Origin: Monocercomonoides exilis PA203
Taxonomy: Eukaryota; Protista; Preaxostyla
Assembly (NCBI GenBank): GCA_001643675.2
Contig: LSRY02000006.1
Span: forward strand, 248,001 to 312,000
Direction: 5' to 3'
DNA length: 64,000 nt
Position numbers and translations under genes: made by a program. Shown here one piece after another: positions 1-64,000 of the stretch (within the stretch, counting starts at the first letter, position 1; every line of letters starts with the position of its first letter). The notes beneath the pieces are model-generated. The model was not told the origin of the DNA. It saw only the letters and a list, made by a program, of their open reading frames with translations, and ran no database searches.

Positions 1-3000
1 AACCACACTCCCTTCATCCCCCACAGCCTCCATCTTTCCATCAAGATGGATTGTCGATCGAGTCTTCTTCAGACTCTTCACATTCATATCCCCAATCACA
101 CACTCTCCCCCAATCGCCCCTTCTCCATCAATCAGAAGCATATTTACAATGCCTCTTTGAATGTGCTTCACAGCACTGTCAATGCTCAGGCAAGGATTGT
201 TCTGTGCCCCACATTGTCTGTCATCTCTTCCACTTGCAGAGACAAACACCTGCTGGCCATAATAGAATGTGATCAGAGGGATCAGATCAACATCATCCCT
301 TTCCTTGTCAGACCCACAGATGGAGTTGGAGGATTTCAGGGCATCCTGGCTGAGATCCAGCACAAACAATGTCTCGTTGATCTGTTCGGCAATCGACTCG
401 CATCTGATGAACACATCCTTCCCCACAAATGCCTCGTTGCCCCCAAACCTCACATTCTCCATCCTTATCCCAACAGGCCCGAATCCACTGGCTCCACCCT
501 CATTCGGGTCAAGTGCATCAACCATCACCCCTCCTCCTCTCCCCTTCACCCCCGAGCACGAGCACATCCCCAACGAGCATCCAACAACCCTCACTTCTGA
601 TTCTCCTCTCTTCAGGCACACTTTCATCCCTCCTCCTTCCTCGCTCATTTCACTCCTGCAGCTCGAAACCGAACACCCCTCCAACACACACTCCATTGCC
701 CTCGCAAATGAATCCACACTCAACACCCCTGCTCTGTTTTCTCCATTTGTGATGTTTGTGAACGAAGACCCATTCACTTTTATCACCACTTTTTCGTTGT
801 TTGAATGCCTGTTTTCTCCCCTGTTTAACCCTCTTTTGGCTTTTCATCCCATTCGTCTGCTCATCGTCAAACATCGATATCAGACTTCTCTCTTTCACCC
901 CAACATTCGAGATGTTCACATCCTCCACAATCACCTCCATTGTTGCCGCTGCACTGAAAGCGATGAACCCTTTCAATTTGTCAACCGCATCCAACGAACA
1001 TCCTTGAACAACAACTCTGCCTCCATTCACTTTCATCACACAAAATCCTGCATCTGCCATTCCATTCAATGAACCAAATGAGCAATCCACGACTGATAAA
1101 CAGATGTTTGCTCCTGATGATTCGATCAATATCTCATGATGGATGTTTGGATTTGGATTCGAGAATGACAAATTTTCCAGTGTCAGACTCACACAAGATG
1201 ATATTAATGAACCACCAATCAAATCATTCTCATCTTCATCACTGATTATCACTGCTGTGCCTTTCATTGTTCCTTCAATCACCACTTTTTGTGACTCTGA
1301 ATCTTGTGAAGCCGGTGGTGATGAAGAAAATGAAGAAAAATGATATGGAATGTTTCAATAATCCAGAATCCACAATGCTGATGTGGGATTCACCTTCATC
1401 AAGTGGTTCATATCTCAGTGATATCAAGTGGTCAATCGATGAACATGGTGCCTCAGAAAAGCCACATCCACTGAAGTCTCCTCCTCCATCTTTCGAAACA
1501 AACCCATTCCCACTCCAATTAGACCACAAATACACAACCAATGGAATCACATATCCCTCCTCTCCTGTTGTCTTCCTCTCCCATCCGCACAGCTCATCCA
1601 ATGATCCCAACTCCCCTTCACTCATCTCCCATTTGAAGTGCTCCTTGTTCACAATCTTGCTCAGAACCCATCCTGAAACAAACATGTTCTTCCCTTTCCA
1701 AGCATTGCATTGACTGAATATCATTCCTTCGAGCACAAATGATCCCATTTGTTCAGGCAGTTCGGCGAATACCGCTCCTCCTAATCCTCCTTTTTTCTCT
1801 GAACTATCCTCTGATGGAACTTCACATTCAGACAAATTCACATTTTTCATTTCCAAACTTCCTCCACTTCCAACTGATATCATCATCCCTCCTCCTTTCA
1901 TCTCACTTCCACCTGAGCAGATCGAGGACAAATTGCTTTCTTCAATATTCACACATCCACCTTCCTTCATCCCAACATTCAAACATCCCCCTCCTCCACT
2001 TCCACCTGCCACATTCACCTCCACTCCAATCACCCTGCTGTTCAAAATCTCCAATTCAACTCCACTTGTCATTGATATTGGAGATTTCTCATTCATTGTC
2101 ACTCCCCCTTCCATCACAAATCCATCAACAATCAGTTCTCCACCCTCAATGTTTATCACATTATATCCGATCTTTCCATCAGTCAATGCCCCACCCTCAA
2201 ACGAGACTGAACAGTTCGTCATGTTGATTGTTGATGTTGAGTGAATGAATGCACTTCTCCTTGAATTCAACTGATCTTTCACAACAAATGAAAGTCTGCT
2301 CATTGCCAGTGAACTCGAACATCCCACAAGCCAGTCTTGTGTGGCTGATCCTTCATCACTCACATTCACCTGCTTCCTCTCCCCTTCCTCTGATGATGAT
2401 GCTATTCTGCCTGAAATACTCACACCAAATAAAGAAATTTTAATTTCATCCCTTATTGACGAAGATGAGACAACCTCAATTTCATTTGAACTTTCACTCA
2501 ACCTTGAATTCGCACAATAATCAACTGTCAAACACCTGAATGCATCAAATCCACAATGGTTGTGATCCATCCCATTTCTGCCACTCCAATCAACAATCAC
2601 CTTTGTCCCCATTTTGCACAAATACACAAACAGCGGAATCACTCCGCTTTCATCCCCATTTTCACTCCCACTCAGCTTCAGCACATCTGATGGAATGGCG
2701 CTTGTGTCAAAGAATGCAAATGAGCTGGCATTCACTTTTGACTCCAAAAGCACACCACTCCCACAGCTCACAAACACATCCTTCCCATATTCTGCCACAT
2801 TCCCATTCACTTTCGAAAACTTCACATTCTGCCCAATTGTCAATCCACATCCCTCACTCTCCATCAGCACAAACATCCCTCCTCCTCTCCCTCCTCTCCC
2901 TCCATTCCCTCCATTATTCTCTGCCTTGCATCCATCGATGATGCAGGTTCCGTTTAATGTGCATTTGCTGCTTTCTTGGAGGAAAACACACAGACCGCCT

Positions 3001-5237
3001 CCGTTATTGCTTGAGGAGACATTTTCAAAATGACAGTCTTCAGCGATAATGCCGAACGAGAATGTTCCATGAGCTTCGATAACCCCTCCATTTCCCGATA
3101 TCCTTTGGATCAAAGAAAAGTTTGTGTTCACCATATTCAGAACTGAGCCAGGCTGATTCACATTGCATGCGATGAAACTGTCAGACAAGAAATTCATGCC
3201 AGCAATTCCGACTCCTGACAATTCCACATTCCCTGCGCATAAGCGCATGAAAGATGCTTGAAGCTGCAATGTGTTGTCAACCGATGATATTTCGCATTCG
3301 TCCATTGTCAACGATCCATCGCCATCCATCACCACAAAAGGCATGCTTTTCCCACTCTCTGCATTCGCTTGGAGCATTGTCACTTTCTGAACACTAAAGG
3401 CTCCGGATGAAACATGAAAGACAGACTCCAACGATGAAGAAGATTGCACAACACACTCATTCTTTGACAGTCCACAAACACTGAAATTGTTGGAAGCTAT
3501 TGATATTTGTTCTTCTTGGAACACACTTGGTCGCAGGATCAGAGTTTTGTTTGAATTGCTTGTTGTTCTCTCAAGTGAATATTTGATTGAACGGCACAAA
3601 GGTGCAAAACCACATTGTTCATAATCAATCCCCACTGAATAATCAGCTGTTATTTGGTGATTGTTTTCATAATCGCTCAGCCACGAACTCAGATCTGAAA
3701 TTTCAGTGCATTTGTAGTCTCCATCATCGCATCTTGTAATTCTTGGGGATTCACTTGAAGAGAAACAATCAGAAATGTTATTTTCCTCGATTTCCTTCCA
3801 CTGTTGATAATCCCATAAGTGAATATCATGCCCATATACGCTGTTTTCAGCTGTGTTATTATGGAAAAGGCAATATTTGATATTTATTGAAGGCATATCG
3901 GAAGTTTCTTCTTCAGAAAAAAGGATACAAGGAGCAAAGCCTTCGCTCCTGCAATTCTGCATCAAACAGTTTGATATCAATATCGATGTGCTTACGTGCC
4001 AGAAATATGTAACCGATGCGTACGAGCTTGAACTAGCATTATCAAAAAAGCAAGAAACTACATGACATGGATTGACTTTGCATGAAGCCCAATAAAAGCA
4101 AGTTTTGCTTTGAGATGAACAATTTGTAATAGAAGTTGCAAAAATTACTCCTGAATCAATATAATTTAGTTTAAATCCACCTGTTTCTCCTGGTGCTGAA
4201 CATTCGTTCACAATACATTTTTCAGAAACAAATTTTCCTGTAGATGAAAACATCGAAACAGCTCCCGTATCAGTTTTTGAAGAACATTGAATGAACAAAC
4301 AACTGTGCAAAATAATTGATGCATTTTTATTACCAAACAAAGCACCACCTGTTTCATCGCTTTGAACATTGAACGTGTCATCGTTAAACTCATTTTCTCC
4401 TTCTGAAAATGGTTGTCTTTCATGATAAGTTGTGTAGCATTTCAGAAATGAGGAATTATTGCAGCGAAAAGAGATCTTTGCTGGCGAAAGAATGCCTCCA
4501 GAATACGGACTCTCACAACCAATCATCATTGTGCTTTCCACCAAGACTCTTTCAGAACGTCCAATTCCTTTGTTGTATTTTCTCATTGTTTTTTGCAAAG
4601 TGATGTTTTGGAACAAAGCATCAGACACAGACACTGATGAAAGACAACTCGAAGAAAGAAATGGACCACTGCCAAAAACTTCAAATGAAGAAAACATCGA
4701 AGAAGACAAGCACAACTCGCTGCCATGAGGAAGAACATCCTTTGAATGATGAGCTATCAAAGACGATAATTGGCGATCCTGAACCACAAAACCGAAAGAG
4801 ATGTTTCTGAGAGATACTCGGCCTGCGAATGAATGAAGCAGATTTTTCGATTGCGGGATCGCATTGAACGAGCAACAGCAAATGTCCAATTGTGAATTCA
4901 GTTCGAGAGATGCAAAATGCCCCTCAGAATATAAGTTATAGGAAAGGGCAGATGAACAAATGGTGGAGTTTGTGAGAATCAAAAATGAGAGTTCATTTTT
5001 GATTTCCTCTTGTTTTCTCTTCTCGTGATTCGTTTGGCCAAAAGACAAGCCATGATCACCTGAATTCATAATTGTTGTTGCATGGTGGCAACAACCAATT
5101 CCCTCAAGGCTGTTTCCAAAAGCCACGAAAGAAAAGATAAGACACGATGAAATGAGCAGATTCATCGAATGCTGATTATGCACAACCAGATTATATGTCG
5201 GATCCGAATAGACATAATGATTTTTCTCCCGATTCAT
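1..5237 (-). pseudogene. Giant beta-helix-repeat receptor pseudokinase, copy A (5' part only; runs off the window start; two frameshifts)
   Basis: ORF 1275..5381 is colinear with ORF 16170..24107. Likely start is ATG 5237 (MNREK) or 5165 (MNLLISSCLIFSFV, signal-peptide-like). Relative to copy B there is one extra base in the homopolymer at 1336-1340 and another at 841-844, so the frame passes to ORF 650..1285 and then on past base 1. These could be real lesions or homopolymer sequencing errors. Confidence 0.8.
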
Positions 5238-6960
5238 TTTGATTTTCTTTGAAAGCGAAAAATCGAAAAGCAAGCAAAAACAAAAAACAATATCGAGCCA
5301 ATATTCATTGCAACATGAAGAATTTTTCAGAAAACAATAAAAGATGATTTTTTCACAATGGGAGCAATGATAATTTATCATTTGCTAAAATTTAAAAATA
5401 AAGAGAATTATTTTTCAAAGAAGAATCCAATTTCTTTTCTGTACAAGCCAAAAACAACTGATTTTTTCCCCGTTGCATGTTCCGAATGAATACCAATTGT
5501 TCATGAAAGGAACAATTTCCCCACACAGAATAATCTATTTTCTGCCTGGGAATATCAACACAAAAACTCCAATAATGACATTGTTCAAATTCAGAAATCG
5601 GTTTCCAACAGATCAATCCATTCAATAATTTATTTATTCGAAAAAGTTAAAGAAGAAGAAGTCAAAGAAGAAGAACAACCTTCAGAACTGAAAGGCTGAA
5701 CGATAGAATGAAAGAATATCAGAATAGTTGGGCAGATTCAAAAGCTGAATTTGTGATGAAAAATTTCTGAACAGAGTCAGTTTGCATTTTGAATGTTTTG
5801 ATAAAATCCACAAATTTCAAATGAATTCAAACAATGAGATGTTGAAAAATCTTTTTCTTTCTTTTTGTTTTGAATTGACCATTTGTTGTGATGAAAGTGT
5901 TGAAAACAAACCAAACAATGAAATTGCCAAAGAACAACAGCCAAAGCGATTGTCTGTGATTTCCAAAGTGAAGACCACTTCCTTTTGTGGATTGAGCATC
6001 TTTGTTGTTGCTGTCTGTTGCCTTTGGAGACTCCTGCATTCAGAAGCATTGAGAATGGAAATAATGCTCATCATTCTTTTTTTGAAACAAGCAAACCGAA
6101 ATGCCTCCAAAATTTTTTGAGTGCAAACAAAAGGAAACAAAGCAAGAATCAAAGTTGGAAATAGAAAATTACAGGACTTTGAACATTTCATCAAGGCATC
6201 CAAAGAAAGGGCGTTGTATTTATCTTTTTCTCAGAAAAATGCCTGTGTGTCTGAAATGCAATCAGCTTTGTTGCAGCAGCTCCAACACAAAGAATCCCAA
6301 TGGCTTTTTGGCGAGTTGATGTTGAATTATTGGAACAAGATGGTTGATGATCTTTTTTTGAAGAAAACACAACATCGTCTTCTGTGCGTCTCACATGCAG
6401 AAATGCATATTCCATCAATCCTTCTTTGTGAGGGTTTCTTTCGTCAGACAACAAAATGAATGCGTTGCTGTGATCTGTTTGGATTTGGAGAACAACGCTT
6501 TTCCCAAACATATTATTGTCTCATCAACCACTTGGGGATGATGAGAAGTGAGTTGTTTCAGAATAAGATGACATTTCACAAAGTGAAATCGGCAAAACCA
6601 AATGGATCGTATTATTTCATCATTGCATTGACTGTGCTGACATGATGGTGGTGCTTGATGTTTTCATGGGACTTTTGCTCGTTGCAATGGTTTGCTGAAT
6701 GCTCCAAATGTGAATAACAAACAACTGAGTGCATTTATTATTTGATTGATTTGTTTTGTTTTTTCAAAAGAATTTCAATTTGCATGCCTGGTTGCATTAT
6801 CATGTGTTATTTTGAATCGATTGTATTGGTGAGATTTTTTTTTCAGAATGACTTTTTTGGAAGAAACTGAGAAATTCATGGGTGTGCACTTCTTGAAAAG
6901 GAACAAATTTGGAGTCAATACTGAATATGGAAATGGATTTCGAACAACAGATTGTTGGAT
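1..6960. repeat. Inverted repeat 1, left arm (pairs with 14520..21470; continues beyond the window start)
   Basis: Bases 1-60 match the reverse complement of 21411-21470. Similarity continues through the coding region and ~1.7 kb of upstream DNA, ending near GATTTCGAACAACAGATTGTT (~6957 / ~14525). Confidence 0.95.
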
Positions 6961-7491
6961 AAAGAGTGAAAGGAAGATTATTATAGAAGTTAAAAATTGA
7001 AAACTATAATTTTTTCCCAAACATTTAAAAAAAGAAAAATATGTAAATTGTGATTAATGAAAAATACGAAAAAAAAAAACATTTTGATTATAAGTTTTCC
7101 ACTGGCTTGTGTGAAGATGTTGCTATGGCAAAAAAGAAAATGGGTTAGAAAAAAAGATCAAAATTTTACAAAAACTCTATTTTTGCCAATGAATGTGATC
7201 CGTTTTGGCTGGTAAGATCTTTTTATCATTGACGCATCGCTCATGATAATATTCGATATTGATTAAAGAATAATAATCATTCTTTTGCGAATGAAAAACT
7301 TTTAAAATAGAAAATATATGTTTTTTATCCAAAAACAAAAATATCAAATTTGAATTTTTTTGTTATAAAGAATTGATTATTGAAAATGTGATTCATAAAA
7401 AATAGTTCAATTTGCTTCTTCCTCAAGCCTCTATTTCAAATAAATATCCAATAAAAAAAGAAAGGATGGAAGAAAACAAAAAACTTTTCAT

Positions 7492-10400
7492 TTATCTTCT
7501 ACCAAAACGTTCCATATCAGCCTTTCTTGCTTCCTCTTCCAATTCATCCCAGTCTTTTCCTTCTTCCTCTTCTTCATCAGGTTCGAATTCACTTTCTTCT
7601 TCTTCATCGCTAACGTAATCACTTGAAAACTCATCGCTGTCATGCTCTGATGCATCGTCACTTCCTTCTTCATCTTCCTCATCTTCATCCTTAAAATAAT
7701 TGGTTTTTATATTTCATAAATTAAAAAGTTTTCAGAATTTTGTTGAAAAGGAAATTCACAAAAAAAAAATATAATCAAGCAAACCCCATTTTCAGAAGCG
7801 TTTGGATCATATTCACTTTCTTCTTCCACTTCTTTTTCTTCCTCTTCAGGATCAGGCTAAAAAGTGATTCAAATATTTTTGAAAAAAAATAGAATCATCA
7901 ATTAAAATACATATCGATATATCGAAACATTATCCAAACAAAAATATATTAGTTCAATCCATACCTCTAAGAAAGACCATCCACCTTCCTTTTCGAATCC
8001 CTCTGGATCGGCTCTGATGTCTGACAAAATCTTTACCCAGTTTAACGTTCTAACTCCTTCGTAATGAGGAATATGCAACGAATCCAACCATTTTTTGATC
8101 ATATCAATCTTCTTCATATCAATTGATTTCACAGACTGAGGATTACGCTTTAATGACTTAAATATAACGACCATATCGCAATTACGAAGTGAAAAGTCAA
8201 CACGCTCAAAGTAAATCAGCTGTATCTCATCTAAGAATATAACAGTGAAAGGGAATGTAACAAGCTCCACCAAGCAATGCTGAGTTGGCATATGAAATGC
8301 CATTTCCTTTTGAGACACGCCATGAAATCCCAACTTTGTCGAAGGGATATCAAACAATATCTGCTGGCTTCCACCAGTTGATGCAAGTGTTTCTGTATAT
8401 TGCTCTATACGTCTTGCAAAGTTCTTGAATGAATTGTTAATCCTCTTTTTCTGTTCCTGTTCTCTTCGTTCTTCTTCAATTTCATCTACATCATAGCTTC
8501 GCATTGACCTGGCATCTGCATTTTTAAGGAGTGATAATTAGTATATGTTAATAAAAATAAGAGAAAAGAAATATGTTAATAAATAGTTAAACTCCAACAA
8601 AATATTAATTCTGAATAGAAATATTTCTTTAAATTATAAACATTTTTTCAGATTTCTATTGTACAATAATAACATATCCATATTTTGATTATAGCATCCA
8701 CTCATAAACACACCTAAAGCTCTTGATTGCTCGACAACTTCGACATAAAACTGAACATCTCTTGTTTTCTTTTTGTTGACGATGATGTCATTCCACAGAT
8801 GAAAGTGTATCAGCACAATCAAATCATTATGCGCCAATTGAAGGAACGCTTGTCGAATATTACTGAATGGAAGTTGGATCTCATCCTAAAAAATATATTA
8901 ATATCACAAAAAATACATTTAGCAGAAACAAAAATTTTATGTTAAATTACAGAGGTAAATCATTTCAAATTTGTCAAGAATTAAAAAATTGCACAAACCC
9001 CCTTGTTTGTTATGTATCTCAGACCATTAATGTGGCATTCCAACCTTCCGACAGTGTTCTTTTTGAAAGAAGGACGCGAAAACAATCTATCGAGTCCTGG
9101 CAACTGTGTGTCTGAGCTCAAAATCAGCTTCTCCTGCTTTGCCAATGAGGATTTATCTCTATCTGCTCGCTCTTTTGCACGAGTCTCCTTCAGCATCGTC
9201 TTCACCTGCCGCTCAAGTTGGACAACCTCCGCTTTGTTAGCAGAGCGGTACACGATTTCAGCCAGGAATATCTTATCTGGATGCTGAACTGCGCCAGGCG
9301 ACACTGTTGCGCCGTCTCTCGCTGCCAGCGACAGTGTTGACTGCAACGTGCCTGACGTGTGTAGATTTATTCTCAGCGAGCTGAACAGATTTTCCTCAGC
9401 GTGCGAGACTGATTTGATTGTCGACATGTGAAGTGGAACTGGCACTCCGCAGATTGGCACAAACAACACTCCGTTGTCTCTGTCAATCGTTGCAGAAAGT
9501 TGTGGCCTGCTCAAATTTGGCTTGCCTCCTTTTTCCTGCATTCCTTGCAAGGTGCCAAGCACACCACCAGGAAGTGCAGATGCGATTGTCTGGCGAATAG
9601 TAGCGGGGATTGAATTGAACGCTTTGTAAGCCACAGGAATAGGCCTCTTCTCAATCTCCTTTAATATTTCGCTTCCTTTCAGAGAAGATGGAACAGAAGA
9701 AGAAGATGATGATGATGAAGCCTGGGGCTTTGTTGGTTCTCCCTGAAAATATTCAAAAATTTATCATTTAAAATATATAAAATTGAGAATAAGTTTTAAA
9801 CAAAGATACAAATTATCGTTTTTTTTAAAAAAGCAAGATCGTAAGAATAAATTCAAAAGTCAACCATCCTTTCTCATTCTTTTCAATTTCAAAATTATCC
9901 AATAAACTCTTTCTCTTTTCCAAATTTTTCATCTGACAAACTGCTGTAGCAAATGAGATATCCCTTGGCGCACGAGAAGCACTTCGTGTAAGGATGACAG
10001 GATCAGCTCCGTTTGCAGAAATTAAGATTGTGTCTGACAGTAGTAAAGAATACAACTTCTTCTCTTTTTTGTTTGCTGATGCGGCAGTCTCCAAATGTCT
10101 GAATACAACGCGCACAATGACACATTCAGATGGGCTTAACGGGAATGATTTTGCTGCTGAAGAAGAAGAAGAAGTAGCTGAAGCTGAAGCTGAAGAAGAT
10201 GCCGTTGAAAATGAAGGTAACTCTAATTTCCATTCCGGATCAATTGGCAGAATTCCGCTCTTCGATGTTGAGCACATTAAAAAATGCCACAGAATATTAA
10301 ATGCAAATAGAGAAAATAATGAAAATTGAATAAAAAAGCATTTTAAATAAAAGAATTATAGTCGAAAAAATAAAAATTCATTCAATTTCATTGATTTCTT

Positions 10401-12224
10401 TTTTTTATTAAAAAGGCGGTCAAAATATATTCAGCATACAAGGTATCCGATTTCTGGATCGACGTGCTTTCTGATCCATTCGTTTGCCTTCTTCTCCAAC
10501 TCTCCGTCATTTTCTTTTTCTTCTTGTTTATTCTCATTTCCGACAATTTGAAGTTCAATCAACGATTTCCTCAAAAATTGCTCCGCTTGCAGCCCAATTG
10601 AGGCAGTTGTCGATTCTTTGCTTCCTTCCCCTTCTCCTTCTGTCCTCAAAAGAGAAATAATGAAGTTCTCTGTTTTTAACAGCAATTTGTACAATTTCAT
10701 TTGTTCCTGACAAGTCATTTTGAAAAAATACAAATAAATAGCATTTTCGAATGATTGAATCATATGCAGTCAGATATTGAAAACAGCAAGAAAAGAGTTA
10801 TCATTTCTGGTATTTGACATCGACATTTCCTTTGCAAACCTCTGTGTTATTGATAAACAATGTACGACCAACATTCGTGCAATATCCTTTGTATCTAACA
10901 CCCAATTCGCTTCTCATGCATTGAAAAGTCAGCATCTCCTTGTTTGGTGCCTCTTCCTTTCTGTTTCAATTAAAAAGAAAGTTGCGATAAAAAAAGTGTT
11001 AGATGCTCATCAAACCTTATCTGATCGTTTCCAGATTTTATTTGTGGAGCATAGCACTCTTCCATCTTTTCTGTCTGAACTGCATCTAAGAATTGCACTT
11101 CTGCAGCATTTTTTTCGTCTTCGCTTATTTCCTTCTTCAACTGTTCCTTTAGAGGTTTTGGATCCTCAATTGCTGCAGAAATGGCTTGAGAGATATCTTC
11201 CTCACTTTTAGCTTTATCTTCATCCACCATATCAAGAAGAGAACGAGTTGCCACTCTGTCCATTACAAGCCATGACAAATGCCCAGAGTCAACAATGGTA
11301 TTCTAAAATTTTAAAATAATTTTTTTTCAAAGTTTTGTGTTTACAACATTTGATAATAAAAATTTTCAAAATTAATTATATCAAACTACTTCGTCCTCAT
11401 CTTTTGCACGTAACAAAGACAAGACTCCAGTTGCAATATTTACGCTTTGAGCTTTTTCAATTGATCCCATAGCCTTTTGCACGCGTTTTGCAAAAGCCTT
11501 CTTTGGAGCAAATGGAATTTCTCCAACTCTAACAGATTCACTCAAGCCCAATGAATCTATTTCTGCTTTCCAATATTCGTCAAATACTTGTTCAGCTGCC
11601 TCCGATTCTTTTGGATCCTTGTCTTTCCTTCCTTTTGATGATGGCATTGGAACACGTTTAACTTCAATCAAATTTTGTGCTGGATCTGCATTTTTCAATG
11701 GTTCTAATATATCGGCTATATATCATATTATTTTTATAATTCAATGGAACGCAACAATAGCAGCTTTTAATTCAACACGTTACGAAAAAGAAGTCAAACC
11801 TTTCTTTTCAGTGGCAAAAACAACAAGTTTGTCCTTTTTAATTGTGATCCACACATTTGGTAATTCATATCCAAAAATCCATATTTGAAGTACGTTAATT
11901 AAATGGTATGATTCATCCCCATCTGATGGAAAAAGATAATGAAATTAAAAAAAATATTCAAATATGAAGGAAGATAAAAACGAAAAAATTTATCATACCA
12001 AAAGGCGGAAGAGATATTATATCAGCATTTCCATATTGTTCAGAATTATCCTATTCGTTAAAATCAATATTATTTGAAGAATCAAAGCAAAATATTATTG
12101 TTTGCGGTTTTATTGAGAAGTTGTAAACTTTCCAATGCTGCAAAAATGTTCTAACATGATGCTCAAATATGTTTTTGTCAATTAGCACAGATGCCGAGCT
12201 TGTTGTAGCTGTTGGCGTTGACAT
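7492..12224 (-). CDS. SPT16: FACT complex subunit SPT16 (multi-exon, GT-AG introns)
   Basis: Spliced exons give IDKNIFEHHVRTFLQHWK, LQIWIFGYELP, LGVRYKGYCTNVGRT, VPLHMSTIKSVS, GRLECHINGLRY, LIHFHL..KKTRDVQFYVEV, FERVDFSLRNCDMV, LNWVKILSDIRADPEGFEKEGGWSFL and the acidic tail GKDWDELEEEARKAD. ATG at 12224, TAA at 7492-7494. Some internal exon boundaries are approximate. Confidence 0.96.
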
Positions 12225-12564
12225 GAAGAAAAAGAAATTTGAAGTTATTGATCTCAGCCATAATAAACATTTTTAACTTTCAAAATTCTTCGAATTATCT
12301 CATTTTTTTCCGAAGTCAATCTGGAATTAATAAATAGAAAACTTATAGCGCAATCTTCATTTTTATTTTTGGTAAATTTTTTGAAATATGATGTGTAAAC
12401 GGACAAACAGTTCAATAAATACTCTTAAACGAAAAAAGAATTGAGTAAATAGAGTACACTTTAAACTCTAACAAGAACGTTAATCTCTTATCATGACACA
12501 ATTCTCGCCATGAAGCAATAAAAATTCTCGATTGCATTGTTCGTTGACAAAATATTGCATTCTT

Positions 12565-13821
12565 TCAACTTGGATATTTTTTCTTTCTTGGAATAACCTC
12601 AATCATCCCATGATCAGCTCTTCTCGCAGCTTAATAATGTTTTCATAAAAGAATTTTAAAGAAATAGAAAATAAAATGATGCAAATAATGTCAATGTTAA
12701 ATGTATCAATGATAATTTTTCAACCTCCAACAGAAAGTGCACTTGCTATATTGTTTCTGATACAAGATGGGATTGCTCGAGAAGGAAGCTCAACAATAGC
12801 AAGGCTGATAAGTCATGAAAAGAAAATATGTTCGGAAAATTACCAATGGAACGATAAAAATAGCAAAATTCGTTTAAAGCCAAGAAAGAATAAAGCAAAG
12901 ATATTTTTATTTGAAAATTATTTTGTATGATAAAGAATGCAAAAGGAATTGCAAACAAATGCATTAAATCCAAAGGATTTTTCATTAGAAAAGGTAAATT
13001 CGCTCCAAAAGACAAAATTATCCCTTTGTTACGGGTAAGAATAATTAATTGTCGCAGATTAGAGATTAATTGCCTTCTGAATACAGAATTTGATAATGCA
13101 TTTCCATAGCAGATCTCAAAATGCAACCCTCGTTTCAAAGCTCCTCGAACATGAGGGATTCGTGGCCTGTATGTCCATTGAGATTCTGCGTCTAACTGAA
13201 TAATTTCAATTGGAAGCTTTAACATCAAATGAGTTAAAAAGAAATTGTTAAAATACATTTTAAAATTCAAACGTGAGTGCAAGCTGCTTTAAAAGTTGAT
13301 TCTGTTTTTGGAGCCACTGCTACAATGTCAAAAGTTCGTAAAAAACTATTTTCTGGCTTCTGAATTGACCAAGAACAATTAAGAGTCATGAAATATAAGA
13401 AATATAAAAATCACACAATCCGTGACATAGCCGTATCCAATTCTAAAACTATCGTAACTCTCCGAAATAGTCTAATTCTTCCAACAAAACTTCCTCCAAT
13501 TGAAGAAGAACTTCTTTTTTTCAAAAAAATTAATTGTTTTAATATTAAAAATACAAAACTGAATTGCATTTAAGGGAAACAAAAGCTCCTTCAGTCGTTG
13601 AAGATTAGGCTCTTGTGTTTTATATTGGTGGTGAGGTTTAAAGGAACCATCAACAACGTGATTTAATATTAAAGTCTTGTATCCTTCTGAAAAATCATTT
13701 ATTCAACAATTTTTAAAAAAAAAACGTTTTAAATAAATGGCAAACGATTAATTGAATTCTTTATAAGTTTGAGAAGCTGCTGTTCATCAGATGAACTTAA
13801 AATATTGGCTTCACAATACAT
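12565..13821 (-). CDS. RPP30: Ribonuclease P/MRP protein subunit p30 (RPP30/Rpp1), multi-exon
   Basis: Exons give MYCEANI, GYKTLILNHVV, RRVTIVLE, FDIVAVAPKTESTFKAA and ALKRGLHFEICYGNAL..RRQLISNLRQLIILTRNKGIILSFGA..MKNPLDLMHL, matching the RNase_P_p30 family pattern. Terminal exon ends in TGA at 12565-12567 (inferred splicing). Confidence 0.88.
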
Positions 13822-14519
13822 TTTTATTCTGTTTCTGAACCATAATAAAAAATTTCCAAGTTTGTTTTAAAAAAACTTATATGAATATTTGAAAAATTGA
13901 TTTTGAACAAAATTTTCCATTTAAATGAGGAAAATATCATTTTTATTAATTTCAAAAGTTAGAAAAAGACGGGTTTTTTAGACATTCAATGGAAAAATAA
14001 TATTACCTTTTTTATTCAAAAGACAAATTTTTGAAATGATAATTAATGAATTTGATTTCAACTTTTCAAAATATGTGTTCCGTTTTTTAAAGCTTAATTA
14101 TTTTTATTCTTTTTGAAAAATCTGAAATGAATTCAACAAAATTCAATTGATGAATCCACAAATCCAATTAACATACCTTGCAAAATAAAAATGAATTGTG
14201 AAAATCATAAATTAAGTGAAACAAAATCAAAAGAAAAGAAAGCAAACAACAAAAGATAGTGCTTTGATAAAAACACTCCTCTTCTTTTTCAGCAATGAAA
14301 CTAGATTTTGTTAAATTCTATAACACATATATAATTATAGCGCTTCAGCAACCGAAATCCCAATCTGATTCCACTTCTTTTCCATCCTCAGGACTATCTT
14401 GAATGAACATTGTTTTGTTGGCTTCAAGGTGCTTTCGTTCTTTTTACCTCTTTGTTGCTGAATAGATTCTATGTAGTGTTTTTCATTTTATCTTTCATTA
14501 CATCGTCTATTCACTTAAC

Positions 14520-17500
14520 ATCAAACAATCTGTTGTTCGAAATCCATTTCCATATTCAGTATTGACTCCAAATTTGTTCCTTTTCAAGAAGTGCACACCC
14601 ATGAATTTCTCAGTTTCTTCCAAAAAAGTCATTCTGAAAAAAAAAAATCTCACCAACACAATCGATTCAAAATAACACATGATAATGCAACCAGGCATGC
14701 AAATTGAAATTCTTTTGGAAAAACAAAACAAAACAATCAAATAATAAACGCACTCAGTTGTTTGTTATTCACATTTGGAGCATTCAGCAAACAACTGCAA
14801 CGAGCAAAAGTCCCATGAAAACATCAAGCACCACCATCGTGTCAACACAGTCAATCCAATGATGAAATAATATGAGCAATTTGGTTTTGCCGATATCACT
14901 TTGTGAAATGTTATCTTATTCAGAGACAACTCACTTCTCATCATTTCCAAGTGATTGGCAATACGATTATATGTTTGGGAAAAGCGTTGTTCTCCAAATC
15001 CAAACAGATCACAACAACGCATTCATTTTGTTGTCTGACGAAAGAAACCCTCACAAAGAAGGATTGATGGAATCTGCATTTCTGCATGTGAGACGCACAG
15101 ATGACGATGTTGTGTTTTCTTCAAAAAAGAGATCATCAACCATCTTGTTCCAATAATTCAGCATCAGCCCTCCCCAAAGCCATTGGGATTCTTTGTGTTG
15201 GAGCTGCTGCAACAAAGCTGATTGAATTTCAGACACACAGGCATTTTTCTGAGAAAAAGATAAATAACAACGCCCTTTCTTTGGATGCCTTGATGAAATG
15301 TTCAAAGTCCTGTAATTTTCTCTTTCCAACTTCGATTCTCGCATTCTTTCCTTTTGTTTGCACACAAAATATCTTGGAGGCAAATCGGTTTGCTTGTTTC
15401 AAAAAAAGAACAATGAGCATTATTTCCATTCTCAATGCTTCTGAATGCAGGAGTCTCCAAAGGCAACAGACAGCAAAGACAAAGATGCTCAATCCGCAAA
15501 AGGAAGTGGTCTTCACTTTGAAAATTGCAGACAATCGCTTTGGCTGTTGTTCTTTGGCAATTTCATTGTTTGGTTTGTTTTCAACACTTTCATCACAAGA
15601 AATGGTCAATTCAAAACAAAAAGAAAGAAAAATCTTTTTCTTCATTTCATTGTTTGAATTCATTTCAAATTTGTGGATTTCATCAAAACATTCAAAATGC
15701 AAACTGACTCTGGTCAGAAATAATTCATCACAAATTCAGCTTTTGAATCTGTCCAACTATTCTGATATTCTTTCATTCTATTGTTCAGCCTTTCAGTTCT
15801 GAAGGTTGTTCTTTTTATTCGACTTCTTCTTCGAAGAAATAATATGTTGAATGAATTGATCTGTTGGAAACCGATTTCTGAATTTGAACAATGTCATTAT
15901 TGGAGTTTTTGCGTTGATATTCCAAATCAAAAAAGGATTGTTCGGTGTGGGGAAATTGTTCCTTTCATGAACAATTGGTACTCATTTGCAGCATTTAACC
16001 AAAATAAAATCTGAAGTTTTTGGCTTGTGCAGAAAAGAAATTGGATTCTTCTTTGAAAAATAATTCTCTTTATTTTTAAATTTTAGCAAATGATAAATTA
16101 TCATTGCTCCCATTGTGAAAAAATCATCTTTTATTGTTTTCTGAAAAATTCTTCATGTTGCAATGAATATTGGCTCGATATTGTTTTTTGTTTTTGCTTG
16201 CTTTTCGATTTTTCGCTTTCAAAGGGAAAATCAAAATGAATCGGGAGAAAAATCATTATGTCTATTCGGATCCGACATATAATCTGGTTGTGCATAATCA
16301 GCATTCGATGAATCTGCTCATTTCATCGTGTCTTATCTTTTCTTTCGTGGCTTCTGGAAACAGCCTTGAGGGAATTGGTTGTTGCCACCATGCAACAACA
16401 ATTATGAATTCAGGTGATCATGGCCTGTCTTTTGGCCAAACGAATCACGAGAAGAGAAAACAAGAGGAAATCAAAAATGAACTCTCATTTTTGATTCTCA
16501 CAAACTCCACCATTTGTTTATCTGCCCTTTCCTATAACTTATATTCTGAGGGGCATTTTGCGTCTCTCGAACTGAATTCACAATTGGACATTTGCTGTTG
16601 CTCGTTCAACGTGATCCCACAATCGAAAAATCTGCTTCATTCATTCGCAGGCCGAGTATCTCTCAGAAACATCTCTTTCAGTTTTGTGGTTCAGGATCGC
16701 CAATTATCGTCTTTGATAGCTCATCATTCAAAGGATGTTCTTCCTCATGGCAGCGAGTTGTGCTTGTCTTCTTCGATGTTTTCTTCATTTGAAGTTTTTG
16801 GCAGTGGTCCATTTCTTTCTTCGAGTTGTCTGTCATCAGTGTCTGTGTCTGATGCTTTGTTCCAAAACATCACTTTGCAAAACACAATGAGAAAATACAA
16901 CAAAGGAATTGGACGTTCTGAAAGAGTCTTGGTGGAAAGCACAATGATGATTGGTTGTGAAAGTCCGTATTCTGGAGGCATTCTTTCTCCAGCAAAGATC
17001 TCTTTTCGCTGCAATAATTCCTCATTTCTGAAATGCTACACAACTTATCATGAAAGACAACCATTTTCAGAAGGAGAAAATGAGTTTAACGATGACACGT
17101 TCAATGTTCAAAGCGATGAAACAGGTGGTGCTTTTTATGTGAACAATACAGCATCTTTATTGTTACATCGATGCACTTTTTTGAGATGTTCTTCAAAATG
17201 GCATGGAGGTGTTGTTTATATGCTCAAATCAACTGGAAGATTTGTATCAGAAGAATGTGTTGTTAATGAATGCTCAGCACCAGGAGAAACAGGTGGATAT
17301 AGAACTGATAATATCTTTTCTTTCCAAATGAATTCAACATCATTCACCAATTGCTCATCAGAAGGCAAAACTTGTTTTTACATTCCGAATGCAGATAAAA
17401 ATAAGTTCATAATAAATTCATGCATTTTTTACAATGCGACTTCAATCCAGTGCTCTTCGGTCACTCATTTTTTTGAAATAAGAACATTAACATTGATATC

Positions 17501-20500
17501 GAACTGTTTGATGCAGAATTGCAGGAGCGAAGGCTATGCTCCTTGCATATTTTTTGCTCAACAAAATGAACTGTATCAACCATCAATAAATTTAAAGTTT
17601 TGCCTTTTCCATAACAACACGGCTGAAAATGACGCATATGGGCATGATATTCATCTTGCGAATTGTCAAAAGTGGAAGGAAATCGAGGAAAATAACATTT
17701 CTGATTGTTTCTCCTCAAGTGAATCCCCAAGAATTACAAGATGCGATGATGGAGACTACAAATGCACTGAAATTTCAGATCTGAGTTCGTGGCTGAGCGA
17801 TTATGAAAACATTCACCAAATAACAGCTGATTATTCAGTGGGGATTGATCATGAACAATGTGGTTTTGCACCTTTGTGCCGTTCAATCAAATATTCACTT
17901 GAGAGAACAACAAGCAATTCAAACAAAACTCTGATCCTGCGACCAAGTGTGTTCCAAGAAGAACAAATATCAATAGCTTCCAACAATTTCAGTGTTTGTG
18001 GACTGTCAAAGAATGAGTGTGTTGTGCAATCTTCTTCATCGTTGGAGTCTGTCTTTCATGTTTCATCCGGAGCCTTTGGCGTTCAGAAAGTGACAATGCT
18101 CCAAGCGAATGCAGAGAGTGGGAAAAGCATGCCATTTGTGGTGATGGCTGGCGATGGATCGTTGACAATGGACGAATGCGAAATATCATCGGTTGACAAC
18201 ACTTTGCAGCTTCAAGCATCTTTCATGCGCTTATGCGCAGGGAATGTGGAATTGTCAGGAGTCGGAATTGCTGGAATGAATTTCTTGTCTGACAGTTTCA
18301 TCGCATGCAATGTGAATCAGCCTGGCTCAGTTCTGAATATGGTGAACACAAACTTTTCTTTGATCCAAAGGATATCGGGAAATGGAGGGGTTATCGAAGC
18401 TCATGGAACATTCTCGTTCGGCATTATCGCTGAAGACTGTCATTTTGAAAATGTCTCCTCAAGCGATAACGGAGGTGGTCTGTGTGTTTTCCTCCAAGAA
18501 AGCAGCAAATGCACATTAAACGGAACATGCATCATTGATGGATGCAAGGCAGAGAATAATGGAGGGAATGGAGGGAGAGGAGGGAGAGGAGGAGGGATGT
18601 TTGTGCTGATGGAGAGTGGGGGATGTGGATTGACAATTGGGCAGAATGTTGAGTTTTCGAAAGTGAGGGAGAATGTGGCAGAATATGGGAAGGATGTGTT
18701 TGTTGATTGTGGGAGTGGAGTGTTTCTTGAGTCAAAAGTGAATAACAGCTCATTTGCATTGTTTGACACAAGCGCCATTCCATCAGATGTGCTGAAGCTG
18801 AGTGGGAGTGAGAATGGGGATGAAAATGGAGTGATTCCACTGTTTGTGTATTTGTGCACAATGGGAACAAAGGTGATTGTTGATGGGAGTGGAGGAAATG
18901 GGATGGATCACAACCATTGTGGGTTTGAGGCATTCAGGTGTTTGACAGTTGATTATTGCGCGAACTCAAGATTGAGTGAAAGTTCAAAAGAAATAGAGGT
19001 TGTCTCACCTTCGTCAATAAGGGATGAAATTAAAATTTCTTTATTTGGTGTGATAATTTCAGGCAGAATAGCATCATCATCAGAGGGAGAGAGGAAGCAG
19101 GTGAGTGTGAGTGATGGAGGATCAGCCACACAAGATTGGCTTGTGGGATGTTCGAGTTCACTGACAATGAGCAGACTTTCATTTGTTGTGAAAGGTCAGT
19201 TGAATTCAAGGAGAAGTGCATTCGTTCACTCAACATCAACAATCAACATGACGAACTGTTCAGTCTCGTTTGAGGGTGGGGCATTGACTGATGGAAAGAT
19301 CGGATATAATGTGATAAACATTGAGGGTGGAGAACTGATTGTTGATGGATTTGTGATGGAAGGGGGAGTGATAATGAATGGGAAATCTCCAATTGCAATT
19401 TCAAATGGAGCTGAATTGGAGATTTTGAACAGCAGGGTGATTGGAGTGGAGGTGAATGTGGCAGGTGGAAGTGGAGGAGGGGGATGTTTGAATGTTGGGA
19501 TGAAGGAAGGTGGATGTGTGAATATTGAAGAAAGCAATTTGTCCTCGATCTGCTCAGGTGGAAGTGAGATGAAAGGAGGAGGGTTGATGATATCAGTTGG
19601 AAGTGGAGGAAGTTTGGAAATGAAAAATGTGAATTTGTCTGAGTGCAAAGTGCCAACAGAGGATAGAGAGGATGGAGGAAGAGGAATTGGAGGAGGGATG
19701 TTTGTGAAGCTGCCAGATGAGATGGGATCATTTGTGCTCGAAGGAATGATATTTGAGGGATGTGATGCCTGGAAAGGGAAGAACATGTTTGTTTCAGGAT
19801 GGGTTCTGAGAGAGTGTGTGAACAAGGAGCGCTTCAAATGGGAGATGAATCCAGAAGAGTTAGGATCGTTAGATGAGCTGTGTGGATGGGAGAGGAAGAC
19901 AACAAGAGAGGATGGATATGTGATTCCATTGGTTGTGTATTTGTGGAGTAATTGGAGTGGAAATGGGTTTGTTTCGAAAGATGGAGGAGGAGACTTCAGT
20001 GGATGTGGATATTTGGAAGCACCATGTTCATCGATTGACCACTTGGTATCACTGAGATATTCGACACTTGATGAAGGGGAATCCCACATCAGCATTGTGG
20101 GATCAGGGCTGTTGAAACATTCCATATCATTTTCATCTTCTTCCTCATCGCCTCCAGCTTCACCTGATTCAGAGTCACAAAAAGTGGTGATTGAAGGAAC
20201 AATGAAAGGAACAGCAGTGATGACAAGCAATGATGAAGATGAGAATGATTTGATTGGTGGATCATTAATATCATCTGGTGTGAGTTTGACACTGACAAAT
20301 TTGTCATTCTCAAATCCAAATCCAAACAGCCATCATGAGATACTGATCGAATCATCAGGAGCAAACATCTGTTTGTCAGTCGTGGATTGCTCATTTGCCT
20401 CATTGAATGGAATGGCAGATGCAGGATTTTGTGTGATGAAAGTGAATGGAGGCAGAGTTATTGTTCAAGGATGTTCGTTGGATGCAGCTGGAGAGTTGAG

Positions 20501-21470
20501 AGGGTTCATCGCTTTCAGTGCAACAGCAACAAAGGAGGTGATTGTGGAGGATGTGAATATCTCGAATGTTGGGGTGAAAGAGAGAAGTCTGATATCGATG
20601 TTTGAGGATGAGCAGACGAATGGGATGAAAACCAAAAGAGGGATAAACAGGGGAGAAAACAGGCATTCAAACAACGAAAAAGTGGTGATAAAAGTGAATG
20701 GTTCTTCGTTCACAAACATCACAAATGGAGAAAACAGAGCAGGGGTGTTGAGTGTGGATTCATTTGCGAGGGCAATGGAGTGTGTGTTGGAGGGGTGTTC
20801 GGTTTCGAGCTGCAGGAGTGAAATGAGCGAGGAAGGAGGAGGGATGAAAGTGTGTCTGAAGAGAGGAGAATCAGAAGTGAGAGTTGTTGGATGTTCGCTG
20901 GGGATGTGTTCGTGCTCGGGGGTGAAGGGGAGAGGAGGAGGGGTGATGGTTGATGCACTTGACCCGAATGAGGGTGGAGCCAGTGCATTTGGGCCTGTTG
21001 GGATAAGGATGGAGAATGTGAGGTTTTGGGGGAACGAGGCATTTGTGGGGAAGGATGTGTTCATCAGATGCGAGTCGATTGCCGAACAGATCAATGAGAC
21101 ATTGTTTGTGCTGGATCTCAGCCAGGATGCCCTGAAATCCTCCAACTCCATCTGTGGGTCTGACAAGGAGAGGGGTGATGTTGATCTGATCCCTCTGATC
21201 ACATTCTATTATGGCCAGCAGGTGTTTGTCTCTGCAAGTGGAAGAGATGACAGACAATGTGGGGCACAGAACAATCCTTGCCTGAGCATTGGCAGTGCAG
21301 TGAAGCACATTCAAAGAGGTGTGTGGAATTCCATTTGGATTGATGGGGAAGGTGTGATTGGGGGAGTGTGTGTGATTGGGGATATGAATGTGAAGAGTCT
21401 GAAGAAGACTCGATCCACAATCCATCTTGAAGGAAACATGGAGGTTGTGGGGGATGAAGGGAGTGTGGTT
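14520..21470. repeat. Inverted repeat 1, right arm (pairs with 1..6960)
   Basis: Reverse-complement match to 1..6960, covering the upstream non-coding region and the first ~1750 codons of receptor B. Confidence 0.95.
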
Positions 21471-24107
21471 GTGTCTGTGAATGAGAGTGCTGTGGAGAAA
21501 TGTGAATTCTTGTTTGGGTTGAGTTTTGAATCAGAGCATTCAAGCATTGTGAAAGTGAAGAATGGGACATTGGGGGTGAGTGAGTGTTGGTGGAAGAGTG
21601 TTGGAATGATGACACTTTTGAACAGCACAATTGTGGAAGTGGAGAGTGGAGAGCTGGAGATGGAGAAATGTGTTGTCAGCTGTGTTTCCACTTCACGAGA
21701 GATATTGTCAGTCTGTGAAGGGAGCAAGGCTGTGATATATCAGCTGAGGATGAGCGATATCGAGAGCGAGGATGGAGGGATTGTTGATGCGAAGAAAGCA
21801 AGGGTGGAGGCGAAGGAGATGTCGATGAGCAACATCACCAGACAGAACAGAGGGAGCATTGTGAAGATCGTTGATTGTGCAGAAAGAGTGGATTTGATGA
21901 ATTGCTCGATGAGGATGTGTTTGGGGAAAGAGGAGAGAGGATGGATGGTGAGTGTGTGCAAGTGTGAGTGTGTGAATGTTGATTGTTGTGAGTTTGATGG
22001 AGAAGAGGAAGAGAATGAAAAGAGATCAAGAAATGAGCAGGATGAAGGAGAAAGAAGAGAGGAGATATGCAAGTGGAATGGCTCAATGGTTGAATTTGAG
22101 AAGAGTGAAGTGGAGATGAAAGTGACTTCGATGAGAAACAGCAAGAAAGGGGGATTGTCAGTGAGTGGAGGAAGCGTTGCGATTGAGAAAGGAGAGTTTG
22201 CGAACAACAACCCATCCATTGGAAAATATCCCTCAGCTCGGAGAAACATATTGTGTTCGGATTCTGCTCAGCTGAATATCATAAGTCTGAAGGGAGGAGA
22301 TGGGGTTTTACCAAATACATCACTTTGGATTCTGAATGATGGATGCAGTTTGATGGGGATTGTTGAGGAGCGAGCATCGCCATTGTTCATCCCCACACTC
22401 CGATCGGTGGAGACAGAGGAGAAGGAAGGGGTGCTGGATGTTGTGTTCAGGGGCACACTTCTTCTGCCATGCAACCTGTCGTTTCGGGTTGTTTCGTCGG
22501 TGGGGGATGTGGAGCAGATGGAGACTCACGAGATAAGTGAGTCTGGATTTGTGAGTGAAGAGGAAGTTCGTGGCACAACTGTGTTGGAGATGGTCAGAGG
22601 AGCAGAGGCGAGTGCGGAAGTGAGGGTGTGCATCTTGTTTGGAGATGGCCATTCTCCCTCGGCAACTGAGTCATTCATCCTGAAGAACAGGAGCGAGACT
22701 GATCCAAAGGGAGATGAAAGGATTGTTGAAGGAGGAAAAGAAGGGAAATCGATATGGCCAATCGTTGTGATTGTATGTGTTGTATTTGTTGCGCTTCTGC
22801 TTGTTGTTGTTATTGTTCTGGCTGTACGCTGGAGAAAGGTTAAGAATGAAGCAGAAGATCTGAGAGAGATTGTGAATGATAACATCAGAAAGGATCCGAA
22901 GGCATTTGAGATGGTGACAATGGAGATGTCGCCTGAGGAGCAGTGGAGAAGAGCTGAGAGAGACGCAGAGAAGAGGAATGATGAGAGGATAAAGAAGAGG
23001 GTGTATGGGAAGCAGATGCAGCATTCTGAGTCTTCAGAGCATCTTCTATCCGAGAGTGGATCGACTGAATACATTTTGGGCAGAGATTCAGACAAGATCC
23101 CTCAATGGGCACTGGAGAAGGTTGATGAGAAAGAGGAAGAAGAAGAGGAAGAAGAAGAGGAAACAAGGAAGAGAACTCCTTCACCATCCATCTCATCCAC
23201 TTCAACAGCTGATTCTGATTCAACTTTTGTTCGAGTGGAGAGTCTGTGTCCAACCACCTCATCCATGTCGAATCTGGTGGATGCAATGGCATGTTCGTCT
23301 CCTCATGAGAAGCTGATTGTGGACTTGAGGGATTCGCTGTTCATGCTGCTGCACGGAAGGAATAAGACAAAAGAGATGGCGATTGGCACTCTGCAGGAGA
23401 GGGAGCAGACAGCTGCTCAGATCCTGTTCTGGGTGGCAAATGGAGCTCTTCATTCATTTGATGAGATGGAAAATCCACTTCAGTCACTGACAAATCTGAG
23501 TCCTCACATTGTATTGTTCTCGGAGCATATGGTGATCTGCATTGTGATGCATTCGGACTTCTCATCTTCAGACTCAGATTCATCATCGATCTCATCAACA
23601 ACAGTTGTGACATCTGCAAGTGATGATGATGATGATGACTCCCTTCCCTCGTCTGCCTTTGAGGATGAGGATGACTTCAAAAAAGAGTGCCTGAGGTGGA
23701 AGGCGCCTGAGCTGCTGATCAACAAGAAGATGGGTGCAACCAAGGAGTCGGTGGCATTCTCGATCGGGATGATGGTGTGGGAGTGTCTGACGCTCCAGGT
23801 TCCGTTTGGTGATTATGAGGCAGAGGTGGCAGGGCAGAAGATCGTGAATGGGGAGAGGCCAGCCCTGGGCAGCGCGGAGCGATCGTCGTTCTGCTCTGTG
23901 GTTGAAAACTGCCTCAACAGCCTTTCGCAGAAGCGCCCATCCCTCGCAACCCTCAAAAGAGAGCTCTTCCTGCATTTTCCGCTGGGAGCGATGGTCCTCA
24001 CAGCCTCAGATGCCATCGATCGCACAACGGACAGCCAGCAGTCTGGCAGAGGTGCATCGAGTGAACTTGCTTGCAGCGAAAGCGAAATACTTGAAAATCG
24101 CAACTAG
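16236..24107 (+). CDS. Giant single-pass receptor, copy B (intact, ~2620 aa): signal peptide, beta-helix/pectin-lyase-like repeat ectodomain, TM helix, TKL-type pseudokinase
   Basis: Uninterrupted ORF. First ATG is 16236 (alternative 16308, MNLLISSCLIFSFVASG). Four GxDxxxCG...C modules with GNGG/GGG, GKDVF and IPLxVY motifs. TM WPIVVIVCVVFVALLLVVVIVLAV-RWRK at ~22753-22835. Kinase C-lobe motifs RWKAPE, FSIGMMVWECLT..VPF and GERP, with no GxGxxG, VAIK, HRD or DFG. Confidence 0.9.
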   Translation: MNREKNHYVYSDPTYNLVVHNQHSMNLLISSCLIFSFVASGNSLEGIGCCHHATTIMNSGDHGLSFGQTNHEKRKQEEIKNELSFLILTNSTICLSALSYNLYSEGHFASLELNSQLDICCCSFNVIPQSKNLLHSFAGRVSLRNISFSFVVQDRQLSSLIAHHSKDVLPHGSELCLSSSMFSSFEVFGSGPFLSSSCLSSVSVSDALFQNITLQNTMRKYNKGIGRSERVLVESTMMIGCESPYSGGILSPAKISFRCNNSSFLKCYTTYHERQPFSEGENEFNDDTFNVQSDETGGAFYVNNTASLLLHRCTFLRCSSKWHGGVVYMLKSTGRFVSEECVVNECSAPGETGGYRTDNIFSFQMNSTSFTNCSSEGKTCFYIPNADKNKFIINSCIFYNATSIQCSSVTHFFEIRTLTLISNCLMQNCRSEGYAPCIFFAQQNELYQPSINLKFCLFHNNTAENDAYGHDIHLANCQKWKEIEENNISDCFSSSESPRITRCDDGDYKCTEISDLSSWLSDYENIHQITADYSVGIDHEQCGFAPLCRSIKYSLERTTSNSNKTLILRPSVFQEEQISIASNNFSVCGLSKNECVVQSSSSLESVFHVSSGAFGVQKVTMLQANAESGKSMPFVVMAGDGSLTMDECEISSVDNTLQLQASFMRLCAGNVELSGVGIAGMNFLSDSFIACNVNQPGSVLNMVNTNFSLIQRISGNGGVIEAHGTFSFGIIAEDCHFENVSSSDNGGGLCVFLQESSKCTLNGTCIIDGCKAENNGGNGGRGGRGGGMFVLMESGGCGLTIGQNVEFSKVRENVAEYGKDVFVDCGSGVFLESKVNNSSFALFDTSAIPSDVLKLSGSENGDENGVIPLFVYLCTMGTKVIVDGSGGNGMDHNHCGFEAFRCLTVDYCANSRLSESSKEIEVVSPSSIRDEIKISLFGVIISGRIASSSEGERKQVSVSDGGSATQDWLVGCSSSLTMSRLSFVVKGQLNSRRSAFVHSTSTINMTNCSVSFEGGALTDGKIGYNVINIEGGELIVDGFVMEGGVIMNGKSPIAISNGAELEILNSRVIGVEVNVAGGSGGGGCLNVGMKEGGCVNIEESNLSSICSGGSEMKGGGLMISVGSGGSLEMKNVNLSECKVPTEDREDGGRGIGGGMFVKLPDEMGSFVLEGMIFEGCDAWKGKNMFVSGWVLRECVNKERFKWEMNPEELGSLDELCGWERKTTREDGYVIPLVVYLWSNWSGNGFVSKDGGGDFSGCGYLEAPCSSIDHLVSLRYSTLDEGESHISIVGSGLLKHSISFSSSSSSPPASPDSESQKVVIEGTMKGTAVMTSNDEDENDLIGGSLISSGVSLTLTNLSFSNPNPNSHHEILIESSGANICLSVVDCSFASLNGMADAGFCVMKVNGGRVIVQGCSLDAAGELRGFIAFSATATKEVIVEDVNISNVGVKERSLISMFEDEQTNGMKTKRGINRGENRHSNNEKVVIKVNGSSFTNITNGENRAGVLSVDSFARAMECVLEGCSVSSCRSEMSEEGGGMKVCLKRGESEVRVVGCSLGMCSCSGVKGRGGGVMVDALDPNEGGASAFGPVGIRMENVRFWGNEAFVGKDVFIRCESIAEQINETLFVLDLSQDALKSSNSICGSDKERGDVDLIPLITFYYGQQVFVSASGRDDRQCGAQNNPCLSIGSAVKHIQRGVWNSIWIDGEGVIGGVCVIGDMNVKSLKKTRSTIHLEGNMEVVGDEGSVVVSVNESAVEKCEFLFGLSFESEHSSIVKVKNGTLGVSECWWKSVGMMTLLNSTIVEVESGELEMEKCVVSCVSTSREILSVCEGSKAVIYQLRMSDIESEDGGIVDAKKARVEAKEMSMSNITRQNRGSIVKIVDCAERVDLMNCSMRMCLGKEERGWMVSVCKCECVNVDCCEFDGEEEENEKRSRNEQDEGERREEICKWNGSMVEFEKSEVEMKVTSMRNSKKGGLSVSGGSVAIEKGEFANNNPSIGKYPSARRNILCSDSAQLNIISLKGGDGVLPNTSLWILNDGCSLMGIVEERASPLFIPTLRSVETEEKEGVLDVVFRGTLLLPCNLSFRVVSSVGDVEQMETHEISESGFVSEEEVRGTTVLEMVRGAEASAEVRVCILFGDGHSPSATESFILKNRSETDPKGDERIVEGGKEGKSIWPIVVIVCVVFVALLLVVVIVLAVRWRKVKNEAEDLREIVNDNIRKDPKAFEMVTMEMSPEEQWRRAERDAEKRNDERIKKRVYGKQMQHSESSEHLLSESGSTEYILGRDSDKIPQWALEKVDEKEEEEEEEEEETRKRTPSPSISSTSTADSDSTFVRVESLCPTTSSMSNLVDAMACSSPHEKLIVDLRDSLFMLLHGRNKTKEMAIGTLQEREQTAAQILFWVANGALHSFDEMENPLQSLTNLSPHIVLFSEHMVICIVMHSDFSSSDSDSSSISSTTVVTSASDDDDDDSLPSSAFEDEDDFKKECLRWKAPELLINKKMGATKESVAFSIGMMVWECLTLQVPFGDYEAEVAGQKIVNGERPALGSAERSSFCSVVENCLNSLSQKRPSLATLKRELFLHFPLGAMVLTASDAIDRTTDSQQSGRGASSELACSESEILENRN

Positions 24108-26705
24108 CAGCAGGGCACGATCAAAGTGGGACTGACTCTTCAACTGCCCATTTTTCTCGTATTTCTGTCTGCTTGATGCACATCGCGTCGCAGCATTCCT
24201 TATATTTTTTCTTTTCTTTTTTTGATGTTTTGTGCCAAATGGCTTTTGTTTTTGACTTTCCTATTTTTTTTTTCCCTGTTCCATTTGAATGTCTTCACAT
24301 CACCATCCATCCTTTTCCTGTTCATAGGCTTGGAGCAACCCTTCATTTCCCAGTGCTGCTTCTTTCCTGCCATTCCATTCCTCATGTCTTTTTGCACTTC
24401 CACAGAAAAATCCATTAAAATAAATAATCTCGACAATCTTGAATCAAAGACGGTATCGAAGCATTTTGTGCAAGAGTGAGAGAGAATCAGCCTTCAAAAA
24501 GAGTTGAAGCAAACGAACAAAAGCGATTCCAGATAAATCTTGAATGGGCCATGTGCCGTTTCTGCCCATTTCTGAATTCTTCCATTGAATTGTAACACAT
24601 GCACATATACAGAGAGAAAGAAATGCATTTCTTTTCTCTCCAAAACAAAGATCGGGCAAGACTCGCATTGCCGCTCACACATCAAGCGATAGAATAAAAC
24701 GCTGCTGAAAAACACAAAATCCTTCTGGCTTCCAAAACCTCCAGCTTTGCTTTTCCCCTTCGTGTCATCGCAATTCTGCGTCCTGCCACCAATAAATCAA
24801 TAAAAATGACTCGCCTCAAGTCCGTTTTGCTGAGCGCTTCACGAAAACGCTTTTGATCCAATTTTCAGGAATGAAAATCGAAATGCCTCCTCAAATCAAA
24901 AATAACAAAGATGTTTGGCAAATGTTTTTTTTCCCTCTATTTCTGCTTCGCTGTTGGCTTTGCTTCTTCAGATAGAACGAAGCACTTTCAAGAGAAAATA
25001 AAAGGTTTTCTGATGTGTATTGAAATGAATGATGCTCCATTTCATGGATTCCATCCATTTGAGCCTTTTGAGCCAAAACCCTCAGATGACCAATTGATTG
25101 GAAATGCACCAAAAAATAAAAAAATCGAATATCCCTTCGACCTTGCTGCCTCGTGTCGGCTCGAACATCCCCAGCTTCGCAAATGCCCCTTCCCATGAGC
25201 AACTCCCTTGCTTTGCTGCTTTTCACGCCTCTCCAAATCCGAAGGTCAAAAATAGATATACGACGGAATCCTCCCGTTCGTGTCCCAGACCCAAAGCATG
25301 TTCCTCCTGAGCCGTTAGCAAACAATTCGAGCAGTGCATTCAACAAGTCGGCCAAAAAAATAAAAAAAATGATGATGTTTCAACTCGAATCGTGGCTTCT
25401 TCATCGCTTGTTTGGGTCGCAATTGCGGAGCACAAAATCAATTATAACATCTTTATTCTTGCCGTCCCTTTTTTTGCTCCAAAAATAACACCACAGCCGC
25501 TGGGCGCCTCCAACAGTTTGCTTTTTCATCCATTCCGTGAAACCCAGCGTTATTTGGCAATAAAGCGTCCACCACTCATTTCCTCTCCGAAACAAATAGC
25601 ATGTGGCAGTTGCACGAAAAAACGATCATGTCCGCGCAGCAACACTTGCATCGTCTTTTTTCTTCAAATGGTTTTTCGTTTTTTCTCAAGCAATCCAAAA
25701 AAAGATGAGTTCAACAACTGCAAGTGTGGCACTGCTGCCCGCATGCAGCAAATGCAGAATGGCTCCCATCCTCGACATTGGTTCACTTTCCGTTTCCTTC
25801 AGCAGGCCCAATAAAAGACATCTTCAGTTATTGTCAATTTATTCATCGTCGCATGAATGTTTCTCTGTTAATAATTCCATTCCTCTGAAAACAAAATCGC
25901 ATGCGCCATCGTTGCATCGAGCGCATTTTGCATGTCTCGGCTGTGCTCGGTGAAATCTCAATTTCATTGCAAAGATTAACAGCAGCATAAATCAACCCCA
26001 GCGCAGCGTCGCTTCAGCTTTTCGACCCATTTCCAGAAGTGATGACAACCATTGGGCAAATATAATGAAAGACAGGCCTTAGCCTTTGCAGTTGCAAAAA
26101 TACTTTTTCGATTGATCAATCTCATTAACTATTTTATTTCGGTCAAAAAAATAAAAAATATTTTCTGAGGGGACATATTTTTCTTTTTTGGAATCTAACT
26201 AATAGATTGAAGTGGTTCGGTCAATAGCGTGAAGCGTTTCCGTTGAAAACTGTTTCAAAAATTAAAAAAAAAATGAATTTTATTCAATTTTCATTGAAAA
26301 GTCATTATTTGGTGATTATTGTTGAAATGATATTTTTGTATTTCCATTTTGGAGAATTGATTGCTTCCTTCAGCTGATTATATTGATATTCCAATGTGTG
26401 GCAAATTGTTCTGTCCAAAGTTATTAATTACAGAGCAAACCAACGAATGGTGCAAGCAATAATGGAAGTTTGCCATTGTTGTTTTCCCCATCTGGGTCAA
26501 AACTTCTGGCGCAACATTCCAATTTTTATTCAAAATTTTTGTTAAAAATATTTCGATATTCTATCAGAAAGAATCGCCCAATTGTTTCGATTTCGATGTT
26601 GAACTGAAAATGATTTATTTTATTCAGTTTTTTGGAACTGGCTCGTTATGTCTCACAACAACATGGAACAAATTGTAATAAATATTCGCAATAGAGCGAA
26701 TATCC

Positions 26706-26782
26706 GAACGCAAGGAGCAGGTTTGCTTCTCAATAATGAGTATTGTTCATGATTTATGTGCGGTTTAAGATCTAACTTCGCC
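26706..26782. repeat. DIRS left inverted terminal repeat
   Basis: 26733-26782 matches the reverse complement of 31374-31423 at 45/50 positions; looser similarity extends out to 26706 / 31451. Confidence 0.9.
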
Positions 26783-27617
26783 AATACTCAAATTCAAAGT
26801 TGATCCAAATTGTCCGCAATGAAAATGAAGCAACAACCTGTTACAATAGAACACAGAGACGGCGATGGAAGTGAATTAGATCAAAATTTATCACTGGTCA
26901 AAGTGGAATATTTTAGTGAAAAATTTACCAGGATTTAAGCATGAAATTTATCATCCAGAATGGAAGAAAGTGCACAGCCGAAGATATCGAACGGCAAGCT
27001 GCACATTGTGAAGAGATGTTATCAAGAACAGAAGCTATAAAATTCTGTGAGATAATTATTGGAATTAGAGCCACATTGTGCAGCGAGACAATTGTCCAAA
27101 CAGAAACTATAAAAAATCGAGAGATGTTTAAACAAAATGAAGATATGATATTCTATAGGCTTTAAAAAAGAATACAACTACACATTATTTTGTTTATTTA
27201 TTAGGAATAAGAACAACGTATTGAAGCAAGAAATCGATATATTAAGAAAGTGCTTGATATCGCAAGAATTTTAAGAGATAGATCCACAAATTGCAGAGAG
27301 ATTATTTTGGAGAAAGAATTTCCTATCTAATGAAATTTCGAAACAATATAATAAATATATACAATATAGAAGAGATATATTCATATAATGCTGTGGAATT
27401 CAAATTTAAACAAAACCAACGAGAAACAACAGAATATTGATAGAATTTGTAAGGAAGAAGATCCACGCATAACCGCGAGATGTGAATTATTTCAGAAGTG
27501 ATTATATAGCTATAATAATTTGATTACAATTTGAATATATATAATTAAAATGAGACAAAGCATTGTATCGAAATAATTACAATGAACATAATCGTGTTTA
27601 ATCGTTAGATTAAGATA

Positions 27618-27723
27618 GACACAGAGAGAAGTGAGAGCCGCGCTTTGCCGCGAGACAGAGAGAGAAGAGAGATCCGCGCTTTGCCGCGAGACAGAGAGAG
27701 AAGAGAGAGCCGCGCTTTGCCGC
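27618..27723. repeat. 36-bp tandem repeat, ~3 copies, inside the DIRS element
   Basis: Unit GAGACAGAGAGAGAAGAGAGA(T/G)CCGCGCTTTGCCGC at 27652-27687 and 27688-27723, with a slightly shorter copy from 27618. Degenerate relatives occur near 28035-28170. Confidence 0.9.
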
Positions 27724-28689
27724 GGGATCATGATTTGATTAATGGATTGAAGAGCAGCATATTAATGCGTGAGATGGATAAATAGAGAATCTGCAAAAAA
27801 TTAAGAGAGGATTATTTAGGAAAAGAGCTGCGCAGTTACGCGAGATACCGATTACTACAGTGACGAAATATTTATATTTATATAATGCAAGGATATTTGT
27901 AACAATCGATACATATATTACAGCAATGTTTTAATAAAAGGATAATTTCATTACAGTTACAAGATAATTATTTGAAATGAAGCTGTGCATATTCGGGAGA
28001 GAGTTACAAAGAATCAAACCGAGTTCGAGCTCGAGATCATGAGAAAAGAGAGAGAATAGAAAGACATGCTTTTCCGCGAGACTAAGAGACGAGTGAGTAA
28101 CCGCGTTCAATACCGAGACTATGAGAAGAGATAGAGCAGAGAACAGCGTTTCGCAGCGAGAAGACTATAGAGATAGAATACTCAGTAAATCGATTGACTT
28201 TTGCTAAGGAAATATATACAAGCTGTGTCACAACACAATATTAAACTGAAAGAGAGAAATATCATCAATTAATAATTGGAAATGTTACGATTAATTACAA
28301 GAGAAATCAGAACAAAAGAAAAATCGTGAAACATATCGGGACTGAGGGAGAAGAGAGAGCACTGAATTGAAGCGAGATAATCGAAGAGTGACAAATTGTT
28401 TTTAATCGAAAGAATTTGAATGAAGAGAAAGCTGAGTTTACTACGAGAAAAGGATGGAGAAAGAGATTGAGAGAAGTTGCAAATCGATAATACGATTAAA
28501 AATAGTGCACTTTTGCGAAATAGGCAGACATTGTAACCGCGAAATTTCGTGAGAAAATTGAAGAAGTGAAATCCGCGAAGAATCGCGAGGAGAAGATAGA
28601 GCATGTGACAGCGGAAGACAGCGAGAGGCGGATTCTTAAAGAAGCCGCGTTGCACGGCGGATGAAATTAGAAGAAAATTCCGCATATCT

Positions 28690-29125
28690 CAGCTGAAATG
28701 CTGATAGACGCACTCAGCCGGACTTAGAAGAAACTGGACAATGCACTTAGAGTGAAGAAAGTCGCAGAGATATTTCAAACATTCGCACCGAGAAGACTTG
28801 ATTCAATTTCAGACCCGATTACTCCGGTGCACTGTGGAACTATTTAAAAACTTTCCTCTCTGTGAAGGAAGAGAGAGAAAGAAATGCAAGAAGATGAGAT
28901 AGTGCAAGTCCATCTGTCCCTGAGAAACATCGGACGGGTGCTGAAAGAGAAGATGAATTAAGCTCAGAGGGGACTAACGATTCTGATTCTGCCAGCCTGG
29001 CGGGGGCAGACCTGGACCCCGTACTGCAGCCTAGGCATTTGATAAAGACCCTGGGGACCTTTCAGGAGTGCATGATTCCGGGAGCGAAGATGAGAAGGGA
29101 AGACTGGAAATTACCCCCAGGAGAG
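28690..29125 (+). pseudogene. DIRS pol C-terminal remnant (end of RNase H plus methyltransferase-like domain)
   Basis: IDALSR at ~28704-28721; VHLSLRNIGRVLKEKMN*AQRGLTILILPAWRGQTWTP at ~28908-29021; MIPGAKMRREDWKLPPG at 29072-29122. Contains stops and frameshifts. Confidence 0.75.
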
Positions 29126-29339
29126 GTTATAAGCGTTATACTGGAGAAGAGAATATTCAGGGGAGAGACCTCTTCTTAACATGGGGAGAACACGTTGGAG
29201 CAAAAGAGATAGCAGCAGCAAAACTTAGAAATCAAAAGAGCGAAACAGACACATGGAGAGCGCTGAGAAAAATTTAAACAATTTTTGGATAGAGAAAGAA
29301 AGGATGAAACAGACACCTTATAGAGAAAGATGCCAAATG

Positions 29340-30070
29340 GATTGTGGCCGAATTTATTGAAACTCTATCCAATACAAACGCTTTGAGTGGAGAGATAAAC
29401 GGAGCTGAACGTGAAGCATTGGAGCCTTTGAACCTTTTCAAAGAAATGAAGACGAATGGGAAAGATATTGATTCATCACCTAAAACCCACGTTAGAGATA
29501 AGCCGAGAAGGGGCAAACAATATAAATCAATGGGGGATTTTACAATTATAACAAAAGGGGGATGACACCACATTTAACTCAATAGACACGCAAGCATCAC
29601 AGAGGAGAGCCCCTATCCTCACAGAAATTTTGTAACGTTTGAGCCAGCTGAGCTGGAGAGATTGAGAAGGGAGTGTTCTATATTGAAAGAGAATGCAGCA
29701 TTAATAGAAGTGCAGATAAAGATAACATTAAGGAAGACAATAAAAATCGATATTAACAAACATTCAAACTCACTTATCGATACAGAAGAAACGCTCTAAC
29801 GTGAGTTGGATTTTTCCAGGATTATTTTAAAAAGATGAACACGTGCAGTTGATATTAAAGAAGGTGAGCCTGCAAATATGCAGAGAATAAAAGAAGAGTT
29901 AGAAGCTATTCAAAGAGAGTATGAAATACAAAATCATTTGACCGCGCTCTCGATTAGACAGAAAGTTATAATACACATATCAAGAAGAAAATGTTGAGAT
30001 TGGAAAGCGAGAAAGATACACGCAAGAGGGGAGCAAGGATCAAGAGTGGACAGAAAATTTAAAACATTTA
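29340..30070 (+). pseudogene. DIRS tyrosine recombinase remnant
   Basis: PRRGKQYKSMGD (PxxxKYxxxWD-like), VTFEPAELERL (RxxEL-like box, ~29632) and HLTALSIRQKVI (HSxR-like box, ~29935) occur in the expected order after pol. Heavily mutated. Confidence 0.6.
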
Positions 30071-30705
30071 TCTTGTTCAAGATATGAAATTGATCCTGTT
30101 GACGATCGACTTTCAAGAACCCCCTCGTGGAGAAGAAGAAAAGTTGGATATAAGTGGAGGAATGAAGGATATGTGAATCGAGAATGCAAATTCAGAGATG
30201 AAATATTGTATCAAATATTTATATATATATATATATCAGAAGCTGGGGGAGATGAAGATATGAGAAAAGGGAAGAATTTAAAGAGACAAGACTTCCTGAG
30301 CTGAGAAGAGAGAAAGTTGAGAGAAAGAATTCAATCACAACACAACTTATTCCGATCACTCGAGTGTCGGAGAACATCCCTCATAATTCCCAGCAGCGGA
30401 AGCGAACTGACTGGAAGCAGACACACTGCCTCACAGAGAAAGAAGGGCACAGACCGGAGGAAGAATGGAGAAAGAAGTCAAGGTTATATAATAAAGAACT
30501 CAAGAGGAACGAATTCCCGGTCGAGAACATCTCGGAAACACCTCATGAAATAAAGGGAGTAGAGACAATGGCCGCACCTTCATCCGCAGGCTCTCAACAC
30601 ATCCGCCGCACGATGACGTGCTAGGCAGGAGGGTTTAAGATCATTATATATAAATGAATAAATACAAAATTAAGTAAGAATAAGTATTTAAAAAGGGCTT
30701 TCAAG

Positions 30706-30801
30706 ACTCATTATTGAGGAGCAAACCTGCTCCTTGCGTTCGGATATTCGCTCTATTGCGAATTGATAGAACGCAGTGAGCAGGATTTGCTCCGAAATAA
30801 T
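30706..30801. repeat. DIRS internal complementary region (ICR)
   Basis: 30706-30763 is the reverse complement of the left terminus 26684-26741 (1 mismatch). The abutting 30764-30801 is the exact reverse complement of the right terminus 31419-31456. Confidence 0.95.
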
Positions 30802-31373
30802 ACTAACGCGGATGGAGAGACTCAAAGCGGCTGGGTGCGTAAGAGAGAAACATATTTGGAGGAATATGACGAGAAAAAGGGCGAGATATATAAGGATAGA
30901 GGAAAAGATCAACCGCCCGAAGATATTAACGTGCACCTAGAACCTTTTTTGAGAAACATGGAAACAAATAAAAAGTTCAAGAATGATCCTACTCCTTTAC
31001 AAGATTAGTATTGTTTTACAGAGAAGAATTGAATATTAAATATGCAGTGTGTGATGATTGGGGTTGCTCTGCTGATGCAGCAGAAGAGCGGGAGGCAGAG
31101 CGCATAACATGCAGTTTTCTTTTCCACGCCTCGCGGAAGCGAGAGTGGTTTTTCTTTCTGTTCCGACCAGAATACTCGCCTCACCGGATCCCTGCACTGA
31201 CTGCAGGAGAAAGCTCCGAGGGGCAATGTCCCCTGCCCTCTGGTCTTCGTGACCAAGGCAAAAAGGCGAAGAAGGTGGTGAAGTGAAGCGGACAATTCAA
31301 AATACACTTATTTTTGTTAAAATGTTTTTGTCTATATTTTCATCTCGCACTTTTTCCCACGTCATTTTGGGAG

Positions 31374-31451
31374 GGCGAAGTTTTCACTTAAACCGCCCAT
31401 AAATCATGAACAATACTCATTATTTCGGAGCAAATCCTGCTCACTGCGTTC
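31374..31451. repeat. DIRS right inverted terminal repeat
   Basis: Reverse complement of the left ITR (GGCGAAGTT..CTTAAACCGC.CATAAATCATGAACAATACTCATTAT). Confidence 0.9.
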
Positions 31452-32320
31452 TATCAAAAAAAAACAAAAATGACCCTGTTCACCTACGATAAACAGAGTT
31501 GTGATCTATGACTTGTTGGCACTTGAAATTTACAGAATATCCAATTTTTTTTTGCTTTCCCAGACATTTTATCAGAAATGACTTTTCGAAAATAATTTGA
31601 CATTTATAGCAAGTGAAACACAAAAATCACCAAACGAATCTTTTTTGCTTTATGGAATGTGCTAGAAATGTTCCACATAACCATTTTTATTTCCTTCAAA
31701 AATGTACACACACACCAATAATTATTATTCGATTGTTGAAAACGCATTCCATCACTCAAAAACCAGGGAATTTTTCATATTTTTTTGAAAATTTTCTTGT
31801 GATAGACTGTGATTTTGCTGAATGCCAGAAACTTCATCTGCGTGATCCTTTTTTGAGGTCAACCATTTTCTGATAAAAATATAATAAAAACAACAACAAT
31901 TTTTTTTTTGAATCCTGAAAGAAATACTTGGAGACAAACCCAAACAATAGTGAAAGCTTCAGATGTTTGTCCTTCTTAACAGTTGGGAGGGGGCTTTTTC
32001 CCCAATTTGTTTTGTTGTTGATAACTTTTCACCGAACATAACAGTATCAAAAGTGGCAGATGAAAACACAACAAGGATTTCATTCAAACACCGAAAATGT
32101 CAATGAATTCAAAATATAATTGAAATCACCAGTATAATTTTAATGTTTTGCAAATATTCGGACAATGGAAATGAAAGTGAACATCCATCTCTTGTTATTC
32201 ATCAGCAAACATGAAATCTTCACAATTTCCAAAAAAAAACATTCCTGAGTTGTTTTGTCAATGCAATTATGGACATGTGTGTTTTTCTTTTTGAAAAGTC
32301 GCAAATGTTGTATTTTTTAT

Positions 32321-32490
32321 GTTTCACAAAACAACTCATTTGAAGTTCGTCAAAATAACGAATTTTTTTTAAGTCTTATTAAAAATCAAGTATTTCCATT
32401 CTTGTCAATGAAATGACCAAATGTTCTAAAATCGTTAAAACATTATGATTCCCTGATTATATTGATGCATCGATGAAGTGTACAATATGA
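32321..32490. other. 170-bp unique spacer at the centre of palindrome 2
   Basis: GCAAATGTTGTATTTTTTAT ends at 32320 and its reverse complement starts at 32491; the sequence between is not self-complementary. Confidence 0.9.
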
Positions 32491-35400
32491 ATAAAAAATA
32501 CAACATTTGCGACTTTTCAAAAAGAAAAACACACATGTCCATAATTGCATTGACAAAACAACTCAGGAATGTTTTGATAGTAATTGTGAAGATTTCATGT
32601 TTGCTGATGAATAACATGAAATGGATGTTCACTTTCATTTCCATTAACCGAATATTTGCAAAACATTAAAATTATACTGGTGATTTCAATTATATTTTGA
32701 AATCATTATCATTTTCTCTGTTTGGATGATATCCTTGTTGTGTTTTCATCTGCCACTTTTGATACTGTTATGCTCGGTGAAAAGTTGTCAACAATAAAAC
32801 GAATTGGGGGGGGGGGGAAGCCCCCTCCTAACTGTTAAGAAGGACAAACATCTGAAGCTTTCACCATTGTTTGGGTTTGTCTCCAAGTATTTCTTTCAGG
32901 ATTCAAAAAAAAAAATGTTGTTGTTTTTATTATATTTTTATCAGAAAATGGTTGACTTCAAAAAAGGATCACCCAGATGAAGTTTCTTGCATTCAGCAAA
33001 ATCACAGTCTATCACAAGAAAATTTTCAAATAAAAAATATGAAAAATTCCCTGGTTTTTGAGTGATGGAATGCGTTTTCAACAATCGAATAATAATTATT
33101 GGTGTGTGTGTACATTTTTGAAGGAAATAAAAATGGTTATGTGGAACATTTCTAGCACATTCCATAAAGCAAAAAAGATTCGTTTGGTGATTTTTGTGTT
33201 TCACTTGCTATAAATGTCAAATTATTTTCGAAAAGTCATTTCTGATAAAATGTCTGGGAAAGCAAAAAAAAATTGGATATTCTGTAAATTTCAAGTGCCA
33301 ACAAGTCATAGATCACAACTCTGTTTATCGTAGGTGAACAGGGTCATTTTTGTTTTTTTATTTATTACAATTTGTTCCATGTTGTTGTGAGACATAACGA
33401 GCCAGTTCCAAAAAACTGAATAAAATAAATCATTTTCAGTTCAACATCGAAATCGAAACAATTGGGCGATTCTTTCTGATAGAATAGCGAAATATTTTTA
33501 ACAAAAATTTTGAATAAAAATTGGAATGTTGCGCCAGAAGTTTTGACCCAGATGGGGAAAACAACAATGGCAAACTTCCATTATTGCTTGCACCATTCGT
33601 TGGTTTGCTCTGTAATTAATAACTTTGGACAGAACAATTTGCCACACATTGGAATATCAATATAATCAGCTGAAGGAAGCAATCAATTCTCCAAAATGGA
33701 AATACAAAAATATCATTTCAACAATAATCACCAAATAATGACTTTTCAATGAAAATTGAATAAAATTCATTTTTTTTTTAATTTTTGAAACAGTTTTCAA
33801 CGGAAACGCTTCACGCTATTGACCGAACCACTTCAATCTATTAGTTAGATTCCAAAAAAGAAAAATATGTCCCCTCAGAAAATATTTTTTATTTTTTTGA
33901 CCGAAATAAAATAGTTAATGAGATTGATCAATCGAAAAAGTATTTTTGCAACTGCAAAGGCTAAGGCCTGTCTTTCATTATATTTGCCCAATGGTTGTCA
34001 TCACTTCTGGAAATGGGTCGAAAAGCTGAAGCGACGCTGCGCTGGGGTTGATTTATGCTGCTGTTAATCTTTGCAATGAAATTGAGATTTCACCGAGCAC
34101 AGCCGAGACATGCAAAATGCGCTCGATGCAACGATGGCGCATGCGATTTTGTTTTCAGAGGAATGGAATTATTAACAGAGAAACATTCATGCGACGATGA
34201 ATAAATTGACAATAACTGAAGATGTCTTTTATTGGGCCTGCTGAAGGAAACGGAAAGTGAACCAATGTCGAGGATGGGAGCCATTCTGCATTTGCTGCAT
34301 GCGGGCAGCAGTGCCACACTTGCAGTTGTTGAACTCATCTTTTTTTGGATTGCTTGAGAAAAAACGAAAAACCATTTGAAGAAAAAGACGATGCAAGTGT
34401 TGCTGCGCGGACATGATCGTTTTTTCGTGCAACTGCCACATGCTATTTGTTTCGGAGAGGAAATGAGTGGTGGACGCTTTATTGCCAAATAACGCTGGGT
34501 TTCACGGAATGGATGAAAAAGCAAACTGTTGGAGGCGCCCAGCGGCTGTGGTGTTATTTTTGGAGCAAAAAAAGGGACGGCAAGAATAAAGATGTTATAA
34601 TTGATTTTGTGCTCCGCAATTGCGACCCAAACAAGCGATGAAGAAGCCACGATTCGAGTTGAAACATCATCATTTTTTTATTTTTTTGGCCGACTTGTTG
34701 AATGCACTGCTCGAATTGTTTGCTAACGGCTCAGGAGGAACATGCTTTGGGTCTGGGACACGAACGGGAGGATTCCGTCGTATATCTATTTTTGACCTTC
34801 GGATTTGGAGAGGCGTGAAAAGCAGCAAAGCAAGGGAGTTGCTCATGGGAAGGGGCATTTGCGAAGCTGGGGATGTTCGAGCCGACACGAGGCAGCAAGG
34901 TCGAAGGGATATTCGATTTTTTTATTTTTTGGTGCATTTCCAATCAATTGGTCATCTGAGGGTTTTGGCTCAAAAGGCTCAAATGGATGGAATCCATGAA
35001 ATGGAGCATCATTCATTTCAATACACATCAGAAAACCTTTTATTTTCTCTTGAAAGTGCTTCGTTCTATCTGAAGAAGCAAAGCCAACAGCGAAGCAGAA
35101 ATAGAGGGAAAAAAAACATTTGCCAAACATCTTTGTTATTTTTGATTTGAGGAGGCATTTCGATTTTCATTCCTGAAAATTGGATCAAAAGCGTTTTCGT
35201 GAAGCGCTCAGCAAAACGGACTTGAGGCGAGTCATTTTTATTGATTTATTGGTGGCAGGACGCAGAATTGCGATGACACGAAGGGGAAAAGCAAAGCTGG
35301 AGGTTTTGGAAGCCAGAAGGATTTTGTGTTTTTCAGCAGCGTTTTATTCTATCGCTTGATGTGTGAGCGGCAATGCGAGTCTTGCCCGATCTTTGTTTTG

Positions 35401-37900
35401 GAGAGAAAAGAAATGCATTTCTTTCTCTCTGTATATGTGCATGTGTTACAATTCAATGGAAGAATTCAGAAATGGGCAGAAACGGCACATGGCCCATTCA
35501 AGATTTATCTGGAATCGCTTTTGTTCGTTTGCTTCAACTCTTTTTGAAGGCTGATTCTCTCTCACTCTTGCACAAAATGCTTCGATACCGTCTTTGATTC
35601 AAGATTGTCGAGATTATTTATTTTAATGGATTTTTCTGTGGAAGTGCAAAAAGACATGAGGAATGGAATGGCAGGAAAGAAGCAGCACTGGGAAATGAAG
35701 GGTTGCTCCAAGCCTATGAACAGGAAAAGGATGGATGGTGATGTGAAGACATTCAAATGGAACAGGGAAAAAAAAAATAGGAAAGTCAAAAACAAAAGCC
35801 ATTTGGCACAAAACATCAAAAAAAGAAAAGAAAAAATATAAGGAATGCTGCGACGCGATGTGCATCAAGCAGACAGAAATACGAGAAAAATGGGCAGTTG
35901 AAGAGTCAGTCCCACTTTGATCGTGCCCTGCTGCTAGTTGCGATTTCCAAGCATTTCGCTTTCGCTGCAAGCAAGTTCACTCGATGCACCTCTGCCAGAC
36001 TGCTGGCTGTCCGTTGTGCGATCGATGGCATCTGAGGCTGTGAGGACCATCGCTCCCAGCGGAAAATGCAGGAAGAGCTCTCTTTTGAGGGTTGCGAGGG
36101 ATGGGCGCTTCTGCGAAAGGCTGTTGAGGCAGTTTTCAACCACAGAGCAGAACGACGATCGCTCCGCGCTGCCCAGGGCTGGCCTCTCCCCATTCACGAT
36201 CTTCTGCCCTGCCACCTCTGCCTCATAATCACCAAACGGAATCTGGAGCGTCAGGCACTCCCACAACATCATCCCGATCGAGAAGGCAACCGACTCCTTG
36301 GTTGCTCCCATCTTCTTGTTGATCAGCAGCTCAGGCGCCTTCCACCTTAGGCACTCCTTTTTGAAGTCATCCTCATCCTCAAAGGCAGACGAGGGAAGAG
36401 AGTCTTCATTGTCATCATTATCACTTGCAGAAGTCACAACAGTTGACGAGGAGATGGATGATGAATCCGAATCATCATCAGACAATAAGTCAGAATGCAT
36501 CACGATGCAGATGACCATGTGCTCCGAGAACAATACAATGTGAGGACTGAGGTTGGATAATGATTGGAGAGGGTTTTCCATCTCGTCAAATGAGTGAAGA
36601 GCTCCATTTGCCACCCAGAAAAGAATCTGAGCAGCGGTTTGCTCCCTCTCCTGCAGAGTGCCAATCGCCATCTCTTTTGTCTTATTCCTTCCGTGCAGCA
36701 GCATGAACAGCGAATCCCTCAAGTCCACAATCAGCTTCTCATGAGGAGACGAACATGCCATTGCATCCACCAGATTCGACATGGATGAGGTGGTTGGACA
36801 CAGACTCTCCACTCGAACAAAAGTTGAATCAGAATCAGCTGTTGAAGTGGATGAGATGGATGGTGAAGGAGTTCTCTTCCTTGTTTCCTCTTCTTCTTCC
36901 TCTTCTTCTTCCTCTTTCTCATCAACCTTCTCCAGTGCCCATTGAGGGATCTTGTCTGAATCTCTGCCCAGAATGTATTCAGTCGATCCGCTCTCAGATA
37001 AAAGATGCTCCGATGACTCTGAATGCTGCATCTGCTTCCCATACACCCTCTTCTTCATTCTCTCTTCATTCTTCTTTTCTGCCTCTCTCTCAGCTCTTCT
37101 CCACTGCTCCTCTGGTGACATCTCCATCGTCACCATCTCAAACGCCTTCGGATCCTTTCTGATGTTATCATTCACAATCTCTCTCAGATCTTCTGCTTCA
37201 TTCTTAACCTTTCTCCATCGGATGACAAACATAATAAATCCAATGAGAACAATCAAAAACAAAACAGTTAATATAACAACAATAATTGGCCAAATCGATT
37301 TCCCTTCTTTTCCTCCTTCAGCAATCCTTTCATCTCCCTTCGACTCAACCTCGCTCCTGTTCTTCAGGATGAATGACTCAGTTGCCGAGGGAGAATGGCC
37401 ATCTCCAAACAAGATGCACACCCTCACTTCCGCACTCGCCTCTGCTCCTCTGACCATCTCCAACCCAGTTGTGCCACGAACTTCCTCTTCACTCACAAAT
37501 CCAGACTCACTTATCTCGTGAGTCTCCATCTGCTCCACATCCCCCACCGACGAAACAACCCGAAACGACAGGTTGCATGGCAGAAGAAGTGCGCCCCTGA
37601 ACACAACATCCAGCACCTCTTCCTTCTCCTCTGTCTCCACCCTTCGCAGTGTGGGAACGAACAATGGCGATGCTCGCTCCTCAACAATCCCCATCAAACT
37701 GCATCCATCATTCAGAATCCACATCGATGAATCATCTTTCACTCCGTCTCCTCCCTTCAAGCTCATGATATTCAGCTGAGCAGAATCCGAACACAATATG
37801 TTTCTCCGAGCTGAGGGATATTTTCCAATCGATGGGTTGTTGTTCGCAAACTCTCCTTTCTCAATCTCCACATTTCCTCCACTCACTGACAATCCTCCTT
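32491..37900. repeat. Inverted repeat 2 (palindrome), right arm, carrying the empty DIRS target site at ~33353-33360
   Basis: Continuous reverse-complement match to the left arm once the DIRS element is removed. High identity ends at the GGLSVSGG codons (37900 / 22147). Confidence 0.95.
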
Positions 37901-40900
37901 CACTGGAATTTGCAAATGCTGAATCCTTGAATTTTGCTGTGCAATCTGAAAAGTCCACCAATGAGCCATTCCATTTGCAAATGTTCGTTTTTTCATTCAT
38001 TGATACGTTTGAATTTCTCAAAGATTTATCTCCATTGAACAAGCAAGATTCTATCGAAATATCTGAGCAATGAGAAAAAGAGGCATAACTTCCAATATTA
38101 GCTTTGGATGACATATTTTCAACTGACAAGCTGTTCATTTCGATCTGATGTGAGCTGCCTTCAACATAAATGACTCCTGAATAATCTGATTTGCCAGTGA
38201 TTGCAGAAAATGAACCAAGAAACATCGATAGATGTTTTCGAAATTCAGTTGCTATTGAGTTTTGCTGATGAAACTGGCTGGAAACTGCAATCACATATCC
38301 ATCATCCAACTGGATATCACGAGCCGAAATGTTTGCAAGAGTGCAATTTCCGCTACTGCCAGATATTTGCAGGCAGTTCTGTGAAACATCAAGCGAAGCT
38401 AACAACAAGCTGGAGCAGTTCAGAGCACCACCACTGCATGCCGCAACGCATGAACAGTCCAAAAGTGAAACTGTCACATCGAAAAGCACACATTCTCCAT
38501 CTGAGCACAAAAACACACACTCTGCTTTGGCACGATTTAATTCGTCTGAGGTGCTGACAACCGACCGGCTCATTTCGAAATAGCCTGAGCTTATCTCCAA
38601 GAGACACAGATGGGCAAATGAATCTGAGAATGGAAGAGTGATGTTCAGCATCTCAATCTTCACCCTTTCCCACGCTCTCATCAAGCTGTTTCTCGTTGGA
38701 GCAATTCCACCAACAAGAACAATCCTTCCTCCTTCGTATGAGCGCGGTCTCATTGATACATCAGTCAGATCCACTTCTTCTTGGAGAACACATTCCGTAT
38801 CAATAACGAGCATGGGCACATCATCAGTCACAACATGGCTGAGCCCATATCCCAGAGACAAGCAAGGCACTTTTGTGGTTCCACACTTCCTGCTGTTTTC
38901 ACCATTCTTGTTATTTGCCGAAGAAACGAATATCATTGAGGACTGATACACCACAATGAAATCCATCAGATCAATCTCGCTCTGATGCTTGTCATCAATG
39001 CCCCAGATGGCGTTGACACGGTTGTAGTATCCCTCTCTCAGATCCATCGCAAACTGGCTCTCATTAACTTGAGCAGAAATGTCTCTGCATTCGATGAAGA
39101 TATCCTTTCCAGTCTTTGCGCTGTTGGAGTCGAAGCTGGAGTTCTTGAACACAAACTTCAATGATCCTTCCTCTTTCGCACATAGATACACTCCACCTCC
39201 TCTGCCAGCTGACGACGAGCATCCGCATTGAACCACATTTGAGCTGCTCAACTTGAACACCCCATCAGACGCCAAGTTCACAAAAATCGCTCCTCCTTTC
39301 TCAGATTCGGGCGATCTGCAAAACTCGAATGTGGAGCCATTGATATCCAGTGAAAGAGGAACATTTGAAGAGCTTTTGACAACACAGCTGCCATCATCTG
39401 AACGGACAACTGAGGAAAATAGTGAGCCATCCATAGAGATATGTGCTTGTTCAGCATTTGTGTTTCTCTCTTGCTGCTCCACATTCACAACACATCCGCA
39501 ATCAGACGAAAGTTCCTTCACATCCATTCCATCAAAATTGCACAAGCATCCAGAGTTGATGCAAAACAAATCTTTTCTCACGCTTGCCTTCACTTTCAAC
39601 TTCTTCACAAAAAACTCTCCACTGCTCATCATCGCAAACAACACGTCTGCTCTGAATGATGCCCCTGCACTATCTGCTGATGTTTCGAAGGAACAGTCCT
39701 CCAGTGATAGGATGCCTTGGATATTTTTTATCACACGCACACTCGACCCTTCTTCCACTTTTCTCATCTTCAGAGCAAGATCAACCACAGACAGCTTGTG
39801 GGCATTAGAAAAGAAGCAAATCTCATTGCTTTCATTGGCTGTCTCAAACAACAAAGAAGATGCCTCTTCCAGCGCCATCTTCACTGATGATTTTATTGTG
39901 AAATTCGAAACATCATATTGATCCGTGACTGCTGCTGCTTGATCGATGAGAATGATTTTTTCTTGTTTTGTCTGATCTATCTGGCCAAAACCTTTCCAAA
40001 ATGATCTGCATGCAATGAACTCGCTCCCACACCGCTTCACATCGAATCCAGATGATGAAACAAACACAGTATCGCTCTTGAAGCTGATCAAGAACACAAA
40101 CAAATCCACATTGTTTTGGAATCTATCGCTTCCAACAAACAGATCTGGATTGTCCTTGAGCTGTTCATAATCGAAGGCAAATACATCCTCTGTAACTGTT
40201 GTATTCAGATCAGATGCTTGCATGAAAATGTTTTTGCCCAATGCAGCTTCATTGGCTTCAAAGACAGAGGATATGATGGATAACGGTTTCTCTTCCAATG
40301 AGTCCGTGCTGTTCAAGAACATAAATCCACCCATTCCCTCCTTTGCTTCGCACACACACTTGCAAGCTGTTGTCTCATTGATTGCAGCGTTGTTACTATT
40401 CGTCAAGCACACACACAGTGCCCCTCCCTCTACACTTCCTGATGTGCACACTTTTGAAATGTTACAGTTGCTGAGCTGCACCGATCCGCATGCAACAAAT
40501 GGTGTTTGGAAAAAGCGGAAAATGGAAACAGAACAGTTGAACAACGAAAGTGATCCGCTTGTCACGTGCACAAGCTGATATGCAATTTCCCCTTCTCTCT
40601 CCACATTGAATGATGAAGATTGGAAATCCAGCATGCCAGATGGGGAGCTGGATTCAAAAACAATAGTTTGGCCGTTTTCGAATGCTTGAGGCATCAAAAG
40701 TGATATTGAGTGCAATGTGAGAGACATTGTGCTGCTGAACACAGATGTTTCTTCTCCTCTTTCAATTTTCGGGTTTATAAAGAGTTCTGCTGTTTTATCT
40801 GTCGAAGATGAAATCGTGAGGAATGAATAAAGATCGTATGAATCATTCACCATTGCACTCCCATTGATGCGTATCTCCCTTTCACGAGTTTCAGGAACCA

Positions 40901-43900
40901 GATTTTGAAATCCTCTCCAAAGCGATTGACAAGGGTGTTCTGAGCTTCCGCAACCCAGAACATCCAACCCTGTTGGCGACACCTTCACCACTTCAAATTT
41001 CCCTTGAACCAAAAACAACATCAAGTTCACATTTTCGTTCTTGAAATTCACATTGTCAGTCCCCATCATTTCCACTGTGCCATTTTCTCCATCTCCACTC
41101 AATCTTGCAAATCGCTCTGAAGTGACTGAGTTGTTCAAATCAAAACAGCTGATGAACGCATCTTTTCCAAATTTTGCCTTGTTATTCCCAAAAGAACAAT
41201 CCATTACCGAGAATGTTCTTGAATGTTGTTCTGTGAATTCAAAGAAGAATCCTCCTCCTTTCATTTCCATTTCATCAACAGTGCAGCTCTGCAAAGAAAT
41301 ATTTGCAAATATGAACTCTTCGTTTGTGCAGCCTTTCACACTCACAGCACCTCCATTTCCATTCAAATTCTCGCATGTTCCAAATTTACTGTTTTTTGTG
41401 ATAGATAACGATGCTTTGCCTGAAACACTCACCACTTGCCCATTTTCGACAACACAACTCTCTGCTCTGATGTTTCTCAGCAAAAGGTCAGATCCTTCAC
41501 AACCTTGAATCAGCCCATTTCCTTTGGAGCTGGCATCGCTGATGTTCACATCTTCCATTTCAATAATTCCTTCAGTAACTCTTGCGATTCCCACAGATTC
41601 TGTGAAACTCAGAGTGTTGATGATGACAGTTGTGAAGGATGCCTCAGCCCTTCTGCATTCAAGAAGCCAGAATTCAATCTTGGTGTCTGACCTCTCGCTC
41701 TCATCAAAGATGCAGTTTTTCAGAAACAATGTTCCTGTTTGTGCATTTATCAGCTCGCTTCTGCCTGATTGTGCGAGAAGTGCGAATCTGATATTATTGA
41801 AGATTAGACTGGGCGTTTCCGAACCCTCAGATAACCAAAAATGCCCATTGGTTTCAATGTTCAGCGTTGAATGCTCAGCCTTCCCTCGAACAGTGAGAGA
41901 TTTTCCAGCCCTGTTCACATCACGGTTCAGCTCCGTTGAACCTTGAATGTGCAGCGTGGACTGATTGTCGGTCATCTTTGTGAAGCCAGCGTCCATTGTT
42001 TGGCACGGATACAGATCAGTGCCACACTCAGGAGAATCTGTCCCGTTTGTTGAATCGAGAAATACAATCTCAGCATCAGAGGCAAAGAGATATCTCCGAA
42101 GCGACTCGCCATCAGGCATGCTTCCTGATGTGTCATACACCCACAGCTCCTCCTCTTCCATGTTTTCATCTGCTGATTTGTCAAACAGAGTCGGCTTAAT
42201 CACCTCTCTTGGTGTTGGACAGACAATATAAATGTTCTTTCCCCTCTTTGCCTCATTCTCACTGAACTCGATCATCTTCAGCGAATATTTCGACTTCAGT
42301 GTGTTCAAAATGATATACAGCCCTCCACCAAAGCTGCGTTCACCAAACACTTTGCACTTTGTTGCAGTGTTCCCATCGAATAGAAAAGTTCCATAATCAC
42401 CCACATCCACATGAACACATCCACCGCACATATCTTCCGAAGTAGAATTGCAGATGTCCATTGTGCAGTTTGTTATTTCGATCTTCTCTTTCTCGTTCAC
42501 TCTCCCATTCATCAATCCTCCAAACCCGTTCTGTCTGCTTATCTCACTGAAAGTGCTGTTCTTCATTGTTATATTCGCTGTTCCTTCAAAGCTGAAGAAA
42601 GGATAGTTCATTTGGTTTGTGTTCTGCACTTTCGAGTTTTCCATTCCAAACTCCTGCACCGATTTCACACTCATCATTCCCTTTTCTGAACGAGTTGCGA
42701 TATCTGTGAAATTCGCATCGTTCATGTTGCACTTGACAGCATTATTCGTTCCGCTTCCGTCTAGAACAATCATCTCCACCGAGCCATATCTGGAATTCAA
42801 CACTGAGAAATGCTCGCATTTCAGTTCTCCTCCAAGCACTCCAATCAGACTGAACGAACATGTCAGCCCCGATGCTGCTTCCATTTCCACTTGGCAATCT
42901 GAAATGCACAACCTTTCATTGAGGCACATAAACAGGAATGAAATTGCCTCTCCCAAAGATGAAGGATGCACAAATGATATCTGTTCGATATTCACCTCCT
43001 TGGATGTTTCGATCATTCCTCCGCTTGATCCGCCTCCTCCAGCATCCACTCTGATTTCACTTCTGCTCTCTTTGGCTTTGATACTCATGTTTTTCGTCTT
43101 CAATTCTATCTTGTCCTTGATGTTGAACGAGCTCTCCACCAAGATCACTCCACTGCTCTCTTTGATCAGACTCTCGCTGAACGGGATTGTCAGACAAGGG
43201 AAATCCGCATATCCGCATTTGTAGTAGTCGATCCCAGTTCCAGACACATGTGCAGTTGAGCTCAGCTGACGAAAGAACAGAACCAAGGGGATCACATCCC
43301 TTTTGTTGCTTCCATCAAAGCCTCCAAGCTCCTCAAAAACAGGCATGTCCTCCACAGATGTGTTGAACGAGTGTGCCAAAACTGTTGCCTTTGCAACATT
43401 CTCAAGCACAGGTGCCTCCATGAATATGTTGCTTCCTCCTTTAGGAGCTGAACACAACGTGAACAGCACATTCTTGATGATCACATTTTGTGCCCCTTCA
43501 CTCAGCAACAGCATTATCCCTCCACCATACCCTCCTTTCCCTCCATTTTCTTTCGAGCTGCATTCTTCAATGGCTGTCTCTGCAGACGATGTGTTCCCCA
43601 CCTGCACATTCCCTCCTGCTTCCACAGAAATATGGAGGCCGCCTCCGTTCCATCCTTCGCAAACACATTTTTTCATGCTTCCGCCTTCGATTACCACACT
43701 TCCGCCATTCCCCACAGTGCATTCCACAGCACCTCCGTTGTTGCTGCTGCGCTCAATATTCTCGATATTTGTGTTGTTCAAAGTCAGAGCTTGGATAAAT
43801 GCTGTCTGGATTGCAACACAGTTGGATTTGGCCACTGATGTGAATGATGAATCTCTCACAGTCAGCTCTGCCGTGGAGGTGGTTGCTGCGATCAGACTGC

Positions 43901-46900
43901 TTCCTGTCAGAGTTGTTGCATTTGTGATGGTTGCTTTATCAATCAGCGTTTGAGAAGAGCCACTGCAGCTCACAATGCAAGCAGCCACATAAGCAATGTT
44001 CTTGAAAGAGCAATCACTGATTGTGATATCTCCCGACTCTGCTGCGATCAACGAGAATGAATGGGATTCCACTGCTTCTTGAGGTTCAAATTCACAATTC
44101 TCCACACGCGTGCTCCCTGATCCTTTGTGATGCATAAGCGAGGAATGTGCCTGGATTGCTGTTGGCAGCTTGAAGGCAATGCTATTTATGATCACTGAAA
44201 AGCCCAAGGAAATACTCGAGCAAAACAAACCTGCTTCTGGTGATTTTGCACCTTGCACAATCACGACGCTCCTTTCAGCCACTCCGCCGATTGTGTGTGT
44301 TTTTTCTCCATCTGCAACAACGCTTTCAGCCAGAGTGAAAAGAGGTGAAAGAATAACATTGCTTTTGCTTCCGTTCTGTCTTTTGAACGAAAATGAGATA
44401 GATCTGCATGGATATGTATCAAATCCACAGGGTGCCACATCTTGACCTGTTTCCGATGCACACACCTCATTTGTGATGACACGATAAAAATAGACAAGAG
44501 GTATTGCATGGACTTTGTCTGCTCCATCATATCCTCTCATTGAATCATCTGTCAGATCTGCAGAGCCAGCAACAAACGGGAGCGTTTTGTTTGTGAGGGT
44601 ATTTGTGAGATTCGGCGACTGAATGAACAAATCCTTTCCGATTGCAGCGCTGTTTGGATGCTCGAGAGAAGATACAGGAGAAGCGATTGAGAACAAATCA
44701 TCGCTGTCGCTGCTGCAATACAGGCATATCCCACCCCCATAACCCTTTCCCAGTAATCCTTCAGGAGCTGTGCACGAGTGAAACGTGCATTCAGAGACTG
44801 TCAGCCCACATTTTGCATCCTCTGTTCCGCATATCGCACCTCCACAGCTTTCATCTTCCTGAACAGAGCAGCTGTCGAAGGAGCAGTTCGTGATCATCAT
44901 CGATTTGAAATTTTCACTTATTCCCTTCACATTTATGCAAGAGCCATTGCCACTTGTTCGAATTTCGCTTGCGAATGAAGTATTCCTCACTTTCAGTGAT
45001 TGGCCATTGGTCCATTGCACACAACAGCCATCAGCATAGCTCCCTTCCTCAAAAACGCTGTTTTTTATTTCTGATGATTTTCCTGACGATAAACAAAAAA
45101 AATCACCTTTGTTTCTCACTGTGAGCTGTTTGCATATGAGTCCTTTTGCGTCGATAGATGTTTCATCTCCACTCACACAAATAAGCCCAGAAGGAGCAGG
45201 AAATGACAGATCAGCTGTGAGTTGTTGAATGTGAAAATTGCTGATTGAAAAAGTCCCTTTTCTGATTTCAGCAAATGAATTTGTCAGAACTGAATCATCA
45301 ATCTCCATCTTTAACGAACAATCTGAAATTGACAGAGATGGACCGAGACCCACAAGAAGTGAACGAAATGAAAACTCTTGTTGGTCACAAAGCATGAAGC
45401 AGATATTTTGGAAGAGAGATGAAGAAGCACATGTTATGAATCCATCTCCTTCAACGGGTGCAACTGGTTTGAATGAAATGGATGTGTTTTCTTGCTCGCA
45501 GCAGATATTCCAAGCGAAACCATCAAGTGTCATCTCTTCGTTCCAGACAAACTGAGAATGAAGGGATAGCAATCTATCTGCATCTGAAAATCTCAATGAT
45601 ACTGCATGCTTTAATGTTGAGCACGGATAACTGACATATCCGCATCCACTGAAATCTCTGTTGTTTGGTCCTCCCACATGTACTGGAGGCACAAAAGCCC
45701 CACTCAGATACAACCTCAGCGGAATCAAATGCGATGGATCGTTGTTTTCGAAACCCATCAAATCGTCATCCAGCATCCCATTTCGTCCGAATTTGATAGT
45801 ATTTTCATTCACACACGTTCCCAGATTCACTGCTTCCACAAACACATTCTTCCCTTTCCAGGCATTGCATCGCTCAAATGATAGGGCATTGAGAATAAAC
45901 AGTGGTTCATCTGAGCACACCTTGATATAGAGTGCCCCACCTTTTCCCTTCGATTGATCATCTGTTGGAACACAACATTCATTGAAGTTAACAGCAACAT
46001 CCTGCCCAACAGTGAACATGCTGTTTGTTTTCAGAGCAACAAACATGGCTCCTCCGTTCCCCTGTTGACAGCTGCAGTTCCTGAAAGTCACATTGTCGAA
46101 ACTGACAATCTCTTGCTCTTCAACCTCCATCTCCATAATACCTCCATTTCCACTTTTCCGAGAGATACTTTCCATCAGCACGTTCTTCATTCCCAACTGG
46201 TCTGGAGCTTGGAATGCAATGAGAGGCAAAGTATCCACAGCTATTTCGGATATCGTGCAGCTGGATAAACCAAGATAACCATTTTGAACATTGAGCAAAG
46301 AAACAGAATGAACAACATTATTGCTTGCCTCAGATCCAAAAATGAGGATGTTTTCGAGTTGAATCCTTCCCTGTGGATGTGCCAGAGCAGCCAATGAATA
46401 AAATACAGTCAGTGAGGAGGATGGTGGTTAATCTCCACACTCACATTTGTCAAGCAAAGAGAGCCGCTTGACAAAACAATCACGGAGGAGGCACTTTGCG
46501 GAACTTGCGAGGTGCTGATCACTGTGGCATCTTTTCCATCTCCCTTCATTGTGACTGTCATCTCTCCGATATTCAGAGTTGCAGGTTGAAATTTTGCTTG
46601 CAGCATGCTCACAAGGCCAGTTCGTAACTCTTGAAGCCGAGAAAGGATGTATTCCAATGAATTGCACGGTGTGGACAATGCACTCAATCCGCATCCCTCT
46701 GTGTCTGCTCCTCCTGTTTTTGAATATATCATCGTTCCTTGTGGAATCCAACTGTTGAATTCCTTGCTTTCTGATGTTCCCATGAAATTCACTCTCTTTG
46801 CAGGAGTTGTTGAAAATGAATAAGCAAAAGGATTGAGGATGTTGAATGAAGAATTCAGCCAATAGTCATGTCCGTGATTACCCCCACTTGTATTGTTGTG

Positions 46901-48325
46901 GAAAAACAAGAAAAGGAACCTTGGTGGTGTTGAAGCCCAACTTTCGTGGCAATCCATGAAAAGGGCTGCACTCCCCAAATTAGAGTGAAAATCACTCCAA
47001 TAGCAGTTGCTGAAATATAAATTTTTTGGTGCAGGGTCAAAATAATTACTGCCATTTGTGCTTGTGTTCCAACCAATAAATAAACAAGATTCCATAATTG
47101 CGTTGTTAATTAAACTTTGCATTTGAAAAAATCGAATATCATGTCCACAAGATAGAGCAACGTTCCCAATATATGTGCATTTTTCAATAATAACTTTATC
47201 TGTCATGGATGTGAAGTATGTTCCTCCTCCATAATTTGCGGTGTTGTTTTCAAAATAGCAATTTAAGATTGATTTCAAATTCGAATTTGCTACATAAATT
47301 GCTCCACCATCTATGCTGGCCATACAAATGAAAAAGCTGCAGTTCACAACCGATAGCGTCAATGATGATCCAGCACAGAAGATTCCTCCACCTCTTGTGA
47401 TCTCAGTGTCGTTTGCAATACACATTTCAAAAATTGAGTTTTTAAATGAAACTTCTCCAATGAAATGCCTTTGAGATGTATTGTAACGAGTTGGTTCATT
47501 TTTTGTGCGGCAGCATTTTGAGAATGTTGAATTAGAACATACAAAGTTTCTGGATGAAGGCGAATTGATGGAGCAAGAAATACCATCATTGAAGACATTC
47601 TCAACGCTTGAAAAGACACACGACGAAAAAGAAGTTGAGAATAAGCCGTTTTTGTGCTTCACTTCATTTCTGTCATACGATGCGGTGATGTTTGAAAGCA
47701 GGCATCTTTGCATCGATGCTTGTGTGTCACTTTCAGTGCATAACAAAGGAGCATTCAATATTTCTGCGGATGACAGAATAGAATCAGAGATTGATATGAT
47801 ACACGGACAACAGGACAAGGACGGCGAAGAAGAAGATACTGGAAATGAAGATGATACAAAATAAAGTGAATTGGAAACGGATGAAAACTGAAGGGAAATG
47901 CTCTCGAGAAGAAGCTCGCTTTCATCACATGTGAAAAGTGCATTCTTTTTTTCTCTTGAATGGAACAGAATGCAATGCTTGAGGGAAGTTCTCGATAATC
48001 TTCGAGAAATCACAATCGATGAATTCGAATGTTGAGCCATTGCAACTGTTTCGAATTGAACAGAAGAGTTGATTGCATTTGTCGAAATTAGCAAAGAACG
48101 GGGCTTCTGCTCAAATATATGTGGTAATTTGTATGAAAAATATGCTTCACATGTTTTTTCATTTGCAGTATTTTTGTTGTTGCATTGATAAATGCATCCA
48201 ATGTTTTGCAAACTTGAATATACAAATGAATTTGGATTTTCAATGGTGAGAGTCTTCTTCTCAGAAAAGAGTGTGAAACAGAATTGGAAATATTAGGCTG
48301 TGATTAAAAGAGAGACATAAAGCAT
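35934..48325 (-). pseudogene. Giant beta-helix-repeat receptor pseudokinase, copy C (~4100 aa if repaired; one frameshift and an early in-frame stop)
   Basis: ORFs 46409..48211 and 35934..46394 join if one base is added at ~46426-46429 (VEI-x-PPSSSLTVFYSLAALAHPQ). Eight GxD/NxxxCG..C modules, TM at ~37219-37291, and a pseudokinase tail almost identical to copy B. Candidate ATG 48325 (MLYVSLLITA*YFQFCFTLF) is in frame but has TAA at 48293-48295. Functional status is uncertain. Confidence 0.75.
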
Positions 48326-49041
48326 GGTACTTATTCGCAAAAAGTCTCTGAAATTATGCAAGAATGAAAAGGTGTCTCAACACTCTTGAATTTTATTTAG
48401 GAGGAATGTATTACAGTTGTTGAATTTTTATTTTTTGAGCAATCCCATGATAATATTAATGAAAGAAATAAATTACTCATTTCAAGAATCAATTCAATCC
48501 TCAGGTGTGTTTGTTATGATTTTTAGCATTCATGTATTCCTGAATTGATTTTCAGAAAATATTCTACAATTTAACCTTGAACATTCACAAAATGGAAACA
48601 ACATTCAAGAATCACTTTTTTTATTCAATCTCTTTGAAAAATGATCTTGTTCCCGTGACAATGAAAATGAATAAGATTCAATGCTCAAAAAGATGGAAAA
48701 TCAGGAAAACGAAAGACAAAAATTTTTTTCAATATATCGAGTTCAATTACAAAAATTCATGGCTATGAACAATAAAATAAAGTTATAAGTTATTACACAT
48801 TCATAAAACCAAAAATTAAGCACTTCTTCATAAAAACAATTCAAGAAAGTGATAAATATTATGAACAACACAAAAAATAACGAAGGCATTTTATAATAGA
48901 AAAGTTCATCATTTCATGCTGAAAAGAAAAAACTTTTGAAACGAAAATGTTAAAACATTGTTCACTCTTATTCAATCTGAAGAATTATAAGCATTTTAAA
49001 AATTAAAGGAAACAAACACTTTTTTAAATAAATTGAAGGGT

Positions 49042-52000
49042 TCAACGATGAGGATCGGAGATTGAGATAACTTTACGAGTAGTTTTTATTTGTGTTGGTG
49101 AAGAAAAAAGAGAAGATGGAGTTGTAAAAGAAGCAGCTGTCATGTTTAATGATGATGGAAAAGAAGAAATTTTTATTGAAGAAGAGCGAGAAAGAGGTAC
49201 TGAAGATGTTGGAAGAGCAGTTACAGGATTGAGGATATTGTAATTCTGATGAAGCATAACTGCGTGATTTTTCCCTTTTGTTTTGTCTTTTTCTCTCCAA
49301 TTCAATGATAAATCACTAATATCCTTCTGCTTCACATGATTTTTGGCAATTGGCGATGACTGAATAACAGAATCTGAAGCTTTTGAATTAATGGTCTGAG
49401 GAGCAAATGCTGTGGTTTGAGACTGTTTACATCCAGGAGATGCAAGTGGAGAAGAAGAGCGTGAAGAGACTGGGGTGTTGGACGTTGAAGAGAGCGAGGC
49501 TGCAGACGAAGAGGAGGTCAGCAACGAAGACTGGTTCGGTGAATGAATCTGGTGCTTCGCTGTTTGTTTGGGTTGAGTGCGAGAGCGGAGATGAGACGCC
49601 GGAATGGACATTACCGAAGAAGAAGGCAGCACAGGTGAATGAACGGGAGAAGAGTTGAGCAGCGCCGGGAGAGAGGAAAGGGAGCTGGTGGGTAGAGTTG
49701 GAGCGTCGGCAGTGCTTGTGGCTGGTGAGCTAAAAGGAAATGAATAAGGCGAATGAAATGTTGGTGAAGTGGATGAGACATTGCTTTCGCAAGAGGCCAA
49801 ATGAAGTGTTTTGTCAGTGTTGTGTTTTGATGAGCAATCATTGAAAAGATGCTCATCTTTGTGAAATGAACTGTTTTGGAGGCTATTTTCGCGAAATGAA
49901 TTGGCACATGGACTATTTTCTTTATCAGAGCAGCTTTTAGCTTCTTTAATATCATAAGCTAAGGGGTGTGCATGAAATTGCTTGAATGAGGAAGATGAAG
50001 AAGAAGAGAACAAAGAAGAACGAGGGGAAGATGTGTTTCGTACAGATGTTGAGCAATCTGCACAGTTAGAGTTCAAAGTTGTGGGCTGAAGAGGAGGAAG
50101 AAGAAGGGGCTTGTGCACCACCAACTGTTCTGTCGAAGAAGAAGGATTAATTATTGGAGGCGATGAAGAAGCCTGGTTGTCTAATGAAAAAATTGGCGAT
50201 GTGGGCAAAGATGACACTGCTTCATTTGACAGCAGAGAAGTCAATGAAGAAGACGACACATTCTTCACAGGCTTCGTCAGCTGCATCGGAGTGGCGGAAG
50301 CAGACGGCGGAAGCACAGTCGACTTGTTTATTGGCTCTTTAAGTGTGGATAGAGATACGAAGTCATCCAGATTGATGGTGGAAGAGTAGGTCGAAGCAAA
50401 GTGCTTCAGATGCTGCTGCGATGAAGCCGAAGAAGAGCTTTCCTCAGACAAAGTGTCTGGTGACGGATTGTTCGAGTTCTGATTCGAAATTCTCTGTGCA
50501 AAGTGATCTGCTGTGTCACTTTTATCGTCAACTGCCTCTTGTGGAATGTTGAATGCAAACGATGCCAAATCATCGGAACTAGCCATTTTTTCGACTGCTT
50601 TTCTTTCTTCTTTCTTTTTTGTCTCCTTCGATTTTGTCTCATAAGCACTTTCTTCTGTGTCGAATATGTCGTCTTTTGTGTATTTCCTTTCTTTCAAATG
50701 ATTGTTTCCCAACAACACATCAGAAAGCATCTCAACCGAACGCTGCGAAGCTTTCTTTGAAAGATTGCGCAAATTCTTCACTTCATTGATTTCTCCTATT
50801 TCTTGTTTTGAAGCTGTTTCTTCCTTGTTGCTGTTGTGTGTATCATTCAGGTTATCATAAGTTGGCAAATGAGGAAGCATTTCTGAGGCAGTCGGAATGC
50901 ACCTGGTGCAATTGGTGGAGTCTGAATGGAGAGGCAATAAAGATATCCCATTTGAAGACAAAGAAGCAGAGGAAGCAGAAGTGGAAGAAGAAGAAGATGA
51001 TGATGATGAAGGTAAAGCAAAAGTTGATTTGTCATTTAGAGCGGGCAGTGTTATATTATTTGTGCCAGCTTTCAATTCTTTTTGCTTGTTTGTGTGTTTC
51101 TTTGATTCATCGCGCATTTTGTCAGATTTGCGTTCATATTCAAAAGGAATAGGTGTGTAGCACTCGACATCTCTTATCTGATTACACTGTTCTGCTCTTT
51201 CATTTGTTCTCCATTCCAATGGAGAAGAAGAGGAAGATGCAGATGATGAAGGAAAGGCCGTTGCCTGCTGCATCGAAGAAGGAGCTGGTGAGGTTGATCG
51301 AGAAAATGCCAAGGATGTATTTTTTGATGTTGGAGGAAAATAGAACGAAGGATTCGGAGAGGAAGAGGAGGAGGAGGATGATGATGAAGCATCTAACTGG
51401 ACTGACATCATCGAAGAAGAGGTCTGCATAGAAAATGATTCTTGTGTCTGCATATTTCCGCGTGTGTATTTTGGCTGAGACGAATGTTTCGAAGCATCTC
51501 CTTTCAAAGACAACTCGATGAAAGATTGTTGTAAATTGGCAACTGCCCTTTCTTTTGAGTTCTTCTTTTGTTTGTCTTTCTCCTTTTCTTTCTCTTTTTC
51601 TTTCTCCTTCTCCTTCTCCTTCTTTGTGTGTGAGACAACTGAAGCTTGAGATTGCATTGTGCTCTGTTGAAGTGATGGCAAAACCACTTGTTTTGATTGA
51701 TTTGTGGATTTTCCTTTGCTTTTTTCTGCTTTTTTGCTTTTTGGTGGTTCGAATTCAGCAACTGGATGCAAAACATTGTCCTTTGAAATATCTTTTAATT
51801 TTTGCTTTATTTTCACTTTTTCCTTTTCTTTCTCTTTCTCGTTCTCGTTCTCGTTATCTGCATTTCTTCTTTTCTCATTGGCTTTGTGATCACTATATTC
51901 TTCATTCGGAGATGAAGAAAATGAAAATGACGAAGAAGAATGAGCTGTTAAGCGAGGCATTTGAATGTCTGCCCCATTTTGTGACGAAATATGTGGATAC

Positions 52001-53559
52001 TTTTCATTCATTCCTGCAAAATATCTTTTTATGAAATGTATTGTTTTTGAGAATCCACAATGATTTAGTTGTTTTGAGATACAAACATTCAAATAAAAGA
52101 AGAAAGATAACATTAAATTGCAAATACATTTTTTCATATAAATTAAAATAAAATAACAGCAGAAGCACACGGATGCTCCAAGGCCTGCTTTGCAGTCAGC
52201 CTTTCGTTCGGATCCATTTTCAGCAGCGATTTTGTGAAATTCAGGCATTTGCGTGACATCCGACCCAAAAAACGCCTTTCTAATGTTTCTGGGCGGGACA
52301 CAACTGGAAGAGAGGAATGGGAATACGCTGGGCACTTGTGAAATAGCTGGGATAACAAAAGATGTTAACAGAACGCAAAACCAAAAAATTAAGCATTAAA
52401 AAAAACGATCAATGAAAAAAGAAAATCTTGCTGTATGATAAAGGTACTTTCTTTTATATTATTTCGCTCATTTTCCAAATCGAGCCTCAATCTCTCGTTT
52501 GTTTGAAAAGGCAAACCTCTTTCTGTTTTGGGGTAATTGGACCAAGCATTTTTTGAATAATATTCAATTGGTCCAGATCACTTTCTCCGGGAAATAATGG
52601 CTGTCCATCGCTCAATTCAGCAATAATACAGCCAATTGCCCACATGTCGACAGCTGGGGTGTAATTAGTTGTGCTGTTTGTCAAGTCATATTGATTTAAA
52701 GAAAAATGTTTGAAAAATATAATGTTTCAAAATTTTTGTTTTATTTCTTTAACTGCTGCAAAAGGCAAACCAAAGTAACAATTCTGGTGCTCTATACCAC
52801 CTTGTTGCAACGTAATCAGTATAATCACCTCGATTACTCATAAATCGTGCAAATCCTAAGATTGTTTTTTGACAAGTACATTGATGAAAGATAATTCGAA
52901 TGTGTGTTGATGATAATGCAAATAAAACAACAATAAATAAAACTGACACGCACCAAAATCACAAAGTTTGACCTCTCCATTGGTGCATACAAGAAGATTC
53001 TCTGGTTTAATGTCTGTAAATAATTTGTTCAAAAATGGAAAAATGTGTAAAGAAAATGATAAAATTGCCGAAACCTCGATGAATAATGGAATTTCGATGA
53101 CAATATTCGATTGCTCTGCACAACTGCCAAATATAAAACTGGACAGTTTCTTCGTCCAATCCATCAGGACTTTCTTCGAGAATCTCCAAAAGATTTTTTT
53201 CGCAAAATTCGAATACAAGATATAATCTACTTCTGCGCTTGAACGCCTCTATAAGATTGACTATATTAATGTGATGAAGAAGTTTCAAAATTTTGACTTC
53301 CCTAATAATAATCTTTCGGTCTGCTTCATCTTCTGTTGATAAATGCTCCATTATACAAAAAACATATGTGAAAAAAATATTTACATGCCTCCATCTCCCT
53401 TGAATTTCTTGACAGCAACAAATTCGCCGGTTTCTTTATTTCGACATCTAAGGACCACTCCATATGCTCCTGATAAAAATTCAAATCGCAAAAATAATAA
53501 GCAAAAAATTAAAAATTAATGCCTTCTCCTTGAATGCATAATATGTCGTATTTGTTCAT
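49042..53559 (-). CDS. CDKL5: CDKL5/LF5-like CMGC protein kinase with a ~1000-aa Ser-rich C-terminal tail (8 exons inferred)
   Basis: Spliced: [134 protein letters not shown], continuing in the frame of ORF 49042..52335. KKFK, TDY and [13 protein letters not shown] are CDKL/CDKL5 signatures. Confidence 0.88.
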
Positions 53560-54050
53560 TCTAAAGCCTGAAAAAACAATTTGATGTGATTGGAGTGATC
53601 TGGGCCATATTTACATGATGTTTATTTAACAGTTTTGACAAATTTTATATGTTTAATTCGTCTAATCAAAGAAACTGCATTGATTAATTTATCCTTTTTC
53701 AAATAATTCCATGTTTCTCATAAATGGAAACTGTAATTCAGATTAACTTGAAATAAAACATCAAATATTTTTTATCTGGAAAAAAATATGAGTTGCTTTT
53801 TTTGGAGAAAATATCATAAAACTAAGTAAACTCCAAAAATTAATATCAAAATAATGATAATAATATAATAATTTTGTTATAAAAAATTTTAAATGAAATA
53901 AAAGATAATATTTATATATCAGAAATTACACAAGAACACATAATCCAACAAATATAATATTGACAATACAATATAAAAAATAATATAATTTTAAAAAAAT
54001 AAAAATATACGTTATCATGGGCTTCGAATTTGCCTTTCAGAAATATTTTT

Positions 54051-57000
54051 TTATTCACACAATTTTTTTAACCGTTCCTTTTCTATTCTTTTTTGCTCCT
54101 CCAAATATTCTTCAAATATGCTGGCATTTGAATCCTCTTTTTTACTCCTCTTTCTCTTTGGCCCCTCAGCCAGTTTCATCCCTCTTTTCCATCTCCCTTC
54201 GTTGCAGTACAAGATAATCATGCTCAGCTCCATCATCACGTCCCTCTTCCTCTCTTCGTCCCACGCCACATCCCTTCGAAAAAGCAGCATCTGCTTCTTC
54301 GCTTCCCTCTTCTCCTTTTCGTCCATCCCTGAAAACACCCCGCTTTCATTCAGCAGCTTCTCCCGCCTCTCGTTCTCTGCCTCGTTGCTTCCTCCCCTCA
54401 AAATAGCATCTGCAATAGAATTCGCACTGCTCATAGAAGAAAACGCTGTTCCAGCTGTATTTGTGTCTCCTTTTGTTGTTGTCAGAATCGAAGGCGGAGG
54501 CAGAGGCGGCAGAGGCGGAGCAGATGAGCCCTGCTGCTCGCACATTTGCATGCGCTTCTTCCACTCCAGACTCTGTTTGTGGTGCTCAATCAGCAAGTGC
54601 CCGTCTCTGTTTGCTTGAGAGACAGATGAAAGTGCAGAGGAAGAAGGCAAGTTTGACGCTGCATTGTTGTTTGACTGTGGAGAACGATACAAGCCATCTT
54701 CAGCCACACGCCACACGAAGAAGCGAGAGGGCGACTCAAACAGCTCATTAATGACTGGCTGTGCAACTGGCGATGCTTTGAGCACATCTTCTGCTCCGAT
54801 TGATGATTCATTGGACGACTTCAATCGGGTGAACGCCTTTTCGACAGCGCTTCGGTTGCATCTGAGGATAAACTGGAGACATTTGGCTGATTCGAGTGCG
54901 ATAAGAGATGTGGTTGGTGTTGAGACAAGCGCAGACAGATGGGGAACAGGCAGCGTGTTGTGCAGCTGGCTTATGTGCGATGAAAATGAGGCGTTTGAAT
55001 AAGAAGAAGAAGAAATGCCTGAAGAAGAGTTTGAAGAAGACGCTTTTGAGTAAGCAGAAGCAGGCGAGCTGTGTGAAGAAGATGAAGGATCGTCGTCGAA
55101 GAGCAGATAAGACGTGGAAGTTGGCGTTGACATCTCAGAAAATGAAGAAGGTGAAGAAACAGTGCTAACAGTCGGAAGAGATGCAAATGAGGAAGTAGAA
55201 GGAGAATGCAACAGACTGTTGATGGAAGGCGAGAAGGAAGGAGAAGTGGCGAGAAGAGGCAGAGGAAGGGTGCAGGGGCAGAAGAGGCATAAGAACAGCA
55301 GTGATGGGATGGTATTTGATGTCAGCAAATAAGAGACGATCTTTGAGGCAGAGGAAGGCAAAGAAGGAGCAGACGAAGATGAAGAAGAAGAAGAAGAAGA
55401 AGATGAAGCATCTGAAGACGAAAAGTTAGTTGATTGCATATAATCTTTGCTTTCTGCAGGTTCATCGTTCTCCTTCTCGCACTTCCTCTTTTTCTCCTTC
55501 CTCAGAATTGTACTGTCTAAATCATTCATTATTTTCTCTGCGCCAGCCACGCGAAACATCTTCTGCGCAAACCGCATCGACGACACACGCCTCACTGGCG
55601 CCTGAAGAGACGCAGAAAATGCGTGGAAAGCGCTGCTGAGCAGAGAAAGCAGCATGCACAGCCCCAAATGAATCAGTCCAAATAGGAACGGATCTTGTAA
55701 CAGCAGAACAGAAGCAGGCTGTGAGGAATATCTGAATGATTGTCTGTTCTGAGGCTTCGTCGACTGGATGGAAAGCTGTTTTGTGACGTTAGTCGCTCGT
55801 GTGTGTCTGAAGCAGAACACAATTGATTGGATCAAGGGAAGTTCTTCAGTGGATCCAAAGAGCTGCTTCTTTCTCTCTTCCACAAGTCTCGTTGTGCTGT
55901 TCATTTCAGACGAATGTTTCCCTCTTGTTTTATCTTTGCCCTTTCTGGAAGAGTTTGTTCGGCTTTCTTCTTCCACCTCGTCATCGTTTGTGATGACATC
56001 GTTGTTTGGATATGAAAGTGGAATGATTCCGTTGTTCATGTGCTGCACAACCGCTGGCACACACAGCGAAAGCAAAGACACAACACATTCAGCCACAAGC
56101 TGGTTGTGGAGCTGGCGAAGATCTGTGAATGTGATTTTTGGGAGAGCAGAAGAAGAAGACGATGATGATGAACTGTTGGAACTGGTTGAATCTCTGTTTT
56201 GAGTTGTTGGTGATGTCAGTTCTTCTTTTTGATCCTTTGAAGAAGTCGTACCATTATTATTATGTTGGTCTTGTTGTGTCATCATTTCTTCACTCGCATC
56301 CAGAACCTGAGGCGTCTGAGGTGCAGAAGAAGCAGAAGCAAGTGGGTCAGATGAAGCACCATCACGCATAAAACCGTCAAATTGTGGAGTTGGAGGCAAT
56401 GAAGGGAGCAATGGTGTTTGTGGCAAAGGTGGAGGAGACGGGGTGGTTGGAGGTGATGGAGGCGGTGGAGGCAAAGGAGGAAGCGACTCAGACCCATCCA
56501 GATTGTCTTCAATGATATTGTCACTTCTGTCAGTTGTTTCATCTGCACTGCTGGCAGCAAACTCTCCTTCATTAAGAACAGTGTTGACAAGCGGCGGGGC
56601 TGAGGGTATTGAGCCAGAGGACGGAGGGAATGAAGGCGGACGTCTTTGTGGTGGAAGCGGGATCGCATTGATTGAAGCAGGCCTGGAAATAAGCGGAGAA
56701 ACAAGAGATTTTCCTTTTTTGTTTTTGTTCAACAGCCGTCTTTGCAATGCAAACGAAGGTAGCTGACGAACCGCGTTGATAGTTGGTTTGTATTCGTCGA
56801 ATGAAGGAACAGGCACTTCGGGTGTGTAGCTCTTCTGATGCAGTGCACGAAGCGACGGAGGCATCGGAGGGATGGGCGGAGGACGCGAAAGAGGAAACTG
56901 GGCAGGCAGCGATGCATGTGCAGTGGAAGAGGAAGAGAGCAGATTTGAGGGTGTTGGACGATCTGGTGTTGCTATTTGTGTGTGAGACACATGAACGAGA

Positions 57001-60000
57001 GGAGAAGATGCTGCCACTTCGTGTGGGTGCTTGTCGGTTGCTTCGTTTCTGTGCAAACGAGAAGGAGATGGCGCAGATGGAGTTGGGGAATTGGGCGTGC
57101 CTTCAAGATACTCTTTGATGAATCCACTGTGTGGAAGCGAATTGTTAAATTCTTTGTATTGTTATTGAAATTATAGGAAAATTATAAAGAATTATTGAAA
57201 AAATATCAATAACCAAAGTTTATAATCAAAAAAATAGATTTTCAAATTGTAAAAATTCAAACCAATCATATTGTCATTCCTCATTTCCGCTTCAATCTTC
57301 TTTTCTTCAAATGGAATCAGTGGATGCAGCACTCCATTTACTGACTCTGGACAGGCAATCCATTGAGCATGCAATGTCTTAAGACAATCACTGGCAACAA
57401 TTAAGCAGCTGAAGCAGTGGAAAATGCAGCTGTAGATTTCAGACAGGAAAGATGTTCGGACTGAAAGAAGTGGATCTTCTGTTGTAAAAGTATTGCTATT
57501 TACTCCATTTTTTGATGATTCATTTGTTTTCTCGTCTTCTTCCTCTGACAAATGTGATGATGGGAAAAACGAGTGGATAACTTTGCATGTGCTGGTGACA
57601 TAATCAGCAAGGGCAGGGAAGATGACACAGCGCAGACATCTGCAGATGATTTCGACGCCTTTGTTTGCAATGAATCGGGTGGATGGAGTTGTGGGATGGT
57701 GTGGAAGAGAGGAGTAAGAGGAGGAGGAGAAAGAAGAGGGAGAAGAGGAGGAGAGCGTTGTTGGAGGGAGTAGCAATGATAAGGTGAGTAAAGATGAAAT
57801 AACAGAAAGAAGCGGAGAAAGAACAACTGGAAGGGAATATAATGGAGAATATCGCGTTTCCTCGAACAAACGAGTCGATGGCGTTGCTGCATTTGCTGAT
57901 GGAATTGAACAAGAATCACTTGAATTCTGCTGCAGATGGTGTGAACGATGTGATTGGGTGATCTTTTCGTTGCTCATTGCGCCTTCAGCATTGATTTCGC
58001 TCTGAACAACAATTCTCTCTAAAAGTGACAGGAAAAACACGATGTCCAACGATGGCGTATTGTATGGAATTTTGACAAATGAAGAGGAAGAAGAAGAAGA
58101 AGAAGAAGAAGAAGAAGAAGAAGAAGAAGAAGAAGATGCAAAAGAAGCAACAACCTCTTCACTTTTGTCTGTCTCAATTTTCTGTTTGTCTTTCAAGTTG
58201 ATTTTCCTCTTGTTGTCATTTCTGCATGATATGAACTTCTTCCACTGGTGTTCAAATTTGGCTGTTGTATTTGGCTGAGTAGCCAACTGTGGATGGGCAA
58301 TCAGAAGAACGCTCAAAAAGCGGAGTAAAGAAGCGATTGTGGCAGAGTTAGTGATTGACACAGAAGGATTGGATGAAGAATTGGGTGAAGGAGAAGTGGT
58401 TGAATCTGAGGAAAGAGAAGAAGAATCAAAAAGAGTGTTCTTATCTTTGGCTTCTTTCTCTCTTTCATGGCGAGATTCTTTGGAAGAATTTATGTTAAGC
58501 AATCGATCTTTGACAAGCTTCGTAGCTTCTTCCACAACTATTTCTGGATCGTCTTTACAACAACTTAATTTATTGTTTCTTTCATTTGATTTGTCATCAA
58601 CGCTCCAAGCAAGCCTTCGCATAGGAGAAGAAATCAACTGTGTCATTTCATTCTTTTGTGTTGAATTCATTGAGAAGTCCTGTTCTGTCTCAAATGGAGC
58701 CACACAAGGCAAGCAGAGAATGCTATTTTCACTCAGCTCTGCGATGACAGCGAGTGCAGAAGCCGCGATGGACATGGCCCCAAACGGAGACAGCTGCTCA
58801 AGCCGCACAAAAGGCGGGTAGCAGAGAAGAAGAGAGATTGGGAGGCGGGTGAGAGAGAGGAAGAAGCGGTGGGAGAGTGTGGAGTGTAATGGAAGAGACA
58901 AAGAATAAGATGACAACGCTGTGAAAGAAGGATGTTGGATGAACGTCCCGTTGAGAACAAGATCGGAACTGGAATCTGACTGCGCGGACGAAGATGAAGA
59001 AGCAGAGGAAGTGGAAGAAGAAACAGCAGTTGCAGTTGCCGTTGAGCGTATTCCAGCGAGTGCCCCAAGCTCTAATGCAGCCAGCATGTCTGTTGAGTCA
59101 GAGCCTCTCCACGGTGAATCCGACTCGAACACTGCTCTGTCTGGGTCGAAGTCGTCCACGCCAACAACACCCACCTCGCTGCGCATCTTCGACAGCGTCA
59201 TCAGCATCATCTCTGCTCTTTCGCCGTTCGCTCTGTTCTCTTCTTCTCGGAACCCGAACCTGCCTCGCCTGTCATCGTCCTCTTCATAGCAGAAGGCATC
59301 GAGCTCGTCTGTGTCTTTGTCTGAGTCGTCCCTGTCTGCTGCAGTGTGATTGCATTCTCCCTGTGAATGATATCTTCCGTGCTGCACAAAGCTGCCCTGT
59401 GCTTTTCTGTTGCTTCGCAGTCTCCTGCCCCATCCGGTGAATCCTCTCCGGCGCTTTATGAATGGCTGGAAGAAAAGAGGAGAAGGAAACACAGCAGCAA
59501 ACCAGTCGTCGGCAAAAAGAGAGCAAAAGATGAAGTCGACATCGCGGACGATGCTATTAAAGACAGCAGGAGAAGAAAAGAGGGGAGAAAGAGGAGAAAT
59601 AAGAGGATGGGAAGAGAGTGTGCGTGAGGGTGATAGAGACAGCTCTTGTGAGGTTATTTTGAGGGCAGAGGAAGAAAGAGGAGTGAGTGGAATGTCTGAA
59701 GAAAGAGGGAGATAACGCACTGTGCAGAATGGAGGATGAGGCAGTGGGAATACCGTTGTGGGCTGCAGAACACGTGACTTTGAAGAAGGACGTTTGGATT
59801 GTTGAGGTTCTGTGCTCACAGAAGAAGAATCATTTCCATTGCGTTTTTGTGCTATTTCAACAAGTTTTGAAGTTGAAGGAGGGTTGATGAACCATTCAAA
59901 TGGATTGTCTGATAATTCGGTTATGAAATCAGAAAGAAGAGCAGACGCTGTGCTTTTCAGTGTGACGGCAGAGGAGCTGTTCCAAATGGTGTTGGCAAAA

Positions 60001-63000
60001 AGAGGAGGAAGAGAGGAAGCAGAAGAAGAGGAATTTGATGTGAAAAGCTGAGGATAAGAAGAAGTAATTGTTGTTGTGATTTCTTGTGAACCAGATGCAG
60101 ATGAAGATGAATAAATTGCAATGAGATTGGCAAACTCGAAAAGAGGAAGCGGATGAAGCGGGCGAAGAATCTGCAGAAGAATCGAAGGAATGAACGTTGT
60201 TGTTGGATTGGAGGAGATGATGAAAGAGGAGGAAGAAGGAATGTGCGAAAAAGACGTTCGCAAAAGAGGCTGAGGAAAAGTGAATCCAGATGATGATGAA
60301 GAAGATATCGAAGAAGTTGAAGAAGCAGAAGAAGAAGAAGATTTAACAGAACTCATTTCTGTGTTTGCATTGCCTTCGATGTCAGGAGAAAACACGAGGG
60401 CGTCATCGGGTCTGCAGACAAACAGAAGAGATAGCAGAGAAGGCGGAAGAGCAGCAAGCAAGACAGATGAAGGCATTAGAGAAGTGACAGAATAAGGAAG
60501 CACTGCCAAATAAGAAGAAGAAACATTTGAAGCTGATTGTTCATTTGATGAAGAATATGCAGAAGCGAATGAAAGATCGTTTACAGCCAGAATCAGCGCC
60601 TGCCAGCTGAATGAAGAAGGAGCAAAGGATAGTTCAATTGCTTGCAATGGATTGATTACAAGTGTTGGGTCAGACTTCATTGCGAGCTGCTGTACGAGAG
60701 AAGGGGCGGAGAGGAAGAATGAAAGAGAAGGGGAGAAAGAGGAAGAGGCAGAAGAAGAGGAAGAGGAAGAAGATGATGATGATCCTAAAGGCAAAGAAGG
60801 AGAGGACAAAGGAACCAGAGAAGACATGTTGGAGAGAGAATTCAGAAAGTGGAATGACTTCATCGAAGGAGAAGGACGATGAAAGCGGGGTGACTGCATT
60901 GGAGAAGAGGCAGTAAAAGGAGAAGAGGAAGAAGAGGAAGAGGAAGGATTAAATGAAACAGAGTGCATATGCGCTGAGCGCTTGATCGGTGTTGATGCAC
61001 CAAACAGCATGTCTTGCATCTGGTGTGTTGTTATCTTCATTCTTGTTGCCTGCTTCTTGTTCAATTTTGCTGCCTCTTTCTCTCTGTGACGCTTCTCATT
61101 CATCACAGCCACCACCACACAGAACTTCAGCAGTGCAGCTGTGTCAGCATCGACCCCTTCCTTCAAAACATGCAGCAGAAACGCATTCAAACCAGACTGT
61201 TCAATCTGAGACTGTGCAGCCAGTTGAGAGGGATGGAGCGAGTCGAGTGAGAAAAGAGAGAGAAGAAGGCGGGAGCTTGTTTGGCGGATGGGGGGAGAAG
61301 GCAGGAGGAGGCAGCGGCTGATCAGATGGAGCATGAACGGTGGGGGAACAGAAGATGGCGAAAGTGACTGAGAACTCAATGGAGAGTCAATTGATAAATA
61401 TGAAGGTGATCTGTCTGTGTTGTTGTTCTGCTTGGCTTTTTCTGCCTCGTTGCGTCTTTCCATCAGGTTGTTGAATGTCTTCCAATCGCCCCAGGCGCCA
61501 AATGAATGTGGGAAGGCGTTGATGACATGGTGCAGTGAGTCTATTGCGAGAAGGAGAAGAGACAAAGTGTCTGGCGGAGAGAACAGAAGCAAGGAAAGCG
61601 ATAGAGCAGGGAGCGAAGAAGGAGAAGGAATGTTTTGGGTAGATTTCTGTGATGTTTTGGAGAAAGCGACTTCGGAAGGCAAAAAGCTGGCATTGTCTGT
61701 GTTGTTCATCCACCAATAGTTCTTCTTGTTCTCTTTGATTTCGGCTAAGATGCTGTGTGCTGTTTCAGAAGAGATGGAAAGAGGGAAGGGTGTGAAAAGC
61801 GATAAGATGGCACCTCCTCGCATCATCCTTGCTGCTGCTCCCCATTCGCCATTTGGCTGTTCATAAAGAGATGATTCGTCTTCAACTTCTTCTTCTGCTT
61901 CTTCCTCCTCCTCCTCTTCATTGTTGCTATCGTCGTCTTCCGATTCAATTTCATCTGATTCTTCGCTGCTTTCATCGTCACTCTGCACATCTTCGCTTCT
62001 TTTGCCTTTCTTTTTCAAATTGCCCTTTTCAGCAGTGTCGTCTCCTTCTTCTTCAATTCTTCTGATTCTTTTTTCATCTCTTTCCAACTCGCTGTCTGCC
62101 TCTTCATCATCGCTCTTATTCCCACTCTGTAAATTGTCTCTATCAACTTCTTCGTTAAGCAGTCTTTCGTCTCCGCTGAGCAGTTTTCCTTTCCTTCCTT
62201 TTTCTTTTTCTTTTTCCTTTTGTCTGCGTTGTGCCTGTCTTCTGATGGTTTCGCTGAGCGGTGTTGCCTGCAATGCGGCAGACACGTCATCTTCATCAGC
62301 GTCAATGTCAAACAGCTCAAAGGATGACTGAGATATTGAAGATCCACTGCTAAATGAAGAAGATGAGGAGGATGAATAAGAAGATGGTGAGAGAGAAGAA
62401 GAAGAAGAAGATTCATCTGAAGATAGTTCAACATCTGAATCTTGTTCTATCAGAAGAGGGGAAGGCGTTGTTTCACTTCCTCCTTCTTTCCCTTCTCTTT
62501 TCTCAGATCTTATTATCATTTCATTTTTGCTCCTTTGTTCTCTCAGTCTCTTCTTTTCGTCAGCTTTCTTCTTCGCTTTCTCCTCTCTTTCTTTTCTCTT
62601 CTTCTCTCTTCTTTCCTGTTTTTCCTGTTTGCTCTGTTCTGTTTCCTCTTTCTTTTCTTTCTCTTTACGATGCGTTTTCCTTCTTCTTGTCCTTTCTTCC
62701 CCATTTCCTCCATATCGCGCAGTGAGTGGCGACGCAGATGGCACATACGAAGAGAAGCTGAACGGAGATTGCTTCTGAGGCGACGAAAGCACACTCCATT
62801 GGGAAGGTGAGTGTGGTGGGGTGTGATACCCTAAGAGTGAAGAGGAAGAAAAAGAGGTGGAAGAAGAATGGCCCAGTGGAGAAGGGTTGGCAGATGCGTT
62901 GAGTGGTGAGGACGACAAAAAGCGAATTGTGGCTGTCATCGAAACCGGAGACTGAGAAAAATTGGTTGAAAATCGCTTGTTTTGCGGGGAGTCATATTGT

Positions 63001-64000
63001 TGCATGTGAGCTTTTGAATGAATGTGATGTTTGTTGTGCTTTTTGTTATTATTGCGCTTTTGAGAATGCGAAGGAGATGCGGATGAGGATGACTCATTCG
63101 ACCGATGCTTGCCCATTTTGTGTTGGACTGGCGTTGACAGAACAGTTGAAGGTCTGGCTGGCTGTGCAGTGACCGGTTTATTCTCCTGTTTGTTTTGCAC
63201 TTTGTTGGTTTCTTTGTCAGCTTGCTGACCTTTTTTACTTTGTTTTTCCTTTTCCTGCTTCCCTTCTTGTTGTTCTGATCTGCTCTTTCTTTTTTCGCTG
63301 CTTGATTTGTTCTTATCTGCCAGGACAAGATCGATGAAGAGCTGCTTGTCGATCTCTTCATAATCAGATGACAGGTCCCAATCTGAACTGGCAGAGCAAG
63401 ATGAACTGCGCCTCTTATTCGATTTTCCTCTTCGTGAGACGCGAGATGACGATGAAGAATAGCTTCTGGCAGAAGAGTCATCCGAATACGAATTCGATGA
63501 ATATGTTGAATATGAAAGTACATCTTCATCGCTTTCATCTTCGTCATCTGAATAGTTCCCTCCAAAATCACTTGCATCTGACGAATAATCTGTCGCGTCT
63601 GAATAGCCAACAACATACAGCTCTTCTCTCTCGTCAAATTCAAACCCTCCTCCATCTTCTACTCCACACACAGCATTAACATCGTCAAATCCCACACATA
63701 TCAAATTCTGCTCTTTCTTCCTTCTTTGCTTGTTTCTTTCCTTTTCTCTTTCGAAATCTCCAAACATTCCATTCCTTCTTTCCTCATCTCTTTTAAAAGC
63801 CTTTCCTCTCATCCGAGAACCTGCTCCAAATCCGCTTATGCTCCTTAATCCTCTTCTCAGCCTCTTCATCTCGTCCATTTCTCTGACCATCTCTTGCTCC
63901 TGTTTCAAAATAAGTTTTTCTTCTTCTTCGTCTTCGTCTAAAGAAGAATAAAATGAGCATACAGCGCAGGTTTGATTAGCGCAGGTTTGAATATAATACC
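54051..64000 (-). CDS. Very large (>3200 aa) Ser/acidic low-complexity-rich helical protein, 5' end outside the window; possible divergent RME-8/DNAJC13
   Basis: ORFs 57192..63908 and 54051..57056 join in frame through a GT-AG intron at 57152-57262; a further GT-AG intron lies at 63938-63999. The CDS itself is well supported. The RME-8 assignment rests only on by-eye motif resemblance. Confidence 0.7.
58081..58134. repeat. (GAA)n microsatellite encoding poly-Ser on the minus strand
   Basis: About 18 GAA/GAG triplets within the large CDS. Confidence 0.9.

Follow-up and report, generated by a model that had tools for sequence, protein, structure and literature searches.

Large receptor-like gene families with repetitive ectodomains are found in anaerobic gut protists, such as the transmembrane kinases of Entamoeba and the BspA/Pmp-like proteins of Trichomonas, and some members of these families have inactive kinase domains. 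Palindromes can form at short inverted repeats after a DNA break, as in the rDNA of Tetrahymena and in gene amplification of yeast and mammals. Among eukaryotes, Monocercomonoides exilis was the first in which a lack of mitochondria became known, and it is studied as such. According to the available text of the genome reports, its largest gene family has been published as "tyrosine kinases" with 332 gene models (PMC6759080) and overlaps the "unclassified repeats" of this species (Karnkowska 2019, PMC6759080; Treitli 2021, PMC8767320). For the sex-chromosome palindromes of mammals, the available parts of two accounts describe arm-to-arm gene conversion that keeps the arms identical (PMC3723533, PMC8600007), and VSP genes of Giardia muris lie in near-identical head-to-head or tail-to-tail pairs (PMC7641422).

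Here we describe a cluster of four genes (Z, A, B, and C) of the "tyrosine kinase" family of M. exilis. The palindromes in which these genes lie resemble those of mammals, as far as the latter are described in the accounts above, in having inverted repeats on the kilobase scale, arms of more than 99% identity, short spacers, and multi-copy genes. However, those of M. exilis are nested, smaller (arms of 2–14 kb), and found on many contigs, and their outer parts appear to have been overwritten by paralogues, so that the arms end inside genes. The Giardia VSPs are likewise a metamonad family of variant surface proteins with a variable ectodomain, a conserved C-terminus, and inverted gene pairs, but they are unrelated in sequence and rich in cysteine, and their conserved tail is very short; VSPs are also known to undergo antigenic switching, whereas the M. 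exilis family is known here from sequence and pooled RNA. There is also no sequence relation to the Entamoeba and Trichomonas families, and the M. exilis proteins differ from these in a predicted chain of beta-helices without Pfam match and in a tail that lacks the whole kinase N-lobe.

If the readings presented below hold, the largest family of M. exilis, listed just as tyrosine kinases, would consist of giant surface proteins built of beta-helices and ending in a remnant of a kinase, with about 900 genes rather than 332. Its evolution would have proceeded through duplication into palindromes and through gene conversion in patches, in the manner of the variant surface families of parasites, and the family could serve as a tractable model for the formation and homogenization of palindromes outside sex chromosomes. 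A further question that follows is what such a large number of receptors would sense or bind for a commensal flagellate of the gut.

Layout of the locus

The window is the whole stretch of 64,000 nucleotides that was analyzed, at positions 248001–312000 of contig C58 in the Nanopore-based M. exilis assembly (82.3 Mb, 101 contigs, in agreement with PMC8767320). All coordinates refer to the window, and negative ones lie to its left. Features are as follows, with strand where one applies and with the evidence used.

1–5237, minus strand: in-window part of gene A (ORFs 1275–5381 and 650–1285; alignment to B over 12.3 kb), continuing left to about -2627
5238–6957: 5' flank of A, inner end of the head-to-head arm, 85–97% identical to 14523–16235
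6958–14522: unique spacer of the A/B inverted repeat, without repeats in the self-comparisons, containing SPT16 and RNase P p30
14523–16235: 5' flank of B, arm of the head-to-head repeat (alignment to the A flank), RNA-silent
16236–24107, plus strand: gene B (ORF, translation, module boundaries, model and fold matches, Pfam)
17131–17670, plus strand: diverged cassette in B, with a counterpart of nearly equal length in A at about 3825–4365
22147–24107, plus strand: constant region of B (stalk, membrane span, tail), mirror image of C at 35934–37900
24108–26684: 3' flank of B, palindrome arm, about 100% identical to 33359–35933
26685–31457: DIRS-like transposon, inserted into the arm on the B side and missing from those of Z, A, and C
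31458–33359: centre of the B/C palindrome, halves 91.5% alike
32272–32545: hairpin (MITE-like) element, exactly on the B/C symmetry axis
33360–35933: 3' flank of C, palindrome arm, with the empty site of the transposon (self-comparisons, flank search)
35934–48211, minus strand: gene C (ORFs, translation, modules) in two frames, 46409–48211 and 35934–46394

A sequence-only reading of this DNA had proposed that three genes, A to C, are chained through two large inverted repeats. Self-comparison of the window recovered both, one as ten collinear pieces (1–6843 versus 14639–21470, 91–96% identity) and the other, by which B shares its tail and 3' flank tail-to-tail with C as proposed, at 22147–26684 versus 33359–37900 (92–100%), together with an inner palindrome at 31458–33359. 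When 30 kb to the left and 10 kb to the right were added to the comparison, the repeats extended beyond the two first described. The mirror homology of A and B, thought at first to cover the upstream DNA and the 5' two-thirds of the gene, was found to span the complete gene and both flanks over 12,263 bp (-5212..7003 versus 26684..14480, 93.7% identity). Its arms stop sharply at about 6957 and 14523 where the homology ends are read directly, in agreement with the spacer of 6961–14519 given earlier. To the left of the window, at about -19340..-10033 on the plus strand, a fourth gene, Z, forms with A a tail-to-tail palindrome with 9.1-kb arms of 99.3% identity and a unique centre of 208 bp. B and C share stalk, membrane anchor, tail, and 3' flank at 97% identity overall, with 100% over 23850–26684 and around the centre, and the sequence of their centre is also present at the Z/A centre (96–98%). 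The several-kilobase arms, the identity above 99%, and the short spacer of large palindromes are seen in Z/A, and in B/C the arms reach such identity in their inner parts. The cluster consists of palindromes nested in a larger one: around a 7.6-kb spacer lies an inverted duplication with arms of about 19 kb and about 94% identity, and each of these arms contains a tail-to-tail palindrome.

The spacer carries exons of SPT16 at about 7902–10277 and RNase P p30 at 12746–13282, both on the minus strand (Pfam PF08644, PF08512, PF24824, and PF01876). The B-type 3' flank was found after eight genes, all on contig C58. Compared with B and Z, gene A carries a surplus T within a T-run at 1340 and one more surplus base at 841–844, next to an A-run. 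These two insertions interrupt its reading frame and may stem from Nanopore errors, and in annotation, broken frames within the palindromic arms of this Nanopore assembly should be treated as possible errors.

Architecture of the encoded proteins

We consider it probable, jointly with the explanation of the cluster given below, that the family encodes type I membrane proteins. Their variable ectodomain would have four to nine modules, each a right-handed beta-helix, and would be followed by a conserved stalk and a single membrane span; the cytoplasmic tail, also conserved, appears to keep only the C-lobe of a TKL-type kinase. Gene B has four modules, the stalk, a membrane span near 22746–22845, and a tail of about 420 aa with the C-lobe remnant; its signal peptide probably starts from the ATG at 16308. 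Gene C, of about 4,090 codons, has at least eight modules and the same stalk and tail as B. As noticed from the sequence alone, its ectodomain is unlike that of B: it is of p637 type, with 95.8% identity over 10.4 kb to an intact paralogue of 4,115 codons at 636 kb of C58, so C is a p637-type ectodomain joined to a B-type tail. Relative to this paralogue, C has single-base deletions at 46430 and 48141.

The proposal of beta-helix receptors found support in a structure model of B residues 880–1290 (pLDDT 90.3, pTM 0.89). Nearly all of its best 50 PDB matches were right-handed beta-helix proteins (for example tailspikes and pectin enzymes), and Atlas fold matches, including the DUF1565, Beta_helix, and NosD families, had TM scores of 0.50–0.68, which places the module among right-handed parallel beta-helices of the pectin-lyase-like type. 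PF13229 was matched by some family members. None of 61 modules had a Pfam match at E ≤ 0.01, whole proteins likewise had no match to Chlam_PMP (PF02415), and the module profile found nothing when searched against PDB sequences. A likeness to Chlam_PMP was seen by language-model features only.

The tail was earlier called a pseudokinase, and profile matches agree. In B, Pfam PK_Tyr_Ser-Thr is covered at positions 162–258 only, and the Pfam and PDB profile matches are limited to positions of about 161–260, from the APE motif to the end. The APE motif and the C-lobe helices are present, with RWKAPE invariant. An N-lobe (glycine-rich loop and VAIK lysine) was not found, nor was a GxGxxG between the membrane span and the profile match, where about 200 residues are acidic, Ser-rich, and helical. 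The HRDxxxxN catalytic loop and DFG were also not found; the family consensus there is QSLxNLSPHIVLF ... VICIVMHSD, and a manual alignment places Asn at the catalytic Asp position, with no DFG. The best solved relatives of the tail are ILK, ZAK/MLT, and TAK1 (E of 2e-6 to 5e-6 over about 90 residues). Since the AlphaFold model of the tail (mean pLDDT 48.5) is too poor for fold search, the kinase reading rests on sequence profiles. The proteins may be located on the surface and bind ligands, and their tails would be without kinase activity.

Family size and recurrence of palindromes

A genome-wide search for the DLRDSLFMLLHG-coding motif gave 883 exact matches versus 0 for a control, that is, at least 883 copies of the family. 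The genes are identical to those of the published M. exilis "protein tyrosine kinase / TKL" family, and the matches among those listed were all MONOS_ proteins with PF07714. One distant homologue was seen, in run SRR13490893. The account available there treats the 332 models as kinases, whereas we count at least 883 tails in which the C-lobe alone is kinase-like. The beta-helix ectodomain is not mentioned in the available text of PMC6759080, nor palindromes or an inverted arrangement in that of PMC8767320, and a literature search returned no paper tying palindromes, gene conversion, pseudokinases, or a beta-helix ectodomain to M. exilis. About 900 genes were estimated to make up about 8% of the genome.

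A dot-plot for further inverted pairs had been suggested with the sequence-only reading, and such pairs were found. Other tail-to-tail palindromes of the family are present on contigs C36, C22, C9 (two), C1 (three), and C6, and a head-to-head palindrome with 14-kb arms of 99.6% identity on C5. Across the palindromes, spacer length varies between about 75 bp and 7.6 kb, and the arms end at arbitrary points within genes. Among the first 100 of the 883 matches listed, a small sample from four contigs, neighbours with identical motif were inverted in seven cases and tandem in two. This recurrence fits, as expected, a general recombination habit of the M. exilis genome.

Mosaic genes and recombination

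The differences between A and B are blocky, as described earlier. In a 100-nt sliding comparison, blocks of 98–100% identity are interrupted by one cassette of 60–79% (B 17152–17650), and a second dip of 72–89% lies at 19645–20250. The dS values of successive blocks are 0.037, 0.89, 0.039, 0.089, 0.35, 0.11, 0.04, and 0.21, a 24-fold range. The small mosaic patches noticed before were confirmed by the block-wise nearest relative: the closest paralogue of B alternates among seven (Z/A, C, p367, p436, p597, and p637), and even within its constant region 22650–23099 matches Z/A at 98–100% and 23100–23399 matches C at 100%. A PHI-like statistic was 0.392 versus 0.493 ± 0.006 in permutations, none of 1000 being as low, and 49% of site pairs failed the four-gamete test. 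Recombination has made mosaics of the genes Z, A, B, and C, through exchange between the arms and with paralogues at distances of up to about 350 kb, and B is pieced together from blocks that resemble A/Z, C, and more distant paralogues.

The dN/dS analysis proposed earlier gave, for A versus B, 0.12 in the tail and 0.19–0.48 in the ectodomain, which points to purifying selection with no sign of positive selection in any block. In the cassette, dS is 0.89, dN 0.31, and dN/dS 0.35, with a dS of 0.04 in the flanks. Local positive selection on the cassette was rejected because of these dS and dN/dS values. Recent import from an extant paralogue was also rejected, because no donor above 76% identity was found when both versions were compared with the whole genome, the best other copies being 76% and 73% identical.

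Explanation of the cluster and alternatives

In the explanation that we regard as probable, Z, A, B, and C form a four-member cluster of real structure, with mosaic genes, in which heads have been reshuffled onto a constant tail slowly in evolution and not by a programmed switch. The tail-to-tail palindromes would have arisen by fold-back copying at a short hairpin element 3' of the gene, arm-to-arm gene conversion would then have kept the inner parts alike, and patchy conversion from other paralogues would have eroded the outer parts, which would explain why arm homology ends inside genes. The lack of an extant donor for the cassette at 17131–17670 counts against this explanation.

The sequence-only reading went further and proposed a diversification system. 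In a dedicated system of this kind, selection would maintain the inverted arrangement because conversion and inversion between the arms rapidly yield novel variants of a receptor or antigen, and cells might express only a single member at once. We regard this as unlikely. Its shuffling component stands in that arms do exchange and that C joins another head to a B-type tail; the mosaic blocks and the recombinants between heads and tails are genuine, further family members also lie in palindromes, and a constant tail with a variable head resembles known variant surface families, including the Giardia muris VSP genes with their identical inverted pairs. Overall, however, the proposal is only partly supported, and not as a system, because no recombinase, switch site, or exclusive expression was seen. 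Apart from the four genes of the family, the locus holds SPT16 and RNase P p30 along with what remains of a transposon; it contains no recombinase, reverse transcriptase, or recognition sequence, and no direct repeat family. A dN/dS below 0.5 in every block, the absence of a cassette donor from the assembly, and the variable spacers and arbitrary arm ends, which look like accidents rather than a designed layout, also speak against it. Pooled RNA from a single library includes a B-specific piece as well as A-type alleles, with no sign of exclusive expression. RNA contigs of gene B begin at 16248, and RNA contig depth is 0 over 14400–16199 though DNA contigs cover it.

Recent inverted duplications without ongoing arm-to-arm conversion are, in our judgement, quite unlikely. 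In this view the arms would resemble each other through youth, and the blocky differences would go back to the duplications themselves or to a small number of ectopic crossovers. This alternative draws on Z/A, whose arms differ by one substitution in about 8.8 kb and otherwise mainly by homopolymer indels, as would a very young copy in Nanopore reads; the near identity of this pair could indeed reflect very recent duplication rather than conversion. For the cluster as a whole, it is opposed by the 24-fold variation of dS along A/B, by the outward drop of B/C identity from 100% to 77–91% in sharp blocks that match Z/A instead, and by the transposon at 26685–31457. At least 40 dispersed copies of this element are present, the best at 87–93% identity and none above 93%. 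In this and other copies, element positions 1–61 recur inverted at 4018–4081 and positions 22–98 at 4691–4773, so that the inverted terminal repeats and internal complementary region of DIRS-like elements are present. No ORF exceeds 138 aa, and eight ORFs had no Pfam match, with no reverse transcriptase or tyrosine recombinase, so this copy is degenerate or non-autonomous. Its flanks, 25657–26684 and 31458–31785, are 100% identical to the opposite arm. Since an old transposon confined to one arm sits between identical flanks, the B/C arms were made identical again after it entered. In this one genome, the transposon, the block switches, and the PHI-like test suggest that identity is due to conversion, not youth.

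Short-read DNA contigs match the B cassette (17105–17700) and the spacer/arm junction (14400–14553 and 14524–14838) without substitutions, the depth there is about 35–40 (single-copy) versus 100–170 in A/B-shared parts, and A-type alleles are seen as separate contigs. Because of these exact contigs and the single-copy depth, the A/B duplication is real. An assembly artefact by fold-back chimeric Nanopore reads or inverted joining of haplotypes, named earlier as what would refute the structure, is therefore extremely improbable: single-base frame breaks in C, in the genes of the C5 palindrome, and in A, where at least one falls in a homopolymer run, and a palindrome reaching the very start of contig C1, might suggest it, but the arms differ by substitutions, a 540-bp cassette, and a 4.8-kb transposon, and the short-read contigs reproduce the cassette and junction at single-copy depth, with at least twice that depth in shared parts.

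Hairpin element at palindrome centres

The explanation preferred above places fold-back copying at the hairpin element, whose inverted-end cores lie at 32285–32309 and 32502–32526. A search there gave two matches versus 0 expected. Both local tail-to-tail centres, Z/A and B/C, are on this one type of element, and one end of the element lies inside the centre of about 105 bp of the independent palindrome on C22. The exact core is absent from the centres on C36, C9 (two), C1 (three), C6, and C5, and a hairpin at every centre was rejected, since it was seen at Z/A, B/C, and C22 only. It is at the centre in two of about nine independent palindromes, with about 0.08 expected by chance by our estimate, and cannot be the sole route of their formation; it could also have been inserted into an already existing palindrome.

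The position of a short hairpin repeat on the symmetry axis, with arms corresponding to one flank of the repeat, is shared with break-induced palindromes. The latter are terminal or amplified, whereas those of M. exilis are interstitial and single, with the element in only this minority of centres. As a tentative extension, which we consider possible though doubtful, hairpin transposons 3' of genes may repeatedly trigger fold-back copying, creating palindromes that give birth to new members and act as hot spots of conversion, and the mobile element would be the motor of expansion and reshuffling of the family. If this were true, a mobile element would drive the growth of a receptor-like family of about 900 genes in a eukaryote without mitochondria. 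Genome-wide, the hairpin core was counted 397 times, frequently in pairs separated by 200 bp, and the single-stranded DNA of the element has a predicted fold of -87.7 kcal/mol (z = -14).

Layout of the inverted repeats

Fifteen inverted repeat pairs were found in the window, and no direct repeats were detected in the same search. They connect three giant receptor-like genes, A and C on the minus strand and B on the plus strand. Widening the self-comparison by 30 kb on the left (negative coordinates) and 10 kb on the right added a fourth gene, Z. The features concerned are as follows.

about -19340 to -10033, + strand: gene Z, 3,102 codons, tail to tail with A
1-6843 and 14639-21470, inverted: arm set 1, 91-96% identity
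7902-10277, - strand: SPT16 (several exons), in the A/B spacer
12746-13282, - strand: RNase P subunit p30, in the A/B spacer
22147-26684 and 33359-37900, inverted: arm set 2, 92-100% identity
26685-31457: dispersed DIRS-like element, 4,773 bp, with inverted ends and an internal complementary stretch
31458-33359: inner palindrome
32272-32545: MITE-like hairpin element, 274 bp, exactly on the B/C axis

The observation made in the sequence-only reading is confirmed and enlarged. The two arm sets and the blocky A/B differences are as it described, and arm set 1 has sharp ends at 6957 and 14523. A and B are mirror copies; their homology, however, reaches beyond the 5' two-thirds proposed there, covering 12,263 bp (window -5212 to 7003 versus 26684 to 14480, 93.7%), which is the whole gene and both flanks. 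Each Z/A arm spans 9.1 kb, and over about 8.8 kb the two differ by one substitution and single-base indels, mostly in homopolymer runs. Z also matches B directly at 94.3% and C in inverted orientation at 94.1%. Positions from about -12000 to 37900 thus form one outer palindrome with arms of about 19 kb at about 94% identity around a 7.6-kb spacer, and each arm encloses an inner tail-to-tail palindrome. The A/B inverted duplication was built around the housekeeping genes SPT16 and RNase P p30.

Three long minus-strand ORFs to the right of C (49042-52335, 54051-57056 and 57192-63908) are outside the receptor family and have no Pfam match. Past the right end of the window, two adjacent self-palindromes (473 nt, 74%; 854 nt, 92%) at 70393-71769 (window coordinates) are unrelated to the family genes.

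Reality of the assembly

Short-read DNA contigs from two runs of one sample match the B cassette, a diverged block (17105-17700), and the spacer/arm junction (14400-14553 and 14524-14838) with zero substitutions, at a depth of about 35-40 versus 100-170 where A and B share sequence. Eleven of the 12 alternative letters in the contigs are A alleles, and the arms are further set apart by a 4.8-kb insertion. Because of these exact contigs, their depth and the insertion in one arm, an assembly artefact is very unlikely as the source of the inverted arms.

The reading frame of A is broken twice, each time by a single base that both B and Z lack: an additional T within a T-run at 1340, and an additional base next to an A-run at 841-844. 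Both may be Nanopore errors. Compared with its intact closest paralogue, C lacks one base at 46430 and one at 48141, which likewise break the frame and may be errors or real. Short-read polishing may have missed the palindromic arms.

Gene family and protein architecture

The assembly used has 82.3 Mb in 101 contigs, with the window at C58:248001-312000, and matches the Nanopore assembly of M. exilis in PMC8767320. All protein matches of the genes are MONOS_ proteins of Monocercomonoides exilis. PMC6759080 and PMC8767320 name the family the protein tyrosine kinase (TKL) family and describe it as the species' largest gene family (332 models), overlapping "unclassified repeats".

B has 2,623 codons from 16236 and four repeated units, and C has about 4,090 codons and at least eight; the units are of 330-440 residues, marked by GKD.F, IPL and CG..PC motifs, and match no Pfam family. 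For a single B module (confident structure model, pLDDT 90.3, pTM 0.89), nearly all of the best 50 PDB matches are right-handed beta-helix proteins, and its atlas matches (TM 0.50-0.68) include members of the DUF1565, Beta_helix and NosD families. After the modules come a conserved stalk (about 200 residues), one membrane span with RWRK after it, and a cytoplasmic tail (about 420 residues).

Since the structure model of the tail was too poor for use, the tail is read as a kinase from its sequence. Kinase profiles match the tail only from APE onwards, and among solved structures its best relatives are ILK, ZAK and TAK1. Upstream of the APE region the tail consensus is QSLxNLSPHIVLF ... VICIVMHSD, and it contains no catalytic Asp, DFG or N-lobe; therefore, the earlier label "pseudokinase" is fair, and "kinase C-lobe remnant" is more exact. 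The most conserved block of the family, CPTTSSMSNLVDAMACSSPHEKLIVDLRDSLFMLLHG, lies immediately before this remnant. Searching the genome with a degenerate DNA pattern that covers part of this block gave 883 matches (431 forward, 452 reverse; control 0), and the family share of the genome is estimated at about 8%, taking 7-8 kb per gene.

Among 1.8 billion proteins searched with a profile, one full-length distant homologue outside M. exilis was found, P0213 (1,792 aa; 1391-6769 of L030, a Logan contig of run SRR13490893), with 23-30% identity across head, stalk and tail; the remaining matches outside M. exilis are other kinases, via the C-lobe only. Word depth in the DNA runs rises over 18600-20000 from about 100 to 2,000-4,600, so the B module there is near-exactly common to many other family members.

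Mosaicism and probable homogenisation of the arms

The cassette and mosaic patches noticed earlier between A and B were recovered by sliding comparison, in which long stretches of 98-100% identity are cut by a 60-79% cassette of nearly equal length (B 17152-17650) and a 72-89% block (19645-20250). Synonymous divergence in successive blocks is 0.037, 0.89, 0.039, 0.089, 0.35, 0.11, 0.04 and 0.21, and dN/dS is 0.12-0.48 in all blocks. These values mark the cassette as old sequence set into a young background. Local positive selection is rejected for it, dS being 0.89 there and dN/dS within the common range. No donor of either version above 76% identity was found in the assembly.

Successive 150-nt stretches of B were compared with Z, A and C and with four further paralogues on C58 (p367, p436, p597 and p637). 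Over 18600-22050 its nearest relative alternates among p367, Z/A, p597 and p436. At 22650-23099 it is 98-100% identical to Z/A and 77-91% to C, at 23100-23399 it is 100% identical to C and 71-91% to Z/A, and at 23850-26684 it is 99-100% identical to C. Across seven sequences (323 informative sites), a PHI-like statistic for neighbouring sites is 0.392 versus 0.493 +/- 0.006 after shuffling (0 of 1000 permutations as low), so neighbours are far more compatible than shuffled sites; of all site pairs, 49% are incompatible by the four-gamete test. Over 10.4 kb the ectodomain of C shares 95.8% identity with the gene at C58:636 kb, whereas the tail of C is B-like, so C is a head/tail recombinant.

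The element at 26685-31457 is confined to the B-side arm. At least 40 dispersed copies exist (67-93% identity, 93% at most), and it has no ORF above 138 aa. Yet the two arms show 100% identity on either side of this diverged element, over 1,028 and 328 nt. The simplest reading is that they were homogenised after its arrival, each side separately; the B/C likeness would then reflect conversion, not youth.

Recurrence in the genome

A search starting from identical-score pairs and convergent motif pairs gave the following palindromes of family genes on other contigs.

C36: tail to tail, 2.1-kb arms
C22: tail to tail, 3.8-kb arms
C9: two, tail to tail, arms >4.8 kb and 3 kb
C6: tail to tail, 3.3-kb arms
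C1: three copies of one tail-to-tail palindrome with a common 1.4-kb spacer, at L022 (C1:1-10000), C1:73-83 kb and C1:187-197 kb
C5: head to head, two family genes, 28 kb, 14-kb arms, 99.6% identity, about 250-bp spacer (L026-L029, C5:1008001-1048000, positions 1479-29849)

The left arm of the L022 palindrome reaches the first base of C1, and the ORFs of the C5 palindrome are broken up differently in each arm. On the four contigs with a full list of tails, verified young palindromes hold 10 of 98, and neighbours with an identical motif are inverted in seven cases versus tandem in two, a small sample.

Conversion among the palindrome arms and other paralogues does reshuffle heads, stalks and tails. 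No sign of a dedicated or programmed system is seen, and many other family members share the palindrome habit; the earlier interpretation as a receptor-diversification system is only partly right. The closest parallels are large palindromes whose arm likeness is upheld by arm-to-arm conversion, variant surface gene families evolving as mosaics and, within metamonads, the VSP genes of Giardia muris in identical inverted pairs (PMC7641422).

Palindrome centres

The hairpin on the B/C axis has a 64-bp stem (-87.7 kcal/mol, z = -14). Its end core, TTCTTTTTGAAAAGTCGCAAATGTT, has 397 genome copies, many as inverted pairs exactly 200 bp apart, and elements with this core, the one at 32272-32545 included, form a family of 250-300 bp. 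The Z/A centre has the same hairpin ends around a 516-bp loop, and the independent C22 palindrome has one end within its centre of about 105 bp; the core is absent from the remaining centres examined. With about 0.08 cores expected by chance at all centres pooled (an estimate), the association is suggestive and not general.

The order at the B/C centre is flank, hairpin, mirror flank, exactly the layout that fold-back priming would yield. A palindrome of the B/C type could have arisen by such priming at the short inverted repeat of the hairpin after a DNA break.

Expression

In the two RNA libraries, no contigs cover the 1.8 kb upstream of B, and contigs start at 16248, which is 12 nt past the first ATG. 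A second ATG in the same frame follows at 16308 and would open a typical signal peptide. An RNA contig at 17532-18015 spans 139 nt with 38 A/B-different aligned positions and matches B, and A alleles are present on other RNA contigs; thus, both genes appear to be transcribed at the population level.

Follow-up and report, generated by a model that had tools for sequence, protein, structure and literature searches.

Results

Two giant paralogous receptor genes in inverted arrangement

The window (the whole stretch of 64,000 nucleotides of DNA of the gut protist Monocercomonoides exilis that was analyzed) contains two paralogous genes, A on the minus strand and B on the plus strand. Gene B (16311 to 24107) is a single-exon open reading frame (ORF) encoding a receptor of about 2,600 residues; the frame is open from 16170, and the initiator methionine at 16311 was inferred from where paralogues start and from a stretch resembling a signal peptide. 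Gene A (1 to 5162) extends past the left end of the window, and its public protein model (P0001) comprises 2,621 residues. Position p of B corresponds to position 21473-p of A; a direct-repeat alignment at an offset of 13332 was ruled out, as the two copies are inverted. The right arm of this inverted duplication spans 14480 to 21470 and the left arm spans 1 to 7003, continuing beyond the window. A second inverted duplication (22147 to 26684) covers the 3′ end of B, which matches that of gene C (37900 to 33359) at 97% identity. Gene A carries an apparent stop at 1275, caused by a single surplus assembly base at 1336 that is missing from the contigs of sequencing runs X1, X2, and X6. Gene A is thus most likely intact, and its interpretation as a truncated donor gene was discarded.

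A and B encode giant single-pass surface receptors whose ectodomains are built of beta-helices and whose kinase remnant is dead. Hydropathy predicts a single transmembrane helix in B (22755 to 22829, plus strand), followed by a TKL-like kinase C-lobe remnant (23673 to 23966, plus strand) with MLK, ILK, and CTR1 matches, which aligns to PF07714 at 30.4 bits over model positions 162 to 258 only. The APE motif is retained, but none of four catalytic motifs (the Gly-rich GxGxxG loop, the VAIK lysine, the HRD aspartate, and DFG) was found in residues 2331 to 2620. Judged by these motifs, the kinase region is a pseudokinase remnant. The homologues returned by our searches were from M. exilis.

A sharply bounded divergence island in the outermost module

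The two genes differ most in one block, located at 17135 to 17670 on the plus strand in B (ORF residues 322 to 501) and at 3803 to 4338 on the minus strand in A. In both it takes up the regular rungs of the outermost beta-helix module, and in B it comprises six full rungs of that module plus the capping strand. As proposed in the preliminary description, no gap is needed to align the two blocks, which show 78 residue differences (173 nucleotides over 180 codons), while the adjoining flanks differ at five residues each (12 nucleotides over the 299 codons before the block and 13 over the 309 after it). The conserved scaffold and the variable motifs listed there are all present. A three-segment change-point fit placed the edges exactly at 17135 and 17670 (log-likelihood gain of 172), with a conserved GGA codon run preceding the left edge. 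The homogenized 5′ (16031 to 17134, plus strand) and 3′ (17671 to 18600, plus strand) flanks differ by 1.1% and 1.4%, respectively. The initial figure of about 98% identity outside the block therefore holds for the immediate flanks but not for the farther arms, where DNA differences range from 3 to 14% and the whole proteins outside the block are about 94% identical by summed counts. A second, weaker divergence patch (19601 to 20200, plus strand; 13.8%) covers the last part of module 3 together with its linker, and divergence outside the block is strongly heterogeneous along the arms (χ2 of 193, df of 23), as repeated conversion would predict. Equal length is likewise true of the pair but not peculiar to it, since the module has no gap column across all 13 subfamily members. 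Within the island, A and B are identical over a 25-nucleotide patch (17274 to 17298, plus strand), where the 11 other members differ from B at 4 to 9 positions, and over a 34-nucleotide patch (17502 to 17535, plus strand; permutation P of 0.0005 for this pair, uncorrected for 78 pairs).

Both junctions of the A block were found, with identical letters, in independent contigs, and contig depth in run X1 was about 26 over the block and about 60 over the shared flanks, i.e., roughly half over the block. The island is thus not an assembly chimera.

Fold of the module and location of the variable residues

AlphaFold models of the B and A heads, together with structure matches, bear out the beta-solenoid suggested earlier: the block (pLDDT of about 90) was modeled as a parallel beta-helix of right-handed, pectin-lyase-like type with PB1-T1-PB2-T2-PB3-T3 rungs. 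A G-x-D-I-x capping motif (17640 to 17657, plus strand) ends module 1 and recurs at ORF residues 840, 1203, and 1627, and the GGA and F..N columns are invariant. The best structure match of the head, obtained with a single-domain model, had a Z score of 19.5 and an rmsd of 2.9 over 223 residues; Foldseek returned clear matches with this model but weak scores only with a 511-residue model. A Pfam search of the B head gave no match, and PF02415 matched weakly in 6 of 28 members. The nearest Atlas clusters are parabasalian.

The groove of a beta-helix is formed by PB1 with the T1 and T3 loops (PMC9410043). The variable residues are surface and not core residues and, in the models, seem to lean toward this PB1/T1/T3 groove side, although not exclusively. 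With the groove and back halves assigned by hand from DSSP, without coordinates, sister pairs differed at a rate of 0.337 in the groove half and 0.209 in the back half (amino acid significance in six of nine pairs), and a residue-class test of the groove against other surface gave P values of 0.2 to 0.4. PB3 also has highly variable sites, so the proposed variable face stands as regards surface location, and probably a groove-side lean, but not as a single face. The suggested enrichment in W, Y, H, and F at variable positions was not recovered (0.16 versus 0.13).

The same module diverges in most sister pairs

In comparisons spanning about 1.5 kb on either side of the module, the divergence peak fell within the outermost module for all but one of 11 sister pairs, drawn from five subfamilies that share 25 to 33% protein identity, with block-to-flank ratios of 3 to 12. 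One copy of the lone exception has stops. Other pairs might have diverged at random positions, a possibility raised in the preliminary description; they did not, although these pairs come from one genome and are not fully independent. Recurrence in 10 of 11 pairs points to the module as a probable binding site. Five of six sister pairs are inverted neighbors by their coordinates. Regions 16401 to 16670 and 18381 to 18650 are as variable between clades as the block, yet they are homogenized in sister pairs, indicating that variability alone is insufficient to produce an island. In the pair L034/L040, upstream DNA is unrelated and the flanks differ by 1 to 2%, and the patches of difference hold 19 replacements on the groove side versus 4 on the back side.

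The edges of the block varied by pair in change-point fits (17135 to 17670, 17200 to 17416, 17168 to 17594, 17184 to 17726, and 17265 to 17396), and searches for boundary repeats or recombination signals at these edges yielded short chance matches only. The very sharp A/B edges and the GGA codon run before the left one would suit programmed cassette switching or antigenic variation between fixed boundaries, as in VSG, vlsE, or pilE systems, but pair-specific edges that have no boundary repeats do not. No silent donor archive or head-only fragment was found for the A/B subfamily, although very short fragments could escape the search, and contigs from four runs held no recombinant joint within the block. 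Moreover, pieces of A, B, and L005 co-occurred in one culture RNA library, as population-level contigs for which DNA carry-over is possible. We consider such switching very improbable.

Silent sites share in the divergence

In the block, divergence at silent sites matches that at replacement sites. Mean dS was 1.15 in the block and 0.44 to 0.49 outside it, while dN/dS was 0.22 in the block and 0.22 to 0.28 outside. With dN/dS equal, the mean block dS is thus above even the deepest dS of the flanks (0.76). Between A and B, 37 of 101 silent sites differ in the block compared with 11 of 441 in the flanks, and the silent excess is significant (P < 1e-6) in all six subfamily pairs. In three parts of the block, the data gave no class of sites whose dN/dS exceeds 1 (M2a versus M1a, P of 0.66, 1, and 0.12), and M8 versus M8a likewise gave no signal of positive selection (P of 0.19, 1, and 0.14); these codon models, in our own implementation, have low power at 47 to 84 codons per part and are weakened by saturation and recombination. 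A dN/dS well below 1, as obtained here, had been named beforehand as one half of what would refute the preliminary interpretation. The island stands nonetheless, because a block protected from conversion gathers silent differences too. Scans of dN/dS overlook such sites, whose signal is the depth of the genealogy and not the ratio.

Targeted hypermutation by a diversity-generating retroelement or a deaminase could account for dense substitutions without indels. However, among the 173 A/B block differences, 74 do not involve A, 63 do not involve T, and 105 do not involve C, so the changes are not adenine specific; they are biased toward third positions, the pair dN/dS is 0.34, and no template repeat was found. 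From the substitution spectrum, this mechanism seems largely refuted and hardly credible.

Gene conversion depends on sequence identity. A neutral, self-sustaining island, in which excess divergence blocks conversion and no selection for different binding takes part, is compatible with a dN/dS that is not raised. We regard it as improbable, since it leaves unexplained why the same module is affected in five divergent subfamilies, why groove-half patches appear in the youngest pairs, and why equally variable regions elsewhere are homogenized.

Segment transfers and the search for near-identical donors

Trees of the block and of the flanks, whose comparison had been proposed, are incongruent. 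In L004, a stretch of the L003 type (about 17080 to 17420) sits between L008-type flanks, L010, L011, and L012 share identical runs of 218 and 158 nucleotides within the block, and B has 11 otherwise private sites in common with L003 and L004. From these alignments, at least one segment transfer between contigs evidently happened. At the sensitivity of the search, the assembly held no near-identical donor for A, B, L006, or the tract of L010. In the three youngest pairs, neither member had a donor within flank-level divergence (nearest, 11.5%), no third copy or donor was found for the L034/L040 patches, and the nearest other member to the L008 tract differed by 20%. The orphan donor fragments that the preliminary description suggested collecting were not recovered for this subfamily: all 13 module matches in the genome lie within long open frames, although very short fragments could escape.

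These transfers are real and would fit a history in which ectopic conversion overwrote the heads of young duplicates with sequence of diverged donors (other paralogues, head-only fragments, or other haplotypes) and diversifying selection fixed the new heads. In five of the six pairs, the 5′ and 3′ flanks have equal ages. A single long duplication with later import would predict this as well, and it counts against the homogenization reading that we favor below. On the other hand, no donors were found for the blocks listed above, all 13 members sit in long open frames, and in L004 the L003-type tract (11.5%) predates the L004/L008 flanks (about 3%). Donors could be lost or present in other strains. 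Overall, we judge import unlikely, if worth serious attention. With pair-specific edges, absent boundary repeats, and no donor found, a fixed, swapped cassette as originally envisaged loses ground to the second option offered there, protection from homogenization.

Discussion

We think it fairly likely that gene conversion homogenizes the paralogues while selection retains old, different binding heads, with occasional swaps of segments. A and B would be old paralogues in a receptor-pseudokinase family, held nearly identical over most of their sequence by recurrent conversion that their inverted arrangement may aid. Conversions that overwrite the outermost beta-helix module would be eliminated by selection because, we propose, the A and B heads bind different ligands. 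A module shielded in this way would retain its old differences, silent as well as replacement ones, and parts of it may be copied now and then from a non-sister paralogue, giving mosaic heads. By this reading, the flanks were probably made alike by conversion rather than import, and selection probably acts on the module. Donor import and homogenization with retained heads differ in the direction of events and agree on the role of the module.

The 180-residue module is a probable candidate for the binding site of a very large receptor family. Its ligand, tentatively and with somewhat less than even confidence given the modeled fold, may most likely be a bacterial or host glycan. More speculatively, and in our view rather doubtful, the distal module might determine specificity across hundreds of receptor pseudokinases genome-wide, serving innate-immune-like or prey or partner recognition in a unicellular eukaryote, with bodies kept constant by palindrome conversion and heads that selection preserves as they recombine and that may turn over within cultures. 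The island marks this domain as a likely specificity determinant in natural pairs that are 98 to 99% identical around it. Receptor recognition thereby becomes directly testable with small matched constructs.

In the available portions of two genome papers (PMC6759080 and PMC8767320), the M. exilis “protein tyrosine kinases,” to which A and B belong, form the genome's largest gene family, are TKL-like, and overlap unclassified repeats; those portions give the kinase label only, with nothing on how the ectodomain folds, on the lost catalytic motifs, or on the variable module. Our literature search found no paper describing the ectodomain of the family or its variation. In the first eukaryote known to be mitochondrion-free, the largest gene family has been filed as tyrosine kinases, with no role assigned. 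As regards fold, chlamydial and trichomonad Pmp proteins, some of which increase adhesion in trichomonads, likewise build a right-handed beta-helix from GGA(I/L/V) ... FxxN rungs (PMC11166332 and PMC6701047), but the M. exilis receptors have Cys-rich rungs, one transmembrane helix, and a kinase remnant instead of a C-terminal autotransporter beta-barrel. Beta-helix glycan lyases, tailspikes, and adhesins (PL6, 7dmk; RbmB, 9ozd; Vag8, 7akv; PfbA, 3zpp) share the fold at 5 to 14% identity, with many tied matches and no catalytic residues assigned, and fold does not give function.

The mechanism of a divergence island is already known from opsins, the major histocompatibility complex (MHC), and plant receptor kinases. 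In the MHC and in plant R-gene and receptor-like kinase clusters, one extracellular domain is likewise far more divergent than the rest and segments are moved by conversion (PMC3924837 and PMC3136440); alleles of the Arabidopsis OAK cluster, for instance, differ mainly in one malectin-like domain (PMC3136440). In contrast, M. exilis is unicellular, no site-level dN/dS above 1 was detected, and the variable domain is a beta-helix on a receptor with a dead kinase remnant rather than a leucine-rich repeat, malectin domain, or peptide groove. Duplicates that undergo gene conversion are also described as showing divergence peaks in exon 5 of the red and green opsins, in Drosophila, and in yeast, with the theory reviewed (PMC3924837). 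Peaks of the opsin type similarly combine high identity outside with a sharp peak, silent sites included, at a functionally distinct region (PMC3924837), whereas in M. exilis many pairs of a very large family have their peak at the same module, and this peak takes in an entire domain of 180 residues and undergoes shuffling among non-sister genes as well.

A divergent block in the outermost module of two inverted receptor paralogues

Genes A and B, which encode putative giant surface receptors, lie in an inverted duplication of the window (1-7003 versus 21470-14480). B is a single open frame on the plus strand (16170-24107), and its inverted paralogue A occupies the left arm on the minus strand; the two align without gaps, B position p pairing with A position 21473-p. 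The block edges claimed in the preliminary description, 17135 and 17670 in B (3803-4338 in A), were recovered exactly by a change-point fit, and the claim of a gapless, equal-length block with about 78 changed residues was borne out, since 78 of its 180 codons differ in the encoded amino acid (173 nucleotide differences). The adjacent 299 codons on the 5' side carry 12 nucleotide and 5 amino acid differences, and the 309 codons on the 3' side carry 13 and 5. The identity of about 98% reported for the remainder holds immediately beside the block but not elsewhere in the arms, which differ by 3-14%; the whole proteins are about 94% identical outside the block. Judged from the A-B comparison only, module 1, the outermost beta-helix module, appears to be the main island across the full gene length. 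Both junctions of the A block are present in public-run contigs with no alternative letters, and a culture RNA library, in which DNA carry-over is possible, contains pieces of the A block, the B block, and the paralogue L005.

The apparent stop in A at 1275 stems from one extra assembly base at 1336 that is missing in three runs, and gene A is therefore probably intact. This base is a homopolymer assembly error that breaks the gene, and P0001, the public model of A, spans it by a short gap, probably a false intron.

B opens with a signal-peptide-like stretch; its ectodomain consists of repeated modules, every one ended by a G-x-D-hydrophobic cap, and the receptor further has a single predicted transmembrane helix and a C-terminal kinase C-lobe remnant, in which a motif check found the Gly loop, VAIK, HRD, and DFG all absent. 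Named homologues are M. exilis proteins. The accessible text of PMC6759080 lists the family solely as the genome's largest, tyrosine-kinase-like, and no description of the family, its fold, or its scale was found in the literature searched. In four very long unnamed proteins from ENA assemblies (P0010, P0012, P0013, and P0015), the module profile matches 14-23 beta-helix stretches, and nothing resembling the B tail was found.

Elsewhere in the window, 22147-26684 is an inverted copy of 33359-37900, pairing the B 3' end and downstream DNA with the gene C 3' end (97% identity, almost 100% across 24000-26600). The B and C ectodomains are unrelated at the DNA level; B thus has its head in common with A and its tail in common with C. 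The ORFs at 35934-46394 and 46409-48211 probably belong to a single receptor gene of larger size (about 4,100 aa) that is interrupted by either a frameshift or an intron. In the spacer of this second palindrome (26684-33359), short repeats at 30702-30763 and 31374-31457 match 26684-26782, and no open frame of at least 150 codons was found. Three long low-complexity ORFs (1097, 1001, and 2238 aa) lie on the minus strand at 49042-63908, with no Pfam match.

The divergence island recurs across the receptor family

At least 13 close members were found (search counts being lower bounds), and the module is gap-free in 13 of 13. It holds the divergence peak in L001/L002, L004/L008, L005/L006, L003/L009, L010/L012, and L011/L013, as well as in L031/L033, L034/L040, L036/L037, and L035/L041, which represent four further subfamilies with protein identity of about 25-33%. 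The block-to-flank divergence ratio ranges from 3 to 12 in peak-bearing sister pairs; the exception is L029/L039, with a ratio of 1.6 and stops in one copy. L038 and L039 (G000:C46, about 9.5-13 kb), matches separated by 227 nt, are 97% identical to L029, contain stops, and lack the island, possibly representing a negative control or a head fragment. The island is real and recurrent, and it marks what is probably the binding module in a family of giant receptors that is so far uncharacterised.

Its edges vary by pair (17135-17670, 17200-17416, 17168-17594, 17184-17726, and 17265-17396), and boundary repeats, looked for at the block edges, were not found. The module, rather than a fixed cassette, is therefore the unit of variation. 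The same two observations argue against programmed switching of heads, which we consider very improbable.

Block sequences are old mosaics

Mean pairwise dS was 1.15 in the block versus 0.49 and 0.44 in the flanks, and dN/dS was not raised in the block (0.22 versus 0.28 and 0.22). Site models detected no class with dN/dS above 1 in three block parts, these short partitions having low power. Adenine- or cytosine-directed mutation was excluded by the substitution spectrum, making hypermutation the least credible source of the differences. Given the higher dS at similar dN/dS, the lack of a class above 1, and the undirected spectrum, the block is older in genealogy than its flanks.

The suspected incongruence of block and flank trees was confirmed: flank topologies were rejected for the block and each part (AU p ≤3.4e-4), with mutual rejection among the three parts as well. 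In L004, L008-type sequence lies on either side of a stretch (about 17080-17420) that is of the L003 type, from another contig. Runs of 218 and 158 nt are identical among L010, L011, and L012, and 11 otherwise private sites are common to B, L003, and L004. Because trees conflict and stretches and sites are common to non-sister members, the heads are mosaics. L007, with an open frame of only 1,407 aa, turns A/B-like near the end of module 2 (equivalent to 18850-19300), a module-level chimera.

Variable sites lean toward the groove half of the predicted fold

The block runs from the PB1 strand following the first GGA motif to just past the capping strand and thus spans the regular rungs of the module farthest from the membrane. 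Top structural matches were glycan lyases, tailspikes, and adhesins (Z ≤19.5, with many ties). In such folds, GGA sits at the T3-to-PB1 transition (PMC11166332), and the T1 and T3 loops together with PB1 make up the substrate groove (PMC9410043). With rungs delimited manually on the DSSP string and no use of coordinates, variability was higher at the surface than in the core (p 0.0006). A comparison by residue class showed no significant excess for the groove side over other surface (p 0.2-0.4); the PB1 end and T1 were more variable (p 0.0002) in a grouping picked after the data were seen. With rungs split in halves, sister pairs differ more per site in the groove half than in the back half (0.337 versus 0.209), and L034/L040 has 19 replacements in the former versus 4 in the latter. 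The proposed variable ligand-binding face is thus retained as a lean toward the groove half but not as a single face, PB3 also having highly variable sites, and the suggested enrichment of aromatic residues at variable sites was not found. A PB1 row is conserved in the A/B subfamily (Y404, H433, W435, D493, and H495), and we infer a head with a conserved groove floor and a variable rim.

Retention of old heads is favoured over import

Gene conversion would keep duplicates alike, and conversion erasing a functional difference would be purged. Protection from homogenisation by selection, one of the two options first suggested, is the reading we favour, with moderate confidence, as retention of old heads with occasional swaps. 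Alternatively, young duplicates may have taken heads from diverged donors. Donors at roughly flank-level distance should then often survive, but among the youngest three pairs, whose flanks differ by 1-3%, the divergent tract is 11.5-29% different from that of the nearest remaining member, and genome searches using the A, B, L006, and L010 tracts returned known full genes only. Head-only fragments, sought for the A/B subfamily and for L034/L040, were not found. Donors may nevertheless be lost or sit in other strains, and the 5' and 3' flanks are equal in age in five of six pairs, which, in the one genome sampled, counts for import and against retention; overall, we regard import as unlikely.

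Conversion purged at functional differences fits this failure to find donors and several further observations. In L034/L040, upstream DNA is unrelated, coding flanks are nearly identical, and the divergent patches are short and lie on the groove half; a search for a third copy found none. Divergence along the A/B arms is very uneven, small patches within the block are identical in A and B, in five of the six sister pairs the genes are neighbours in inverted orientation, and regions matching the block in between-clade variability are homogenised between sisters. Between subfamilies, near saturation, the block is no more divergent (0.67-0.74) than the flanks (0.70-0.75). That the island is neutral seems improbable to us. 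L004/L008 and L005/L006 likewise have nearly identical coding flanks and unrelated upstream DNA (41-54% difference); since upstream DNA of these sister genes is unrelated, promoters are not homogenised.

The evolutionary mechanism favoured for the island is already known: conversion with preserved difference has been described for opsins and other duplicates, whose divergence pattern resembles the A/B island (PMC3924837).
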